DNA of 64,000 nucleotides from an uncultured Clostridia bacterium (GCA_937957765.1 CALFXG010000043.1:30213-94212); one strand, 5' to 3'; positions 1-64,000 are shown, numbered from the stretch's first letter. Notes: generated by a model not told the origin, from the letters alone. Program-made: numbers and translations.

Positions 1-1
1 G

Positions 2-256
2 AACACCCTGCCCTGCACCGGCTGCCGCTACTGCACCACCCATTGCCCCCAGGGCCTGAATATCCCCTGGCTGATCGAGCTGTATAACGAGCATATCTAT
101 TCCGGCGGCGGCTTTATCGCTCCCATGGCCCTCAGCGCCCTGGACGAAAGCCAGAAGCCCACCGCCTGCCTGGGCTGCCGCTCCTGTGAGCAGGTCTGCC
201 CCCAGGGCATCAAGATCAGCGAAATGATGGCGGACTTCGCCGAAAAGCTGAAATGA
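2..256 (+). CDS. 4Fe-4S cluster-binding domain protein, C-terminal part (gene begins upstream of window)
   Basis: Open frame from window edge to TGA 254-256; two ferredoxin-type Cys motifs (CTGCRYCTTHCP, CLGCRSCEQVCP). Confidence 0.5.
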   Translation, partial: NTLPCTGCRYCTTHCPQGLNIPWLIELYNEHIYSGGGFIAPMALSALDESQKPTACLGCRSCEQVCPQGIKISEMMADFAEKLK

Positions 257-813
257 GCGCGTTGGAAGAAAATAAGCTGGGCACGGAGCGGGTCAGCAGG
301 CTGGTGGGCGTTCACGGCATCGACAACGGATTGATCCCCATTGTCGCATACAACTACGGCGTGTCGAATAAAAGCGGCGATGAAAGCGCGGCAAAGCGCG
401 TTTCGGACGCGGTAAAGTGGGCGCTGATCTTCAGCGTGCTGTTCTACTTGGTGTTCTTTGGGGTGCTGGAGCTTGCGCCGGGGGCAGTCCTGGGCATCTT
501 TGACGCATCCGACCATATGCTGCGGATCGGCACCCCGGCGCTGCGCGTGATGGCCCTGGCCTGGCTGGCAAGCATCCCGGCGCTGGTGATGTCGGCGGGC
601 TTGCAGGGGCTGTCCATGGGAATGAGCAGCATGGTCGTAACAATGGCAAGGCAGGCGTTGCTGCCGCTGATCTTTGCCTTTGCGCTCAGCCGGACGGGTG
701 AGCTGGACGATCTGTGGTTCAGCTTCGTCCTGGCGGAACTGGCAGGCCTTCCGCTGGCGGTATTCTTCTGGAAAAGGGGATACCGAAAAGGACTGCGGGA
801 GCCGCTGGCGTGA
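253..813 (+). pseudogene. MATE-family efflux transporter, C-terminal ~half only (truncated gene or remnant)
   Basis: 186-aa ORF resembling MATE/NorM TM8-12 (PIVAYNYGVSNK...ALRVMALAWL...). Full MATE proteins are ~450 aa; the ATG overlaps the upstream stop (ATGA). Confidence 0.45.
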
Positions 814-898
814 GATTCGATTTGGGGCAGGGCGCAGGCTCTGCCCTGATTTTATGGGAGATGCCCGGACTTTCCGTGATTTTACACAAAGGGGGCTA

Positions 899-927
899 TT
901 GACTTTTTGACGGTTTGCGGCTAGTAT
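899..927 (+). promoter_or_regulatory. sigma-A type promoter (TTGACT-17-TAGTAT) upstream of blaI-like gene
   Basis: -35 TTGACT at 899-904, 17-nt spacer, -10 TAGTAT at 922-927; an RBS and the ATG at 952 follow. Confidence 0.5.
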
Positions 928-951
928 TATGGCAGAAAGGATGATTGCAGC

Positions 952-1329
952 ATGCACGAATACCAGCTTGGCGCCATCGAAAGTCAGTTCGCGGACCTCG
1001 TTTGGGAAAATGAGCCGATCACGGCGGCGGACCTGGCCAGAAGATGCGAGGATGTTTTTCACTGGAAGAAGACCACGGCCTATACCGTGCTTAAGCGCCT
1101 GAGCAACAAGGGGCTGTTTGAGACCAACGGAGGCGTCGTCACCTCCCGGATCACCCGGCAGGATTTCTATTCCAACCAGAGCCGGGAATATGTGGATTCC
1201 CATTTCGGCGGGGACTTTCCTTCGTTCCTTGCCGCCTTTACCGCCAAGAAGCGGCTGACCGCCAAGGAGGTCGCCGCGCTGCGGAAAATTGTCGCGGAAT
1301 ATCCCGCGGAGGGGGAAGAGGAAGCATGA
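952..1329 (+). CDS. blaI: BlaI/MecI/CopY-family transcriptional repressor
   Basis: 125-aa winged-helix penicillinase-repressor-like sequence; overlaps the downstream M56 gene by 4 nt. Confidence 0.75.
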   Translation: MHEYQLGAIESQFADLVWENEPITAADLARRCEDVFHWKKTTAYTVLKRLSNKGLFETNGGVVTSRITRQDFYSNQSREYVDSHFGGDFPSFLAAFTAKKRLTAKEVAALRKIVAEYPAEGEEEA

Positions 1330-2201
1330 ATGCCCTGTTTTCCCGAATGCTGACCATGTGTCTGGCCGCCGGATGGATGGTACCCGCCCTGTGCTTGCTG
1401 CGGCTGGTCCTCTCCCGGTGCCCCAGGCGGTACGTTGTGCTGCTGTGGGGCATGGTGGCCCTGCGGCTGCTCTGCCCGGTGACGGTGAAGAGCCGCCTCA
1501 GCCTGGTGCCCCGAGGGTTGGCTTCCGTCCCTGCCGCGCTTCCGCTGTGCGCGGCCTGGCTGACGGGGGTGGCCATTATGCTGCTCTGGGGCGGCATTCG
1601 TCTGTACCGTCTGCGCAGGAAACTGGCGGAGGCGGTATGGTGGAAGGAAAACGTGTGGCGGTGCGACCATTTGCCTGCACCCTTTGTGATGGGCTTCGTC
1701 CATCCCAGGATTTACCTGCTCTCCGACTTGCAGCCGGAGGATGCCGCGCTGGTGCTGGCCCACGAGCGCGCCCATATCCGGCGGGGCGATACCGTCTGGA
1801 AGGCGCTGGCCTATGTGCTGCTGAGCGTGTATTGGTATCATCCGCTGCTGTGGCTGGCCTATTGGCTGTTCTGCCAGGACGTGGAGCTGGCCTGCGACGA
1901 GAAGGTAGTGTCGGAGTTGACCCCGGCGGAGCGCCGCCGGTATGCCGGACTGATGATCACCTGCGCTGCGCCCAATGCGCCGGTGCCCGGCTTCGGCAGC
2001 CATGGGCTGAAAACCAGAATTCACACCGTTCTGGGCTATCGCAAGCCGCCCAGATGGGCGACCCCTGTGTTCCTGGCGGCGCTGGTGGTGGCCTCGGTCT
2101 GCTTCCTGACGGATGCCCGGCCCGCCTATTCTCCGTCCGTCCACTCGGCGGCGGACCAGTTCTTCCAGGAGCTGACCGCCATCGCGGCAGTGATAGAATA
2201 A
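1326..2201 (+). CDS. BlaR1-type M56 membrane metalloprotease (no C-terminal sensor domain)
   Basis: N-terminal TM helices and an HExxH motif (HERAHIRRGD). The 291-aa length lacks a transpeptidase-like sensor domain. Confidence 0.7.
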   Translation: MNALFSRMLTMCLAAGWMVPALCLLRLVLSRCPRRYVVLLWGMVALRLLCPVTVKSRLSLVPRGLASVPAALPLCAAWLTGVAIMLLWGGIRLYRLRRKLAEAVWWKENVWRCDHLPAPFVMGFVHPRIYLLSDLQPEDAALVLAHERAHIRRGDTVWKALAYVLLSVYWYHPLLWLAYWLFCQDVELACDEKVVSELTPAERRRYAGLMITCAAPNAPVPGFGSHGLKTRIHTVLGYRKPPRWATPVFLAALVVASVCFLTDARPAYSPSVHSAADQFFQELTAIAAVIE

Positions 2202-2205
2202 AAGC

Positions 2206-2252
2206 CGAAGCCACCGTGCGAAAAAAGTCGTGCGGTGGTTTCGTTCTTTTTA
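2206..2252 (+). terminator. rho-independent terminator after blaR1-like gene
   Basis: Hairpin ccaccg..cggtgg followed by tttcgttcttttt. Confidence 0.45.
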
Positions 2253-2344
2253 CTTGACAAAAGCTTCTACATTTCGTAGAATTATGGTAGCTCTACGGGT
2301 GTAGAAGGATAAATTTAACACATTTTTAGAAAGGAAATGAAAGA

Positions 2345-2692
2345 ATGAAGAATCACGCTTGCAAAAAATTTGTCTGCCTCCTTTGCGCCGTCCTGCTTAT
2401 GGCAGCGGCAGTGGTGCCCGCTTACGCGGATGATGATTCCATCTCGCTCAGTTCCAACCCCGTCACCGACGGCAAAACCTGCGGCTCCTGCGGCCTAAAC
2501 TCCATGGTCCCCACCGGGGCAACGAGGTCGACGGTTACTTACTTGCATGTTAATGCCTGCCCCAATACTGGCTACGTAACAGCGGAACACGATCATATTG
2601 TTCGAACGGTTTACGCATCTTATTCGTGCACCAATTGCGGTAGTTGGGGCGAAATGATGACAAGCAGGACAATTGAATGCCCGATTACTTGA
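2345..2692 (+). CDS. small secreted cysteine-rich protein (signal peptide, 7 Cys in mature part), hypothetical
   Basis: N-terminal signal peptide ending AYA; CGSCG and CTNCG motifs; lies in a low-GC islet. Confidence 0.5.
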   Translation: MKNHACKKFVCLLCAVLLMAAAVVPAYADDDSISLSSNPVTDGKTCGSCGLNSMVPTGATRSTVTYLHVNACPNTGYVTAEHDHIVRTVYASYSCTNCGSWGEMMTSRTIECPIT

Positions 2693-4011
2693 AAAAAGAG
2701 ACGATAAGGAGCTTACGCCGACTTGCAGTAACAGCAGTTATTTTCCTGCTGGCGCTGGGCTGTGGATCCTGGGTGACAGCGGAGGAGCCGGAGATTACGC
2801 TTTGGGTGGTCACGGAGAGAACCCAGGAAACGGGAATGAACAAAATTGTCCAGGATGTAGTGGAGGCGTTCTCTAGTGCACATCGCAATGTCTCCTTTAA
2901 CCTGGAAATTCTTCCGATTGGCGACCGGGATCGTGCTCGACGTATGGACGAAATTTGGGAATTGATAGAGCAAGGAGACGGGCCGGATGTCCTTCTTTTG
3001 CCCACGAAGGCTGCCGCAAGTCAGGGAATGAAAAGCAAAGGAATTGAGCCCCTTTTTTCGAGCATTCCTTATGCCATGCGTCAAGGGAGATTTTTAAATA
3101 TTTCCCAGTACTACGATAAAGACGAGGCACTTGATAAGAATGGACTTCAGCAGACAGTGATGGATGCGGGCTGCGTGGGTGATAAGCGTTTTCTGTTGCC
3201 AATATGTTTTAGTCTGAATGCCTATTATTTCCTGTCCGACAGTGTGAATTCAGATTTGTGGCCAGACATGACAATTCTGGACGTAATGGACTACGGAATT
3301 CGTTCTGATGATTCCCTGCTGGCGAAAATACTGACAGCAAACTCAATAGCGATGTATCGTCCAGAGATGGTTTTTTCTAGTTTGATTGACTATGACACTG
3401 GTAGAGTTACTCTTTCATTTGGAGAAGCGGAGGAGTTTTTTGACCGTTTCCAGAAACTACGTGAAATGGCTGAGGAAGACGGGGCAGAGGATTATATATC
3501 AAATAGCTCCTCAATCTGGGGATATGTCAAGACGCCTGCATCAAAGCGCGTATTATATCCGTGTTATCTTGAAGGAATATCCCATGTAATGGCACTTCGG
3601 GGGATTTCGCAACTGGAAAACAAGGAACTCAGTGCTATTCCACTACGTGCATCTAATGGCGCAGTGACGGCAATGGTAAACTATTACGGTGCGATAGGTG
3701 CGAACTGTAAAAACTCAAGGACGGCCTACGAATTCTTGAGAATGTTCCTGCTCCCGGAATATCAGTGGCAAGTGAGTGAGACTGATATTCTGGCCTTAGA
3801 CGGTTGGCCTGTTCGAGTCAAGGGCTCGGTGGAAGCAATGTGGGCGCAGATATGCAATAACATCGATTCCCAGAAAATCCGCCATCAGTTGGAGTCTCTA
3901 GGTGCGTCCGATGTATGGGTGACTGAACTTACCGATCAAATTACCCGTGCAGAGTTCCGCATTGATATCTATTTGACAAACTCCTTAGAGCAAATAAATT
4001 CTACAAAATAG
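2677..4011 (+). CDS. lipoprotein with extracellular solute-binding-protein-like fold (orphan, no permease genes)
   Basis: Lipobox LALGC; SBP-family-1-like N-terminus (ITLWVV...PDVLLLPT); low-GC region. Confidence 0.5.
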   Translation: MPDYLKKETIRSLRRLAVTAVIFLLALGCGSWVTAEEPEITLWVVTERTQETGMNKIVQDVVEAFSSAHRNVSFNLEILPIGDRDRARRMDEIWELIEQGDGPDVLLLPTKAAASQGMKSKGIEPLFSSIPYAMRQGRFLNISQYYDKDEALDKNGLQQTVMDAGCVGDKRFLLPICFSLNAYYFLSDSVNSDLWPDMTILDVMDYGIRSDDSLLAKILTANSIAMYRPEMVFSSLIDYDTGRVTLSFGEAEEFFDRFQKLREMAEEDGAEDYISNSSSIWGYVKTPASKRVLYPCYLEGISHVMALRGISQLENKELSAIPLRASNGAVTAMVNYYGAIGANCKNSRTAYEFLRMFLLPEYQWQVSETDILALDGWPVRVKGSVEAMWAQICNNIDSQKIRHQLESLGASDVWVTELTDQITRAEFRIDIYLTNSLEQINSTK

Positions 4012-4018
4012 GTTTAAA

Positions 4019-4060
4019 ATCACCCGGAAATGCACGTTGCGGCATTCTCCGGGTGATTTT
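4019..4060. terminator. bidirectional terminator between convergent genes
   Basis: Perfect 9-bp hairpin atcacccgg/ccgggtgat followed by TTTT; the flanking genes converge. Confidence 0.6.
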
Positions 4061-4616
4061 ATGTAAGTTCTGCGGTCAGGCGTTGGGTCAGCAGGCAGCA
4101 GGCGCGGAAGGCGTAGTCTGTGTCGGTCTCTACGCAGCCGGGGAGCCGGGCGTAGGCGGTGTGCATCCAGCGGATCAGCGCGGCGGGGGAGCCGCGGTAG
4201 CGGCAGGAGGGCACCGGGCGGCGGCGCACCTGGGCCAGAAAGTAGTTTTGAAGTCCGGCCTCATAGGCCCGGTGTTCCTTCAGTTTCTTTACAAAACGCT
4301 CGTCGTGGGCATAGGTAAAGGCGTCCATGGTATAGTGGACCAGCTTGCCCAGGCAGTAGTAATCCCAGGAGGTATAGTGCTGCTTCCCGTCCAGCCGCAT
4401 GGCCAGCCGCATCATGAACCGATTGGAATTGCTGTAATTGTGCCCCCGCATCCACTGGCTGCGCAGGGAGCCCTTCAGATAGGTCGCCGGGTTTTTATCC
4501 GGCTGGGTGCACCCCAGCAGAAATACCTTTGCCTGCCCTGGGGTGGCCACCGGCAGATATTCCCGCAGCAGGATCCGCCCCATGGCCGCATGGCTCTTAT
4601 TTCTCATTTCCCACAC
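4059..4616 (-). CDS. zinc-dependent phospholipase C family-like protein
   Basis: Trp at position 2 and the spacing HYTMDAFTYAHDE match the H-x3-D-x5-H Zn-ligand pattern of the PLC/P1-nuclease fold. Confidence 0.45.
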   Translation of the reverse strand: MWEMRNKSHAAMGRILLREYLPVATPGQAKVFLLGCTQPDKNPATYLKGSLRSQWMRGHNYSNSNRFMMRLAMRLDGKQHYTSWDYYCLGKLVHYTMDAFTYAHDERFVKKLKEHRAYEAGLQNYFLAQVRRRPVPSCRYRGSPAALIRWMHTAYARLPGCVETDTDYAFRACCLLTQRLTAELT

Positions 4617-4749
4617 CTCCCAGGCCGCGTCATTTTATTTCCGGCTGCAATTATACCACGCTCATTGGGGAAATTGTGAATATTCCACAAATATTTCCCT
4701 GGAAAAAACCACCCCGCGGCGCTTGGCCGCGGGGTAAATCAAATATGGC

Positions 4750-7700
4750 TTACGAAATGCTCAGGCTCACGGAGGCGGCGGCGGTGCCGTTGAAGTAGAT
4801 ATCCAGCGTGTAGTTGCCCGGCGCACTGGGGGTGGTGGGGACATTCAGCCCGGCGTAGGGGGAATTGGCGAACATGTCGCGCCACACCAGCGTTTCCTCG
4901 CCCACCAGCTCCGGCGCGACCTGGCCCTGGCTGTCCCGGTAGACGTACAGGACGTTGATCTCCTCATCGTCCAGGTACACGCCGTAGCTGTTTTGCAGCA
5001 GGACGGAAATGGACTGCCCGGCGGTGAAGCTCTGGGTGAAGCGGTCGCTGGAGACAGACCCGGAGGCCCAGCCGGCTTCCGCAGGCGTCTCCAGCAGCTT
5101 GACCGACAGGCTGCTTCTGGAAATGCCGTGGCCGCTGTAATCGGGAGCGTCGGGGCAGGTATAGACCTGGGTGCCGCCGAAGACGGAGACGCCGTCGGAG
5201 GTCTGGATGGTGAAGTGGTAGACCGCGCCGGGGATCCGGGGCGCCACGGTGGCGGTGGCGCCGTTGGCGGTGACGGCGCTGGGCAGGTCGCTGTCGTCCA
5301 GCGTGTAGATGACCTGCCAGTTGCCCTCCGGGGGATTGCCCCGGAACTGCCAGTTCAGCGTCAGCAGCTGCCGGTCGGTGTCGTCCACCTGGAAGCTCGT
5401 CAGCGTGATGGGGTTGGCGGAGACGGAGATGCGGGTGAACTGGTCCATGCCCTTGGCATAAACATCCACATTGTAGGACTTGCTCTCGGACAGGCCGGTA
5501 AACACGGCCTTGGTCTCATAGAATTCCTGAGTCTCGTCGTAGCCCTCGCCGCTGCAATGGACGATCCACGCATCCGGGTCGATGGAGGCGGTGTTGCCCC
5601 ATTCCACCGTCAGCGTCCCGTCCTGATAGGAGGTGACCGCCAGATCCCGCACGCCGATGATCTGCACCGGGGTGAACTGCACGGTGTTCTGCCCGCTGGC
5701 AGGGCTGTGGTTGATGCCGCTGAGAATTTCAATGCGGAAGGTATAGAGCTTCCCGATGGCCAGATTTTCCAGGGTGACATTGTGGCCGGTAAAGGTCTTT
5801 ACCAGCTCCGGCTCGCCCTCGGCAGAGTAGTACACCTGCCACTGGTCCGGCTCCGCGCCCTCCACGATCATGGAGAGGGACACGCTTCCGTCCGTGTTGC
5901 CGGTGCCGGCATTCAGGGCGGCCAGCACCGTGTTGCCCTGGGTGGTGAATACCTGGGAGACGGGACTGGTCAGCTTGTGCAGGCCGGTGACCTGGACCTG
6001 GATGTTATAGAAGGTACCGGCGGTGATTTTGTCAAATTCCGCCTTGCCGTCCTGCACCGCCTGGGTGTAGGAGTTGCCGTAGGGGTCGGTGCACACCACA
6101 TTCAGCAGGCCCTCACGCACCTGGGAATCCACCCGAACCACCAGCTTGCCCTGATCCTCCTGGACGGTGATGCCGTTGACGGTTTGCAGGTATTCGCTGG
6201 TATAGTACATATAGCCCCACACACCGGCTGCCAGCAGCAGGCAGAGCAGGAAGATGGTAAACAGCACGCCCACGGCGGATTTCTTTTTCTTCGGCGGCTT
6301 GATGACCACCGGCTCCACATGGGGATGGGTCTTTCGCTCCATGGTCACGGGCTTTTCGGAGGAGCGGAGCAGCTTGCTCAGCGACGCGAGCTCCTTGTCT
6401 AGATCCTCGTCCCCAATGGCGGTGGGCCACAGGTCCTCGTCCTCATGCTCGGTCAGGGACGCGAATTCATTGTCAACCGCCGCGTCAGCATCGGCAGGGG
6501 AGAAGGTGTATTCCTCCTGCGTCCCGGACGCTTCCCCGGCGGGAACGTCAGCGGGAGCGTCAACTGCCTCCGGCACATCCCAAACGGTTTCAGAGGCTTC
6601 AACGGTTTCGGTTTCCTCGACGGTTTCCTCCACCGTCTCGTTTTCCGCAATGGTTTCCCCGCCGGCATCCTCCTGAGCGGGGATCTCCGCCGGTTCCGTT
6701 ACGGTGGCGTCCTCCGGCTTCGGAATGGCATCTTCGGCGGCGTCCTCCGCCTCCGGCGCTTCCGCGGCGGTCTCATCCACCGTTTCCTCCGCCGGTTCCG
6801 CCTGGGCAGCCTCATCCGCTTCCTCCGGCGCTTCCGCCCCGCCGTCCTGACTGACCGGGGCGGCGGCTTCACCGGCGCCCGGCGTCTCGGAGGCGATCGG
6901 CTCCATGATGGGCACGTTGTTGATGGTGTTGCGCTGCATATAGTCGATCAGCGCCTGGCGCATCTCGGCAGGGTCCTGCCAGCGCTTGGCCGGGTCCGGG
7001 TCGCAGGCCCGCAGCAAAATTCCGGCCATTTCCTCGTCGGCGGTGGCGGGGGCGCTCAGGGGCTTGTCCGGCTCCTGGGGCAGGGCCCCGTTGTTGAAGA
7101 TCTGATACAGGATCATGCCTACGCAGTAGGTATCCGCCGTCTCGTTCAGCACGGACAGATCGTCCATCAGCTCCGGGGCGGTGTAGCTGCTGCGGTATTT
7201 TTCCGGCATGGGGGTATATTTCAGGGAATCCAGGGGAATAAAGCCCAGATCACCGATCTTGTATTCCTTTTTGTTGGAAATGAAGATGTTGGAGGGCTTC
7301 AGGTCCACATACAGCATCCCCGCCCTGCGGCAGGCGGCCAGCGCCGTGCACAGGTCGATGCCCAGGTTCACCGCCTCCAGGTGGGATACGGCGTGCCGGT
7401 GCATATATCGCTCCAGGGTGAGCCGGAACCCGCTGAGCAGAAATACCTCGTAGCCGATCCTGCTTTTCTGCATCGGCTCCATCTGGCAGCCCTCGTAGGG
7501 GACGAACCCCTCCAGCCGGGACAGCTCCTGCAAAAGCGCGGTCTCCTTTACAATATCCTCGGCCAGGGAGCGATAGTATTCCGCCGCCTCTGCCGAATTC
7601 TTGTAAGCGCCGGTGATGAGCAGCGCATCCAGCTGCGTCTGGGACGCGGGGATGGAGATCACCTTTACGATGTATTTCCGCTGGGAATCCGCCCGCACGG

Positions 7701-7821
7701 CCGGGTAGCAGCGGACCCCGAAGTGGTCGCCCACCGGGTTGCCGACGGCAAATCCATCCAGCAGCGGAGAGACACTCAGTTGTTCAGGCAATGTAATCGC
7801 CTCCTTTATCCCCTGTATCAT
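4750..7821 (-). CDS. membrane Ser/Thr protein kinase (Hanks-type, divergent catalytic loop) with large FN3/Ig-like repeat ectodomain
   Basis: Kinase subdomains present: KYIVKVI Lys, catalytic loop YVDLKPSN (HRD replaced by YVD), DLG, APE. Acidic E/T/A-rich linker, one TM helix (VGVLFTIFLLCLLLAAGVWGY), then about six ~90-aa beta-sandwich repeats. Confidence 0.7.
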   Translation of the reverse strand: MIQGIKEAITLPEQLSVSPLLDGFAVGNPVGDHFGVRCYPAVRADSQRKYIVKVISIPASQTQLDALLITGAYKNSAEAAEYYRSLAEDIVKETALLQELSRLEGFVPYEGCQMEPMQKSRIGYEVFLLSGFRLTLERYMHRHAVSHLEAVNLGIDLCTALAACRRAGMLYVDLKPSNIFISNKKEYKIGDLGFIPLDSLKYTPMPEKYRSSYTAPELMDDLSVLNETADTYCVGMILYQIFNNGALPQEPDKPLSAPATADEEMAGILLRACDPDPAKRWQDPAEMRQALIDYMQRNTINNVPIMEPIASETPGAGEAAAPVSQDGGAEAPEEADEAAQAEPAEETVDETAAEAPEAEDAAEDAIPKPEDATVTEPAEIPAQEDAGGETIAENETVEETVEETETVEASETVWDVPEAVDAPADVPAGEASGTQEEYTFSPADADAAVDNEFASLTEHEDEDLWPTAIGDEDLDKELASLSKLLRSSEKPVTMERKTHPHVEPVVIKPPKKKKSAVGVLFTIFLLCLLLAAGVWGYMYYTSEYLQTVNGITVQEDQGKLVVRVDSQVREGLLNVVCTDPYGNSYTQAVQDGKAEFDKITAGTFYNIQVQVTGLHKLTSPVSQVFTTQGNTVLAALNAGTGNTDGSVSLSMIVEGAEPDQWQVYYSAEGEPELVKTFTGHNVTLENLAIGKLYTFRIEILSGINHSPASGQNTVQFTPVQIIGVRDLAVTSYQDGTLTVEWGNTASIDPDAWIVHCSGEGYDETQEFYETKAVFTGLSESKSYNVDVYAKGMDQFTRISVSANPITLTSFQVDDTDRQLLTLNWQFRGNPPEGNWQVIYTLDDSDLPSAVTANGATATVAPRIPGAVYHFTIQTSDGVSVFGGTQVYTCPDAPDYSGHGISRSSLSVKLLETPAEAGWASGSVSSDRFTQSFTAGQSISVLLQNSYGVYLDDEEINVLYVYRDSQGQVAPELVGEETLVWRDMFANSPYAGLNVPTTPSAPGNYTLDIYFNGTAAASVSLSIS

Positions 7822-7856
7822 AATCGAAAATTACAAAAATTGCAATATGTTTGTGC

Positions 7857-7885
7857 TTGTTTTCTTGAAACAAGTGTGCTATAAT
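7857..7885 (+). promoter_or_regulatory. promoter TTGTTT-17-TGcTATAAT (extended -10) with overlapping 7-bp inverted repeat CTTGTTT-N5-AAACAAG
   Basis: -35 at 7857-62, -10 at 7880-85; IR arms at 7856-62 and 7868-74; lies in the 113-bp divergent intergenic region. Confidence 0.5.
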
Positions 7886-7934
7886 GTGTCGAAAGGATGG
7901 GTAGGTCTATCCATCAGGTCAGGAGGTATCTTTT

Positions 7935-9029
7935 ATGAGCAAGATCGTATGCGATATCTGCGGCACCACCTATGATGATTCCACAGGTGCTTGCCCGGTT
8001 TGCGGCTGGAATCCCAGGACCACACTGGAAAGCACTTCCGCCGATGACGATATTCTGAACGATGATTTTTCCCTGGACGATGCCGATTCGTCCGCCACGC
8101 CCCCCCAGAAGGGCAGGGCCGTCTTTGATTACGACGCGGTGAACACCCACCGCCGCCGCCCGCCCCGTCCCGCACCCGCTCCGGCCCCCGCGCAGGAGGA
8201 AGAGGACGAGGAAGAGGAATCCGGCTCCAATAAATTCCTGGTGTTTATCCTGGTGGTGCTGATCCTGGCCCTGCTGGCGGTCAGCGGCTACATTGCCTAT
8301 ACCAAGCTTTGGAAGCCCAAGAACATCGGCGACGACAGCAACCGTCCCCAGGAGACCGTGGCCACCCTGCCGCAGGACGGCGGCGAGACCGTCTTCGGCG
8401 ATGAGACCGTTGCCACCGAGGATCCCACCGAGGTCACCGAGCTGACCATCCCCTGCACCGATCTGTCCCTGGTTGCGACCATGGACACGCTGACCTTTGC
8501 CGGGCAGTATTGGCGTCTGATGGTCAAGTGCACCCCCGAGGATACCACCGATAAGGTGGCCTTCACCTCCGGTGACGAGAGCGTGGTCACCGTGGACGAG
8601 TATGGCCGGGTCACCGCTGTGGGCGAGGGCGAGACGGTGATTGTGATCACCTGCGGCGAAAAGCGGCTGGAGACCCCCGCTGTGGTCAAGTTCGCCGCCG
8701 AGGAGACCGAGGCCCCCACCGGCGCCACCGATGCTCCCGCCTCCGGCACCTCCGGCACGGGCACCGGCACCGGCACCGTGGCGACGCCCAGCTCCGGCTC
8801 CGTGCTCAAGCTGAAGCGGACGGATATCACCATCAGCCGCCGGGGCGTGTATGTCACCCTGGAGCTGGAGAACGGCATTACCGCCGAAAGTGTCAAGTGG
8901 TCTACCAGCGATTCCAGCATTGCCACCGTGTACAATGGCAACGTCACTGCCATCGGCAAGGGCACATGCGTGATTCGTGCGGAGTATGACGGCCAGGTGG
9001 CCGAGTGCGTGGTTCGCTGCAAGTTCTGA
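7935..9029 (+). CDS. zinc-ribbon / transmembrane / Big_2 (bacterial Ig-like) domain protein
   Basis: N-terminal CDICG...CPVCG zinc ribbon, Pro-rich segment, TM helix, two Big_2-like repeats (ESVVTVDEYGRVTAVGEGETVIVITC; SSIATVYNGNVTAIGKGTCVIRA). Confidence 0.6.
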   Translation: MSKIVCDICGTTYDDSTGACPVCGWNPRTTLESTSADDDILNDDFSLDDADSSATPPQKGRAVFDYDAVNTHRRRPPRPAPAPAPAQEEEDEEEESGSNKFLVFILVVLILALLAVSGYIAYTKLWKPKNIGDDSNRPQETVATLPQDGGETVFGDETVATEDPTEVTELTIPCTDLSLVATMDTLTFAGQYWRLMVKCTPEDTTDKVAFTSGDESVVTVDEYGRVTAVGEGETVIVITCGEKRLETPAVVKFAAEETEAPTGATDAPASGTSGTGTGTGTVATPSSGSVLKLKRTDITISRRGVYVTLELENGITAESVKWSTSDSSIATVYNGNVTAIGKGTCVIRAEYDGQVAECVVRCKF

Positions 9030-9042
9030 TCATAATTCAAAA

Positions 9043-9084
9043 GAGCAGCGGCAGTTCCCATGCGAACTGCCGCTGTTTTTTACG
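9043..9084. terminator. bidirectional terminator
   Basis: Hairpin agcagcggcagttc/gaactgccgctgtt followed by TTTTT, between convergent genes. Confidence 0.6.
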
Positions 9085-9085
9085 G

Positions 9086-9289
9086 TCACTCCCCGTGGGT
9101 GAATACCCGGTCGCGGAACAGGAAGGAAATGCACCAAAGGCCCGCAAGTCCCACCACGGTATAGATGATCCTGCTGAGCAGCGACGAAGAGCCGCCGAAC
9201 AGCCAGGCCACCAGGTCGAATTGGAACAGCCCCACCAGGCCCCAGTTGGCGCAGCCGATGATGGACAAGATCAGTGTCAGTGTATCCAT
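9086..9289 (-). CDS. DUF378 family small membrane protein
   Basis: 67 aa, two TM helices, hallmark NWGLVGLFQFDLVAWLFG. Confidence 0.7.
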   Translation of the reverse strand: MDTLTLILSIIGCANWGLVGLFQFDLVAWLFGGSSSLLSRIIYTVVGLAGLWCISFLFRDRVFTHGE

Positions 9290-9398
9290 GTGTTAACCTC
9301 CATATTTTCTTTGTGGACTGTGGATAGCATACCCCTTTTTGAAAATAATACACCCGCCGCCGCTTTGACAAAATTTGCGAAATCAAAGGAGACAGATT

Positions 9399-10256
9399 AT
9401 GACAACCTTATACGAAGGCGCGTTTGCCAAGCTGAACCTGACCCTGGATGTGCTGGACAAGCGGCCGGACGGCTACCATGATATCAAGAGCATTATGCAG
9501 GCCATTTCCATCCGGGACGATGTGGAGATCGATATCGGCACCGGCCGCCCCTGGAGCCTGGAATGCACCGCCGAGGGCATTCCCACGGACGGGACCAACC
9601 TGGCCTGGAAGGCGGCGAAGGTCTACTGCCAGGCCATGAGCAAGGACCCGGGCGGCATCGCCATCCGCATTCACAAGCGTATCCCCTCCGGCGCGGGGCT
9701 GGGCGGCGGCAGCGCGGACGCGGCGGCGGTGCTGCGGGCGCTGAACCGGCACTATGGCGACCCGCTTTCCATCCTGGCCCTGGCGGAGCTGGGCGCGCAG
9801 GTGGGCAGCGACGTGCCCTTCTGCGTGCTGTGCGGCACGGCCATGGCCGAGGGCAGGGGAGAGCGGCTGCGCAAGCTGCCGGACATGCCGGACTGCGTGT
9901 TCGTGGTCTGCAAGCCGGATTTCTCCGTGTCCACCCCGGAGCTTTATCATAAAATCGATTCCGTGGCCATTCCCAAGCGCCCGGACCATATGGCCATGGA
10001 AAGCGCCCTGCTGGCCGGTGACATCGGCAAGATCGCCGACCTGATCTATAATGTCTTTGACCCGGTGGTCACGGCGGAGCACCTGGAAATGAACTACATC
10101 AAATCCATCTGCAACAGCTACGGCGCATTGGGCATGCAGATGACCGGGTCCGGCTCCGCCATCTATGCCATCATGCCCAGCTTTGAGTATGCCGCCGTGG
10201 TGTGCAACATGCTCAAGGACAATTATCCCAATGTCTTTATCGCAAAGCCCATTTGA
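9399..10256 (+). CDS. ispE: 4-diphosphocytidyl-2-C-methyl-D-erythritol kinase
   Basis: GHMP kinase motifs (KLNLTLDV; PSGAGLGGGSADAAAV); start chosen at the ATG after RBS aaaggag. Confidence 0.85.
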   Translation: MTTLYEGAFAKLNLTLDVLDKRPDGYHDIKSIMQAISIRDDVEIDIGTGRPWSLECTAEGIPTDGTNLAWKAAKVYCQAMSKDPGGIAIRIHKRIPSGAGLGGGSADAAAVLRALNRHYGDPLSILALAELGAQVGSDVPFCVLCGTAMAEGRGERLRKLPDMPDCVFVVCKPDFSVSTPELYHKIDSVAIPKRPDHMAMESALLAGDIGKIADLIYNVFDPVVTAEHLEMNYIKSICNSYGALGMQMTGSGSAIYAIMPSFEYAAVVCNMLKDNYPNVFIAKPI

Positions 10257-10262
10257 TATGAA

Positions 10263-10298
10263 AAAATCCGCCCATCCGGGCGGATTTTTTGCGGAAGC
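10263..10298 (+). terminator. rho-independent terminator after ispE
   Basis: atccgccc-atcc-gggcggat hairpin followed by TTTTTT. Confidence 0.6.
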
Positions 10299-10366
10299 AT
10301 GGGAAATGCATCTGTCAATGAAGCGCGATTTATGATATACTTAGCCCCATAAGGAAAGGAGGCGGT

Positions 10367-13300
10367 ATGATGCTGCATCTTTTGATTGGAACGGACTGGA
10401 CGGCCAACCGTCATGAGGTATTGACGCGGCTGGCCGGGGACGTGGCCCGGCGGCAGCCGAACCGCATTCTCATGGTGCCGGAGCTGATCAGCCACGAGAC
10501 GGAGCGGGCTCTCTGCGCGGCGGCGGGGGATACGGCCAGCCGCTATGCGGAGGTGCTGTCCTTTACCCGCCTGGCCCGCCGGGCGGCGGAGCAGGCGGGC
10601 AGCGGCGCAATGGAATGCCTGGATAACGGCGGCCGGGTGGTGGCCATGGCGGCGGCGGCGCGGCAGCTGGCCAGCAGGCTGAAGGCCTATGCCGCCGTGG
10701 AGACCAAGCCGGAATTTCTGACGGAGCTGATCGACGCGGTGGATGAATTCAAGCGCTGCTGCATCAGCGCCGAGGACCTGAAAAAAGCCGCCGCCCAGAC
10801 CGAGGGCAGCCTTGCCCAGAAGCTGGAGGAGCTTTCCCTGCTGATGGAGGGCTACGACGGCCTGTGCAGCCGGGGCAAGCGGGACCCCCGGGATCAGATG
10901 ACCTGGCTGCTGGAGCAGCTGGAGGACGGGGACTACGCCCGGCAGCATGTATTTTACATCGACGGCTTCCCGGACTTTACCCGGCAGCACATGGCGATTT
11001 TGGAGCACCTGATCCAGTTCAGCCCCAGCGTCACCGTCAGCCTGAACTGCGACGGCATCGGCTCCCACCAGCTGGCCTTTGAAAAAGCGGGGCAGACGGC
11101 CTCGGAGCTTCACCGGGCCGCCCAGCGGCTCCATGTGCCGGTACAGGTGGAGCCGATCCCGCCCCGGCAGGATAAAATGGAGATCATGCGCCAGCGGCTG
11201 TTTCAGGGGCCGATCCCCGGAGGCGCGGCGAGGGAGTACCTGCATGTTTACCGGGCGGATACCCCCTGGGCCGAGGTGATGGGGGCGGCACACCGGGTCC
11301 GCGCCCTGGTGCGCGGCGGCTGCCGTTACCGGGATATCACCCTGGTGTGCACCGACATGGCCCAGTACCAGCCTCTGGTGAATCTGGTGTTTTCCAGAAT
11401 GCACATCCCCATCTACCAGTCCGGCACCGAGGATATCCTGCAAAAGAGCATGATCGCCACGGTGCTTACCGCCCTGGACGCGGCCCTGGGCGACTATGAC
11501 CAGCGCAGTGTGTTCCGCTACCTCCGCTCGGCCCTGTCCGGCGTGGATTCGGATACCTGCGATTTGATCGAGAACTACGCATTCCTCTGGGACATCCGGG
11601 GGAGCCGCTGGCTCCAGACCTGGGAGAACCACCCGGACGGCCTGGGGACGGAATGGACGATTGACGCCCGGCAGCGCCTGGAGGCGCTGAATGCGCACCG
11701 GCAGCAGCTGACCGCACCCCTGGAGCGTTTGCGCCAGGGCTTCCGCGGGGCGTCCTGCCTGGGGCAGCAGGTACAGGCGCTGTACGATTTCCTGGAGGCC
11801 GTAGACATGGAGCAGCGTCTGGATCAGCTGGCCCGGGCGCTGGACGAGCAGGGCGACGGCCGGGATGCGCAGATATTGAACCAACTGTGGGAGATCCTCC
11901 TGTCCGCTCTGGAGCAGATGTATGATGTGCTGGGCCAGACCCATTGGGAGCCGGAGCACTTTGTCCGTCTGCTGCGGCTGCTGCTGAGCCAGTACGATGT
12001 GGGAACCATCCCGCCGGTGCTGGATGTGGTGCAGCTGGGGCCCGTTTCCGCCATGCGCTGCCACAGCGCGGCACACCTGATCCTGCTGGGCGCCCAGGAG
12101 GGAAATCTGCCCGCCTATTCCGGCGCAGCGGGGGTGCTGACGGACCAGGAGCGGGTCACCCTGCGCCGGCTGGGCGTACCCCTCACCGGCGGGGCCATGG
12201 AGGGCGTCCAGGCAGAATTCGCGGAGATCTACGGCGTGTTCTGCGGGGCACGGCAGTCGGCGGAGGTGTATTCCTCCGGCAAGCAGCCTTCTTTTGTCTA
12301 CCGCCGCCTGGCGGAGCTTTCCGGGGCGGAGGAATTTGTGACGGATGCCCTTGGCTTTGCCGATGCGGATGCGCTGGAGGCCGGGGCGTTCCTGGCCGCC
12401 TGGGAGCGGGAGGAAAGCGCCCGGGCGCTGGGGATATTGCGGGATTATGAGCAGGTGCGCCGCCGGGCGGACTTCCAGTTGGGGGCCGTCAGCCCCGCCA
12501 ATATCCGCAGGCTCTACGGCGATAGCCTGGCGCTGTCTGCCTCTCAGGTGGACAGGCAGGCGGAGTGCCGCCTGTCCTATTTCCTCAATTACGGCCTGCG
12601 GGCCAAGGAGCGCAGAGAGGCGGCGGTGGACCCGGCGGAGTTCGGCACTTATGTCCACGCCGTGCTGGAAAACACCGCCCGCGCCGTCCGGGAGCAGGGC
12701 GGCTTCCACCGAGTGAGCCTGGAGGAGACCCTGGAGCTTGCCCATGCATATTCCAGGGAGTACGCCGACCAGCGGTTCGGCCAGCTCCAGTCCCAGCGCA
12801 TGGAATACCTGTTCCGCCGCAACTTAGCGGAGCTGGACATGGTGGTGCAGGAGCTTTGGCAGGAGCTGCGGGAGTCGGATTTCCAGCCGGAGGATTTTGA
12901 AGTCGCCTTTGGCTCCGGCGAAGAAGATTCCCTCCCCCCGATTTCCATCCCCAACGGAAAAATGAATGCCATCCTCCGGGGCTTTGTGGACCGGGTGGAC
13001 GTGTGGCAAAGCCCCGGCAGCCGCTATTACCGGGTGGTGGACTACAAGACCGGCAAAAAGGATTTTGATTACTGCGACGTGTTCAACGGCGTGGGGCTGC
13101 AAATGCTGCTGTACCTGTTCGCCTTGGAAGAAAGCGGCGGGAAGCTCCTGGGGGAGCGCCCCATCCCCGCCGGGGTGCAGTATTTCCCCGCCCGGGTCCC
13201 CTACATTCTTACTGAGGGCCTGCCGTCCGAGCAGGAGATCGCCGACAAGCGGCAGAAGGAATGGAGGCGGCAGGGCCTGCTGCTGGGCGACCGTGCCGTG

Positions 13301-13630
13301 CTGGATGCCATGGAGCCGGGGGAGCAGAAAAAGCGCCTGCCCGTCAGGGAAAAGGACGGCGAGCTTACTGGCGATCTGGCCGACCGGGAGCAGCTGCGCC
13401 TGCTGGAAAAATTTGTGTTTCGCGTCCTGGGCGGCCTGGTGGAGCAGATCGCCTCCGGCAATGTGGAGCCGAATCCCTATACCCGCGGTAGCAGCCACGA
13501 CGCCTGCCGGTTCTGCCCCTATGGCGCGGTGTGCCACAGCGAGAGCGTGGCGGGCCGGCGGAATTATAAAACCATGACCGCCCAGCAGTTCTGGCAGCGG
13601 GTGGGGGAGGAGATGGAAAAGCATGGCTGA
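10367..13630 (+). CDS. addB: ATP-dependent helicase/deoxyribonuclease subunit B
   Basis: 1087 aa; C-terminal RecB-family nuclease with Fe-S cysteines (CRFCPYGAVCHS); overlaps addA; N-terminal Walker A degenerate (GTDWTANR). Confidence 0.8.
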   Translation: MMLHLLIGTDWTANRHEVLTRLAGDVARRQPNRILMVPELISHETERALCAAAGDTASRYAEVLSFTRLARRAAEQAGSGAMECLDNGGRVVAMAAAARQLASRLKAYAAVETKPEFLTELIDAVDEFKRCCISAEDLKKAAAQTEGSLAQKLEELSLLMEGYDGLCSRGKRDPRDQMTWLLEQLEDGDYARQHVFYIDGFPDFTRQHMAILEHLIQFSPSVTVSLNCDGIGSHQLAFEKAGQTASELHRAAQRLHVPVQVEPIPPRQDKMEIMRQRLFQGPIPGGAAREYLHVYRADTPWAEVMGAAHRVRALVRGGCRYRDITLVCTDMAQYQPLVNLVFSRMHIPIYQSGTEDILQKSMIATVLTALDAALGDYDQRSVFRYLRSALSGVDSDTCDLIENYAFLWDIRGSRWLQTWENHPDGLGTEWTIDARQRLEALNAHRQQLTAPLERLRQGFRGASCLGQQVQALYDFLEAVDMEQRLDQLARALDEQGDGRDAQILNQLWEILLSALEQMYDVLGQTHWEPEHFVRLLRLLLSQYDVGTIPPVLDVVQLGPVSAMRCHSAAHLILLGAQEGNLPAYSGAAGVLTDQERVTLRRLGVPLTGGAMEGVQAEFAEIYGVFCGARQSAEVYSSGKQPSFVYRRLAELSGAEEFVTDALGFADADALEAGAFLAAWEREESARALGILRDYEQVRRRADFQLGAVSPANIRRLYGDSLALSASQVDRQAECRLSYFLNYGLRAKERREAAVDPAEFGTYVHAVLENTARAVREQGGFHRVSLEETLELAHAYSREYADQRFGQLQSQRMEYLFRRNLAELDMVVQELWQELRESDFQPEDFEVAFGSGEEDSLPPISIPNGKMNAILRGFVDRVDVWQSPGSRYYRVVDYKTGKKDFDYCDVFNGVGLQMLLYLFALEESGGKLLGERPIPAGVQYFPARVPYILTEGLPSEQEIADKRQKEWRRQGLLLGDRAVLDAMEPGEQKKRLPVREKDGELTGDLADREQLRLLEKFVFRVLGGLVEQIASGNVEPNPYTRGSSHDACRFCPYGAVCHSESVAGRRNYKTMTAQQFWQRVGEEMEKHG

Positions 13631-16600
13631 GCAGCTGACACAGCAGCAGAGCATGGCGGTGCACGACCGGGGCGGCAAGCTTCTGGTCAGCGCCGCCGCG
13701 GGGTCCGGCAAGACCCGCGTTCTGGTGGAGCGCCTGCTGGACTATCTGACCGACCCGGCGGACCCTGCTGATCTGGATGAGTTTCTGATCATCACCTATA
13801 CCAAGGCCGCCGCCATGGAGCTGCGGGGCAAGATCGCCGGCCGGCTCACGGAGCGCATCGCCCGAGAGCCGGAGAACAAGCACCTCCAGCAGCAGCTCCA
13901 GCGCCTGTTCCTCACCCAGATCTCCACGGTCCATGGCTTCTGCTCCGCTGTTTTGAAGGAGTATGCCTACCGGGTGGACCTGTCCCCGGATTTCCGGGTG
14001 GCGGACGAGACGGAATGCGCCGATCTGCGCACGGCGGTGCTGAAGGATCTGATGGACCGGGCCTATGTGGACGGGGAAGAGACGGCGAACTTCCGGGACT
14101 TTGTGGATTCCCAGGGCGTCGGGCGCAGCGACAGCGCCATCCCCGCCATCGTTGAAAAGGTGTATGACGCTGCCCGCTGCCACCTGGATCCCCAGCGCTG
14201 GCTGGACAGCTGCCTGAGCCATGTGGAGCTGGAGGGCGTGACGGATGCTGCTCAGTCCATCTGGGGCAAATATCTGATGGAGCAGCTGTTTTCCTGGCTG
14301 GATTTGCAGATCGACGCCCTGCGCCTGTGCCAGACCCGGCTGGAGCAAGGCGGCGGGGCGGAAAAGCCCGCCGCCAATATCGCCCAACTGGTGCAGCAGC
14401 TGGAGTTCCTCCGCGCCAGTGCCACCTGGGATGAAGTATATACCCGCAAGGATGTGTCCTTCGGCACCCTGCGCTTTTCGGGTAAGACCTATGACCCCGC
14501 TCTGGCCGACCAGGTGAAGGCCGTGCGGGAGGCCTGCAAGAAGGGCCTGGAGCAGCGCACCCGCTGGTTTGCCAATGATTCTGCCCAGGTTTTGGCGGAC
14601 CTGCGGGCCTCAGCCGGGGCTGCCCGGGGCATCATCTGCCTGGTGCGGCAGTTTGAGGCGGATTTTTCCCGGCTCAAGCGGGCTCGCCGCATCCTGGATT
14701 TCAGCGACCTGGAGCACAGCACCCTGGATCTGCTCCTGGGGAAAAGCCGCACGGGGCTCACCGCCGCCGCACGGGAGCTGGGCGGGCGATACCGGGAGGT
14801 CATGGTGGACGAGTACCAGGATTCCAATGCCGTCCAGGATGCGATTTTTTCCGCTCTGACCCAGCAGAAGCAAAACTGCTTCATGGTGGGCGACGTGAAG
14901 CAGTCCATTTACCGCTTCCGTTTGGCCGACCCTCAGATTTTCCTGGAAAAATACGGCTCCTATGCCCCGGCAGAGGACGCCCGGCCCGGCCAGGGCCGGA
15001 AGATCCTGCTCAGCAGCAATTTCCGCTCCGGCGGTGAGGTGATCTCTGGCATCAATGATGTGTTTGCTGCCTGCATGAGCGTCCGGGTGGGCGGCCTGAC
15101 CTATGGCCCGGAAGAAGCCCTGCGGGAGGGCGCGCCTCACACTCCCTTGGGCGAGGCAGCCACGGAGCTGTACGTCCTTGAGGTCACGGACGGGGATGCC
15201 TATGACAAGGAGGCCGCCTTCACGGCGGGGAAAATCCGGGAAATGCTGGCCTCCGGCGCCACTGTGCGCCAGGAGGATACCCTCCGCTCGGTGACGCCGG
15301 AGGACATCGTGATCCTGCTCCGCTCCCCCGGCACCATGGCCGATGCCTTCCGGGCGGCGCTGGAGGCCGAGGGCATCCGCTGCGCTCTGGACGGCGGCGC
15401 AAATCTGCTGGAAACCCCGGAGGTCAGTACCCTGATCGCCCTGCTGCAGGTCGTGGCCAATCCAAGACAGGATATTCCCCTGCTGGCGGTGCTGGCAAGC
15501 CCGGTATTCGGCTTTACGGCGGATGACCTGGCCGCCTTCCGGGCCGCCTGCAAGAAGGGCACCGTTTACGACGCCCTGTGCCGCAGCACCGGCGAAAAGG
15601 CGGCGTATTTTCTGGAGACCCTGGCCGTCCTGCGAAGAAAAGCCCGCCTGGAGCCCCTGACCCAGCTGCTGCAAGCCTGCCTCGGCCTGACCCGGCTGGA
15701 CAGCATCTATGGAGCCATGCCCGGCGGCAAGGCGAGGAAAGAGAATCTTCAGCTCTTTTTCCAGCTGGCCGTGGATTATGAAAAAAGCAGCCTGCGTACG
15801 CTCAGCCAGTTCTTGGAGCATTTGCAGACCCTGGGCGGCAGTCAGGTGGCGGCTTCCGGCAGCAGTGCTGGGTGCGTGACCATCATGAGCATCCATAAGT
15901 CCAAGGGCCTGGAATTCCCGGTGGTATTCCTGTGCGGCCTGTCCCACCGCTTCAACCCCAGCGACCGGCAGGAGCAGGTGCTCTGCGACAAGGACCTGGG
16001 CCTGGGCCTGGCGGTGGCGGACAATGTTCACCGCCTGCGTTACAGCGCCATTTCCAAGCAGGCCATCGCCGCCTCCATCAAGGCTGAGAGCGTCAGCGAG
16101 GAAATGCGCATCCTCTACGTGGCCATGACCCGGGCCAAGGATCGCCTGGTGATGACCTGCACTCTGAAAAACCCCGAAAAGAAGCTGACACAGCTGGCCA
16201 ACCGCCTGATCCCCGGCGGTCAGACCCTGGTGAATATGGAAGCGGACTGCCACGCCGACTGGGTCCTGGCCGCCGCCATCCAGCGGGTGGAGGCGGGGGA
16301 GCTCCATGCCCTGGCGGGCCGCCCGGAGCGGCTGCTTACCGACAGCTGCCCCTGGAAGATCCGCCTGATTGAGACCGCCCCCGTGGCCGCTCCCACCGAT
16401 GCGCCGGTCCAGGAGCGGCAGCCCTTCCCGGAGGGAGCCGTGGACGCCCTGCGCGCCGGGCTGTCCTTCCGCTATGCCCACGAGGCGGCCACCCGCGCAC
16501 CCTCCAAGCAGACGGCCACCGGCCGCAAGGGGCGGGAGCTGGACGAGGAGGTGCAGGAGGATACTCAGCCCCGTCGGGAGGCACCCGCCTGGCGCAAGCC

Positions 16601-17129
16601 CAGCTTCCGTCAGCCCGCCGGGCTTCCTGTAGCCCGCGGCAGCGCCGTCCACAGCGCCATGCAGTTCATCTGTTACAACGCCTGTGCCGACGAGGCAGGT
16701 GTGCGCCGGGAGCTCGCCCGGCTGACCCAGGCGGGCCTGCTGACCCCTGACCAGGCGGCTATGGTCAGCCCGGCCCAGCTGGCGGCCTTCTTTGCCACCC
16801 CCATCGGCCGTAAGCTGGCAGAGGGGGCCGAGCACATCCGGGAGTTCAAATTTTCCATTCTGGACGACGGCGGGAAGTACGGCCAGGGGCTGGAGGGGGA
16901 GCAGGTACTGCTGCAAGGCGTGGTGGACTGCGCCCTGCTGGAGCGGGACGGCATCACCGTCCTGGATTTCAAGACCGACCGGGTGACGGAGCAGACCCTT
17001 CCCCAGACCGCCGCCCGCTACCGGCTCCAGCTGGAAACCTATGCCGAAGCCCTCACCCGCATCTTCCAGCAGCCCATCAAGGGGAAATACCTCTATTTCT
17101 TCCATCTGAACCAATTCTACCGGCTCTAG
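13623..17129 (+). CDS. addA: ATP-dependent helicase/nuclease subunit A (UvrD-like)
   Basis: Walker A AAAGSGKT; UvrD/PcrA helicase motifs; C-terminal nuclease domain; 1168 aa. Confidence 0.85.
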   Translation: MAEQLTQQQSMAVHDRGGKLLVSAAAGSGKTRVLVERLLDYLTDPADPADLDEFLIITYTKAAAMELRGKIAGRLTERIAREPENKHLQQQLQRLFLTQISTVHGFCSAVLKEYAYRVDLSPDFRVADETECADLRTAVLKDLMDRAYVDGEETANFRDFVDSQGVGRSDSAIPAIVEKVYDAARCHLDPQRWLDSCLSHVELEGVTDAAQSIWGKYLMEQLFSWLDLQIDALRLCQTRLEQGGGAEKPAANIAQLVQQLEFLRASATWDEVYTRKDVSFGTLRFSGKTYDPALADQVKAVREACKKGLEQRTRWFANDSAQVLADLRASAGAARGIICLVRQFEADFSRLKRARRILDFSDLEHSTLDLLLGKSRTGLTAAARELGGRYREVMVDEYQDSNAVQDAIFSALTQQKQNCFMVGDVKQSIYRFRLADPQIFLEKYGSYAPAEDARPGQGRKILLSSNFRSGGEVISGINDVFAACMSVRVGGLTYGPEEALREGAPHTPLGEAATELYVLEVTDGDAYDKEAAFTAGKIREMLASGATVRQEDTLRSVTPEDIVILLRSPGTMADAFRAALEAEGIRCALDGGANLLETPEVSTLIALLQVVANPRQDIPLLAVLASPVFGFTADDLAAFRAACKKGTVYDALCRSTGEKAAYFLETLAVLRRKARLEPLTQLLQACLGLTRLDSIYGAMPGGKARKENLQLFFQLAVDYEKSSLRTLSQFLEHLQTLGGSQVAASGSSAGCVTIMSIHKSKGLEFPVVFLCGLSHRFNPSDRQEQVLCDKDLGLGLAVADNVHRLRYSAISKQAIAASIKAESVSEEMRILYVAMTRAKDRLVMTCTLKNPEKKLTQLANRLIPGGQTLVNMEADCHADWVLAAAIQRVEAGELHALAGRPERLLTDSCPWKIRLIETAPVAAPTDAPVQERQPFPEGAVDALRAGLSFRYAHEAATRAPSKQTATGRKGRELDEEVQEDTQPRREAPAWRKPSFRQPAGLPVARGSAVHSAMQFICYNACADEAGVRRELARLTQAGLLTPDQAAMVSPAQLAAFFATPIGRKLAEGAEHIREFKFSILDDGGKYGQGLEGEQVLLQGVVDCALLERDGITVLDFKTDRVTEQTLPQTAARYRLQLETYAEALTRIFQQPIKGKYLYFFHLNQFYRL

Positions 17130-17136
17130 CCAAGAA

Positions 17137-17195
17137 AAACCAAGGCGAATCCGTACGGCCCCCAATGGGGCATGGTGCGAATTCGCCTTGGCCTT
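17137..17195. terminator. structured hairpin between convergent addA and spoVA genes
   Basis: ccaaggcgaat...attcgccttgg inverted repeat with an inner GC stem. Confidence 0.4.
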
Positions 17196-17267
17196 TATCA
17201 AAGCATAACTGCCTGCGACAAACCCTTCAGCCCATCTTGCGGGCTGTCAGCGTTTTGCTCAGGGGAT

Positions 17268-17372
17268 TTACCGGCACTGCTTTTCTTCCTGGTTCTGGGT
17301 CTTGTTCTGGTTCTGATTCTGGTTCTGGTTCTGGGACTGATTCTGGCTCTGGTTCTGATTCTTGTTGCTCAT
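17268..17372 (-). CDS. Q/N-rich micro-protein (34 aa, MSNKNQNQSQNQSQNQNQNQNQNKTQNQEEKQCR), hypothetical
   Basis: ATG at 17372 (minus) preceded by AGGAGGA with 7-nt spacing; imperfect hexanucleotide repeat coding N-Q; sits just downstream of spoVAE. Confidence 0.35.
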   Translation of the reverse strand: MSNKNQNQSQNQSQNQNQNQNQNKTQNQEEKQCR

Positions 17373-17429
17373 ATCTGTATCCTCCTAATATTGGTTGCGG
17401 CTTCCCGCGGTGATAGAATGCCCCGAATT

Positions 17430-17786
17430 TTAGGATTTATCCTTTGGCTTGAAAAGAATTCCGGCGAGTAATCCGAAAAAGATCGCTGCTGTGATGCCGC
17501 CTGCCGTGGCCTTCAGCCCGCCGGTGAGGATGCCCAGCGGCCCTTTTTCGTTGACGGCCTCCTTGACCCCCTTGGCAAGCGTTGCGCCAAAGCCCGTCAG
17601 GGGCACGGATGCCCCGGCCCCCGCGAAATCGATCAGCGGCTGATACAGCCCCACCGCACCCAGGATCACCCCGGCCACCACATAGCCCACCAGAATGCGG
17701 GCGGGGGTCAGGGTGGTCTTGTCAATAAGGATTTGACCGATGAGACAGAAAAGTCCGCCGATGACAAATGCCTTTAAATAATCCAT
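17430..17786 (-). CDS. spoVAE: stage V sporulation protein AE (SpoVAEb-type)
   Basis: 118-aa membrane protein with the typical SpoVAE glycine-rich sequence. Confidence 0.75.
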   Translation of the reverse strand: MDYLKAFVIGGLFCLIGQILIDKTTLTPARILVGYVVAGVILGAVGLYQPLIDFAGAGASVPLTGFGATLAKGVKEAVNEKGPLGILTGGLKATAGGITAAIFFGLLAGILFKPKDKS

Positions 17787-18806
17787 TCAGTCCAAGCCTC
17801 CTTCGATGGCGACGGCGTGACAGACCCCCGGAATGGGCAGCCCCTGCTGGGTGGAGGTAGGGGAGAGCAGCGCGCCGGTGCCGCAGAACAGGACCTTTTT
17901 CAGCTTGCCCGTTTCCAGCTGCCCCAGCAGATGTCCGCACAGGGTGATGGCGCTGCACCCGCAGCCGGAGCCGCCGGAATGCACGTCCTGCTTTGTGTTG
18001 TCGAACACCATGGTGCCGCAATCCGTCAGGATTCCCCCCAGCTCCAGCCCGTCCCGGGCGGCCAGCTCCAGCAGCAGGTCCTTGCCCAGCTGGCCCAGGT
18101 CGCCGGTGACGATCAGGTCATAATCTTTGGGCGTCAAATTCATGTCCTCCAGGTGGGCCTTGATGGTGGAATAAGCGGCGGGGGCCATGGCCGCCCCCAT
18201 ATTTCCGGCGTCCTTCACTCCCAGGTCCCGCACGGTGCCCACCGTGGCGCAGGTCAGCCGGGGACCTTTCCCTGCGCCGCAGACCAGCGCGGAGCCGGAG
18301 CCGGTGACCGTCCACTGGGCTGTGGGCGTCCGCTGCCCGCCGTAGCCCAGGGGGAAGCGGTACTGCCGCTCCGAGGACGCAAAGTGGGACGAGGTCATGG
18401 CGGCCACCCGGTCGGCATAGCCGCCGTCCACCGTCAGCCCCGCCAGCAGCAGGCTCTCTGCCATGGTGGAGCAGGCACCGTACAGCCCCAGATGGGGAAT
18501 GTTCATATTGCGCAGAGAGAAGGACGAGCCGATGCACTGGTTCAGCAGGTCCCCGGAATAGACCAGGTCGATCTCCCACATGTGTACCCCCGCCTTCTCC
18601 GCCAGGGTTTTCAGGCAAAGCTCCTGCATTTTCTTTTCCGCCTGCTCCCAGGTTTTCTGCCCCAGCAGAGTGTCGGAAAAGGTTTTGTCAAAGCTGCCCG
18701 CCAGCGGCCCCTGCGCCTCCTTTTTCCCCGCGACGCTGGCCCAGGCGGCGATCACCGGCCTGCTGCTGAAGGAAAAGCTGCATTTGCCCCGCTTATTCTT
18801 TGCCAT
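17787..18806 (-). CDS. spoVAD: stage V sporulation protein AD
   Basis: 339 aa with a thiolase-like fold and the conserved SGGSGCGCS motif. Confidence 0.8.
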   Translation of the reverse strand: MAKNKRGKCSFSFSSRPVIAAWASVAGKKEAQGPLAGSFDKTFSDTLLGQKTWEQAEKKMQELCLKTLAEKAGVHMWEIDLVYSGDLLNQCIGSSFSLRNMNIPHLGLYGACSTMAESLLLAGLTVDGGYADRVAAMTSSHFASSERQYRFPLGYGGQRTPTAQWTVTGSGSALVCGAGKGPRLTCATVGTVRDLGVKDAGNMGAAMAPAAYSTIKAHLEDMNLTPKDYDLIVTGDLGQLGKDLLLELAARDGLELGGILTDCGTMVFDNTKQDVHSGGSGCGCSAITLCGHLLGQLETGKLKKVLFCGTGALLSPTSTQQGLPIPGVCHAVAIEGGLD

Positions 18807-18906
18807 ATGGCAACACTCCTTTTTGGCCCCATAAAATTACTTGCCATTATGCCCGCCCGGGCGCAAAAAAATACCCGACCGTCAAGGCCGGGTAAAAAAT
18901 TCGGTT

Positions 18907-19905
18907 TTATACCACGCGGATGCCGCAGTAGAAGTGCTCGCTCCAATAGCCGCTGGTCAGGTCGGAATAGGAGACCGTGCTGCGGGAATTGGGGGAGTGG
19001 ATGAATTGGCCGTTCCCCGCGTAGATACCCGCGTGGGTGATGCCGCTTCCGCCGGTACCGGCGAAGAGCACGATGTCGCCCACCTGGAGGGAGGCCTTGT
19101 CCACCTGGCACCCGGCGCCGTATTGGGAGGCCGGGGTCCGGCCCACTTCAATGCCGAAGGTGCCGTACACATAGTACACAAAGCCGGAGCAGTCAAAGCC
19201 GCTGGGGGAAGCGCCGCCGTAAACATAGGGAGTGCCCAAATAGCTTGCCGCCTTGGCGAGGATCTGCTCACCGGTGGTGCTGCCGGTGTAGGCGCTGCCC
19301 GCGGAGCCGGAGGAGACGGCTGTGCTGGCGGAGCTGCTGGGCAGCGCGCCGATGGCCTGGCCGTGCCGGAAATACTGCGGGCTGTTGGCGGACGCCTGGT
19401 TTTCATAGGGGATCTCCGTCAGCGTAAGGAAATCGCTGCGGATGTAGCAGGACTGATTGTTGTAAAGGACCTTGTACCAGCCCTGATTCAGGCCGATTAT
19501 GTAGCATTTTTCGCCATAGGAGGCGGTTGCGATCCGATCGTACGAGGTGCCGGGGCCGGTGCGCAGGTTCACGCCCTGGCCGCTCACCGTGCCGTAGCCA
19601 AGCTCGGCATTTTCGGCGGTGGCCGCGCTGAGGTAATCGGCGCTCATGTAGCCGTCGTGCAGATTATAGCTGACGTGATACCAGCCGTCCTGCACGCCCA
19701 GCACGATTACGCATTCGCCGGAATTGGCGGTGGCCAGCACCGGCGCGGCGGTGTCGGGACTCTGCCGCAGGTTCAGGCCGGAGGCATTGACAAAGCCGAT
19801 GCCATAGACCAGAGCCTCATTGTCCGCGAATGCGGTGATGGAAAAACTTCCCATGAAAAGAATCAAAGCCGCTACGATCGCAGCGGCTCGCGTGGAAAAC
19901 TTCAT
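18907..19905 (-). CDS. NlpC/P60 peptidoglycan endopeptidase with two SH3-like domains
   Basis: Signal peptide; two SH3_3-like repeats (GWY...Y); C-terminal NlpC/P60 with catalytic DCSGFV..H. Confidence 0.8.
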   Translation of the reverse strand: MKFSTRAAAIVAALILFMGSFSITAFADNEALVYGIGFVNASGLNLRQSPDTAAPVLATANSGECVIVLGVQDGWYHVSYNLHDGYMSADYLSAATAENAELGYGTVSGQGVNLRTGPGTSYDRIATASYGEKCYIIGLNQGWYKVLYNNQSCYIRSDFLTLTEIPYENQASANSPQYFRHGQAIGALPSSSASTAVSSGSAGSAYTGSTTGEQILAKAASYLGTPYVYGGASPSGFDCSGFVYYVYGTFGIEVGRTPASQYGAGCQVDKASLQVGDIVLFAGTGGSGITHAGIYAGNGQFIHSPNSRSTVSYSDLTSGYWSEHFYCGIRVV

Positions 19906-19988
19906 ACGTTACCTCCGTCGCTGGGGATTGGGCCGGAGCAGGGGAAAACCGATGCCCGGACCAAAGCTATGTTTGTTGTCGCTTCCTT

Positions 19989-20279
19989 TTACTTTCCGGC
20001 CAGAGCGCGCTCCAGCCAGACGCTGCCCACATCCAGGGCAGTATAGAAGCCGTCCTTTTCGCTTTTCTTAACCACTCTGTCGCGGCTTCTGGCAGTGGGG
20101 TCGGTGAGCTGAAGCTGGACGGAAACCCGGGTGGCGATATCGGTGTCATTCACCTTCTTGGTTTCCAGCACCTGCATCATTACGATGTGGCTGTCTGCCA
20201 TGGAGCCGTAATACACCAGATTGTCCTTTCGCATCAGCGGGCGACCCTTGTACATCAGAACCTTTTTTTCATCAGCCAT
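19989..20279 (-). CDS. hypothetical protein (96 aa)
   Basis: ORF with an RBS (ggaggttcct upstream of ATG on minus strand); no family recognised. Confidence 0.4.
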   Translation of the reverse strand: MADEKKVLMYKGRPLMRKDNLVYYGSMADSHIVMMQVLETKKVNDTDIATRVSVQLQLTDPTARSRDRVVKKSEKDGFYTALDVGSVWLERALAGK

Positions 20280-20506
20280 GATAGGAACCTCCTGAAAATG
20301 TAGTCAAATTGTAACATATTGTAATCTGTATGTCAACCCTTAATTGCCCATAAACCGGCAAGAAGGAAAGAATTTACAATTATGATGCAAGAATTATGCC
20401 GAAAAGACGGAGAAGTATGAAGTTTTCAAGTTACATAACAAGTTACATAACAAGAGGCTTTTGCTGTGGCAAAAGCCTCTTGGCGGGGATGATTGGACTG
20501 CGGCTG

Positions 20507-20755
20507 TTACTCTTTGAAGAGGTATTCCCGCACCAGCGCCTGCATCAGCTCGTCCCGGTCGATCTTACAGATCATGCTCCGGGCGCTGCCGTAGTTGGTG
20601 ATGTAGGTGGGGTCCTCGGTGAGCAGATAGCCGACGATCTGATTGATGGGGTTGTAGCCTTTTTCGTTCAGGGCGTCGAACACACTTCGGAGTATATGAC
20701 GCATGGTCTCCTTGTCATCGGGAACCTTAAAGGTCTGGGTTTCCATTCCCGTCAT
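20507..20755 (-). CDS. ireB: UPF0297/IreB-family regulatory phosphoprotein
   Basis: 82 aa; hallmark GYNPINQIVGYLLTEDPTYI. Confidence 0.8.
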   Translation of the reverse strand: MTGMETQTFKVPDDKETMRHILRSVFDALNEKGYNPINQIVGYLLTEDPTYITNYGSARSMICKIDRDELMQALVREYLFKE

Positions 20756-20848
20756 GGTCTCAGCCTCCTTTTGTTGATATTTTAGCCTATTATACCCTAA
20801 ACCGGCAATTCTGTAAAGAGCTGCCTATGAATATTTTGTGAATTCCGC

Positions 20849-23236
20849 TCAGCGCAGGGTGGCGTTCAGCTTTTCCTTCAGGGCGGAGAGCACATTGCTC
20901 ACGACCTTTTCGGAGTCGCTGTCGGTCAGGGTGCGGTCGTCGGCGCGCAGCTCCAGGGAGAAGGCCATGCTCTTCTTGCCCTCGGGCACGCCCACGCCCC
21001 GATAGATGTCGAACAGCTGGATCTTGCGCAGCAGCTTCCCGGCGGAAGCGGAGATCACGTCCTCCACCTGGGCCACGGTCAGCGCCTCGTCGCAGATCAG
21101 GGCCAGGTCGCGGCTGACGGCGGGATACTTGGGCAGCGGGGCAAAGGTCGGCTCCGGCAGGCGCAGGCCCAGCATCTTGGTAAAGCTCAGCTCAGCGCAG
21201 TAGACCTCGGAGTCAATGCCGTAGTTCTTGGCCACCAGGGGATGCACCTGCCCCATCACGCCGATCTCAACGCCGTCGATGGAGATGCTGGCGCAGCGGC
21301 CGGGATGATAGCTGGGGTTATTCTTTTCGGCGGTGTAGCGGGCCTTCTTCATCCGCAGACCGGCAAATACCGCTTCCAGCTCGCCCTTGAGCTTGAAGAA
21401 GGTCTCCTTCTCACCGTAGGAGCCGAACACCAGCATCTTCGGCTCCACGGGCAGGGGCTGGCCCTCCACGGGCAGGTAGATTTTGGCGATCTCATAGAGC
21501 TTTGCGGCCTTGTTGTGATAGGCGTTGTTCCGGCCCAGGATCTCCAGCATGGAGGGCAGAGCGATGGTGCGCATGATGGAGGTATCCTCACCCAGGGGGT
21601 TCTGAATGCGCATGGCACGGCGCAGGGGAGAATCCGCGGGAATGCGGATCTGGTCGAACACGGTGGGGGAGGTGAAGGAATAGGTGATGATCTCGCTGTA
21701 TCCCATGGCGCGGCACAGCGTACCGGCCTTGACTTCCAGCTTCATCTCCTGGGAGTAGCCGCCGTGGGTGGCGGTGCGGAACTGGGTTACAGGGATCTCG
21801 TTATAGCCGTAGGAGCGGCCCACCTCCTCCGCAATGTCCACCATCCGCACCAGGTCGGGCCGGAAGGAGGGAACGATGATGGTGTCGTCCTCCACGGGGA
21901 TTTCCAGCCGGTTCAGGTACATCACCATATCCTCTTTGGGAATGCTGGTGCCCAGCAGGTGATTGATCTTCTCCGGCTCCAGGGGCAGCTTCCGGGTCTC
22001 GGGAACGTAATTAATGATGTCGATGGTGCCGTCCAGCACGTCACCGCACTCCAGCAGCTCCACCAGCTCGCAGGCCCGCTGCACGGCGGGAATGGTCATC
22101 ATGGGGTCGAGGCTTTTCTCGAATTTGCCGGAGGCTTCGGTGCGCATGCCCAGGGCCAGTGCGGTCTGGCGGATGGAGGTGCCGTTGAAGTTGGCGGATT
22201 CAAAGACCACCATAGTGGTGTCGTCCTTGATCTCGGAGTTCTCGCCGCCCATGATACCGGCCAGGCCGATGGGCTTATTTTCGTCGGCGATCACCAGCAT
22301 CCCGGCCTTCAGGTTCCGCACGGTGCCGTCCAGGGTGGTCAGGGTCTCGCCGTCCTTTGCCTCCCGGACGACGATCTTGCCGGAGGACACATAGCGATAG
22401 TCAAAGGCGTGCATGGGCTGGCCGTATTCCAGCATCACATAGTTGGTGATGTCCACAATGTTGTTGATGGGCCGCACGCCGTTGGCGCGGAGCCGCTGCC
22501 GCAGCCACTTGGGGGAGGGGCCGATCTTCACATTGGCCACCATCCGGGAGGAATAGCGGTTGCACAGCGCCGTGGCGGGCACCTCCACATCCAGGTGCTC
22601 GAAGATAGAACCGGTGTCGCTGCCCTTGACCACCGGTTCGTGGTGCTTCATGGGCTTGCCGAAGGCGGCGGCAGCCTCCCGGGCCAGACCGATGATGGAG
22701 TAGCAGTCCGGGCGGTTGTTGGTGATCTCGAAATCCACCACGGTATCATCGTTGCCGATGATGGGATTGATGTCATCGCCGGGCTTTCCGGCGTCCGGCT
22801 CCAGGATCCAGATGCCGTCGGCGAACACGCCGGGCAGGTCGTTCTGGGTCAGGCCCAGCTCGGCGAAGGAGCACAGCATGCCGTTGGATACCTCGCCTCT
22901 GAGCTTGCCCTTGGTGATGTGCACGCCGCCGGGCAACCAGGAATTGTGCAGCGCGGCGGGCACCAGGTCGCCCTCGTGGACGTTCTGCGCGCCGGTGACG
23001 ATCTGCACCGGCTCTTCCTGGCCCACGTCCACCTGGCAGATGAACATGTGGTCAGAGTTGGGATGGCGCACCATGGAGAGCACCTTGCCCACCACCACGT
23101 TCTTGATATCCGCGTCCATCCGCTCCCAGGTTTCCACCTTCTGGCCGAAAACCGTCAGGGTCTCCACAAATTCCTTGTCGGAAACATTGCTCAAATCCAC
23201 GAAATCTTCATTGATCCATTTTCTGTTCAGCTTCAT
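20849..23236 (-). CDS. pheT: phenylalanine--tRNA ligase beta subunit
   Basis: 795 aa with tRNA-binding, B3/B4, B5 and FDX-ACB domains; immediately downstream of pheS. Confidence 0.9.
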   Translation of the reverse strand: MKLNRKWINEDFVDLSNVSDKEFVETLTVFGQKVETWERMDADIKNVVVGKVLSMVRHPNSDHMFICQVDVGQEEPVQIVTGAQNVHEGDLVPAALHNSWLPGGVHITKGKLRGEVSNGMLCSFAELGLTQNDLPGVFADGIWILEPDAGKPGDDINPIIGNDDTVVDFEITNNRPDCYSIIGLAREAAAAFGKPMKHHEPVVKGSDTGSIFEHLDVEVPATALCNRYSSRMVANVKIGPSPKWLRQRLRANGVRPINNIVDITNYVMLEYGQPMHAFDYRYVSSGKIVVREAKDGETLTTLDGTVRNLKAGMLVIADENKPIGLAGIMGGENSEIKDDTTMVVFESANFNGTSIRQTALALGMRTEASGKFEKSLDPMMTIPAVQRACELVELLECGDVLDGTIDIINYVPETRKLPLEPEKINHLLGTSIPKEDMVMYLNRLEIPVEDDTIIVPSFRPDLVRMVDIAEEVGRSYGYNEIPVTQFRTATHGGYSQEMKLEVKAGTLCRAMGYSEIITYSFTSPTVFDQIRIPADSPLRRAMRIQNPLGEDTSIMRTIALPSMLEILGRNNAYHNKAAKLYEIAKIYLPVEGQPLPVEPKMLVFGSYGEKETFFKLKGELEAVFAGLRMKKARYTAEKNNPSYHPGRCASISIDGVEIGVMGQVHPLVAKNYGIDSEVYCAELSFTKMLGLRLPEPTFAPLPKYPAVSRDLALICDEALTVAQVEDVISASAGKLLRKIQLFDIYRGVGVPEGKKSMAFSLELRADDRTLTDSDSEKVVSNVLSALKEKLNATLR

Positions 23237-23249
23237 TTGGAAACCCTCC

Positions 23250-24293
23250 TTAGAACTGGTTCAGGAACCGCACGTCGTTGTCGAAGATCAGGCGCAGGTC
23301 GTTGATCTTCAGCTGGCCCATGGCCATCCGCTCCAGGCCCATGCCGAAGGCAAAGCCGGTGTACTTCTCCGGGTCGATGCCGCAGTTTTCCAGCACCTTG
23401 GGATGCACCATGCCCGCGCCCAGCACCTCGATCCAGCCTTCGCCATGGCAGGTGGAGCACACCTGGCCGTCCAGCTCGCCGGTTCCATGGCACTTGTGGC
23501 AGGCCATGTCCATCTCACAGCTGGGCTCGGTGAAGGGAAAGTGGTGGGGACGGAACCGGGTGGCGGCGCTCTCGCCGTACACCTTTTGCAGAATGCCGAT
23601 CAGCGCGCCCTTCAGGTCGCCCATGGTGATGTCCTCGGCCACCACCAGACCCTCGATCTGGTGGAACATGGGCGAGTGGGTGGCATCGGCCTCGTCCTTG
23701 CGGAATACCCGGCCGGGCGCCAGCATGCAGATGGGGGGCTTGTGGGTCTCCATGTAGCGGATCTGCATGGGGCTGGTCTGGGTGCGCAGCAGCACGCTGT
23801 CGTCGTCGGTGAAGTAGAAGGTGTCGCTGCGGTCCCGGGAGGGGTGACCCTCTTCAATGTTCAGCCGGGTGAAGTTGTAGTCCGCCAGCTCCACCTCGGG
23901 AGCCTCGTAAACCTCGTAGCCCATGCCCACAAAGGCGTCCTTGATCTGCTGGAGCACCTGGTTCATGGGGTGCTGATGGCCGATCTCGATCTCGTCGCCG
24001 GGGATGGTCACGTCCAGCGCCTCGGCGGCCAGCTTGGCCTCCATGGCGGCGGCGTGGACGGCAGCCTTGCGCTCCTCCAGCCGCGCCTCAATGGCGGCAC
24101 GGACGCTGTTGGCCAGCTGACCCATCACGGGCCGCTCCTCGGCGGAGAGCTTGCCCATCTGCTTGAGCACGGCGGTCAGCTCGCCCTTCTTGCCCAGCAG
24201 CCTGACCCGCTGCTCCTCCAGCTCCGCCGGAGTGGCGGCCTTGTCCAGGGCCTCGATGGCCCGCTGGCGAATGGATTCCAATTGTTGTTTCAT
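23250..24293 (-). CDS. pheS: phenylalanine--tRNA ligase alpha subunit
   Basis: 347 aa class II aaRS core; RBS aggagg. Confidence 0.9.
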   Translation of the reverse strand: MKQQLESIRQRAIEALDKAATPAELEEQRVRLLGKKGELTAVLKQMGKLSAEERPVMGQLANSVRAAIEARLEERKAAVHAAAMEAKLAAEALDVTIPGDEIEIGHQHPMNQVLQQIKDAFVGMGYEVYEAPEVELADYNFTRLNIEEGHPSRDRSDTFYFTDDDSVLLRTQTSPMQIRYMETHKPPICMLAPGRVFRKDEADATHSPMFHQIEGLVVAEDITMGDLKGALIGILQKVYGESAATRFRPHHFPFTEPSCEMDMACHKCHGTGELDGQVCSTCHGEGWIEVLGAGMVHPKVLENCGIDPEKYTGFAFGMGLERMAMGQLKINDLRLIFDNDVRFLNQF

Positions 24294-24299
24294 TTCTTC

Positions 24300-24775
24300 T
24301 CCTCCTAAAAGGTTTGCATACTTTCCTTAGGGCGTATCTGAAAATCGGAAATATGACCAACAGCGAGAGATCTTCCGCCTGATGAAGCCATTTTTTCGCG
24401 GGAATACTTTGTGTATTGCAAGAAAAAATGGTGCACAGCAGGCGGAAAAGATCCGCTGTTTGGGCGTGTTGACGGTTTTCAGATAGGCCCTAATGGCAAA
24501 ATGGGAACAAAAAAGCCTCCCGCCCCACAAAACCGGGACGAAAGGCAATCCTTCCGCGGTACCACCCGCAATTCGCCGCATTCGCGGCGCAGCTTTCAGG
24601 CGCATCCACGCCCATGATGGATAACGGCATCACCCGTCCGGCCCTACTGAATGCATTTCAGGCGGCAGCTCCTGGGAGAAAGCCCGGCATTGCACGCAAG
24701 CGGATCCCACCGTCCCGCTCTCTCTGATGCCGCAAACCAACACAAGGCAGCCCAATCGCAGCTTTTTCATATCGC
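24300..24775 (-). promoter_or_regulatory. T-box riboswitch leader of pheST with its promoter and terminator
   Basis: Minus-strand T-box motif AATTGCGGGTGGTACCGCG (plus 24553-24571); downstream terminator hairpin plus U-tract (~24490-24540); minus-strand promoter TTGCAT-17-TAAGAT (plus 24781-24809). Confidence 0.65.
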
Positions 24776-24887
24776 CTCCCATCTTAACACATCCCGCCCA
24801 AAGATGCAACCCCCTTTTTTCCGACTTTAGAGAACGTAAGGGATCGCCTTGGTGCGTGCAATCGTCGTGACGGCCAAAAACTTCTTG

Positions 24888-24917
24888 TTTACAGATGTAC
24901 GTGTGATGTGGTATGAT
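24888..24917 (+). promoter_or_regulatory. promoter TTTACA-18-TATGAT for exonuclease gene
   Basis: -35 at 24888-93, -10 at 24912-17. Confidence 0.4.
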
Positions 24918-25018
24918 ATCACCCGAGGACAGGGGAAACTCCGAATCGATTGTCTGCGGCTGGACAGCGGGTCTTGCCGATTGAATCAGAGCTTCCCAAG
25001 AAAACAGAGGGAACGCGC

Positions 25019-26015
25019 AATGAATTTTATTGTTTTGGATATGGAGTGGAATCAGCCCTGGCCGGGGTCTCCTTCGTCGAAGAAGGTGCTGCCGGTGGCC
25101 ATCCGGGGGGAGATCATCCAGATCGGAGCCGTGCGTCTGAGCCCCGCCGGGGCGGACATGGAGGAATTCCAGATCATGATCACGCCCAAGGTCTACCGGC
25201 ACCTGAACCGCCGGGTGAGCAAGCTCACCGGCATTAAGGAAAACCGTCTGCGCGCCGAGGGCATCCCCTTTGTCCGGGCCATGGAGCAGTTCCGCACCTG
25301 GTGCGGGGAGGAGCCGGTGTTCCTCACCTGGGGCTTTGACGACATCGGCATCCTGCGGGAGAATTTGCAGCTCTACGGCCAGGATACCGCCTGGGTCGAG
25401 CGGTGGTACAATGCCCAGATGATCTTCAACGCCCAGACCGACGGCTCCAATTCTCAGAAGGCGCTGAAAACCGCCCTGGAGACCTTCCAGATCGAGCCCA
25501 GCCGCCCGGCCCACGACGCCCTGGGGGACGCCTACCACACCGCGCTGATCTGCCAAAGGCTGGATATGCAGCGGGGAATCGCCGAATACGACCAGGCGGT
25601 GCGCAGCCATGAGAACGGCTTCCATGGCGCGGAGCTGCCCGGCTGCCTGGAGCGCAAGGTGTTCCGGGACTATGCGGATAAGCGGGAGGCTCTGGCCGCC
25701 ATGGCTGGGAGCGAGAACCTGTGCCCGGTGTGCGGCCGCCAGATGCTTGGCTCCCGCTGGTTTGCCCAGCCGGGGCATCGGTATATGGACCTGGCCACCT
25801 GTGCGGAGCATGGGAAATTCCTGATTCGGGTGCGCCTCTCCGCCCAGCCGGACGGCACCGTGCGGGTCAGCCGCCTGACCTACGAGGCCACCTCCGAGGC
25901 GGCCGAGGTCTATGCCCGCCGGGCGCAGAAGGCCGAGCCGGAAAACGCGCCCCGCCCCCGTCGCCGCCGCCGCCGCGGCCCGAAGCCCGAGGCGAAGGAG
26001 CCGAAGCAGAATTAA
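25019..26015 (+). CDS. DnaQ-like DEDDh 3'-5' exonuclease with C-terminal zinc-ribbon-like region and poly-Arg tail
   Basis: Exo motifs VLDMEWNQ, WGFDDIGIL, HDALGDAY; C-terminal CPVCG...C..H then RPRRRRRRGPKPEAK; start at the ATG after RBS gaggga. Confidence 0.65.
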
Positions 26016-26072
26016 AAAAACTATCTCACGACGCATCACCGGCTTCGGCCGGAGCAGAAAGGAAGGCTGATT

Positions 26073-27440
26073 ATGAAACCCAAGTGGAACCGTTTGCTTG
26101 CTGCTGTGCTGTGCACCTGCATCCTGCTCGCCCCCGCCGGGGCGCGGGCAGTTGAAATTGACCCGGAAATTCAGGCCCAATTCGACCATCTGATCTCCGT
26201 CGGCGCGGGGGATATTCTGGACCAGTTCCTGGCTGGCCTGCCGGAGGACGTGCGCAGCGCCCTCATCGCGGCGGAGGAAGCAAAGTACGCCGCCCCCACC
26301 GTCGACACCGGCGCGGAGGCCGACCCCGCCTCCGGCAGCTGCGGCATCGGCCTGGGCTGGGAGCTGGACGGGAGCGGTACGCTCACCATTACCGGCACCG
26401 GCGAAATGTTTGATTTCCGCGGGACTCGCCCCGCCCCCTGGTACGACAGCCGGGACTCCATCACCGCCCTGGTGCTGGAGGAGGGCGTGACCACCATCGG
26501 CAACCAGGCCTTTGCCGACTGCGTGAACCTGAAAGAATTGACCCTGCCCCAGAAGCTTGGCACCATCGGCGACGAGGCGTTCCAGAACTGCACCGCCCTG
26601 GAGCAGGTGCAGCTGCCCGGAAGCCTGGAGGCCATCGGCTGGGGTGCGTTCTCCGGCTGCTCTGGGCTGACCTGGATCCAGATGCCCGGCACCATTCAGT
26701 ATCTGGGCGGCTACGCCTTCGCGGACTGCGTGAAGCTGAATACCGCCGCCGTGCCGGAGGGGGTCACCGCCATTGAGCTGGGCACCTTCCAGAACTGCGC
26801 GTCCCTGGTGGATGTGCAGATCCCCCAGAATGTGACCGCGATCGCCGGGCGGGCCTTTTCCGGCTGCACTCAGCTGCGCATGGTGACATTGCCGGAGGCC
26901 GTCACCGAGATTGGCGCGCAGGCGTTTGCGGGCTGCACGGGGCTGAAAACCGCTGATCTCTCCATCAATCTGGAGACCATCGGCGCGGAGGCTTTCGCGG
27001 ACTGTACGAGCCTGTCCGCCTTCGCCATCCCCGGCAGTGTCCGCAGCATCGGCGAGGGCGCGCTGCGCAACTGCGCCGCTCTGGAAAACCTGGTGCTCCC
27101 GGAGGGGCTGACGGAGATCGGCAATTACCTCTTCCAGGGCTGCACCGCCCTGCGGGCCGTTATCATCCCCGGCACGGTGGAGCGCATCGGCCGCTATGCC
27201 TTCAGCTATTGCAAGAAGCTGGACAGCGTCAGCATCCCCGCCAGTGTGACCCAGATCGACGCGGAGGCCTTCTCCTACGCCGGAATGTGGAGCGTTACCT
27301 TCCTGGGCGACGCCCCCCAGATCGCCGAAAACGCCTTTCGGGGCGCGCAGACCCAGGCGTTTTACCCCGCCTCCGCCCAGGGCTGGAACCGCAAGACCGC
27401 CGTCTCCTACGGCGGCGAGCTGACCTGGGAAGCCGCATAA
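26073..27440 (+). CDS. BspA-type leucine-rich repeat surface protein
   Basis: Signal peptide; ~10 tandem ~23-aa LRR_5 repeats (IG..AF..C..L). Confidence 0.75.
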   Translation: MKPKWNRLLAAVLCTCILLAPAGARAVEIDPEIQAQFDHLISVGAGDILDQFLAGLPEDVRSALIAAEEAKYAAPTVDTGAEADPASGSCGIGLGWELDGSGTLTITGTGEMFDFRGTRPAPWYDSRDSITALVLEEGVTTIGNQAFADCVNLKELTLPQKLGTIGDEAFQNCTALEQVQLPGSLEAIGWGAFSGCSGLTWIQMPGTIQYLGGYAFADCVKLNTAAVPEGVTAIELGTFQNCASLVDVQIPQNVTAIAGRAFSGCTQLRMVTLPEAVTEIGAQAFAGCTGLKTADLSINLETIGAEAFADCTSLSAFAIPGSVRSIGEGALRNCAALENLVLPEGLTEIGNYLFQGCTALRAVIIPGTVERIGRYAFSYCKKLDSVSIPASVTQIDAEAFSYAGMWSVTFLGDAPQIAENAFRGAQTQAFYPASAQGWNRKTAVSYGGELTWEAA

Positions 27441-27491
27441 ACACCGATCGGGCATACCGCATTTTTGGCGGTATGCCCGAAAATTATGGGG

Positions 27492-28004
27492 CTAGGAGAA
27501 AAACATCCTTACCGTCCAGGAGGCGGTGAGGAAGCCGATGAAGTCGGCAAACAGGGCGGCAGGCAGGGTATAGCGGGTCTTGTGGATCCCGGCCGCGCCG
27601 AAATAGACGCTGAGGGTATAAAAGGTGGTCTCCGTGGAGCCGAGCATCACCGCCGCCGTCCGCCCGATCTGGGAATCCACCCCATAGTGGGCCATCAGCT
27701 CGCCGCCTACGGCCAGCGCGGCGCTGCCGCTGATGGGGCGCACCAGCACCAGCATGGCGCACTCCGGCGGGATGCCGAAGCGGAAAAACACCGGCGACAG
27801 GAGCCGCCCCAGCAGCTCCGCCGCCCCGGAGGCCCGGAACATGCTCACAGCCGTCAGCAGCAGGACCAGAGAGGGGAGGATGGTCTTGATCAGCCCCAGC
27901 CCCTCCGCCGCACCGGTAAGGAGCCAGTCGTAGTAATTCTTCCGCCGCCCCAGGGCAAAGACCGACAGCCCCACAAGCAGCAGCGGGATCAGATAGTCCG
28001 TCAT
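27492..28004 (-). CDS. spmB: spore maturation protein B
   Basis: Nucleoside-recognition-domain membrane protein; start ATG overlaps the spmA stop (ATGA). Confidence 0.65.
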   Translation of the reverse strand: MTDYLIPLLLVGLSVFALGRRKNYYDWLLTGAAEGLGLIKTILPSLVLLLTAVSMFRASGAAELLGRLLSPVFFRFGIPPECAMLVLVRPISGSAALAVGGELMAHYGVDSQIGRTAAVMLGSTETTFYTLSVYFGAAGIHKTRYTLPAALFADFIGFLTASWTVRMFFS

Positions 28005-28576
28005 CGTCTGAGCCTCCCCAGCGCCCAGGCGGCGGCCAGCCCCAGCCCGGCGGAGCAAAGGCTGGTGAGCCACACCGCAGGCAGAATATCAAAGGGAGCG
28101 GCGCACCCCAGACTGCTGCGCACCGCCGCCACATTGGCCGGGATCAGCTGAATGGAGGCGGTGTTCAGTACGATCAGGCGGCACAGCTCGTCCGATGCCT
28201 GCCCCGGGCTGCGGGCGGCCAGACGTCTGGCGGCCTCGATCCCCGGCGGCGTGGCCGCGTTGCCCAGTCCCAGAAAGTTGGCGCAGATATTGGTGCTCAA
28301 GGCCCCGGCAAGGGCACTGTCCTCCCGGGTGGAGGGGAACAGCCGGCGCATTACCGGGCGCAGCAGCCGGGAGAGCTTTTCGGTCAGCCCTGATCTTTCC
28401 ATGGCCAGCCCGATCCCGGCCCAGAGGCACAGCGACCCGGCAATGGAAATTGCCAGGGTGACGCCGCTCTGCGCCCCCTGCATCACTGCCGCCGAGAGCG
28501 CCGATGCCCGGCCGTTGACCGCCGCGCAGATCACCGAGGCGCAAACCAGCGCCGCCCATACCCAGCTCATTACCAT
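28001..28576 (-). CDS. spmA: spore maturation protein A
   Basis: 191-aa membrane protein paired with spmB; RBS gggggga. Confidence 0.65.
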   Translation of the reverse strand: MVMSWVWAALVCASVICAAVNGRASALSAAVMQGAQSGVTLAISIAGSLCLWAGIGLAMERSGLTEKLSRLLRPVMRRLFPSTREDSALAGALSTNICANFLGLGNAATPPGIEAARRLAARSPGQASDELCRLIVLNTASIQLIPANVAAVRSSLGCAAPFDILPAVWLTSLCSAGLGLAAAWALGRLRR

Positions 28577-28617
28577 AAGAAATCCCCCCGCAAGAGACTA
28601 TGCGGAGGGATTTTTGT

Positions 28618-29460
28618 TTATTCGGTCTCACCCAGGGCAGCGGCGTACACCGCGTTTTTGGGAAGCTCCAGCTCCTGCGCCGTCTGCTTGACGGCATCCT
28701 TTCGGCTCAGTCCCTGGGCCATCAGCTCCGCCACTCTGGCGGCGGCGTCCGTGCCGGTGGGCACTTCTTTTGCTTCCTCCGGCGCGCCGGCCAGCACCAG
28801 CACGAATTCTCCCTTGGGGGGTGTGGCGGTAAAATGCGCAATGGCCTCGCCCAGGGTGGTGCGCAGCACCTCCTCGTGGAGCTTGGTCAGCTCCCGGCAG
28901 AAGCTGATGGGCCGCTCTGCCCCAAACACCTGGGCCATATCCTCCAGGGTGTTCATCAGCTTGTGGGGAGCTTCATAGAAGATCATGGTGCGCTTTTCCT
29001 CCCGCAGGGAATCCAGATGCTCCCGGCGGCTCTTCTTGCTCATGGACAGAAAGCCCTCAAAGCAGAACCGCCCGGTGGCCTGGCCGGAGATGCTCAGCGC
29101 CGTGATGGCGGCGCAGGGGCCGGGGATGGCGCACACGGTGATGCCCGCCTGGGCGCACTGTTTCACCAGATCCTCCCCGGGGTCGGAGATGGCCGGGCTG
29201 CCTGCGTCGGATACCAGGGCGCAGGTCTCTCCGGCCAGGATGCGCTCCACGATCCGGCTGCCCTTGAAGGTCTTGTTGTGCTCATAGTAGCTGACAAGGC
29301 TTTTTTTGATCTCCAGATGGTTCAGCAGCTTCAGCGTCACCCGGGTGTCTTCGGCGGCGATGAAGTCCGCCGCCTCCAGCGTCTGCCGGGCGCGCAGGGA
29401 AATATCCCCCAGGTTGCCGATGGGGGTGGGGACGAGATAAAGGGTTCCAGCCATAGTCAA
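28618..29460 (-). CDS. rsmI: 16S rRNA (cytidine1402-2'-O)-methyltransferase
   Basis: Tetrapyrrole-methylase fold; N-terminal GTLYLVPTPIGN motif. Confidence 0.85.
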   Translation of the reverse strand: MTMAGTLYLVPTPIGNLGDISLRARQTLEAADFIAAEDTRVTLKLLNHLEIKKSLVSYYEHNKTFKGSRIVERILAGETCALVSDAGSPAISDPGEDLVKQCAQAGITVCAIPGPCAAITALSISGQATGRFCFEGFLSMSKKSRREHLDSLREEKRTMIFYEAPHKLMNTLEDMAQVFGAERPISFCRELTKLHEEVLRTTLGEAIAHFTATPPKGEFVLVLAGAPEEAKEVPTGTDAAARVAELMAQGLSRKDAVKQTAQELELPKNAVYAAALGETE

Positions 29461-30152
29461 TCCTCCGGGATGTGATAAATTCGGCGGTAGTCGTCGGTCA
29501 CGCTGCCGTCGCCGCGGCGCAGGGAAATTTCCTCCAGGGTCAGCCCCGGCCGTGCGCCCTTGCGCAGCTGGAGCAACACCAGGGCCGCCGGGCCGCCCTC
29601 CCGGTGGCGCAGCAGCCGCAGCCGCTTGGCCTCCAGCCGGTTTTCAGCGCCCAGGGCAATGACCTCCGCCAGCCGCTCCGGCCGGTGCACCAGGAAAAAA
29701 TCGCCGCCGTATTTCAGCGCCCAGGCGGCGCACTGCATCAACTGCGCCAGGGTGCAGGCATCCTCCCGCCGGGCCGAGGCCAGCCGGGCGGCATAACCGC
29801 CGGAAAAATAGGGAGGATTGGAGATGCAGCAGTCAAATTGTCCCGGCCCAAAAAGCCCAGGAACTCGCCGCATATCCGCGCATATACTTTCCATACGGGC
29901 ATCGAGCCGGCTGCGCCGGATGTTTTCCTCCGCGGCGGCATGGGCGGCCTCATCCAGCTCCACACCGGTGACGTGGCATCGTTCATTCCGGGCGCACAGC
30001 AGCAGCCCCAGTGTGCCGCACCCGGAGCCCAGATCCAGAACGGTCTTAGCCCCCTGGACATTTGCGAAATCCGCCAGCGCCATGGAATCCGTGGTGAGGG
30101 GAAAGCAACTGGGGGGGATATCCAGCTGTATCCCGCCGGGAAGATGCTCCAT
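29457..30152 (-). CDS. tRNA1(Val) (adenine37-N6)-methyltransferase-like SAM methyltransferase (YabB/YfiC type)
   Basis: SAM motif VLDLGSGCG and NPPY motif (CISNPPYF); conserved synteny with rsmI as in Bacillus yabB-yabC. Confidence 0.65.
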   Translation of the reverse strand: MEHLPGGIQLDIPPSCFPLTTDSMALADFANVQGAKTVLDLGSGCGTLGLLLCARNERCHVTGVELDEAAHAAAEENIRRSRLDARMESICADMRRVPGLFGPGQFDCCISNPPYFSGGYAARLASARREDACTLAQLMQCAAWALKYGGDFFLVHRPERLAEVIALGAENRLEAKRLRLLRHREGGPAALVLLQLRKGARPGLTLEEISLRRGDGSVTDDYRRIYHIPED

Positions 30153-30244
30153 GTCTGCCTCCGTGTTTGATACTGAATAACAAAATTAAAAATCGGCCTG
30201 CACTGCGTTCAACAGCAGGGCAGGCCGACCTGAATTCGGAAGAG

Positions 30245-30415
30245 TTAGGCTTCCTCAATCGCTTCGGCGGGGCACTGATCCGCGCAGGAGCCGCAGCTGA
30301 CGCAGACATCGGGATCAATGACGTACTTGTCCTCGCCCTCGGAGATAGCTTCAACAGGGCACTGCTCGGCGCAGGAGCCGCACTTCACACATGCATCGGT
30401 AATGTTATAAGCCAT
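30245..30415 (-). CDS. fdx: 2x[4Fe-4S] clostridial-type ferredoxin (56 aa)
   Basis: MAYNITDACVKCGSCAEQCPVEAI...DVCVSCGSCADQCPAEAI; RBS ggagg; absent from the ORF track because it is under 60 aa. Confidence 0.75.
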   Translation of the reverse strand: MAYNITDACVKCGSCAEQCPVEAISEGEDKYVIDPDVCVSCGSCADQCPAEAIEEA

Positions 30416-30569
30416 GATATGTAACCTCCTTGTGGTTGTATTTTTGCGCCCGAAGGAGAACGCACCTTCATTCTAGCATGGATTTTGAAAAAAGCAATTC
30501 CTTTTTCAAAAATATTCGTATATTCCAGAACCCGCCTGGCGAAAATCTCCTGGAAAAGGAGGCGGGGAA

Positions 30570-32897
30570 ATGCGCTACAATACCCAGACCAACGATTTGA
30601 TTCGCGCTTCCGGCGAAAAGGCGCGGCTGCTGGGGCACAGCTATGTGGGCACCGTCCATATTCTCCTGGCCCTGCTGGAGCAGCCGGGCGAGGTGGGGCT
30701 GCTGCTGCGCAGCCTGGGCGCGGAGCCGGAGCTTGCGGGCACGATGGTGCAGCTGCAGTACGGCACGGGAACGCCGGATCTGCCCCTGCCCCAGGGCCTG
30801 ACGAAAAAGGCGCGGGAGCTGCTGCGGATGGCCGCCCGGGAGGCGCGGGGCAATGCCAGCCGGGAGATCCTCCCGGTCCATGTCCTGATGGCGCTGTCCA
30901 GAACGGAGAACACCGAGGCGGGGAAGCTGCTTCAAATTTTCGGTATCGGCCCGAATGTGCTGTTTACCCATACGGTCGAATGGTTGCGGCGGGAGGCGGA
31001 GGCCCCCACCAGGGGAAAAAAGGAGGCGGTCACAACGAAACTTTTGGAGCAGTTCAGCGAGGACCTGATCACCAAGGCGTCGGCCATGGAGCCGGTCATT
31101 GGCCGGGACCGGGAGATCGATACGGTGATCGGCATTCTGTGCCGGAAGAATAAGAACAATCCCGCCCTGGTGGGGGAGCCGGGGGTAGGGAAGACTGCCA
31201 TTGCCGAGGGGCTTGCCCAGCGGATGGCCGTGGGCAATGTTCCGCCCCAGCTCAAGGACAAGAGGCTGGTCAGCCTGAATATGGCATCCTTGGTGGCGGG
31301 TACCAAATACCGGGGCGAATTCGAGGAGCGTCTGCGCGATGTGCTGGCGGAGATCCACCGCACCGGGGATGTGATCCTCTTTGTGGATGAAATGCACACC
31401 ATCATCGGCGCGGGGGCCGCGGAGGGGGCCATCGATGCCGCCAATATTTTAAAGCCTGCCCTGGGCCGGGGTGAGCTGCAGATGCTGGGGGCCACCACCC
31501 TGGAGGAATACCGCAAATACATTGAAAAGGACGCCGCTCTGGAGCGCCGCTTCCGCCCGGTGACGGTGGAGGAGCCGGGCAGCGAAACCACCCTGGCCAT
31601 CCTGCGTGCCCTGAAGCCGGGGCTGGAGCGGCACCACCGCCTGCGCATCTCCGAAGAGGCGCTAAAGGAGGCGGTGCGCCTGTCCGTGCGGTATCTGCCG
31701 GACCTTTTTCTTCCCGACAAGGCCATCGATCTGCTGGATGAGGGTGCGTCCCGGGCCCGGATGGAGGAGCTTCGCCTGACCCGGGGCGGTGCGGCCCGCC
31801 GGGAGCTGGAGGAGGAGCTGCACGAGGCCGTGCGGGAGCGCCGCTTTGAGAAGGCGGCGGAGCTGCGGGACAAAATGCAGACCATGATGGCAAAGCCGGG
31901 GGAGAACCGCCGCACCCGTACGGTGACGGCCGCGGACATTGCCTGGGTGGTTTCCGCCCGCACGGGCATCCCTGTGGGACGGCTCACCGCCTCGGAGCGA
32001 GAGCGGCTGCTGCACCTGGAAACCTTGCTGCAAGCCCATGTGGTGGGCCAGCGTCAGGCGGTGGGTACCGTGGCAGAGGCGGTGCGCCGGGGCTTTGCCG
32101 GGCTGCGGGACGAGGAGCGGCCCATTGCCTGCCTGCTCTTTACCGGCCCCACCGGCGTGGGCAAGACGGAGCTGTGCCGTGCCCTGGCCGAGGAGGTCTA
32201 CGGCAGCCGCAGCGCCATGATCCGCCTGGACATGACGGAATATATGGAGAAGCACTCCGTCTCCCGCTTGATCGGCGCGCCTCCGGGCTATGTGGGCTAT
32301 GAGGAGGGCGGCAAGCTGACCGAGGCGGTGCGCCGCCGCCCGTACAGCCTGGTACTGCTGGACGAGGTGGAGAAGGCCCACCCGGAGGTGCTGGGCATCC
32401 TGCTGCAAATCATGGAGGAGGGAGTGCTCACCGATTCCACCGGCCGGAAGGTCAGCTTCCGCAACGCCATTGTGGTCATGACCTCCAACGTGGGCAGCCA
32501 GGTGCGGGGGGACGGCCTGGGCTTCTGCTCCGACGGAAAGGCCGGTCAGGTGGAAGAGGCGGTGCGTCAGGCCTTTACCCCGGAATTCCTGGGGCGGCTG
32601 GACGCCGCCGTTCGTTTTGATCCGCTGGACGCCTCCTCCATGGAGCAGATCGCCGGGAAATACCTGCGCCTGCTTCAGGAGCGGGCTGCGGCGGCGGGGA
32701 TCCAGTTGAACCTTCCGGCGGAGCTTGCCGCCAGCCTCAGTCGCCGCTGCCGGGGAAAGGACGGGGCGCGCCAGCTGCGCCGCCTGGTGCAGACCGAGGT
32801 GGAGGGGGCGCTCTCCGGCTTCCTGCTGGGATGCAGCCGCCGCCCCAGCCGGATCCGCGGCTGCCTGGAGCAGGAAAAGCTGTCCTTTCAGGCATAG
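30570..32897 (+). CDS. clpC: ATP-dependent Clp protease ATP-binding subunit (ClpC/ClpA-like, two AAA+ modules)
   Basis: Two Clp_N repeats; D1 Walker [15 protein letters not shown]; D2 Walker [15 protein letters not shown]; 775 aa. Confidence 0.8.
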
Positions 32898-32975
32898 CAA
32901 TTTAGAACAAATATTCGAAATATTCGGTTTTTATCGGCATTATGGCTAAAATATGAAAATTGCGCGCAAAAAAGA

Positions 32976-33004
32976 TTGATTTTTTTGGATGGGGAGGTTA
33001 TAAT
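32976..33004 (+). promoter_or_regulatory. dcw-cluster promoter TTGATT-17-TATAAT
   Basis: -35 at 32976-81, -10 at 32999-33004; GTGGAG direct repeats follow in the 5' UTR. Confidence 0.55.
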
Positions 33005-33060
33005 AGCGCAAGTGGAGTAAAAGGGATATAAAGTGGAGTAAAATGGAGAGGAGGGGGCAC

Positions 33061-33489
33061 ATGATCGGCAAGTACAGCGCCAGGCTGGACGAGAAGAACC
33101 GTCTGATCGTTCCGGCAAAGCTGCGCCAGGAGCTGGGCGACGTGTTTTACGTGACCTTTGGCGTCAACTGCGGTCACAGCTGCCTCACCGCCTACACCGC
33201 CGCCGAGTGGAAGACCCTCAGCGATAATTACAATGCGCTGAGCATTTCCCAGCGGGCGGGAGCCACCAGCCTGATCTTCATGAACGCTACCGAATGCACC
33301 CCCGATAAGCAGTTCCGCTTCAGCCTGACGCCCTTTTTGATGGAATACGCCGGGATCAGCCGCGAGGTGATGATCGTCGGCCGCGCCGGTCAGGCGGAGA
33401 TCTGGGACGCGGAGGAATTCCGCCGCTTCGAGCAGGAGAACCTCACCCCCGAAAAGCTGCTGGCATCCCTGGAGGCGATCGGGCTATGA
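33061..33489 (+). CDS. mraZ: transcriptional regulator MraZ
   Basis: 142 aa with two SpoVT/AbrB-like halves (DEKNRLIVPAKLRQEL). Confidence 0.85.
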   Translation: MIGKYSARLDEKNRLIVPAKLRQELGDVFYVTFGVNCGHSCLTAYTAAEWKTLSDNYNALSISQRAGATSLIFMNATECTPDKQFRFSLTPFLMEYAGISREVMIVGRAGQAEIWDAEEFRRFEQENLTPEKLLASLEAIGL

Positions 33490-34421
33490 GTGAATTCCAT
33501 CATGTCTCCGTCCTGCTGGACGAATGCATCCAGGGGCTGAACATCAGGCCCGACGGCATTTATGTGGACGGCACCCTGGGCGGCGCGGGCCACTCCAGTC
33601 ATATTGCGTCAAAGATCACCACCGGCCGCCTGATCGGCATCGACCGGGACGAGGTGGCCCTTACCGCTGCCGCGGAGCGCCTGGCTCCCTACGGCGACCG
33701 GGTGACCCTGGTGCATTCCAATTTCTGCGACATCGCCTCCGTTCTGGCCCGGCTGGGCATCGGGGGCGTGGACGGCATCCTGCTGGACCTGGGCGTCTCA
33801 TCCCCCCAGCTGGACGACGGGGCACGGGGCTTTTCCTATATGGCCGATGCCCCCCTGGACATGCGCATGGACCACAGCGAGGCCCTTACCGCCGCTGCCG
33901 TGGTGAATACCTGGTCCTATGAAGAGCTGAAACGGATCCTATATGAATACGGCGAGGAGCGTTACGCCCCCCAGATCGCCTTGGCCATCTGCAAAAGACG
34001 GGAGCAGGCTCCCGTCAGGACCACCCTGGAGCTGGTGGATATTATCCGCTCCGCCATGCCGCCCGCGGCTCTGCGGGAAAAGCAGCACCCGGCCAAGCGG
34101 AGCTTCCAGGCGATCCGCATTGCGGTGAACGACGAGCTGGGCGCTGTGTCCCAAGTGATGCGCGACGCGATCCCCTGCCTGAACCCCGGCGGCCGCCTGG
34201 CGGTGATCACCTTTCATTCGCTGGAGGATCGGATCGTAAAGAACGCGATGGCAGAGGCGGCCAAGGGCTGCACCTGCCCCCCCAGCTTCCCGGTATGCGT
34301 CTGCGGGAAGAAGCCGAAGGTGCGGCTCATCACCCGCAAGCCCATCGTCTCCGGGGAGGAGGAGCTGGCGCGCAACCCCAGAGCCAGAAGCGCAAAGCTT
34401 CGTATCTGCGAAAAGTTATAA
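33486..34421 (+). CDS. rsmH: 16S rRNA (cytosine1402-N4)-methyltransferase
   Basis: MraW family; DGTLGGAGHS motif. Confidence 0.9.
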   Translation: MSEFHHVSVLLDECIQGLNIRPDGIYVDGTLGGAGHSSHIASKITTGRLIGIDRDEVALTAAAERLAPYGDRVTLVHSNFCDIASVLARLGIGGVDGILLDLGVSSPQLDDGARGFSYMADAPLDMRMDHSEALTAAAVVNTWSYEELKRILYEYGEERYAPQIALAICKRREQAPVRTTLELVDIIRSAMPPAALREKQHPAKRSFQAIRIAVNDELGAVSQVMRDAIPCLNPGGRLAVITFHSLEDRIVKNAMAEAAKGCTCPPSFPVCVCGKKPKVRLITRKPIVSGEEELARNPRARSAKLRICEKL

Positions 34422-34433
34422 GAGGATAAAGCT

Positions 34434-34952
34434 ATGGCACAAAAAGCGGAGATCCAATATGTGAGCCGATTCTATGTATTCGGCAGCGAAGTGCCAAACG
34501 CAGCGCCCAAAGAAAAAAAGAACGGTGTCAAGCTTCCGCAGCTGCATTTGGAGAGACCTCGCAAGGTTTATATCGATCCCATTGCGCTGTGCGGCGTGGT
34601 GGCAGCCGTGGTGATGCTGTGCCTGCTGGTGGCGGGAATGGTCCACCTGCGCGATACCCGGGCGGATTACGACCGAATGAAGGCCCACCTGGTGGAGCTG
34701 AAGCTGGAGAACGCCCAGCTGAACCATACATATCACACCTCCTTCACCGTCGATGAGGTGCGCGACCTGGCGGAGTCCCAGGGGATGGTGCGCTCCGACG
34801 AGGCCGAGCGCTTTACCGCCTTCGTCATCGTGCCGGACAGGCCCAGGGAGAAGACGGCCTGGGAGAATTTCCTGTGGCGGCTTTCCTGGCTTTTCTCCCG
34901 GTCGGAGGATTACGACCTGGCACAGTGGAATACAGAGCCGGTTGCTCCATAG
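34434..34952 (+). CDS. ftsL: cell division protein FtsL-like (septum formation initiator)
   Basis: Single TM helix plus coiled coil (LVELKLENAQL); sits between rsmH and the PBP gene. Confidence 0.6.
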   Translation: MAQKAEIQYVSRFYVFGSEVPNAAPKEKKNGVKLPQLHLERPRKVYIDPIALCGVVAAVVMLCLLVAGMVHLRDTRADYDRMKAHLVELKLENAQLNHTYHTSFTVDEVRDLAESQGMVRSDEAERFTAFVIVPDRPREKTAWENFLWRLSWLFSRSEDYDLAQWNTEPVAP

Positions 34953-35078
34953 AATAGAATAGCAGCTGCAATGGGCGGCGAGGGTTTCCCTTGCTGCCCA
35001 TTCCTGACTTAGGAACCTCTGAGCCCCGGCCCTCCGGCCTGCTTCAGGGCTTCCCCGATTCGGGAGGAACGGTCCGCC

Positions 35079-37364
35079 ATGGGAAATGACGTACGGAAGG
35101 ACTTCGGCCGCCTGCGGATGGACAGCGGTCAGCACCGGCGGGTGATGCTGACGGCGGCGCTTTTGGGCATTGCGGCCTTCGTCCCGCTGCTTTGCAGGCT
35201 CTATGTGCTGATGGTGCGGGACTATGACCTCTATTCCGGCCTGGCTCTGCGCAATCAGACCCGCTCCACCTCCGTCACCGCGGACCGGGGGACGATCTAT
35301 GACCGCAATCTGAATGTGCTGGCGGTCTCCGAGAATCGGGAGAATGTGTATCTGGATCCCCATGAGCTGAAGCAGTCCAAGGCGGATATCCCCGCCATTG
35401 CGGACTTTCTGGCCGAGGTGCTGGACAAGGATGCCCCCTGGATCCAGACCCAGGCCGCCGACCTGAAGCGGCGGTACAAGCAGGTGGGCAGCTGCATCAG
35501 CGAGGAAAAGGCTCAGCTGATCCGCGCCTATATCCAGGCCCACGATGTCAGCGGCATTCACCTGGAGCCGACCTCCGTGCGGGTGTACCCCAATGGAAAG
35601 CTGGCAGCCCAGGTGATCGGCTTTACCAATGCCTCCAACGACGGCACCGAGGGCATCGAGGCCTCCTATAACCGCTATCTGGCGGGCTCTGCCGGAAAGG
35701 TGATCACCACCAAGGGCAACAACGAAATGGATATGCCCTTTTCCTATGAACGCTTCCTCGCCTCCCGTAAGGGGGCGGATGTAATATTGACTCTGGATGC
35801 CACTGTGCAGCAGGCGCTGGAAAAGCAGCTGGAGGCGGCCATTGCCCGCTATGACGTGCAAAACGGAGCCTTTGGCCTGGTGATGAACTGCAAAACCGGC
35901 GAGATCCTGGCAATGGCTACCCTGGGCAGCTACGACCCCAACCGCTATCTGGAGATCGCCGACGAGCGCACCCTGGCCAGCCTTCAGCAGATGCTTCAGA
36001 ATGGTACGGATGCGGATTCATATGCCAAGGCCCTGGCGGACGCCCGCTGGAAGCAGTGGCGCAACCGGGTGCTGTCCGACGGCTACGAGCCTGGCTCCAC
36101 CTTCAAGGTGCTGACCATGGCGGCGGCGCTGGACTGCGGGGCCATCAGCCTGAATACCCCCTTCTACTGCCGGGGCGCGGAGCAGATCCCGGGCCGCTCT
36201 CAGCTGCTGCACTGCTGGCGCTCCGCCGGGCATGGGGCGGAGCAGACCCCCCAGGCGCTGCAAAACTCCTGCAATATCGCCTTTGCCCATATCGCCCTGA
36301 AGCTGGGTGGGGAGCGGTTTTACGATTACATCACCCGCTTTGGTATCCTGGAAAAAACCGGCATCGACCTGGCCGGCGAGAGCAAGGGCGTTTTCTTTGA
36401 CAAAAAGCTGATCACCAACACGGATAAATGGGGCACCGCCTCCCTGACCTCCGGCTCCTTCGGCCAGACCTTCAAGATCACTCCCTTGCAGCTGGTGCGG
36501 GCCATCTCCTCCGTGGTCAACGGGGGAAACCTGCTGGAGCCCTACATCGTCTCCGAGGTGGTGGATGAAAACGGCGTGACCCTGCTGCGCCAGGAGCCGA
36601 CGGTGGTCAGGACCACCATCTCCCCGCAGACCTCCGATACCATGCGGGAGCTGATTCGCTCCGTGGTCACCGAGGGTACGGCAAAAAACGCGGCGGTGGC
36701 CGGCTTCTCCATTGGCGGAAAGACAGGGACCAGCGAGAAAATTGATGTTTTTGACGAAAACGGCCAGCGTGTCCAGGATAAAATCGTTTCATTTGTTGGG
36801 ATTGCGCCCATGGATGATCCAGAGTATATTGTACTGGCGGCGCTGGATACCCCGTCCCGCTCCACGGGGATCTATATTTCCGGCGGCGTGATGGCCGCTC
36901 CCACGGTGGGAGCGATTCTAGCGGACATTCTGCCGTACCTGGGTGTCCCGCGGGAATCGCCGGGGGAGCCGTTTCCTGTGGAGGATCTGATGGGAAAGAC
37001 CCAAAAGGAAGTCAAGAGCTTACTCAAAGAGAAGAATGTGACCGCCGTGTTTATCGGCGATGCCGAGACGGTTACCGGCCAGCTTCCGGCGGCGGGGCAG
37101 AGCATCCTGTCCGGCGGTGAGGTGCTGGTGTATCTGGGGGAACCCACCCCGGAGCGAATGGTGGAGGTGCCGGATTTCCGGGGCATGAACCGCCAGCAGG
37201 CCAGCGTGGCCGCCGGGAAGCTGGGGCTGTTTATCACCCCCATGGGCAGCGACGAAATTTCGCCCCAGGTCACGGTTTGCAGCCAGAGCCAGAGCGCGGG
37301 CACCTCCGTTCCCGCGGGCAGCAGCATCACGCTGCAATTCGCGGACGGCGCCGCAAGAGACTGA
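35079..37364 (+). CDS. class B penicillin-binding protein (FtsI/SpoVD type) with C-terminal PASTA domain
   Basis: PBP dimerisation and transpeptidase domains (SxxK-context STFK, SGN-like, KTGT) followed by a PASTA domain. Confidence 0.85.
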   Translation: MGNDVRKDFGRLRMDSGQHRRVMLTAALLGIAAFVPLLCRLYVLMVRDYDLYSGLALRNQTRSTSVTADRGTIYDRNLNVLAVSENRENVYLDPHELKQSKADIPAIADFLAEVLDKDAPWIQTQAADLKRRYKQVGSCISEEKAQLIRAYIQAHDVSGIHLEPTSVRVYPNGKLAAQVIGFTNASNDGTEGIEASYNRYLAGSAGKVITTKGNNEMDMPFSYERFLASRKGADVILTLDATVQQALEKQLEAAIARYDVQNGAFGLVMNCKTGEILAMATLGSYDPNRYLEIADERTLASLQQMLQNGTDADSYAKALADARWKQWRNRVLSDGYEPGSTFKVLTMAAALDCGAISLNTPFYCRGAEQIPGRSQLLHCWRSAGHGAEQTPQALQNSCNIAFAHIALKLGGERFYDYITRFGILEKTGIDLAGESKGVFFDKKLITNTDKWGTASLTSGSFGQTFKITPLQLVRAISSVVNGGNLLEPYIVSEVVDENGVTLLRQEPTVVRTTISPQTSDTMRELIRSVVTEGTAKNAAVAGFSIGGKTGTSEKIDVFDENGQRVQDKIVSFVGIAPMDDPEYIVLAALDTPSRSTGIYISGGVMAAPTVGAILADILPYLGVPRESPGEPFPVEDLMGKTQKEVKSLLKEKNVTAVFIGDAETVTGQLPAAGQSILSGGEVLVYLGEPTPERMVEVPDFRGMNRQQASVAAGKLGLFITPMGSDEISPQVTVCSQSQSAGTSVPAGSSITLQFADGAARD

Positions 37365-37397
37365 AATCCTTCCGCTCCGGCGGATCCAGGAGGATAC

Positions 37398-38861
37398 ATG
37401 ATGAAATTAAAAGAATTACTGAAGGGCGTCTCCGTGCTGGAAATGACCGCCGACCCGGAGCTGGAAGTTACGGACCTGTGCTGTGATTCCCGCAAGGCGG
37501 TGCCGGGGGCACTGTTTGTAGCCGTTTCCGGCTTTGCCTCCGACGGCAACCGCTTTATCCCCTCTGCCGCAGAAAAGGGCGCGGCGGCGGTGGTCACGGC
37601 CAAGCGGCCGGAGGGGACGATCCCCTATGTGCTGGTGCCCTCCGACCGGCTGGCACTGGCGCTGATCTCCTGCAATTTCTATGGCCGCCCCGCCGAACAG
37701 ATGACCATGATCGGCATCACCGGCACCAACGGCAAGACCTCCAGCACCCTGCTGCTCAAGCAGGTGCTGGAAAAATGCCTGGGCGCCAAAGTCGGCCTGA
37801 TCGGCACCATGGAAAACCACATCGGCAGCGAGATCATCCCCACGGAGCGCACCACCCCGGAGAGCTTCGAGCTTCAGGCCCTGTTTGCCCGGATGCGGGA
37901 CGCGGGCTGCACCCATGTGGTGATGGAGGTATCAAGCCACGCCATTTCCCTGGAGCGCATCGGCGGAATCCACTATGATGTGGCCGCCTTTACCAACCTG
38001 ACGGAGGATCATCTGGATTTCCATAAGACCATGGATGCCTACTGCGACGCCAAGGCGGAGCTGTTCCGCCGGTGCAGCCGGGCAGTGATCAATGTGGACG
38101 ATCCCTACGCCCCTCGGATGCTTTCCGCTGCCGCCTGCCCGGTGCTCACTACCTCCGCCCATACCCGGGCGGGGCTGTATGCCGAGCATGTGCAGCTGCA
38201 TTCCGACAGCATCCGGTTCACAGCGGTCAGCGGGGAGGAAAGGGCGGAGGTCATGCTTCCGATCCCGGGCCGCTTCACGGTGTACAATGCCCTGACGGTG
38301 CTGGGCGTTGCCCGGAGCCTGGGCGTCCCGCTGCGGGAAGCCGCCGATGCCCTGCGGCAGGTCCGTGGCGTCAAGGGCCGGATCGAGGTGGTGCCCACCC
38401 CCGGCATGCCGTACAGCGTACTCATTGACTATGCCCATTCCCCGGACGGGCTGGAAAATGTTCTCAGGTCCGTGCGGGATTTCTGCAAGGGCAGGCTGAT
38501 CTCCGTCTTTGGCTGCGGCGGGAATCGGGACCCCATGAAGCGCCCCATTATGGGCAGGATCGGCGTGGAATGCGCGGATTTCGCCATTATTACATCGGAT
38601 AACCCCCGCACTGAGCAGCCCATGGCCATCATCCAGGACATCCTTGCCGGGATAAAGCCGGGGATGGGGGACTATACTGTGATAGAGGACCGGCGCAAGG
38701 CCATCAGATATGCTATGGACATTGCGAAAAAAGATGATATAATTGTACTGGCAGGAAAGGGACATGAGACCTACCAGGAGATCAACGGTGTCAAGCATCA
38801 CCTGGACGAACGGGAAGAGGTCGCGGCCCACCTGAAAGAATTGGGGGAACACAATGGGTAA
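37398..38861 (+). CDS. murE: UDP-N-acetylmuramoyl-L-alanyl-D-glutamate--2,6-diaminopimelate ligase
   Basis: Mur ligase motifs (GITGTNGKTS; DNPR). Confidence 0.9.
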   Translation: MMKLKELLKGVSVLEMTADPELEVTDLCCDSRKAVPGALFVAVSGFASDGNRFIPSAAEKGAAAVVTAKRPEGTIPYVLVPSDRLALALISCNFYGRPAEQMTMIGITGTNGKTSSTLLLKQVLEKCLGAKVGLIGTMENHIGSEIIPTERTTPESFELQALFARMRDAGCTHVVMEVSSHAISLERIGGIHYDVAAFTNLTEDHLDFHKTMDAYCDAKAELFRRCSRAVINVDDPYAPRMLSAAACPVLTTSAHTRAGLYAEHVQLHSDSIRFTAVSGEERAEVMLPIPGRFTVYNALTVLGVARSLGVPLREAADALRQVRGVKGRIEVVPTPGMPYSVLIDYAHSPDGLENVLRSVRDFCKGRLISVFGCGGNRDPMKRPIMGRIGVECADFAIITSDNPRTEQPMAIIQDILAGIKPGMGDYTVIEDRRKAIRYAMDIAKKDDIIVLAGKGHETYQEINGVKHHLDEREEVAAHLKELGEHNG

Positions 38862-40227
38862 GATTACACTCCGTCAGGCAGCCGCCTGGTGCGGCGGCAC
38901 GGTGGAAGAGAAATACGCGGACGTTACATTCCTCGGGGCCACCAACGATACCCGCACGCTCCAGCCGGGGCAGCTGTTCGTTGCCCTCCAGGGCGTGCGC
39001 GACGGCCACGAGTTCATTGACGACGCCATGGCCAAGGGCGCGGCGGCAGTGCTGTGCACTCGCATGGTGGGAGACTATCCGGCCATCTACGTATCCAATA
39101 CCCGTCTGGCGCTGGGCGAGATCGCCCGGCGGGAGAGAATGCGCATCGGCATGCAGGTGGTGGGCATCACCGGCTCCGTGGGCAAAAGCACCACCAAGGA
39201 AATGGTAGCCCAGGTGCTGGAGACCACCTTCCGCACGGCCAAGACCCCCGCCAATCACAACAATGACATCGGCATGCCCATGGCTATCCTGGGGATGCCG
39301 GAGGATACCCAGGTGGCCGTGGTGGAGATGGGCATGAACCATTTCCGGGAGATGGCCTACCTGTCCCGCATTGCCCGGCCGGACCTGGCGGTGATCCTGA
39401 ACATCGGCACCATGCACATGGAATTCCTCGGCTCCCAGGAGGGGATCCGCAAGGCAAAGATGGAGATCCTGGAGGGAATGGCCCCCGAGGGCAGGGTGCT
39501 GCTCAACGGAGACGACGCATTGCTTCGCAGCCTGGAGGAGCAGCCGACGCAGCCCATCCTCTATTATGGAACGGACAGCAGCCTGAATGTCTACGCTACG
39601 GATATCAAGCAGGGCAAGATGCTGCGCTTTACGGTACATGACGACGGCGGCGATTCCTTCCCCGTCCGGCTGCACGTGGATGGAGCGCACTATGTGTCCG
39701 ATGCCCTGGCCGCCGCCACGGTGGGCCTGGCCATGGGCGTTACCCCGGCGAACATCCGCAACGGTCTGGATGCGTTCCGCAACATGGCAGGCCGCCAGGA
39801 GGTCCTGGAGGTCGGCGGCATCACCATCATCAAGGACTGCTACAACGCCGGCCCTGAGTCTATGGAGGCCGCGCTGAAGGTGCTGGGCGCCAAGCCCGGC
39901 CGCCGGATCGCGGTGCTGGGGGACATGCTGGAGCTGGGGGCCTGCACCTCGGCGGAGCATTACCGGGTGGGCCGCCTGGCCGCGGAAAAAAGCGACCTGG
40001 TGTTCGCCTTCGGTCCCAATGCCGATCGGGTGGCGGCGGGCTGCCTCACCGGCGGCCTGGAGGGCTATCGCGCCCAGGCCTTTACGGACAAGGAAAAGAT
40101 CATTGCCGCGGTGAAGCGAACGCTGAAGCCCGGCGATGTGGTCCTGGTAAAGGGCAGCCGGGGCATGCACATGGAGCAGATCGTAGACGCCATTGCGGCG
40201 GACGGAAAAGAGAAAGTGGGGAAATAA
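38854..40227 (+). CDS. murF: UDP-N-acetylmuramoyl-tripeptide--D-alanyl-D-alanine ligase
   Basis: Mur ligase fold (GITGSVGKSTTKEM). Confidence 0.9.
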   Translation: MGKITLRQAAAWCGGTVEEKYADVTFLGATNDTRTLQPGQLFVALQGVRDGHEFIDDAMAKGAAAVLCTRMVGDYPAIYVSNTRLALGEIARRERMRIGMQVVGITGSVGKSTTKEMVAQVLETTFRTAKTPANHNNDIGMPMAILGMPEDTQVAVVEMGMNHFREMAYLSRIARPDLAVILNIGTMHMEFLGSQEGIRKAKMEILEGMAPEGRVLLNGDDALLRSLEEQPTQPILYYGTDSSLNVYATDIKQGKMLRFTVHDDGGDSFPVRLHVDGAHYVSDALAAATVGLAMGVTPANIRNGLDAFRNMAGRQEVLEVGGITIIKDCYNAGPESMEAALKVLGAKPGRRIAVLGDMLELGACTSAEHYRVGRLAAEKSDLVFAFGPNADRVAAGCLTGGLEGYRAQAFTDKEKIIAAVKRTLKPGDVVLVKGSRGMHMEQIVDAIAADGKEKVGK

Positions 40228-40230
40228 CCG

Positions 40231-41217
40231 ATGGATCCGATGCTTCGTATTCTGATCACTGCCGCAGTCTCCTGCGTTTTGGCGGGCATTATCATTCATT
40301 TTCTGCTGCCGGTGCTTCACGCGCTGAAGGCGGGGCAGTCCATCCGCAAGATCGGCCCCACCTGGCACAACAACAAGGCGGGCACTCCGCTGATGGGCGG
40401 GCTGATGTTCATCTTCTCCAGCCTGCTGTGCCTGCTGGGGAACCTGCCCTGGATGGAGGACTATACCCCGTTTTATGTGTTCGCCCTGGCGTTCTGCTTC
40501 GGCATCATCGGCTTTTTAGATGATTTCTGCAAGGTCAAGTTCAAGCGCGACCTGGGCCTGACCGCTATCCAGAAGGCAATGCTGCAAATGGCGGTGTCCG
40601 CGGTCTTTGTGTATGTGCTCTACCGCACCCACAGCCTGACCTGCGATCTGTATATCCCCTTTACGGATGTGACGATCTATCTGCCTCTGCCGGTGTATAT
40701 CGTTTTTGCCATGTTCGTCATGGTGGGCTGCGACAACGCGGTGAACCTGACCGACGGCATCGACGGGCTGAGCAGCTCTGTCACCATTCCTGTGCTGGTA
40801 TTCTTCACGGCGGCCAGCGTGGCGCTGAAGCGTTATGATCTGGCGCTGATGCCCGCCGCCATGATCGGCGGATTGCTGGCCTACCTGAGCCTGAATTGGC
40901 ATCCGGCCAAGCTCTTTATGGGCGACACCGGCTCGCTGTTCATGGGCGGTGTGGTGTGCGCCATGTCCTTTGCATTGGACATGCCGCTGGTGCTGATCCT
41001 GGTGGGCTTTGTGTATATCTGCGAGACGCTTTCCGTGATTTTGCAGGTGACCTATTTTAAGCTGACCCATGGCAAGCGCCTGTTTAAAATGTCCCCCATC
41101 CACCATCACTTTGAGATGTGCGGCTGGAAGGAGGAAAAGATCGTGCTCATCTTTGCGGCGGTGTCCGCACTGATGTGCATCCTGGCCTGGTTCAGCATTT
41201 CCGGGAAGATCGGATGA
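40231..41217 (+). CDS. mraY: phospho-N-acetylmuramoyl-pentapeptide-transferase
   Basis: 10-TM glycosyltransferase family 4 with conserved DD and HHH motifs. Confidence 0.9.
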   Translation: MDPMLRILITAAVSCVLAGIIIHFLLPVLHALKAGQSIRKIGPTWHNNKAGTPLMGGLMFIFSSLLCLLGNLPWMEDYTPFYVFALAFCFGIIGFLDDFCKVKFKRDLGLTAIQKAMLQMAVSAVFVYVLYRTHSLTCDLYIPFTDVTIYLPLPVYIVFAMFVMVGCDNAVNLTDGIDGLSSSVTIPVLVFFTAASVALKRYDLALMPAAMIGGLLAYLSLNWHPAKLFMGDTGSLFMGGVVCAMSFALDMPLVLILVGFVYICETLSVILQVTYFKLTHGKRLFKMSPIHHHFEMCGWKEEKIVLIFAAVSALMCILAWFSISGKIG

Positions 41218-41264
41218 TCGATTTTTACGCCCGCGTTGGCGGGCGGCGGCGAAAGGGAGCAAGT

Positions 41265-42419
41265 ATGGCAGCAGCAATGCATGCCAAAGAGGACCGTCGC
41301 CCCCTGGGGGCGATGCCAAGTGTGGACTATCCCTTTTTGATCCTGGTGCTGCTGGCGCTGATCGTGGGGCTTACGGTGCTCTACTCCGCCAGCTTTGCCC
41401 AGAGTGAATACGATACCGGGTATCAAAGCTCCACCCGGTATCTGCAAAAGCAGGCCATCTGCGCCGGGATCGGGCTGGCGGCCTTGGCGGCGTTCAGCCG
41501 CATTCCGGCAAACATGTGGCTCCGCTTTGCCTGGCCCATGTACCTGGGCAGCATTTTGCTGCTGCTGGGGGTGCTGGTGGTGGGCGAGTCGGTGAACGGC
41601 GCAAGGCGCTGGATCAACGTGGCCGGTATCCAGTTCCAGCCCTCGGAGCTTGCCAAATTTACAATGATCCTGATGTTCGGGCGGCTGACCCGGAAGTACG
41701 GCGACCGGGCGGAAAAATTCCGCTACGGCGTCCTGGGCTTTGGGGCGGCCATGCTGGGCATTCTGGTGCCGCTGGCACTGGAAAAGCACCTGAGCGCCAT
41801 CATGCTGATGGGCATGGTGGGCGTGGTGATGATGTTTGTGGCGGGCACCCGCGTCCGATGGCTCCTGGCCGGGGCCGGGGCGGCGGCTGTGTTTGTGGTG
41901 ATCTACGTCAGCCTGATGGGCTACGCCGGTGACCGCATTACCGCCTGGCTCCACCCGGAGCGCGACCCCGGGGACACGGGCTATCAGATTTTGCAATCCC
42001 TGTACGCCATCGGTTCCGGGGGCGTATTCGGACTTGGCTTCGGAAAAAGCAGGCAGAAATATCTTTATCTGCCCTTTCAATATAACGACTATATCTTTGC
42101 GGTCATCTGCGAGGAGCTGGGACTGGTGGGGGCTTCGGCCGTCATGCTGCTCCTGGCCGCGCTGATCCTGCGGGGCTATTGGGTGGCGCTGCATGCCCAG
42201 GACCGATTTTCTACGGTGCTGGCGGCGGGGCTGATCACCCTCATTGCCGTGCAGACGGTGCTGAACCTGGGCGTGGTGACCAATCTGCTGCCGTCCACCG
42301 GCATCGCCCTGCCGTTCTTTTCCTACGGCGGGACGGCGCTGGCGGTGAATCTGGGGGAGATGGGCATTGTGCTCAGCATTTCCCGGCACTGCGGCGAGAG
42401 AAAAATTTTGGAGGCTTGA
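41265..42419 (+). CDS. ftsW: FtsW/SpoVE-family peptidoglycan polymerase
   Basis: SEDS-family membrane protein; start chosen at the ATG after RBS aagggag (41265), downstream of the mraY stop. Confidence 0.8.
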   Translation: MAAAMHAKEDRRPLGAMPSVDYPFLILVLLALIVGLTVLYSASFAQSEYDTGYQSSTRYLQKQAICAGIGLAALAAFSRIPANMWLRFAWPMYLGSILLLLGVLVVGESVNGARRWINVAGIQFQPSELAKFTMILMFGRLTRKYGDRAEKFRYGVLGFGAAMLGILVPLALEKHLSAIMLMGMVGVVMMFVAGTRVRWLLAGAGAAAVFVVIYVSLMGYAGDRITAWLHPERDPGDTGYQILQSLYAIGSGGVFGLGFGKSRQKYLYLPFQYNDYIFAVICEELGLVGASAVMLLLAALILRGYWVALHAQDRFSTVLAAGLITLIAVQTVLNLGVVTNLLPSTGIALPFFSYGGTALAVNLGEMGIVLSISRHCGERKILEA

Positions 42420-42422
42420 ACC

Positions 42423-43550
42423 ATGAATCTGATTTTCACCTGCGGCGGGACCGCCGGTCATATCAACCCGGCGCTGGCCGTGGCAAACATGATGCGGGAG
42501 CGCCACCCGGATTGCCGGATCCTGTTTATCGGCGCGACGGACCATATGGAGGAGAAGCTGGTGCCCCAGGCGGGGTATGAGCTGAAGTGTCTCCCCGGCT
42601 CCGGCCTGAGCCGGAAGCTCAGCCCGGCCGGTATCAAGCAGAATTTCCGCGCGGTGAAGCGCGTGCTGGACGCGGTGCGGGAGTGCAAGCGGATCTTCCG
42701 GGAATTTCAGCCGGATGTGATCATCGGCACCGGCGGCTATGCCAGCTTCCCGGCGCTGTACGCGGGTTCTGCCATGAAGATCCCTGTGTGCGTCCATGAG
42801 AGCAACGCCGTTCCCGGCGTCACCACCAAGCTGGCGGCCCGGCTGGCCGACCGGGTGCTGGTCTGCTTTGAGGAGAGCAAAAAGCTCTATCCCAACCCCG
42901 CCAAGGTAGAGGTGGTGGGAATGCCCGTGCGCAAGGAATTCATCTACGGCGATCGGGAGAAGGCCCGGCGGGAGCTGGGTATCGGCGACGAGCCGGTGGT
43001 GCTCTCCGCCTTCGGCAGCCTGGGCGCAAAGGTGATGAACCAGACCATGGCGGAGCTGTTCCGCCTGGAAAAGGAGGAGAATTTCCCCTTCCGCCACATC
43101 CATGCCACCGGCAGCTTCGGCTGGGAATGGATGCCGGGGCTGGTGCGTGAAAAGGGCATCGACTTGGAGCGCGACAGCCGCGTTGAAATGAAGGAATACT
43201 TCTACAACATGCCCACCCTGATGGCGGCGGCGGACGTGATGATCAGCCGTGCCGGAGCTTCCACCTGCAATGAGATCGCGGCCGCCGGACTGCCCTGCAT
43301 CCTGATCCCATCGCCCAACGTCACCAACAATCATCAGGAGAAGAACGCCCGGGTGCTGGAGGGCAGGCAGGGCGCGGTGGTGGTGCTGGAAAAGGACTGC
43401 ACTGCCCCGGCGCTTTACGGCGAGATCAAGTCGCTCCTTGCAGACCCCGGCCGCCGGGCGGAGATGGGAAAGAACCTGCGCCAGATGGTGCGGCTTGACA
43501 GCGCCGAGCGGATCTGTGATATTGTCGAGCAGATAGCCAAGCGCGCTTAA
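42423..43550 (+). CDS. murG: UDP-N-acetylglucosamine--N-acetylmuramyl-(pentapeptide) pyrophosphoryl-undecaprenol N-acetylglucosamine transferase
   Basis: GT28 motifs (FTCGGTAGHINPA). Confidence 0.9.
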   Translation: MNLIFTCGGTAGHINPALAVANMMRERHPDCRILFIGATDHMEEKLVPQAGYELKCLPGSGLSRKLSPAGIKQNFRAVKRVLDAVRECKRIFREFQPDVIIGTGGYASFPALYAGSAMKIPVCVHESNAVPGVTTKLAARLADRVLVCFEESKKLYPNPAKVEVVGMPVRKEFIYGDREKARRELGIGDEPVVLSAFGSLGAKVMNQTMAELFRLEKEENFPFRHIHATGSFGWEWMPGLVREKGIDLERDSRVEMKEYFYNMPTLMAAADVMISRAGASTCNEIAAAGLPCILIPSPNVTNNHQEKNARVLEGRQGAVVVLEKDCTAPALYGEIKSLLADPGRRAEMGKNLRQMVRLDSAERICDIVEQIAKRA

Positions 43551-43659
43551 GCACCCAAGAAAGCAACCCCATACCGCTTAGAATATCATCGAACTGGATC
43601 AGAAGCTTCCTGATTCGGAAAACGGATCCCCAAGATAACCGCTTTCCAGGAGGAAAAAC

Positions 43660-44976
43660 ATGGAAACAAAAGAAAAGAAACGGGAGAAGAGCGCCCCGTC
43701 AAAGAAGCGCCCCGCCGCGAAGAGCGCTGTCCCCGACCGCCGCGCCCCGGCCCGCACGGCCCGCCCGCAGCGGCCCCAGGCGGACCCCAACGCCTCTTAC
43801 GAGGTATATGTGCCCGACACGGAGAGCCAGCGCACCCGCCATGCCGCAGATGCCCGGGATACAGCGCCCGCCCGCGCGCCCCGCAAGGCGTCTGCCGCTC
43901 CCAGGAAGCGGCGGCCCGCCGCCGGGCAGGATGCCGACTACCAGCCCTACCGTCGGGCAAACCAGCGCAGCAAAGTGCAGAAAAAGCAGAATCTCCGGCA
44001 GCGGGTAGCCAGGTTCTTCTCCTATCAGAACCCGGTGGCCAAGCTCTTTTACAAAGAGGACCCCTCTGTATTCGGCGACGATGCCAGCGCTGTCCGCCGG
44101 GAAAAGCGGGCGGCAGAGGCGGAACGCAAGCGCAAGCGGGCCGAGCGGCTGAATACTCCAGCTGCCATTTACACCCAGCCCACGTCCTTTAACAGCCGCC
44201 GCCTGGCCATTCAGATGATCACCATTCTGGGCCTGGTGCTGGCACTGGTGCTGGGCATGTCGGTGTTCTTCAAGGTGGAGAACGTGGCAGTGGTGGGCGC
44301 GCAGTCATACAGCCCTGAAGCCATCCGGGATCAGGCCGGCATCAAGAAAGGGGAGAACCTGCTCACCCTGGGCAGGACCAAAGCCTCCGGCAAGATCATT
44401 GCCAACCTTCCCTATGTAAAAAGTGCCAGGATTGGAATAAAATTGCCGGATACGGTTATTATTGAGATAGAGGAGTCCCCTGTCCTTTACTCCATTCAGG
44501 ACCAGGACGGCGTATGGTGGCTGATCAATTCCGACGGCAAGGTGGCCGAACAGACCAATGCCCAAACCGCCCGCGGCTATACAAAGGTCCTGGGCGTGAC
44601 CATCTATCAGCCCCAGGCCGGTGAGGCCGCCGTGGCCACCGAAACAGCGCCCACCGAGACAGATCCCTCCGGCGAGTCCATCCCTGTGCTCATTACCGGG
44701 ATGCAGCGCCTCAACGCGGCGCTGAAGATCCTTCAGGAGCTGGAGCTGAACGACATCGTGGGCGACGCGGCCAGCGTGGACGTGAGCCAGCTCCAGGACA
44801 TCATCCTGTGGTACGGCACCCAGTACCAGGTGAACCTGGGCGATATCGATCGGATCGAAATGAAAATTCCCTACATGAAGAGCGCCATTGCGCAGATGAG
44901 CGACTACCAGACCGGCATTCTGGACATCAGCTTCACCACCTGGACCAACGAAATTGGCTATACACCCTTCGGATGA
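43660..44976 (+). CDS. ftsQ: cell division protein FtsQ/DivIB with ~200-aa basic disordered N-terminal tail
   Basis: Arg/Ala/Pro-rich cytoplasmic region, one TM helix (ITILGLVLALVLGMSVFF), then POTRA and FtsQ domains. Confidence 0.7.
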   Translation: METKEKKREKSAPSKKRPAAKSAVPDRRAPARTARPQRPQADPNASYEVYVPDTESQRTRHAADARDTAPARAPRKASAAPRKRRPAAGQDADYQPYRRANQRSKVQKKQNLRQRVARFFSYQNPVAKLFYKEDPSVFGDDASAVRREKRAAEAERKRKRAERLNTPAAIYTQPTSFNSRRLAIQMITILGLVLALVLGMSVFFKVENVAVVGAQSYSPEAIRDQAGIKKGENLLTLGRTKASGKIIANLPYVKSARIGIKLPDTVIIEIEESPVLYSIQDQDGVWWLINSDGKVAEQTNAQTARGYTKVLGVTIYQPQAGEAAVATETAPTETDPSGESIPVLITGMQRLNAALKILQELELNDIVGDAASVDVSQLQDIILWYGTQYQVNLGDIDRIEMKIPYMKSAIAQMSDYQTGILDISFTTWTNEIGYTPFG

Positions 44977-45010
44977 CGGGAATATTTTGCCGAAAAAATG
45001 AGATTTTCTA

Positions 45011-45039
45011 TTGACCAATCCGCATTTTCACGCTAGAAT
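45011..45039 (+). promoter_or_regulatory. promoter TTGACC-17-TAGAAT upstream of ftsZ
   Basis: -35 at 45011-16, -10 at 45034-39; RBS aggagg before the ATG at 45113. Confidence 0.55.
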
Positions 45040-45112
45040 AGAAAAGCATAGGTGAAATTACTGCGGCAATTCCGGCTGCGCTGCGTATCACGATACATAG
45101 GAGGAAGAATAT

Positions 45113-46210
<1,098 letters not shown>

Positions 46211-46214
46211 AACG

Positions 46215-46254
46215 AGGGGTGCTGTCTCACAGGCGTGGGGCAGCACCTTTTTTC
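46215..46254 (+). terminator. rho-independent terminator after ftsZ
   Basis: ggtgctg...cagcacc hairpin followed by TTTTTT. Confidence 0.6.
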
Positions 46255-46273
46255 TGTGGCGTGGAGATTGATT

Positions 46274-47023
46274 ATGGATTCATACAAAGCGCTGTCAGCC
46301 AGCTACGACCGGCTGACCAGCGATGTGGACTATCGCGCCGTGGTGGCGTTTTATTTTGAGATCATCCGGCGGGAGAAGGTCGCGGTGCGTACCGCCGCCG
46401 ATCTGGCCTGCGGCACCGGCTCTGTGACGGCGCTGCTGGCGCAAAGAGGCCTGCCGGTGGTCGGGGTGGATTTGTCCGAGGACATGCTGACCCAGGCGCA
46501 GCAAAAGACCCAGGCGCTGACCCCGCGCCCGGTGTTCCTGCACCAGGATCTGGCAAGACTTTACCTTCCTCGGGGAGTGGATCTGGCGGTGTGCGCCCTG
46601 GACAGCCTGGATTACATCATCGCCCCTGATGACTGCGCCGCCGCCATCAGGCGCGTCTACAAGGCCCTGAATCCCGGCGGCATTTTCATTTTTGATGTGA
46701 ACACCCCGGAAAAGCTCCAAGCCATGGACGGTCAGGTTTTCCTGGACGAGGACGAAAATGTTTACTGCGTCTGGCGGGGGGAATTTGACAGGAAAAGTAA
46801 TATCTGCTCCTACGGCATGGATCTGTTTCAGCGGCAGGGAAATATGTGGCGGCGCTCCTTTGAAGAGCATCGGGAGTATGCCTATACCCGCCCGCAGCTG
46901 ACACGCTTTTTAAAGGCGGCGGGCTTTACTGGAATTCACGTATACGGCGACCGAACCTTTGCGGCCCCCGGGGAAGGGGAGCAGCGGATGTTTTTCAGCG
47001 CCAGGAAAGGAAAAATAAAATGA
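46274..47023 (+). CDS. class I SAM-dependent methyltransferase
   Basis: SAM motif DLACGTGS; start at MDSYKAL. Confidence 0.65.
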   Translation: MDSYKALSASYDRLTSDVDYRAVVAFYFEIIRREKVAVRTAADLACGTGSVTALLAQRGLPVVGVDLSEDMLTQAQQKTQALTPRPVFLHQDLARLYLPRGVDLAVCALDSLDYIIAPDDCAAAIRRVYKALNPGGIFIFDVNTPEKLQAMDGQVFLDEDENVYCVWRGEFDRKSNICSYGMDLFQRQGNMWRRSFEEHREYAYTRPQLTRFLKAAGFTGIHVYGDRTFAAPGEGEQRMFFSARKGKIK

Positions 47024-47898
47024 AGGATTATCTTGTTCGCGGCATGAGCATGGACGGCTTTGTGAAGCTGGTAGCCATCCGCTCCACGGAAATTGTCCGC
47101 CGCGCCGCGCAGATTCATCATACCACCCCCAACGCCACCGCGGCCCTTGGCAGGGCGCTGACGGCGGCCTCCATGATGGGCAATATGCAGAAGGTGGAGG
47201 ACGGCTCCATGACCATGCAGGTCCGCGGCGGCGGCCCCATCGGCACCATCACGGTAGTGTCCGACGCCGTAGGCAACGTGCGCGGCTGTGTGACGGAGCC
47301 CCGTGTTCCGCTGGTGGAGAAATACCCCGGTAAGCTGGATGTTGGGGCCACCGTGGGCACCGACGGCACCCTGACGGTGATCCGTGACCTCCGGCTGAAG
47401 GAGCCGTATGTGGGCTCTACGGCGCTGGTATCCGGCGAGATCGCAGACGATGTGACCGCCTATTTTGCCCAGAGCGAACAGACCCCCACCGCCTGCGCCC
47501 TTGGCGTGCTGGTAGACCGGGATCTGAGCGTCAAGGTGGCGGGGGGCTATATCGTCCAGCTGCTCCCCGGCGCGCCGGACGAGGTGATCGACAAGGTGGA
47601 GCAGGGTATCCATCGGGCCGGAGCCGTCACCCCTATGCTGGAGCAGGGTATGACCCCGGAGGATATCCTGGGTCAGGTGTTCGGGGACCTGGGCGTGGTG
47701 TTCCTGGATACCGTGGAGGTTGCCTATAAATGCTACTGCACCCGCAGCCGGGTGGAAAGCGCCCTCATCAGCCTGGGCAGGGCTGAGCTGGAGGAGATCG
47801 CGCAGGAGGGCAAGACCTTCCCTGTGGAGTGCCAGTTCTGCGATACCGTGTATCAATTTACCCCGGAGGACATTCAGACGCTGCTGGAAAAAATCTGA
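47020..47898 (+). CDS. hslO: redox-regulated chaperone Hsp33
   Basis: C-terminal zinc centre CYC...CQFC. Confidence 0.85.
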   Translation: MKDYLVRGMSMDGFVKLVAIRSTEIVRRAAQIHHTTPNATAALGRALTAASMMGNMQKVEDGSMTMQVRGGGPIGTITVVSDAVGNVRGCVTEPRVPLVEKYPGKLDVGATVGTDGTLTVIRDLRLKEPYVGSTALVSGEIADDVTAYFAQSEQTPTACALGVLVDRDLSVKVAGGYIVQLLPGAPDEVIDKVEQGIHRAGAVTPMLEQGMTPEDILGQVFGDLGVVFLDTVEVAYKCYCTRSRVESALISLGRAELEEIAQEGKTFPVECQFCDTVYQFTPEDIQTLLEKI

Positions 47899-47972
47899 TA
47901 TTTCGTCCATTTTGGTGGGAAACAGCGGGCATTTGACCTGATAATATTTTTGAAAAAATTTGGGAAAATTGC

Positions 47973-48001
47973 TTGACAAAACAGGGCCTTCCGTGTATAA
48001 T
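47973..48001 (+). promoter_or_regulatory. consensus sigma-A promoter TTGACA-17-TATAAT for tRNA operon
   Basis: -35 at 47973-78, -10 at 47996-48001. Confidence 0.65.
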
Positions 48002-48042
48002 GAATTCCGTCGCTGAGGGGAACACACGGCGGCAAGTCCCTT

Positions 48043-48118
48043 GGGAGCATAGCTCAGCTGGGAGAGCACATGCCTTACAAGCATGGGGTCACAGGTTCGA
48101 GCCCTGTTGTTCCCACCA
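48043..48118 (+). tRNA. tRNA-Val (anticodon TAC)
   Basis: Cloverleaf; anticodon loop ccTTACAag; encoded CCA. Confidence 0.85.
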
Positions 48119-48125
48119 TTTATTT

Positions 48126-48202
48126 GGCCCGGTGGTGCAGTCGGTTAGCACGCCAGCCTGTCACGCTGGAGGTCGACGGTTCGAGTCCGTTCCGGGTCGC
48201 CA
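48126..48202 (+). tRNA. tRNA-Asp (anticodon GTC)
   Basis: Acceptor stem GGCCCGG/CCGGGTC; anticodon loop cctGTCacg; encoded CCA. Confidence 0.85.
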
Positions 48203-48250
48203 TTTTTGATATCTTTTGCATCCGAGTGGAGTGCAAATTCCGCTCGATAT

Positions 48251-48326
<76 letters not shown>

Positions 48327-48329
48327 GAT

Positions 48330-48405
48330 GCGGGTGTAGCTCATCTGGTAGAGCGCCACCTTGCCAAGGTGGAGGTAGCGAGTTCGAGCCTCGTCGCCCG
48401 CTCCA
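48330..48405 (+). tRNA. tRNA-Gly (anticodon GCC)
   Basis: Acceptor GCGGGTG/CGCCCGC; anticodon loop cttGCCaag; CCA. Confidence 0.85.
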
Positions 48406-48407
48406 AA

Positions 48408-48442
48408 AAAAGATAAGGAACGCGGAGCGTTCCTTATTTCAT
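48408..48442 (+). terminator. hairpin after tRNA-Gly
   Basis: aaggaacgc-ggag-gcgttcctt followed by a T-rich tract. Confidence 0.5.
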
Positions 48443-48444
48443 AT

Positions 48445-48519
48445 GGTACCGTGGCCAAGTGGTAAGGCAAAGGTCTGCAAAACCTTCATTCGCCAGTTCA
48501 AATCTGGCCGGTACCTCCA
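48445..48519 (+). tRNA. tRNA-Cys (anticodon GCA)
   Basis: Acceptor GGTACCG/CGGTACC; anticodon loop tctGCAaaa; CCA. Confidence 0.85.
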
Positions 48520-48536
48520 TGTTTATTCAACACTTT

Positions 48537-48578
48537 AGATGCAACTTGAAATAAGTTGCATCTAAAGCGCTTTTTAGG
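48537..48578 (+). terminator. terminator of tRNA operon
   Basis: tagatgcaactt-gaaat-aagttgcatcta hairpin followed by T-rich sequence. Confidence 0.6.
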
Positions 48579-48715
48579 ATAATTTCAAGAGAAATCAACT
48601 GAGATTAGTTTTGAAATCAAAGGTAAAATGTGAACACGATTTTTTTCAGTTTCATAGATGCAAACATGCTGTGGTGCATCTTTTGAACTGTATCAGCCAT
48701 ATGCAGTCAGAGATT

Positions 48716-48975
48716 GAGCAGCGCCCTTTCTGATTTCGGAGGAAATTTGAAAAAAGGGCGCTGCTTTTTTATAGAGTTTTCAGAAATTTATCATTTGGAA
48801 ACCTGCCGTGATTTTTGTGGTGTGAAGTCATAAGAATCCCGGCTTTTTTCATTTTCAAAAAGGGCGCTGGCTTCCAGCTCCTGATTATCAGTCGTTCTTC
48901 CTTAAGCGGGAAGGGCGGCTTTTTTCGTTTTCGGAGTAAATTACCTGCGTCTGAAAAAAGGGCGCCGGAGAATAT
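48716..48975 (+). repeat. three copies of a degenerate ~55-bp hairpin-forming repeat (xxGGCGCCCTTTTT...tttcggag.aaatt...AAAAAGGGCGCxx)
   Basis: Copy 1 at 48717-48768 (13-bp perfect stem agcagcgcccttt/aaagggcgctgct); copy 2 at 48840-48876 (internally deleted); copy 3 at 48912-48968. Confidence 0.5.
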
Positions 48976-48986
48976 GGAGGTTAAAA

Positions 48987-49202
48987 GTGAAAAATCAAAT
49001 GAGTTCCAAACCTATGAGAACCGTCCCGGAATACCGTGACCACACCGGCCCTCCCGGTTTTGCAGAGAAACCCATCTGTAGGGCATCCCCACTGTGCGAG
49101 GGGTGCCCTTTTCCCAGCCATGGATTTTTGTGCCAGGGCGGTGACGGGGAATGTATGCGCACGCGATTGATGAAATTATCTGAAAAGGAGAAAACGAAAT
49201 GA
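48987..49202 (+). CDS. small cysteine-rich protein (71 aa), hypothetical; translationally coupled to DUF4314 gene
   Basis: GTG start 7 nt after ggagg; CRASPLCEGCPF...C...C motif; its stop overlaps the next ATG (ATGA). Confidence 0.4.
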   Translation: MKNQMSSKPMRTVPEYRDHTGPPGFAEKPICRASPLCEGCPFPSHGFLCQGGDGECMRTRLMKLSEKEKTK

Positions 49203-49474
49203 ATATGCCATTTCCCAGCCGTGAGCAGGTGGAGTTTATTCGAAAGAACTATCCATCCGGCACACGTGTTATGCTGAACAACATGAATGATCCATATTCC
49301 CCAGTGGAATCTGGAACCCGTGGTACTGTGCGGTACGTGGACGATTGCGGTCAGCTCGGCGTTGTCTGGGACAATGGGCGCAGCCTGTCGCTGGTTCCCG
49401 GCGTGGACAGCTATCGCAGGCTGACCCAGCAGGAGATCGCCCAGGAACAGGGGATGGAGGAGATGAAGCTGTGA
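49199..49474 (+). CDS. DUF4314-family protein (conjugative-element associated)
   Basis: 91 aa; FPSREQVEFIRKNYPSGTRV...DPYSPV...GTRGTV matches the DUF4314 pattern typical of Clostridiales ICEs. Confidence 0.55.
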   Translation: MNMPFPSREQVEFIRKNYPSGTRVMLNNMNDPYSPVESGTRGTVRYVDDCGQLGVVWDNGRSLSLVPGVDSYRRLTQQEIAQEQGMEEMKL

Positions 49475-50049
49475 GTATACGGCTGATTTCAACGGAGCAG
49501 CTTCGCCGTATGGGAGGTCAGGAGGGACTTGTCCTTCAAGGCTGCGGCGGCGACCCACAGGAGTGGCTGGATGGCATCAATGAGATTCTTGCCCAGGAGT
49601 GCATTCTCAAAAAGGGCGCTAGCTTCGAAGAAGCCTATACCTTCCGGCATGACGGGCTGACCTGTATGCTGTTCCCCTTCAAAGAGGATACTGAACTGGA
49701 TGTGGGAAAGCTTGCCGCATGGCGGCTGGCATCCTATTCCACCTTCGGCGGAACATGGTTGTCTGACTATGTACCGAACCGACTGGGCGGTTTTATTCAG
49801 GAGCAGAAAACCGCTCCCGAGCGCATCAAGCCAGACTGCCCGCTCATAGGTGAGGACGGGAACATATTCCGTATTATGGGAATTGCCTCAGAGACACTCC
49901 GGGAGAATGGAATGCAGGAACAGGCTGAGGAAATGCGCAGCAGAATTTTTCAATGCCAGAGCTATGATTCCACCCTGAGCATTATTGGGGATTATGTGAA
50001 TATCACAGCCAAAGAGCAGGCTGAAGAACTGTCCATGGAAATGAATTAA
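49471..50049 (+). CDS. hypothetical protein (193 aa), GTG start overlapping upstream stop (GTGA)
   Basis: In-frame GTG at 49471 with ggagga 9 nt upstream; the track ORF 49345..50049 with an earlier start overlaps the DUF4314 gene and was not used. Confidence 0.45.
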   Translation: MSIRLISTEQLRRMGGQEGLVLQGCGGDPQEWLDGINEILAQECILKKGASFEEAYTFRHDGLTCMLFPFKEDTELDVGKLAAWRLASYSTFGGTWLSDYVPNRLGGFIQEQKTAPERIKPDCPLIGEDGNIFRIMGIASETLRENGMQEQAEEMRSRIFQCQSYDSTLSIIGDYVNITAKEQAEELSMEMN

Positions 50050-50107
50050 GGCCGTTATGGAATCCGAGAGGAAACCATAACGGCTTTTTTGCGTTCTGCG
50101 GAAGATC

Positions 50108-50419
50108 TCAGTCCCACATGTGCCTTCTCAGGTAGGATTCCGTATCATAGTCATATCGGAAGCGAACTCCGGGGATTGACTCGCCGCGGAGAATGGCAGT
50201 GTATGCCTTTTGGTGGATTTCATTAAGCTCCCGGTCACCGACAAAAAGGTTGTCAGAGATCATCAGGGCAAAGGCAGCGTCCGGGTATTTGGCTTCCAGT
50301 TCGGGAATGCTTTCAGGCGCGGCATGGCGCAGGGCGCTGATGCCGGGAATGCGGCGGAAAAATGCTTCCTGTCGCTGCAGAAGCTCCTGCATTGTGTGAG
50401 AAATGGCTGTAGTACCCAT
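50108..50419 (-). CDS. hypothetical protein (103 aa), only minus-strand gene in the ICE segment
   Basis: Clean ORF; minus-strand ATG preceded by gagag; no family recognised. Confidence 0.4.
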   Translation of the reverse strand: MGTTAISHTMQELLQRQEAFFRRIPGISALRHAAPESIPELEAKYPDAAFALMISDNLFVGDRELNEIHQKAYTAILRGESIPGVRFRYDYDTESYLRRHMWD

Positions 50420-50746
50420 CGTAAGTCTCTCCTTTTGCTGTGCGCACTGGTTGAGATGATACCATGAAATAAGTGAAAGGACAAGACTTGACTTTTCCTA
50501 AAACCGTGCTATCAAAGTTCGATGCTTCAAAACCATGAAGGGGGTGATGAATCTGAAAGACCGACGCAAATTGAAGGACAGGTGCCCTGAATACAGGAAG
50601 AAAACCAAACCCAACGGCCGATACAGCAGCTTGACCGCAGGCACTGTACCGGCCGTTTCTATTATGAATGGAGCGTGAGATAACCTATCAGAACACCTAT
50701 AACCCGCATTGGAAATAAGACAAACCTGCTGCCGATCATCCTGTCC

Positions 50747-51679
50747 GTGTTCCCCAGGGAATTCGGACGCTATATTGAAATCTTCGGCGGCAGCGGGGCT
50801 GTGCTGCTGGGGAAGGAACCCAGCAAATTTGAGGTTTACAACGACATTGAGGGGGAACTGGTGAATTTCTTCCGGATAGTGAAGAACCGTCCGGCAGAGC
50901 TGCTATTGGAGTTGGATCTGCTGCCCCTGAATTCAAGGGAGGAGTTTGCCAGCTGGCTCCACTTCCACGACGGCGGAAATGAACCCAACATCCATTTGCC
51001 GGATCAGCTGGAGATCATCGACAGAACGACACCAGCCTCTCTGACGGAAGAAGCAGAGAAGCTGAAAACATCCCTCCGGAAGCGCTCGGACTATCGGGAT
51101 GTCCGGCAGGCGGCTGCTTACCTGATGCGTGTGCGCAACAGCTACTCCAGCTCCGGACGGAGCTTCGCCTGTCAGCCATTCAGCGTGCGCACCCTGTTTA
51201 CGCAGATTTGGGAAATGTCCCGGCGGTTGGAAAACGTCATTATCGAGCAGCAGAGCTTTGAGGTGCTTATCCCTCACTACGACCGGGAGGACAGTTTCTT
51301 CTACGGCGACCCGCCATATTATGACAGCGAATATGTCTATGACGCGGAGTTTGGCTGGGATCACCATGTGCTGCTCCGGGACACGCTGGCAAAATGCAAG
51401 GGCAAGTGGCTGGTTTCCCAGGTGGACTGCCAGGAAATCCGGTATCTGTTCAGGGACTATCAGATCCTGGACTTCAAGCGTATTCACCCCATGGTGCAGA
51501 AGTACGCCCCCGGCAAGCAGTTTGGGGAGCTGCTCATCGGAAACTACGATCTTCTGGAACGGGAGCGGGAGGTTCCCCTACAGATGTCCCTGAATGAACT
51601 GCTGGGAGAGACCATCCCGGTAGAACAAATTTTGAAGGAGCGAATTATACCATGCAAAAACCGAACAACGAATTTGTAG
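50747..51679 (+). CDS. D12-class N6-adenine DNA methyltransferase (Dam-like), 5' end anomalous
   Basis: Motifs GNKTNLLPII (from 50711), FGGSGAV, DPPYY. The conserved N-terminal motif lies upstream of the only in-frame start (GTG 50747), and an in-frame TAA at 50681 leaves no ATG/GTG/TTG before it. Confidence 0.6.
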   Translation: MFPREFGRYIEIFGGSGAVLLGKEPSKFEVYNDIEGELVNFFRIVKNRPAELLLELDLLPLNSREEFASWLHFHDGGNEPNIHLPDQLEIIDRTTPASLTEEAEKLKTSLRKRSDYRDVRQAAAYLMRVRNSYSSSGRSFACQPFSVRTLFTQIWEMSRRLENVIIEQQSFEVLIPHYDREDSFFYGDPPYYDSEYVYDAEFGWDHHVLLRDTLAKCKGKWLVSQVDCQEIRYLFRDYQILDFKRIHPMVQKYAPGKQFGELLIGNYDLLEREREVPLQMSLNELLGETIPVEQILKERIIPCKNRTTNL

Positions 51680-51858
51680 AAACCGTCCTTATGGCCATTC
51701 CGGCGGACATGCTGGAGGAAGTGGGGATTGGACCCTGTTCCACTGTCCAGATGCATGTATCCCGGGGACGTATCATCATTCAGGCAGTGGACGAAGAGGC
51801 ATGCGGCGGCAGCCGGTACTGTCCCTGTGACTGCTGCTGTGAGGGGTGCCGGGAATGA
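51652..51858 (+). CDS. AbrB/MazE/SpoVT-type swapped-hairpin domain protein with C-terminal Cys cluster
   Basis: VETVLMAIPADMLEEVGIGPCSTVQMHVSRGRIIIQAV then CGGSRYCPCDCCCEGC; overlaps the Dam 3' end. Confidence 0.5.
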   Translation: MQKPNNEFVETVLMAIPADMLEEVGIGPCSTVQMHVSRGRIIIQAVDEEACGGSRYCPCDCCCEGCRE

Positions 51859-52154
51859 AAATTTTCCGGATCATCGGCAGGGAAGGCAGGATCACCATTC
51901 CCTGGGCAATCCGGCAGAAGGTTGGCTTTCGGCCGGATGATGTGGTGTCCTTCCAGCTCGTGGAGGATGACAGTGTGCTGGTGCGGCGGGAGAGTACCTG
52001 CGGGAAAGAGAAGAACCCCGGCGCTGGACGGGATGCTGCCATTACGGCATTTCTGGACAGTCTGGATGAAAAGCAGCGTTACAGCGCGCTGGTGCATCTT
52101 TCCGTCCTCTGGGCGCAGAGCCATGATAACCCTAAGAGGGGGGAGATTGAATGA
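51855..52154 (+). CDS. AbrB/MazE/SpoVT-type DNA-binding protein
   Basis: MKIFRIIGREGRITIPWAIRQKVGFRPDDVVSFQLVED; ATGA overlap with the upstream gene. Confidence 0.55.
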   Translation: MKIFRIIGREGRITIPWAIRQKVGFRPDDVVSFQLVEDDSVLVRRESTCGKEKNPGAGRDAAITAFLDSLDEKQRYSALVHLSVLWAQSHDNPKRGEIE

Positions 52155-52516
52155 ACCAATATCGGGTCGTGTATGTGGAGCCGGGAAAGCCTGCTGTGGA
52201 GAAGAAGATCGGCACGAAGCTGGAAGACCTGCAGGCGGAAGTTGGCGGGCTGATCGAATGCATTTATTGCCACCGTGACGGAACCCTCATTGTAGCAAAC
52301 GATGAAGCTAAGCTGCTGGGTATGGAGGGCAACCGCCGGTTGGACGGCGGTTCCGTCATTGCGGGGCCATTTTTCGTCATTGGCGACGCGGGGGAGAACT
52401 TCCGCTCGCTGACAGATGCGGAGGTCAATCGGTATCTGCAAGTGTACGCGGAACCTCAGCAGATTTCTCAGCGGGAAGTTCGGGCGGACATGGGTATGAC
52501 ATTCTACTGTTTTTGA
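52151..52516 (+). CDS. DUF3846-like protein (ICE-associated)
   Basis: 121 aa; N-terminus YRVVYVEPGKPAVEKKIGTKLEDLQAEVGGLIE resembles DUF3846 proteins of Firmicutes conjugative elements. Confidence 0.4.
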   Translation: MNQYRVVYVEPGKPAVEKKIGTKLEDLQAEVGGLIECIYCHRDGTLIVANDEAKLLGMEGNRRLDGGSVIAGPFFVIGDAGENFRSLTDAEVNRYLQVYAEPQQISQREVRADMGMTFYCF

Positions 52517-52524
52517 GGTGCGAC

Positions 52525-52953
52525 ATGAAGATCAAAGCAAAAATCGACCGGATGGTGAATTCCGGCAATGTGAAGGCGATTGCCTCCGTCTCCCTGGATG
52601 GGATGTTTGTGGTCAAGAACCTGAAAATCATGGACGGAAAGAAGGGCCTGTTTGTCTCCATGCCCCAGGAAACTTATTCCGGGAAGGACGGGCAGAAGAA
52701 GTACAGCAATCTGTTTTTCGCCCTGACCAACTCGGCGAAGCTGGAGCTGCAGGAGACGGTTCTGCAGGCATACCAGCAGCAGATCGACCCCAACTACACA
52801 CCAAAGCGGAGCTATGAGGAACGGGGAATTTTACAGGAAGTCCAGCACCAGCGGGAGTATTACCCGCAGCCTCCGTATCCCGAACCTCAGTACCCGGACT
52901 GGGTGAATGATTGTGACAACGGGATGCTTCCCATGGAGATGGGTGGAATGTAG
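52525..52953 (+). CDS. SpoVG-family protein (mobile-element paralogue)
   Basis: VKAIASVSLDGMFVVKNLKIMDGKKGLFVSMPQ matches the SpoVG core; Q/P/Y-rich C-terminal extension. Confidence 0.55.
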   Translation: MKIKAKIDRMVNSGNVKAIASVSLDGMFVVKNLKIMDGKKGLFVSMPQETYSGKDGQKKYSNLFFALTNSAKLELQETVLQAYQQQIDPNYTPKRSYEERGILQEVQHQREYYPQPPYPEPQYPDWVNDCDNGMLPMEMGGM

Positions 52954-53015
52954 CCAGACGTTGGTAACTTGCCTCTGCGAAAGCAGGGGCTATTTTTTAT
53001 GGAAAGGAAGACCCA

Positions 53016-55229
53016 ATGATAGTAGACCTGAAACGCTGTCTCTCAATTCTCCTCGCAGTGATGCTTCTCGTCGGCATCATCCCTACTGCCTACGCTGTGG
53101 AATCGGGCGCAGATAGTACCCAGCCCGAGAAGACAGTCTCCGAGGGGACACAACCAACCGATAGTATTGACCCCACAGAACCCACGGAGCCGACAGAACC
53201 GCCGGATATTCCGGATACGCAGGACGATTATGCGGTAATGTCTGTCGGCAGTACCCAGAAAAGCATCCTGCTGTTTGACTACGCGGACAATGGCAACTAT
53301 ACGACCGTCCTGAAGTCGCAGGTTTCCTGCGAGTACAAACCCAATGGCACCGGCGCTGCCCGGACAGCCTATATCAAAAACCTGGGCTGGCATTTCGCTC
53401 GGTATGGCGGTGTTGCCTATCCGGACGAACCGCTGTACTGCATTGAACCATGGCGCAGCTACGGCGCCAGTACCTCCGGAAACTCCGTTGACCGGGGTGT
53501 GACTCTGGACGGCAGCGGCAGTACCGCGGGCAGCAATGTGTGGTACGCCATGCCGGAAGATTACCGGGAGGCCATTGGCCTGATTCTCCTGTACAGTGAC
53601 CAGATGTGGGATCACTCCGTCAGCGTGACCACCACGAAAAAGGACAGCAACCCCAATGTCCCCCTGCGGATCGCCACCCAGTTCCTTATTTACGAGATCG
53701 TCTGCGGTCTGCGTGACCCTGCCACATTCAAAAGCAATTCCGTGAATTCGTGCGGCACCTCGGGCGATATATTTTACAATGCGGGGGAAGCCAGCGTGCC
53801 GTATTTTGCGCCCAAGTATAACGCTCTGGTAGACGCGATTCATGCGGCGAAGAAGATACCCAGCTTTACCGGCGCCTCCGTCAGCAGCGCCCCCACCATT
53901 ACCCTGACAGGGGAGGAAACCTCGGTGACGGACAGCAACGGCGTCTTGTTCAACTTTTCCTTTACGGATGGGAATGGCGCGAAATTTTACAAGAGCGGGA
54001 ATACGCTGTATATCACCCAAACCGGGGATATCTCCGAGTCCACGGTATACAAGGCAGCCCAGAATCTGCCCTCCGCGTCAGACTCCACATACCGAATCTG
54101 GTATATGTCCGGCTCCAGCTACCAGACAACGGTATCTCTGGACACTGCATCCGCGGGGAGTCTCAATGCCTACTTTAAGCTGAAGGCCGCTCCACGGCCG
54201 GGAAGCATCAGCCTGACCAAAACCACCGAGGATGGGAAGAACCTCTCCGGATGGAAATTCGGTATCTATTCGGATGCCGCCTGTACGAAACTGGTATCCG
54301 GCCCTCATACCACCGATAGCGGCGGCAAGATTTCCGCTGCCGGTCTGTCGGCAGGGACTTACTACGTCAAGGAGCTGGGACATACGGACAGCACCGTCGG
54401 TGAGATGTATTACTGTTCCGGTGCAAATCCGCAGAAGGTGACGGTAACGGCTGGCGCGGCGGCGACAGTCAGCTTTACAAACAAACGGAATACCGGCGGC
54501 GTAAAGATCATAAAGACTATGCCGGACGGCGGCAGCACCGCTGGCTGGAAGTTTGAAGTCTATGACAGCAATCATAAGCTGGTGGGGAGTTATACCACCG
54601 CATCTGACGGAACCATTCTGACGGATTACCTCCTCCCCGGAACCTACACAGTCAAGGAGATCATCCCGGAGGACAGCCCCTACACCTGTGACGCGCCCAA
54701 TCCCCAAACCGTAACGATCTCGGCAGGCCAGACGGCGGAGGTGACCTTCACCAATCGCATGAAGCCCGGAGAGATCCGGATTCAGAAGACGGATACCCAC
54801 GGCGAGCCGCTTGCCGGGGCAGAGTTTCTGCTGGAATGGTCAAAGGACGGCCGGCAGTGGCAGACGGTGACCTATACGGATTCTCCGGATGTCACGGAGG
54901 GAACCTGCACTGCGGAAGGACTTACGGACGGAAAGCTCACCAGCGGAGCGGACGGTGAGGTGCGGTTCACCGGCTTGTACTCCGGCAGCCTCTACCGTGT
55001 GACGGAAGTCAAGGCACCGAAGGGGTATCAGCTCCTGACGGAACCTGTCTATGAGGGGAGCATCCGGAAGGATGACGGAAATTTTACCCGGCTGACCGTG
55101 GTGAATGCTCCCGTATTTGAGCTGCCCATGACCGGCTCTACAGGCTATACCGCCATGACTGCCATACAGGTCGGAACCGGCATCGTTCTGCTGTTCATAC
55201 TGATCCGGCTGGCAAAGGAGCGGAAATAG
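53016..55229 (+). CDS. LPxTG-anchored pilus tip adhesin-like protein with Cna-B/SpaA-type isopeptide domains
   Basis: Signal peptide; repeated prealbumin-like domains (GSISLTKTTEDGKNLSGWKF...YYVKE); C-terminal LPMTG, TM helix and basic tail. Confidence 0.65.
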   Translation: MIVDLKRCLSILLAVMLLVGIIPTAYAVESGADSTQPEKTVSEGTQPTDSIDPTEPTEPTEPPDIPDTQDDYAVMSVGSTQKSILLFDYADNGNYTTVLKSQVSCEYKPNGTGAARTAYIKNLGWHFARYGGVAYPDEPLYCIEPWRSYGASTSGNSVDRGVTLDGSGSTAGSNVWYAMPEDYREAIGLILLYSDQMWDHSVSVTTTKKDSNPNVPLRIATQFLIYEIVCGLRDPATFKSNSVNSCGTSGDIFYNAGEASVPYFAPKYNALVDAIHAAKKIPSFTGASVSSAPTITLTGEETSVTDSNGVLFNFSFTDGNGAKFYKSGNTLYITQTGDISESTVYKAAQNLPSASDSTYRIWYMSGSSYQTTVSLDTASAGSLNAYFKLKAAPRPGSISLTKTTEDGKNLSGWKFGIYSDAACTKLVSGPHTTDSGGKISAAGLSAGTYYVKELGHTDSTVGEMYYCSGANPQKVTVTAGAAATVSFTNKRNTGGVKIIKTMPDGGSTAGWKFEVYDSNHKLVGSYTTASDGTILTDYLLPGTYTVKEIIPEDSPYTCDAPNPQTVTISAGQTAEVTFTNRMKPGEIRIQKTDTHGEPLAGAEFLLEWSKDGRQWQTVTYTDSPDVTEGTCTAEGLTDGKLTSGADGEVRFTGLYSGSLYRVTEVKAPKGYQLLTEPVYEGSIRKDDGNFTRLTVVNAPVFELPMTGSTGYTAMTAIQVGTGIVLLFILIRLAKERK

Positions 55230-55323
55230 CTCCATGAATCCGCCCTACAGAGCAAGGGACAGGCCGCTGCCTGTGGATATGCCATGGCAAAAATTTACTT
55301 ATATTATGAAAGGAAATGCTTCT

Positions 55324-57196
55324 TATGAAAAAGTTTACCAAAATGATCGCCCTGATTCTCTCCCTGACGCTGCTACTCTGCTTCCCCATCGGCGTTTCAG
55401 CCGCTGAGACGGAAGATACCGGCGCCGATACCGCCGCCAAAGGCTCCCTGACCATCTACAAGGTAGATCTGACCAACGCCGAGAAGGACGGCGCGTGGGA
55501 TTCCAGCTACGTGTCTACCGGCGTCTATGACCAGAACGTGAATGATACCCTCAACAGCTATGCCCTGAAGGATGTGGAGTTTACCTATCTTCGGGTCGCG
55601 GATGTTGTTCAGCTTACGGGGCCTGTGGCGGACGGCGGGGACCCTGACCATGTGGAAACCCTCTACGGCATCAGCAAGACTGCGGGGGTAGACCTCCTGA
55701 ACGCCCTGGGGCTGGGAAACGGCGCTAACCGTTATGAGAAGGCGGATGGTTCTGACCAGCTGGACGATTCCAAATACTACTACCAGTCCGATGTCCTTAT
55801 TTCTGCCCTGAGTACCGCGCTGAAAGCCAATGCCACCACTGTGAAGAACGCTCTGGAAGCCTACGTCACTGAGAGCGGCACTGCCATGCCCCTGACAGAT
55901 ACTTACGGCAAGACCAGAGCTGAAGATCTGGAGCTGGGACTGTATCTTGTGGTGGAAACCAGAGTGCCGGAAATGGTTACCAGTACCTGCAATCCCTTCT
56001 TCATCTGCCTGCCCATGACGTCCAGCGGCGGCAGCTGGATTTATGATGTGACTGTGTACCCCAAGAATCTGACCGGTAATCCGACGCTGGACAAGACCCT
56101 GCGGGAGAGCAAAGACGATACCGGCAAGCATAACGGCACCAACGACATCACCGACGGCTATGCCCACACCGGTACGGCCTCTGACGGCGATGTGGTGGAT
56201 TACCAGATCGTCAGCACCCTGCCCAGCATCACCTCCGCATCTACCTATCTGACCTGCTACACTTTCGCCGATACCCTGAGCAGGGGCATCACCTACAACA
56301 AACACGATGTGGTGCTGGAATTCTTTACGGATGCGGCCTGCACCGATCCCGTTGCCAGATGGGCGGAAACGGACGGAAAGTTCACCGTCACCTACAGTAC
56401 CACGGATACCGGCGAGTCCGGAATGACCATTGAGATGACAGCGGACGGCCTGAAGGAAATGAACACGGCGGTGTATTCCGACGCATCCATGGTCAACTCC
56501 GGCTATTCGGATTGCACCCTGCGGATCACCTATGCCGCGACCGTGAACAGCAGCGCCGATGTGGTCTACGGCGACAACGGCAACCCCAACGAGGTGGTGC
56601 TGACTTGGAAACGCACCTCCCAGAATTCCTATGATACCCTGAAGGATGACGCCAGGGTCTTCACCTATGGTCTGGAACTGACGAAGCTGTTCTCCGACGG
56701 CAAGGGGGATTTCTCCAAGGTACAGTTCATCATGCAGAATAAGACTGACGGCTATTATGTGAAGGCCAGACTGGATGAAGCCACCGGCGTTTACTACGTC
56801 ACAGATCATGTCGCGGACAAGAAGGACGCTACCCGGCTTGTTCCGACTGTCAAAGATGGAAAAGGTAAGATTCTCATAAAGGGTTTGGAGGACGACGAAT
56901 ATACCGTCACCGAAATCAAGACGGCGGACGGCTATACCCTGTTGAAAAAGGGAATTTCTGTGGTAATTTCCCGGAAGGACGCATCCACCTCTGCCACCGT
57001 GGATGGGAAACAGGCCGCGATGCTGGCGGACAATGGAAGCGCCAATGCTCTTGTGCCTCTCAGCGTAGTGAACACCAGCGGCTTTGATCTCCCGGCCACC
57101 GGCGACCGGGGTGTGTGGATGTATGGTCTGGCCGGTATTCTGCTCATGACCGCCTCCGCTGCCTGCATCATCATTGCCCGGAAGAGATTCAAGTAA
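55324..57196 (+). CDS. LPxTG pilin backbone subunit (SpaA-like)
   Basis: Signal peptide; pilin-type isopeptide domains; C-terminal LPATG, TM helix and ARKRFK tail. Confidence 0.65.
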
Positions 57197-57253
57197 CCGG
57201 AAGAAATTCAAGTAAATTGTACCTGCCCCGGAAAACCCTTCCGGGGCAGTGTC

Positions 57254-58171
57254 ATGTCGGGGAGGAAGAACGTGAAGCGGGGATATTTGCAGATACTTCT
57301 GGCGGCTGTGCTGTTTCTGCTGGCATTGGGGCTGACGCTGTATCCCGTTGTCAGCAACTGGTATATCGGGCGGCACCAATCCCGGATACAGACCGAATAC
57401 CGGGAAGTGCTGGAACAGACAGACACCGCCAAGTTGGACAGCATCCGGGAAAAAGCAGTGGCGTACAACAGAACCATTACCCCCGGGGCTGCGGAGGAAG
57501 CCTACTCTCAGGCATCCATTCGTGCAGCATCTGAAGATTATGTTAACCAACTGAATGTAAGCGGAAGCGGAATAATGGGGTATGTGGAAATACCGAAAAT
57601 CGGCGTGGACCTTCCCATCTACCATGGAACAGGCGCGGATTCTCTGGACAGAGGAACGGGACACCTGCTGGGTTCCTCTTTGCCGGTGGGCGGAGAAAGT
57701 ACTCATACCATCATCACCGGCCACAGCGGCATGGCTTCCCAGAAGATGTTCACGGATCTGGAGCAGCTGCGGGAGGGGGATATTTTCTATCTGCATGTTC
57801 TGGATGAAACCCTTGCCTATGAGGTAAGGGAAATTCATACGGTTCTGCCCCATGATACCACCTATCTGGGAATTGAACCCGGTGAGGATTTGTGTACGCT
57901 GGTGACCTGTACGCCCACCGGCGTAAATACCCACCGCCTGCTGGTACAGGGAAGCCGCATCCCGTATGTCCCGGCGGATGAAACAGAGGCTTCTGCTGTT
58001 CCGCATGAGGAAAATACGGATTCCAACTGGGAGAAACAGTATTGGCTTGGTGTTCGTCTGGGGCTGGCGGCGATGGTTTTCCTGACGCTGGTGGTAGGCG
58101 CGGTGCTGTATATCCGGAGAAACAGAGGAAGGGCAGTCCATAGGAAAGGAGGGCGCTATGTCAGAAAGTAA
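57254..58171 (+). CDS. class C (pilus-specific) sortase
   Basis: TLVTCTP catalytic motif; N- and C-terminal TM helices; likely true start is GTG 57275 after gggaggaag. Confidence 0.75.
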   Translation: MSGRKNVKRGYLQILLAAVLFLLALGLTLYPVVSNWYIGRHQSRIQTEYREVLEQTDTAKLDSIREKAVAYNRTITPGAAEEAYSQASIRAASEDYVNQLNVSGSGIMGYVEIPKIGVDLPIYHGTGADSLDRGTGHLLGSSLPVGGESTHTIITGHSGMASQKMFTDLEQLREGDIFYLHVLDETLAYEVREIHTVLPHDTTYLGIEPGEDLCTLVTCTPTGVNTHRLLVQGSRIPYVPADETEASAVPHEENTDSNWEKQYWLGVRLGLAAMVFLTLVVGAVLYIRRNRGRAVHRKGGRYVRK

Positions 58172-58928
58172 GGGAAAAATCCCTTTTGTGATTTTGGCAG
58201 TTCTGCTTCTGCTGTTTGGCGGCGGGACGATGCTTTATCCAGCTCTCAACGGATTATGGGTTGAGCAAACCATGCACAGGGATTCAGAGGACTTCCTGCT
58301 TCTGCTGGAGGAAGCCGCGGAGAGAACAGCGGAGGAGAATTCCCATGTCATTCCGGAGGAGCCGGAGAGCGAGAAATCCAATGTGCCGGAACAGTACTCC
58401 CAACTCTGGCTGGATATGAAAGCCTACAACGAAGCCATCTTCCGGGAGGGGCAGAAAGGGCTGTCCGACCCTTCTGCTTATGAAGACGCCTGTTTCTGGC
58501 TTTCCGACTATGGTCTGGACAGCGAGGTGTTTGGCGTTCTCTCCATTCCAAAGCTGGATTTACAAATGCCAATCTATATGGGTGCTGCAAAAGAAAATAT
58601 GGCAGCCGGTGCGGCGGTCATGGGGCAGACCAGTCTGCCCATAGGCGGCAGCGATACCAACTGTGTCCTTGCCGGACATCGGGGATGGAACGGCGCGGCA
58701 TATTTTCTGTACATCAACCAGCTGGAACCGGGAGATACCGTCACCGTTACCAATCTCTGGGAAACCCTGAACTATCAGGTCAAGGAGACCAGGATCATTG
58801 ATCCCAATGATGTGGAAGCCATTCTCATCCAGCCGGGACATGAATTATTAACCCTGCTCACCTGCCATCCGCCTGCTTCCGGAGGAAAGCAGCGGTATCT
58901 GGTGTTTTGTGAAAGAACCTATCTGTAA
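58158..58928 (+). CDS. sortase family transpeptidase (second sortase of pilus operon)
   Basis: LLTLLTCHP active-site motif; N-terminal TM helix. Confidence 0.7.
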   Translation: MSESKGKIPFVILAVLLLLFGGGTMLYPALNGLWVEQTMHRDSEDFLLLLEEAAERTAEENSHVIPEEPESEKSNVPEQYSQLWLDMKAYNEAIFREGQKGLSDPSAYEDACFWLSDYGLDSEVFGVLSIPKLDLQMPIYMGAAKENMAAGAAVMGQTSLPIGGSDTNCVLAGHRGWNGAAYFLYINQLEPGDTVTVTNLWETLNYQVKETRIIDPNDVEAILIQPGHELLTLLTCHPPASGGKQRYLVFCERTYL

Positions 58929-59042
58929 ATTTATGACATAAGGGTCTTCGCGTCTGTTCGTTACCGAGCAGAAACCTTAAATACTGGTTTATGGTTGTAA
59001 CAAATTGGGGTGAAGCGCCCTGCGCTTCGAAATGGAGGTTTC

Positions 59043-59381
59043 ATGAAGAAGAAAAGAATTGTAAGACTGTTCGCTATGGCAGGCGTTATGATGCTGGTTG
59101 TGGCATTTATGGCGATGCCTGCCTATGCTGCCGGCGGCAATGTGTCCGGGGCCATCGAGGGCACATGGTCTGCTGCTCAGGGTCAGATCAAGGACATCGT
59201 CAACAATGTGGTGTTCCCGGTGATCGACATGATTCTGGCGGTTCTGCTGTTCGTCAAGATTGCAACAGCGTATATGGACTACCGGAAACACGGACAGTTT
59301 GAGTTTACAGCACCGGCGATTTTGTTTGCCTGTCTGCTGTTTTCCCTGACTGCCCCCAGCTACATCTGGAATATCCTGTAA
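59043..59381 (+). CDS. TrbC/VirB2-like small membrane protein of conjugative T4SS
   Basis: Signal peptide (AMPAYA) followed by two hydrophobic helices; start at MKKKRIV. Confidence 0.4.
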   Translation: MKKKRIVRLFAMAGVMMLVVAFMAMPAYAAGGNVSGAIEGTWSAAQGQIKDIVNNVVFPVIDMILAVLLFVKIATAYMDYRKHGQFEFTAPAILFACLLFSLTAPSYIWNIL

Positions 59382-59523
59382 GCTGTGGTTTTCGGTTTCG
59401 GAAAGGGGGTGGTGAACCATCTTTGATTGGTTAGGCGATATTCTGGCAGGTCTGGGAGATGCCCTGGGCGGTGCGTTCGGGAACATTGGTGAGGATATTG
59501 TAAACTCTGTCTGGAATGCCCTG

Positions 59524-60354
59524 GTGCAATGGCTGTACGAAGCCTTTTACTCCGCTATCGGGGAACTGTTCGCGGACATCAACGATCTTGGGGTGGAGAT
59601 ATTTGACCTGAGCTGGGTGCAGGCGGTGGTCAGCCTGTTTACTATGCTGGGGTGGTCGCTGTTTGTGGTTGGTGTGGTGGTGGCCGTCTTTGAGGTAGCC
59701 ATTGAGAGCCAGAGCGGCAGGGTCAACATCAAAGGGACGGCCCTGAATGTGCTGAAGGGCTTCTTTGGAGCCAGTCTGGTGGGCGCTCTTCCTGTGCAGC
59801 TGTATAAAACCTGTTGTACCTTGCAGGGGATATTCACTGCCGACCTGGCAGGAATTTATGCCGGTTCCCAGAGCAGCACCATTGGTGCCTTTGCGGGGCA
59901 GGTTCTCAGACTTGCGTTTGTTCCGTCGGAAGCGGTGGAGGTGGGGCTTAAGATTATCTTTTTCCTGCTGGCCTTTGCCTACTGCGTGATCAAGATATTC
60001 TTCGCCAACATCAAGCGGGGCGGCATTCTCCTGGTGCAGATTGCTGTTGGCAGCCTGTACCTGTTCAGTGTGCCGAGAGGATATACAGATGGATTTTACC
60101 AGTGGTGCAAGCAGGTCGCTGCCATCTGCCTGACTGCCTTTTTGCAGACCACATTGCTGTTCCTTGGGATGATGACATTCCAGAATAATATGCTGTTAGG
60201 CATCGGCATCATGCTGGCGGCAGGTGAGGTACCCCGGGTCGCACAGCAGTTCGGTTTGGACAGCTCCGTTAAAGTGAATATGAGCAGCGTGATTTACTCT
60301 ACCAACTCGGCGGTAAATCTGGCCCGGAACATCATGAAACCGGCAGCGGCGTAA
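59524..60354 (+). CDS. VirB6/TrbL-like polytopic membrane protein of conjugative T4SS (start uncertain)
   Basis: Five or more TM helices; the in-frame protein-like extension back to 59416 contains no ATG/GTG/TTG. Confidence 0.45.
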   Translation: MQWLYEAFYSAIGELFADINDLGVEIFDLSWVQAVVSLFTMLGWSLFVVGVVVAVFEVAIESQSGRVNIKGTALNVLKGFFGASLVGALPVQLYKTCCTLQGIFTADLAGIYAGSQSSTIGAFAGQVLRLAFVPSEAVEVGLKIIFFLLAFAYCVIKIFFANIKRGGILLVQIAVGSLYLFSVPRGYTDGFYQWCKQVAAICLTAFLQTTLLFLGMMTFQNNMLLGIGIMLAAGEVPRVAQQFGLDSSVKVNMSSVIYSTNSAVNLARNIMKPAAA

Positions 60355-60364
60355 GGAGGGCAGT

Positions 60365-60631
60365 ATGAAAACCTATCTGTACCCGCAGAACCTCAAGGCC
60401 AGAGCGAACCTGTGGCTTTGGAGCCTGCGGGATTTTGTAATTCTGTGCGCTGCCGTGCTGGTCAGCGCCGTGATTTTTCTGAACTCCGGCATTGCACTAC
60501 CCGCTGCCCTGGCGCTTTGCTTCGGTTTCCTGACCATCCGGAAGGACGATATCACGGTGGTGGACTTCCTGGGCTATGCCGTCCAGTTCTTTCTGACCAG
60601 CCAGCAATACTTTGAATGGAGGGAGCCATGA
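60365..60631 (+). CDS. PrgI/VirB3-like small membrane protein
   Basis: 88 aa with two TM helices, immediately upstream of VirB4, as in Gram-positive conjugation loci. Confidence 0.5.
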   Translation: MKTYLYPQNLKARANLWLWSLRDFVILCAAVLVSAVIFLNSGIALPAALALCFGFLTIRKDDITVVDFLGYAVQFFLTSQQYFEWREP

Positions 60632-61254
60632 AGAAAAAACAAGGGAATCAGAAGCGGGGATGCGGGGGCAAGAAAAATTCGGTACAGGAGCTTCTGAGTA
60701 TCCAGTATTTCACAAAATACGGCCTTATGACAGAGCATTGGGAGATGGTGTTCTTCCAGATTGCGCCCACCAATATTTCTGTGTTATCCTATGAAAATAT
60801 TGAACGGAAGATAAATCATTTGCAGGGGCTCATCTCCATGCACCCGGATATGGAAATCGTGTGTACGGATTCCTGCGAGTGCTTTGACGGCAACCGGGAG
60901 TACCTGCGCCGCCGGGCGTTGGAAGAATCCAACCGACAGGTCCGCTCCATTTTGGAGAAGGATCGGGAGATGCTCTCTCAGATGCAGTCGGAGATGTCCA
61001 ATGCCCGGCAGTTTTATCTTGTTATGCGGTTTAAAAACATGAAGCCCGATATGGTGTTCAGTGCCATCAATGAAGCCCGGAAGCGGATGTCGGAAAAAGG
61101 TTTTGAGACCCATCGACTCACCAGACCGGAGCTGAAGCGGTTCCTTGCTATCTATCTGGAGGCATCCATGGACGGGGATAAGCTGCCGGACATGGATGGG
61201 AGTCAATATATCCGGGAGGCGCTGAAAAAGGATGAGAAGAAGGGGAGTGCATAA
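60628..61254 (+). CDS. VirB4-family conjugal transfer ATPase, N-terminal segment (separate ORF)
   Basis: Resembles the N-terminus of Gram-positive VirB4 (PrgJ/TcpF/Orf16) proteins; ends TAA 61252-54, 1 nt into the next ATG. Confidence 0.5.
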   Translation: MKKKQGNQKRGCGGKKNSVQELLSIQYFTKYGLMTEHWEMVFFQIAPTNISVLSYENIERKINHLQGLISMHPDMEIVCTDSCECFDGNREYLRRRALEESNRQVRSILEKDREMLSQMQSEMSNARQFYLVMRFKNMKPDMVFSAINEARKRMSEKGFETHRLTRPELKRFLAIYLEASMDGDKLPDMDGSQYIREALKKDEKKGSA

Positions 61255-63089
61255 TGTTGGGTAAGCTGTTCGGAAAAAAGAAAAAGGTCGGGGAGGAGCG
61301 GGCAAGGATGGAAACCAAGTCCTTCTTTGACTGTATTGCCCCCGCAACCATCCGGTTTTATGCCAATTATTTCCTTGTAGGGGATACCTACCGCTGCGTC
61401 TGGGTCATCCGGGAGTACCCGCCAAGTACGGAGGAGCAGGCGATCCTCTCTCATCTGGCGGATCATTCCGGGGTGACCCTCAGAATATACAATCGTCTGG
61501 TGGAAGCCTACGAGCAGCGGCAGATTGCCAACAATGCTGCCCGGAAGAACCGCCTGAAGCTTGGGGATACGGACATCAACGAATCTATCCAGGCGGAACA
61601 GAACCTGCTGGATGTTCAGCAGCTTCTGGTGACTTTGAGCCGGGAGAAGCAGCCGCTGATCCACTGTGCTGTGTTTCTGGAGCTGAAGGCCAGAAGCATG
61701 AGTGCTTTGGAGAGCCTGCAGTCCGATATCAGCATGGAGCTGACCCGTTCCAAGATCACTGTAGATCGCCTGACTCTGCGGCAGAAAGAGGGCTTTCTCT
61801 CCGCCATGCCCTTTGGATGTAACCGTTTCGGAAGTCAGTTTGAACGGGTACTTCCGGCCAGCGCCACTGGGAATATGTTTCCGTTCAACTTCTCCGGAAA
61901 GACAGACCCCAAGGGCTTCTATATCGGTCGGGATAAGTACGGTACCAATATTCTGGTAGATCTGGATCGCCGGGCCGACGACAAAACCAACAGCAACATC
62001 CTGATCCTGGGCAACTCCGGTCAGGGAAAATCCTACCTGATGAAGCTGCTGCTGACCAATCTCCGCGAGGCAGGAAAGCGGGTGCTGGTTCTGGATGCCG
62101 AGGGAGAATACGGAGAACTGGCGGAAAACAACGGCGGCTGCTGCCTGGATCTTCTGGACGGGCAGTACATGATCAATATTCTGGAACCAAAGGTCTGGGC
62201 AAGCGAGCCGGTGGAGGATCCGGATGCCCCCGAAGCCTTCCGCAAAAGCGGCAGAATAGGGCAGCATATCGCATTCCTGAAAGACTGGTTCCGCAGCTAC
62301 AAGGACTTTACGGATGCTGAGGTGGACACCATTGAGATCATGCTGTCCCAGCTTTACCGGGAATTTGGCCTGACAGAAAAGACGGACTTTTCCAAGCTGA
62401 AGCCGGAGAATTACCCCATTTTGTCCGACCTGTATAAGCTGTGCTTACAGGAATATTACTGCTATGACAAGAAAAACAAGCTCCTCTATACCGAGGAGAC
62501 TCTGCGCAATATCTGTCTGGGGCTGAACTCCGTTTGTGTTGGTTCTGAAAGCCGGTTTTTCAATGGGCATACCAATATCCAGGATAATATGTTCCTGGTG
62601 TTTGGGGTAAAGGGCGTTATGGATCTGAACAAGAAGCTCCGCTGTGCCATTGAGTTCAATATTCTGTCCTACATGACCCACCAGCTTCTCAGTGTTGGAA
62701 ACTGTGTGGCTGCCTTGGACGAACTGTACCTGTTCCTGGACAGCCCGGTGACTATCGAGTACATCCGCAACAACATGAAACGTGTCCGGAAGAAGGAGTC
62801 GGCCATGGTTCTGGCTTCCCAGAATATTGAGGACTTTCTGCTTCCCAACATCCGGGAGATGACCAAGCCCCTGTTTTCCATTCCTACCCACCAATTCCTG
62901 TTCAATCCGGGACAGATAAATCCCAAAGACTACATGGATGCCCTGCAGGTGGAGCCGTCAGAGTATGATCTGATCCACGGCTGTGAGCGGGGGCATAACC
63001 TGTACCGGTGCGGCAATGAACGATATCTTCTGCAGGTTATCGCCCCGGAGCATAAGGCCGCGCTGTTCGGCACAGCGGGAGGACGGTAA
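61254..63089 (+). CDS. VirB4-family conjugal transfer ATPase (main body with Walker A/B)
   Basis: Walker A ILILGNSGQGKS, Walker B VLVLDAEGE; Walker A lies ~255 aa from the ORF start, versus ~440 in intact VirB4. Confidence 0.75.
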   Translation: MLGKLFGKKKKVGEERARMETKSFFDCIAPATIRFYANYFLVGDTYRCVWVIREYPPSTEEQAILSHLADHSGVTLRIYNRLVEAYEQRQIANNAARKNRLKLGDTDINESIQAEQNLLDVQQLLVTLSREKQPLIHCAVFLELKARSMSALESLQSDISMELTRSKITVDRLTLRQKEGFLSAMPFGCNRFGSQFERVLPASATGNMFPFNFSGKTDPKGFYIGRDKYGTNILVDLDRRADDKTNSNILILGNSGQGKSYLMKLLLTNLREAGKRVLVLDAEGEYGELAENNGGCCLDLLDGQYMINILEPKVWASEPVEDPDAPEAFRKSGRIGQHIAFLKDWFRSYKDFTDAEVDTIEIMLSQLYREFGLTEKTDFSKLKPENYPILSDLYKLCLQEYYCYDKKNKLLYTEETLRNICLGLNSVCVGSESRFFNGHTNIQDNMFLVFGVKGVMDLNKKLRCAIEFNILSYMTHQLLSVGNCVAALDELYLFLDSPVTIEYIRNNMKRVRKKESAMVLASQNIEDFLLPNIREMTKPLFSIPTHQFLFNPGQINPKDYMDALQVEPSEYDLIHGCERGHNLYRCGNERYLLQVIAPEHKAALFGTAGGR

Positions 63090-64000
63090 ATGGGAATCAC
63101 GGTAGGCGCGGCGCTGAAAAAGGCAGCGATTGCAATCCTTGGCAACCCGAAAGCTCTGAAAAAGCTGCTGTTCGCGGTTCTGGTGGTCTTCGTGGCTCTG
63201 CTCCTGCCGATGGTCATGGTGGTTTGCCTGTTCAGCGGCAGTTTTCAGGTGGACAGTGGGGAATTGCTGCGGTATGTGGAAGCCAACCTGACAGAATCGG
63301 ATGTGCAGCTGCTGCAGAGCGTGGAAACTACCATGACGGAGATTGAAAACGCCATGATCGAGGCAGAGCTGAGCGCTGATGTGGGAGCAGCCCAGGCGCT
63401 GTATATTATGGCGCTGTATGATTTTGCCAGCCAGCCTGGATTCGTGTCCAGGCTGGTTTCCTGCTTTGAGGCGGAACAGACAGATGCCCAGCTCATTGCC
63501 AATGTCAACGCGGCATTTGGCACAGAGATCCCGGTTCAGGAGTTTACTGACGTAATGCGTAATGTTCGCTCCCGGAGAATTGATACTGCCCGGTATGTGG
63601 ACTGCGGCACCAAGAACAATCTGGATCTGGTGCAGTGGGCGATCTCTGCCTGTAACTCCGGATGGGGCTATGTCATGGGTACTTTCGGGCAGGTGCTGAC
63701 TGTCGACCTGCTGGAAGCAAAGCTGGCCCAGCTTCCGGATGCCATAGGTCCCTATGAGGATTACATAAGAGCGAATTATCTTGGGGTCCGGACGGCAGAC
63801 TGTATTGGGCTGATCAAGGGCTACAGTTGGTACGACCCCGAAACAGGAAATATCAACTACAAAAGCAATGGAATGCCGGATGTCGGTGCTGACCAGATCT
63901 ATAACCAGGCCACGGAAAGAGGAAGTATGGCTGCTATGCCGGAGATTCCGGGACTGATTCTCCATGCCAGCGGCCATGTGGGTATCTACATTGGAAACGG
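63090..64000 (+). CDS. membrane-anchored cell-wall hydrolase (CHAP or NlpC/P60-like), partial at window end
   Basis: ATG overlaps the VirB4 stop (TAAATG); N-terminal TM helix; Cys...His pattern (ADCIGLIKGY...HVGIYIG). Confidence 0.45.
   Translation, partial: MGITVGAALKKAAIAILGNPKALKKLLFAVLVVFVALLLPMVMVVCLFSGSFQVDSGELLRYVEANLTESDVQLLQSVETTMTEIENAMIEAELSADVGAAQALYIMALYDFASQPGFVSRLVSCFEAEQTDAQLIANVNAAFGTEIPVQEFTDVMRNVRSRRIDTARYVDCGTKNNLDLVQWAISACNSGWGYVMGTFGQVLTVDLLEAKLAQLPDAIGPYEDYIRANYLGVRTADCIGLIKGYSWYDPETGNINYKSNGMPDVGADQIYNQATERGSMAAMPEIPGLILHASGHVGIYIGN

What the first reader, a model, noticed from the sequence alone, without database searches (positions are those of the whole stretch)
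48580..64000. Conjugative element inserted after the tRNA-Val-Asp-Phe-Gly-Cys operon, combining a Gram-positive T4SS with a sortase-assembled pilus
There is an abrupt GC and strand-bias change after the tRNA-Cys terminator. The region carries ICE cargo families (DUF4314, DUF3846, SpoVG, orphan Dam, AbrB-like), then a tip adhesin (LPMTG), a pilin (LPATG) and two sortases. These lie immediately upstream of TrbC-like, VirB6-like, PrgI and VirB4 genes and a hydrolase. The pilus may serve as the mating adhesin. The element is truncated by the window, so the relaxase, coupling protein and recombinase should lie downstream.
Basis: partly seen in the sequence, partly recalled or inferred. Interest (0 to 1): 0.6.

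Follow-up and report, generated by a model that had tools for sequence, protein, structure and literature searches.

The report
Conjugative element carrying sortase-built pilus
A mobile DNA element sits right after a tRNA gene in an uncultured human-gut bacterium (Faecousia), and its DNA-transfer genes are headed by genes for a covalently built Gram-positive pilus, which matters because Gram-positive conjugation systems are currently said not to encode pili.

Summary
The five tRNAs, the GC drop (0.615 to 0.536) and nearly every family call were reproduced. The region is a horizontally mobile conjugative element in a Faecousia (Oscillospiraceae) chromosome. It starts at 48520, immediately after the CCA of tRNA-Cys, so the hairpin read as the tRNA terminator belongs to the element. 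A different Faecousia species carries the same element with 1 mismatch in 10,955 nt, while its host flanks are only about 75% identical. Other species have empty sites, and a second insertion site exists after a tRNA-Thr that shares the same T-arm. Near-identical copies show the missing downstream part: an NlpC/P60 hydrolase, a MobL/MobP3 relaxase, DUF3991-Toprim, a VirD4-type coupling protein, HTH_36, and then variable low-GC cargo of at least 17 kb. No recombinase and no right end were found. The pilus locus is bona fide by sequence: a candidate thioester tip adhesin, a YPKN/LPATG major pilin and two class C sortases. It is kept directly upstream of DUF3852-TrbL-VirB4 in four T4SS lineages (VirB4 65-100% identical), with no terminator in between. 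Related plasmids with the same T4SS lack it. A role in mating-pair formation is the best-supported reading but remains inferred. I found no description of this arrangement in the paper library searched. New variant of a known kind.

The parts
48445..48519 (+). tRNA-Cys(GCA), the last gene of the native Val-Asp-Phe-Gly-Cys operon. Its 3' end is the attachment point.
   Evidence: The operon is present across Faecousia with or without the element. Host-type differences between species persist up to 48425.
48520..48520 (+). Left junction: the first base of the element (TGTTTATTCAAC...), directly after the tRNA CCA.
   Evidence: The same junction is found after tRNA-Cys and after tRNA-Thr(GGT) in L163/L169. 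The two tRNAs share the T-arm TCGCCAGTTCAAATCTGGC but keep their own acceptor strands.
48533..48567 (+). Perfect 15-bp hairpin followed by a T-run at the element end. It is likely a terminator that insulates the element from tRNA read-through; a role as a recombination or transfer site is not excluded.
   Evidence: It is conserved in all element copies. The diverged copy in L027 keeps the stem through changes on both arms.
48637..48967 (+). Non-coding leader with three repeats of about 100 nt, each containing GAAAAAAGGGCGC and a hairpin.
   Evidence: families D1-D3, inverted repeats I4/I5. Function not tested.
49199..49474 (+). DUF4314 protein.
   Evidence: Pfam 99.8 bits.
49471..50049 (+). 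192-aa protein with no family, always found next to DUF4314.
50747..51679 (+). Orphan D12-class N6-adenine DNA methyltransferase.
   Evidence: Pfam 69.4 bits. No nuclease gene is adjacent.
51846..52154 (+). MazE/AbrB-type small DNA-binding protein.
   Evidence: Pfam 28.9 bits.
52151..52516 (+). DUF3846 protein.
   Evidence: Pfam 88 bits. This exact protein is listed in 1402 blocks of the public assembly collection.
52525..52953 (+). SpoVG-family protein.
   Evidence: Pfam 79 bits.
52971..52990 (+). Terminator-like hairpin that separates the leading genes from the pilus/T4SS block.
   Evidence: It is the last terminator-like site with at least 6 GC pairs before the pilus genes.
53016..55229 (+). 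Pilus tip adhesin (737 aa). It has a signal peptide, an N-terminal candidate thioester domain (YCIEP at aa 141, ATQF at aa 220), three SpaA/CnaB domains, and LPMTG (aa 703) followed by a TM segment and a basic tail.
   Evidence: The TED hit is at threshold (22.1 against 22). The Cys and Gln motifs are conserved in a 29%-identical homologue, L162.
55316..57196 (+). Major (backbone) pilin (626 aa) with the pilin motif VYPKN (aa 248), an E-box-like YTVTEIKTADGY, and LPATG (aa 592).
   Evidence: NCBIfam SpaH/EbpB major pilin, 140 bits against a cut-off of 95, plus an isopeptide domain. The closest solved relative is the C. perfringens pilin 5xcc/6ixy.
57254..58171 (+). Class C sortase 1 (TLVTC).
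   Evidence: NCBIfam class_C_sortase, 260 bits against a cut-off of 160.
58158..58928 (+). Class C sortase 2 (TLLTC). It overlaps sortase 1 by 14 nt.
   Evidence: NCBIfam, 164 bits against 160. In several relatives this gene overlaps the DUF3852 gene by 4 nt.
59043..59381 (+). DUF3852 small membrane protein; its VirB2/TrbC-like similarity is sub-threshold.
   Evidence: Pfam DUF3852 165 bits; TrbC 23 bits against 27.9.
59524..60354 (+). TrbL_5 / VirB6-like channel protein.
   Evidence: Pfam 380 bits.
60365..60631 (+). 88-aa membrane protein, PrgI/VirB3-like (weak).
   Evidence: Pfam 17.2 bits against 27. Its position is conserved.
60616..61254 (+). 212-aa protein, the split-off N-terminal domain of VirB4.
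   Evidence: It aligns to residues 29-133 of a fused 788-aa VirB4 from an Oscillospiraceae plasmid.
61254..63089 (+). VirB4-type conjugation ATPase.
   Evidence: The exact protein is listed in 496 blocks of the collection.
63090..64000 (+). Cell-wall hydrolase, N-terminal part, cut off by the end of the window (345 aa in relatives).
   Evidence: The complete orthologue at L001:11837-12874 gives NlpC/P60 at 24.2 bits against 23.

Best explanation
This is the left 15.5 kb of a large integrated conjugative element (at least 44 kb) of human-gut Oscillospiraceae.

Shown:
- It is inserted precisely 3' of tRNA-Cys.
- It moves between species.
- Its backbone runs in this order: a leading block (DUF4314, orphan Dam, AbrB-like, DUF3846, SpoVG); a sortase-pilus operon; T4SS genes (DUF3852, VirB6-like, VirB3-like, split VirB4, NlpC/P60 hydrolase); then a MobL/MobP3 relaxase, DUF3991-Toprim, a VirD4 coupling protein and HTH_36; then exchangeable cargo.

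Inferred:
- The tip adhesin, pilin and two class C sortases are transcribed with the T4SS genes.
- They build a covalently polymerised, cell-wall-linked fibre whose tip, possibly a thioester adhesin, captures recipient cells.
- The fibre would thus do the mating-pair-formation job that PrgB-type LPxTG adhesins or the pLS20 TIE adhesin do in other Gram-positive systems.
- Integration at the tRNA 3' end is presumably catalysed by a site-specific recombinase that lies in the unsampled right part or acts in trans.
For: Mobility:
- There is 1 mismatch in 10,955 nt against L011, whose flank is about 74-75% identical.
- L163 and L169 carry the element after tRNA-Thr, next to rplQ.
- Empty sites with native terminators exist in L030, L055, L057, L065-L069 and L077.
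- Partial tRNA-Cys copies occur at tandem junctions in L052 and L167.

Conjugation set:
- VirB4, TrbL_5 and DUF3852 are in the window.
- The MobL/MobP3 relaxase (372 bits against 150), T4CP and Toprim are in 96-98% identical copies.

The pilus is real by sequence:
- Both sortases pass the class C cut-off, and the pilin passes the SpaH/EbpB major-pilin cut-off.
- YPKN, LPATG, LPMTG and TLxTC motifs are present.

Linkage to conjugation:
- The order tip, pilin, sortase, sortase, DUF3852, TrbL, VirB4 is kept in lineages whose VirB4 is about 66% (L164/L165/L169), 74% (L161, L179, L180), 78% (L162) and 100% identical.
- No terminator-like site with more than 4 GC pairs lies between 52990 and 64000.
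- In relatives, sortase 2 overlaps DUF3852 by 4 nt.

Precedents:
- A thioester adhesin is needed for pLS20 conjugation (PMC8092201).
- Over-expression of a lactococcal plasmid sortase pilus raised conjugation efficiency (PMC5152845).
Against: - No experiment bears on pilus function.
- Plasmids with the same T4SS/MobP3 backbone lack any sortase or pilin, so the pilus is not needed by the machine itself.
- The deletion variant L006 lost the tip and pilin genes but kept the sortases and the T4SS.
- The tip adhesin is the fastest-evolving part, which fits host-surface adhesion as well as recipient recognition.
- No basal pilin and no housekeeping sortase is encoded in the locus.
- No integrase, no right end and no circular form were found, so autonomy as an ICE is unproven.
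- The thioester-domain call rests on a threshold Pfam hit plus motifs. The structure prediction failed.
Confidence: 0.55

Rival explanations
1. The pilus locus is niche-adaptive cargo: a gut-colonisation or biofilm adhesin that binds mucus, host matrix or other microbes. It merely rides on the conjugative element and plays no part in DNA transfer.
For: SpaA/CnaB pili and thioester adhesins are classically host-adhesion factors (PMC8092201, discussion). The tip N-domain diverges fastest: 23% identity in L162, while VirB4 is 78%. Related plasmids transfer-competent by gene content lack it. The element carries other niche cargo, namely sugar and sulfatase/GH operons.
Against: Cargo in this family sits after HTH_36 and is exchanged freely. 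The pilus locus sits inside the backbone at a fixed place, heads the T4SS genes without a terminator, and is retained across four T4SS lineages even when the T4SS module has been swapped.
Confidence: 0.3
2. The element is a decaying, no longer self-transmissible remnant, or an element that depends wholly on helpers. It has no recombinase of its own and persists as a genomic island.
For: No tyrosine, serine or DDE recombinase was detected in the backbone, in 17.5 kb of cargo or in the putative right-end segment. Internal-deletion variants are frequent (L006, L097, L115, L119, L128, L131, L167).
Against: All backbone ORFs in the window are intact. The element is 99.99% identical across species with about 75% identical flanks. 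Two different tRNA sites have the same precise junction. The exact VirB4 protein is listed in 496 blocks of the collection. All of this indicates recent, repeated, site-specific movement.
Confidence: 0.12
3. This is a conjugative plasmid that entered the chromosome by homologous recombination or by co-transfer of flanking DNA, not by site-specific integration.
For: The same T4SS/MobP3 backbone occurs on true plasmids. In L120 a methylase fragment follows the cargo, as if the gene order were circularly permuted.
Against: No replication or partition genes were seen in the backbone. The junction falls at the same nucleotide after two different tRNAs that share only a 19-nt T-arm. Partial tRNA 3'-end copies sit at tandem junctions. 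These are the signature of site-specific integration.
Confidence: 0.05

Closest known systems
pLS20 of Bacillus subtilis (MobL-type relaxase; TIE-pLS20 thioester adhesin, gene 34, required for efficient conjugation; PMC8092201)
   Same: It has a Gram-positive T4SS and a relaxase of the MobL family. A surface adhesin built from a thioester domain and CnaB-type stalk domains is encoded within the conjugation genes and promotes mating, especially in liquid.
   Different: TIE-pLS20 is a single protein with no LPXTG, and pLS20 has no sortase. Here the adhesin carries LPMTG and comes with a polymerising major pilin and two class C sortases. The element is integrated in the chromosome, not a plasmid. 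The thioester domain here is only at threshold.
pCF10 PrgA/PrgB/PrgC of Enterococcus faecalis (LPxTG adhesins of a Gram-positive T4SS; FEMS review PMC12857230, section 'Adhesins vs pili')
   Same: Sortase-dependent surface proteins are encoded upstream of, and co-transcribed with, the T4SS genes and mediate mating-pair formation. The T4SS includes PrgI-, VirB6-, VirB4- and hydrolase-like components.
   Different: PrgB is a monomeric polymer-adhesin-domain protein anchored by the host's housekeeping sortase. pCF10 has no pilin and no element-encoded class C sortases. [quoted passage not shown]
Lactococcus lactis pSH74 spaCB-spaA-srtC1-srtC2 plasmid pilus cluster (PMC5152845)
   Same: The gene order is tip, backbone pilin, then two class C sortases, on a mobile replicon. 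Over-expression increased conjugation efficiency.
   Different: pSH74's pilus cluster is not part of a T4SS operon. The conjugation machinery it helped is encoded elsewhere, on the sex factor. Sequence relationship to the present locus was not established.
Clostridium estertheticum pCF016-18 and Oscillospiraceae bacterium MB08-C2-2 plasmid (PLSDB)
   Same: They share the T4SS core order DUF3852, TrbL, small membrane protein, VirB4(DUF87), hydrolase..., DUF6103. The second plasmid also has DUF3991-Toprim, a MobP3 relaxase, T4CP and HTH.
   Different: VirB4 is only 45% and 28% identical. They have no sortase or pilin genes, they are autonomous plasmids, and VirB4 is fused rather than split.
Corynebacterium SpaA-type / Clostridium perfringens CppA sortase-assembled pili
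   Same: The major pilin has D1/CnaB domains, a YPKN pilin motif, an E-box and LPXTG; class C sortases are present; the tip pilin gene comes first.
   Different: Those loci are chromosomal colonisation or virulence loci not linked to a T4SS. Here no basal pilin gene is present.

Membership tests
Integrative and conjugative element (ICE) | Encodes a conjugative T4SS (VirB4 ATPase plus channel components) | tested here: met
   VirB4-like ATPase, TrbL_5, DUF3852 and a hydrolase.
Integrative and conjugative element (ICE) | Encodes a relaxase and a coupling protein | tested here: met
   They are not in the window. In 96-98% identical copies (L001-L010) there is a MobL/MobP3 relaxase (372 bits against 150) and a T4SS-DNA_transf/TraG-D_C T4CP.
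Integrative and conjugative element (ICE) | Integrated at a specific chromosomal site, with empty sites in relatives | tested here: met
   There is a precise junction after tRNA-Cys and after tRNA-Thr, empty sites in at least 9 Faecousia genomes, and 99.99% identity across species.
Integrative and conjugative element (ICE) | Two defined ends flanked by att repeats | tested here: inconclusive
   The left end is defined. Partial tRNA-Cys copies occur at tandem junctions (L052, L167). The right end of a full-length copy was never reached.
Integrative and conjugative element (ICE) | Encodes its own integrase/recombinase | tested here: not met
   None was found in the backbone, in 17.5 kb of cargo or in the putative right-end segment, by Pfam and by an integrase HMM/resolvase search. 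The only integrase seen (L052) belongs to an unrelated tandem element. Part of the element remains unsampled.
Sortase-assembled (SpaA-type) Gram-positive pilus | Dedicated class C (pilin-polymerising) sortase | tested here: met
   Both sortases exceed the NCBIfam class_C_sortase cut-off (260 and 164 bits against 160) and carry TLxTC.
Sortase-assembled (SpaA-type) Gram-positive pilus | Major pilin with a pilin-motif lysine (YPKN), an E-box and an LPXTG sorting signal | tested here: met
   VYPKN at aa 248, YTVTEIKTADGY, LPATG at aa 592; SpaH/EbpB major pilin at 140 bits against 95.
Sortase-assembled (SpaA-type) Gram-positive pilus | Tip pilin/adhesin with its own LPXTG | tested here: met
   A 737-aa protein with a signal peptide, 3 SpaA domains, and LPMTG followed by TM and a basic tail.
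Sortase-assembled (SpaA-type) Gram-positive pilus | Basal pilin and/or housekeeping sortase for wall anchoring | tested here: not met
   The locus has only two LPXTG substrates and two class C sortases. A host sortase elsewhere cannot be excluded.
Sortase-assembled (SpaA-type) Gram-positive pilus | Polymerised fibres on the cell surface | not testable with these tools
   This needs EM or immunoblot ladders.
Thioester-domain (TED/TIE) adhesins | TED fold with a Cys-Gln thioester pair | tested here: inconclusive
   Pfam TED scores 22.1 bits against 22. YCI[ED]P and ATQ motifs are conserved in a 29%-identical homologue. A profile search of the PDB hit BaTIE only through its CnaB part. The single-sequence AlphaFold model was unusable (pLDDT 33).
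Gram-positive (MPF-FA-like) T4SS | VirB4, VirB6-like, VirB3-like, cell-wall hydrolase and VirB8-like components | tested here: inconclusive
   VirB4, VirB6-like (TrbL_5) and the hydrolase are met. VirB3-like is only weak (PrgI 17 bits). No VirB8-like protein was recognised.

The most novel reading that the evidence does not exclude
A large, widespread family of conjugative elements in human-gut Oscillospiraceae has recruited a sortase-polymerised, covalently linked pilus, possibly tipped with a thioester adhesin, as a dedicated Gram-positive 'conjugative pilus' for capturing recipients. This would contradict the current textbook statement that Gram-positive T4SSs encode no pili. In addition, the element may integrate 3' of tRNA genes without an integrase of its own, using either a trans-acting integrase or its relaxase.
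Probability: 0.35. Interest if true: 0.8.

Novelty: new variant of a known kind. Interest (0 to 1): 0.58.

Why it matters
How Gram-positive donors find and hold recipients is poorly understood. Current reviews recognise monomeric LPxTG adhesins and state that Gram-positive systems encode no pili (PMC12857230, PMC8092201).

A pilus operon fixed at the head of the T4SS genes would give a concrete, testable candidate for a Gram-positive mating fibre. The element is extremely common in human gut metagenomes: the exact VirB4 protein is listed in 496 blocks of the assembly collection, the exact DUF3846 protein in 1402, and more than 8000 VirB4 homologues were scored.

The same elements ferry carbohydrate-utilisation, sulfatase and defence cargo between species of an abundant but uncultured genus. 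They are therefore relevant to gene flow in the gut microbiome.

Tried and rejected
1. Boundary inside tRNA-Phe, with tRNA-Gly and tRNA-Cys carried by the element. This was suggested by a BLAST block starting at 48304 and by a degenerate tRNA-Phe 3' copy in L006 and L011. It is rejected for three reasons. The five-tRNA operon is native to the genus. The degenerate Phe copy also occurs in genomes without the element. Eight of the nine mismatches between the window and L011 lie in 48304-48425, so host-type differences persist up to tRNA-Cys.

2. The second Phe-Gly set in L025 and L049 as a small insertion. The intervening genes (CcdA-like, thioredoxin-like) look like host genes. Not pursued.

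3. The L052 integrase as the element's own integrase. Its homologues sit in a phage-like contig and in a metabolic island, and it is absent from the window and all other loci. It belongs to an unrelated element inserted in tandem at tRNA-Cys.

4. Walking to the right end. T4CP loci and an IclR-based step only revealed more cargo. Two scans of viral contigs found nothing.

5. A single-sequence AlphaFold model of the tip N-domain was unusable (pLDDT 33). No fold search was run on it.

6. Rfam found only the five tRNAs.

7. Searches for the left-end hairpin elsewhere in the element, as a possible second oriT or att copy, found none.

Full report
OBSERVATION

ARAGORN and Rfam both find tRNA-Val, Asp, Phe, Gly and Cys at 48043-48519 on the + strand. 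GC is 0.615 upstream (1-48042) and 0.536 from 48520 to the window end. The difference is significant on 1-kb windows (Mann-Whitney p = 2.5e-7). Every credible gene from 49199 onward is on the + strand.

The 'TrbC-like' and 'PrgI' labels are only sub-threshold similarities (23 against 27.9 bits; 17.2 against 27 bits). The truncated last ORF has no hit of its own, and its complete orthologue gives a weak NlpC/P60 match.

HOST AND SITE

The flanking Hsp33 gene finds its relatives in MAGs of the uncultured gut genus Faecousia (Oscillospiraceae), at up to 88% amino-acid identity. In that genus the order dcw cluster, FtsZ, methyltransferase, Hsp33, tRNA-Val-Asp-Phe-Gly-Cys is native. At least nine genomes have the five tRNAs followed directly by their own, mutually different terminators and no element genes; these are empty sites.

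In all element-bearing loci the sequence right after the tRNA-Cys CCA is TGTTTATTCAACACTTTAGATGC..., which includes the 15-bp hairpin at 48533-48567.

MOBILITY

L011, from a different Faecousia species, is only about 74-75% identical to the window over 7.4 kb of flank. It differs at a single position in the 10,955 nt from 48520 to 59474. Host-type differences between the two persist in tRNA-Gly and in the Gly-Cys spacer up to 48425. This places the boundary at tRNA-Cys and disposes of my interim idea that the boundary lay in tRNA-Phe.

The element also occurs at a second site, after tRNA-Thr(GGT) downstream of rplQ (L163, L169; a rearranged version in L119). The two tRNAs share the T-arm TCGCCAGTTCAAATCTGGC, keep their own acceptor strands, and are followed at the same nucleotide by the element.

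Partial copies of the tRNA-Cys 3' end sit at internal junctions where elements lie in tandem. In L052 a 3.1-kb integrase-bearing unit precedes a related conjugative element. In L167, L170 and L172 a 14-kb internal-deletion derivative precedes a second left end. L067 carries a 19-nt scar copy 125 nt after its tRNA-Cys. Together these are the hallmarks of site-specific integration at a tRNA 3' end.

THE REST OF THE ELEMENT

The exact VirB4 protein of the window is listed in 496 blocks of the assembly collection. Ten contigs that are 92-99% identical to the window show what lies beyond position 64000. The order is: the 345-aa hydrolase, DUF6329, DUF6103, an Amidoligase_2/GGACT pair, small unknown proteins, an 875-aa relaxase (Pfam MobL; NCBIfam MobP3, 372 bits against 150), HTH_26, DUF3991-Toprim, a 609-aa VirD4-type coupling protein and a 101-aa HTH_36 protein.

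The backbone stops at the HTH_36 stop codon. What follows differs completely between copies. Examples are a KDG/uronate-type operon with sulfatases, GH127 and ABC permeases at GC about 0.46; a LacI-ABC-GH13-GH31 operon; a low-GC defence-like block (L102); and surface proteins of 2100-2400 aa (L109, L111). This cargo extends at least 17.5 kb.

I did not reach a right end. I also found no tyrosine, serine or DDE recombinase in the backbone, in the cargo, or in the segment that ends at the degenerate tRNA-Cys copy in L167. A 300-nt overlap with L113 suggests that this segment is the right end of a full-length element. The integrase next to tRNA-Cys in L052 belongs to a family used by unrelated elements, namely a phage-like contig and a metabolic island. 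The recombinase therefore remains the main gap. It may lie in unsampled DNA or act in trans.

THE PILUS LOCUS

Both sortases pass the NCBIfam class C cut-off (260 and 164 bits against 160) and carry TLVTC and TLLTC respectively. The 626-aa protein passes the SpaH/EbpB major-pilin cut-off (140 against 95) and has an isopeptide-forming domain. It carries the canonical pilin motif VYPKN (aa 248), an E-box-like YTVTEIKTADGY and LPATG. Its nearest solved relatives are the Clostridium perfringens major pilin (5xcc/6ixy) and the corynebacterial Spa pilins.

The 737-aa protein has a signal peptide, three SpaA/CnaB domains, and LPMTG followed by a membrane anchor. It also has a thioester-domain hit exactly at threshold (22.1 against 22 bits). 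The motifs YCIEP and ATQF are conserved as YCIDP and ATQI in a homologue that is only 29% identical. A profile search of the PDB reached the Bacillus anthracis TIE adhesin 6FWV only through the CnaB part, and a single-sequence AlphaFold model was unusable. The thioester assignment therefore stays tentative. No basal pilin and no housekeeping sortase is encoded in the locus.

LINKAGE OF PILUS AND T4SS

The order tip adhesin, pilin, sortase, sortase, DUF3852, TrbL_5, small membrane protein, VirB4 is kept in four T4SS lineages:
- VirB4 100% identical (the window type)
- 78% (L162)
- 74% (L161, L179, L180)
- about 66% (L164, L165, L169)

In the last group the pilus genes are still 90-94% identical to the window, while TrbL, the PrgI-like protein, p212 and VirB4 are 52-67% identical. 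The modules have recombined, yet the arrangement was kept.

A terminator-like hairpin lies just upstream of the tip gene (52971-52990). No comparably strong terminator-like site follows before the window end. The sortase genes overlap each other, and in several relatives the second sortase overlaps DUF3852 by 4 nt.

By contrast, the closest true plasmids with this T4SS/relaxase backbone have no sortase or pilin. These are Clostridium estertheticum pCF016-18 (VirB4 45% identical) and an Oscillospiraceae isolate plasmid (28%). One deletion variant, L006, has lost the tip and pilin genes while keeping the sortases and the T4SS. The tip N-domain is the fastest-evolving part.

MECHANISM

Most likely (about 0.55), the pilus genes are expressed with the transfer genes. 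They would build a covalent fibre whose tip captures recipient cells, which is mating-pair formation. This is the role played by PrgB-type LPxTG adhesins in pCF10 and by the thioester adhesin TIE in pLS20 (PMC12857230; PMC8092201). A lactococcal plasmid sortase pilus raised conjugation efficiency when over-expressed (PMC5152845).

What is shown: the gene content, the motifs, the conserved position, the operon-like structure and the mobility. What is inferred: assembly of a fibre, binding to recipients, and the means of integration.

The main rival (about 0.3) is that the pilus is a gut-adhesion trait carried as fixed cargo.

COMPARISON AND NOVELTY

Conjugative elements with LPxTG adhesins, and pilus clusters on plasmids, are both known. 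A 2026 preprint describes gut megaplasmids with sortases and giant surface proteins (PMC12934698). I found no description of a class C sortase pilus operon embedded as a conserved part of a Gram-positive T4SS module. Two sources state that such systems do not make or encode pili (PMC8092201, introduction; PMC12857230, 'Adhesins vs pili'). The paper library searched is incomplete, so prior description elsewhere cannot be excluded.

I rate this a new variant of a known kind, with interest 0.58.

MINOR POINTS

- The 212-aa ORF before VirB4 is the split-off N-terminal domain of VirB4.
- The 680-nt leader at the left end has three repeats of about 100 nt.

Noticed in passing
L006:2833-2884, L011:9080-9131; also L017, L025, L049, L076, L085 (Phe-Gly spacer). 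Absent from window 48327-48329.: Many Faecousia genomes carry a degenerate second copy of the tRNA-Phe 3' end (e.g. TTCGATTCCGACGGTCGGCACCA) between tRNA-Phe and tRNA-Gly, whether or not the conjugative element is present. This is probably the scar of another element that targets tRNA-Phe.
   Followed up: partly
L052:11786-14731: A 3.1-kb unit with a 401-aa tyrosine integrase and two unknown genes sits between tRNA-Cys and a partial tRNA-Cys copy, which is followed by a related conjugative element. Homologues of the integrase occur in a phage-like contig (L174) and at the head of a metabolic island (L176/L177).
   Followed up: yes
L167:5228-19245 (same in L170, L172): A 14-kb internal-deletion derivative of the element (DUF4314 to DUF3846) is fused to a C5 DNA methylase, YpsA, DUF1016, AAA_13 and DUF2971 (defence-like genes). 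It ends at a degenerate tRNA-Cys copy (AGATCAAAAGTGGACGGTACGTCCA) and is followed by a second element left end. No recombinase is present.
   Followed up: partly
L067:11670-11694: An 'empty' site carries a 19-nt partial copy of the tRNA-Cys 3' end 125 nt downstream of tRNA-Cys, before the native terminator. This is a likely excision or decay scar.
   Followed up: no
window 48637-48967: The non-coding leader at the element's left end holds three repeats of about 100 nt with the motif GAAAAAAGGGCGC(T/C)G and associated hairpins. The function is unknown; terminators, single-strand promoters or protein-binding sites are possible.
   Followed up: no
L164, L165, L169 against window 53016-63089: Mosaicism: the pilus genes are 87-94% identical to the window, but TrbL, the PrgI-like protein, p212 and VirB4 are only 52-67% identical. 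The recombination breakpoint falls around DUF3852.
   Followed up: partly
window 54505; L001, L003, L163, L164 and others: The tip adhesin has a length polymorphism: 734-737 aa against 827-830 aa (one extra SpaA/CnaB repeat). There is a sharp identity break at window 54505 between otherwise 95-99% identical elements.
   Followed up: partly
L120:20612-21538: After the T4CP, HTH_36 and LacI/ABC/GH cargo, a fragment of the D12 methylase region (window 50684-51237, 94% identical) and a relaxase fragment follow, as if the element were rearranged or circularly permuted.
   Followed up: no
L001:14331-15787 (backbone downstream of the window): A conserved Amidoligase_2 plus GGACT (gamma-glutamyl cyclotransferase-like) gene pair lies inside the transfer region, between the T4SS genes and the relaxase. 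Its role is unknown.
   Followed up: no
window about 2000-4000 and about 20000-21000: There are low-GC patches in the host part of the window (0.45-0.52 against about 0.61). They were not examined.
   Followed up: no
L025:4866-7699, L049:2820-5580: In two Faecousia genomes a second tRNA-Phe-Gly set lies about 3 kb after the first operon, with CcdA-like and thioredoxin-like genes in between. This is probably native but was not resolved.
   Followed up: partly
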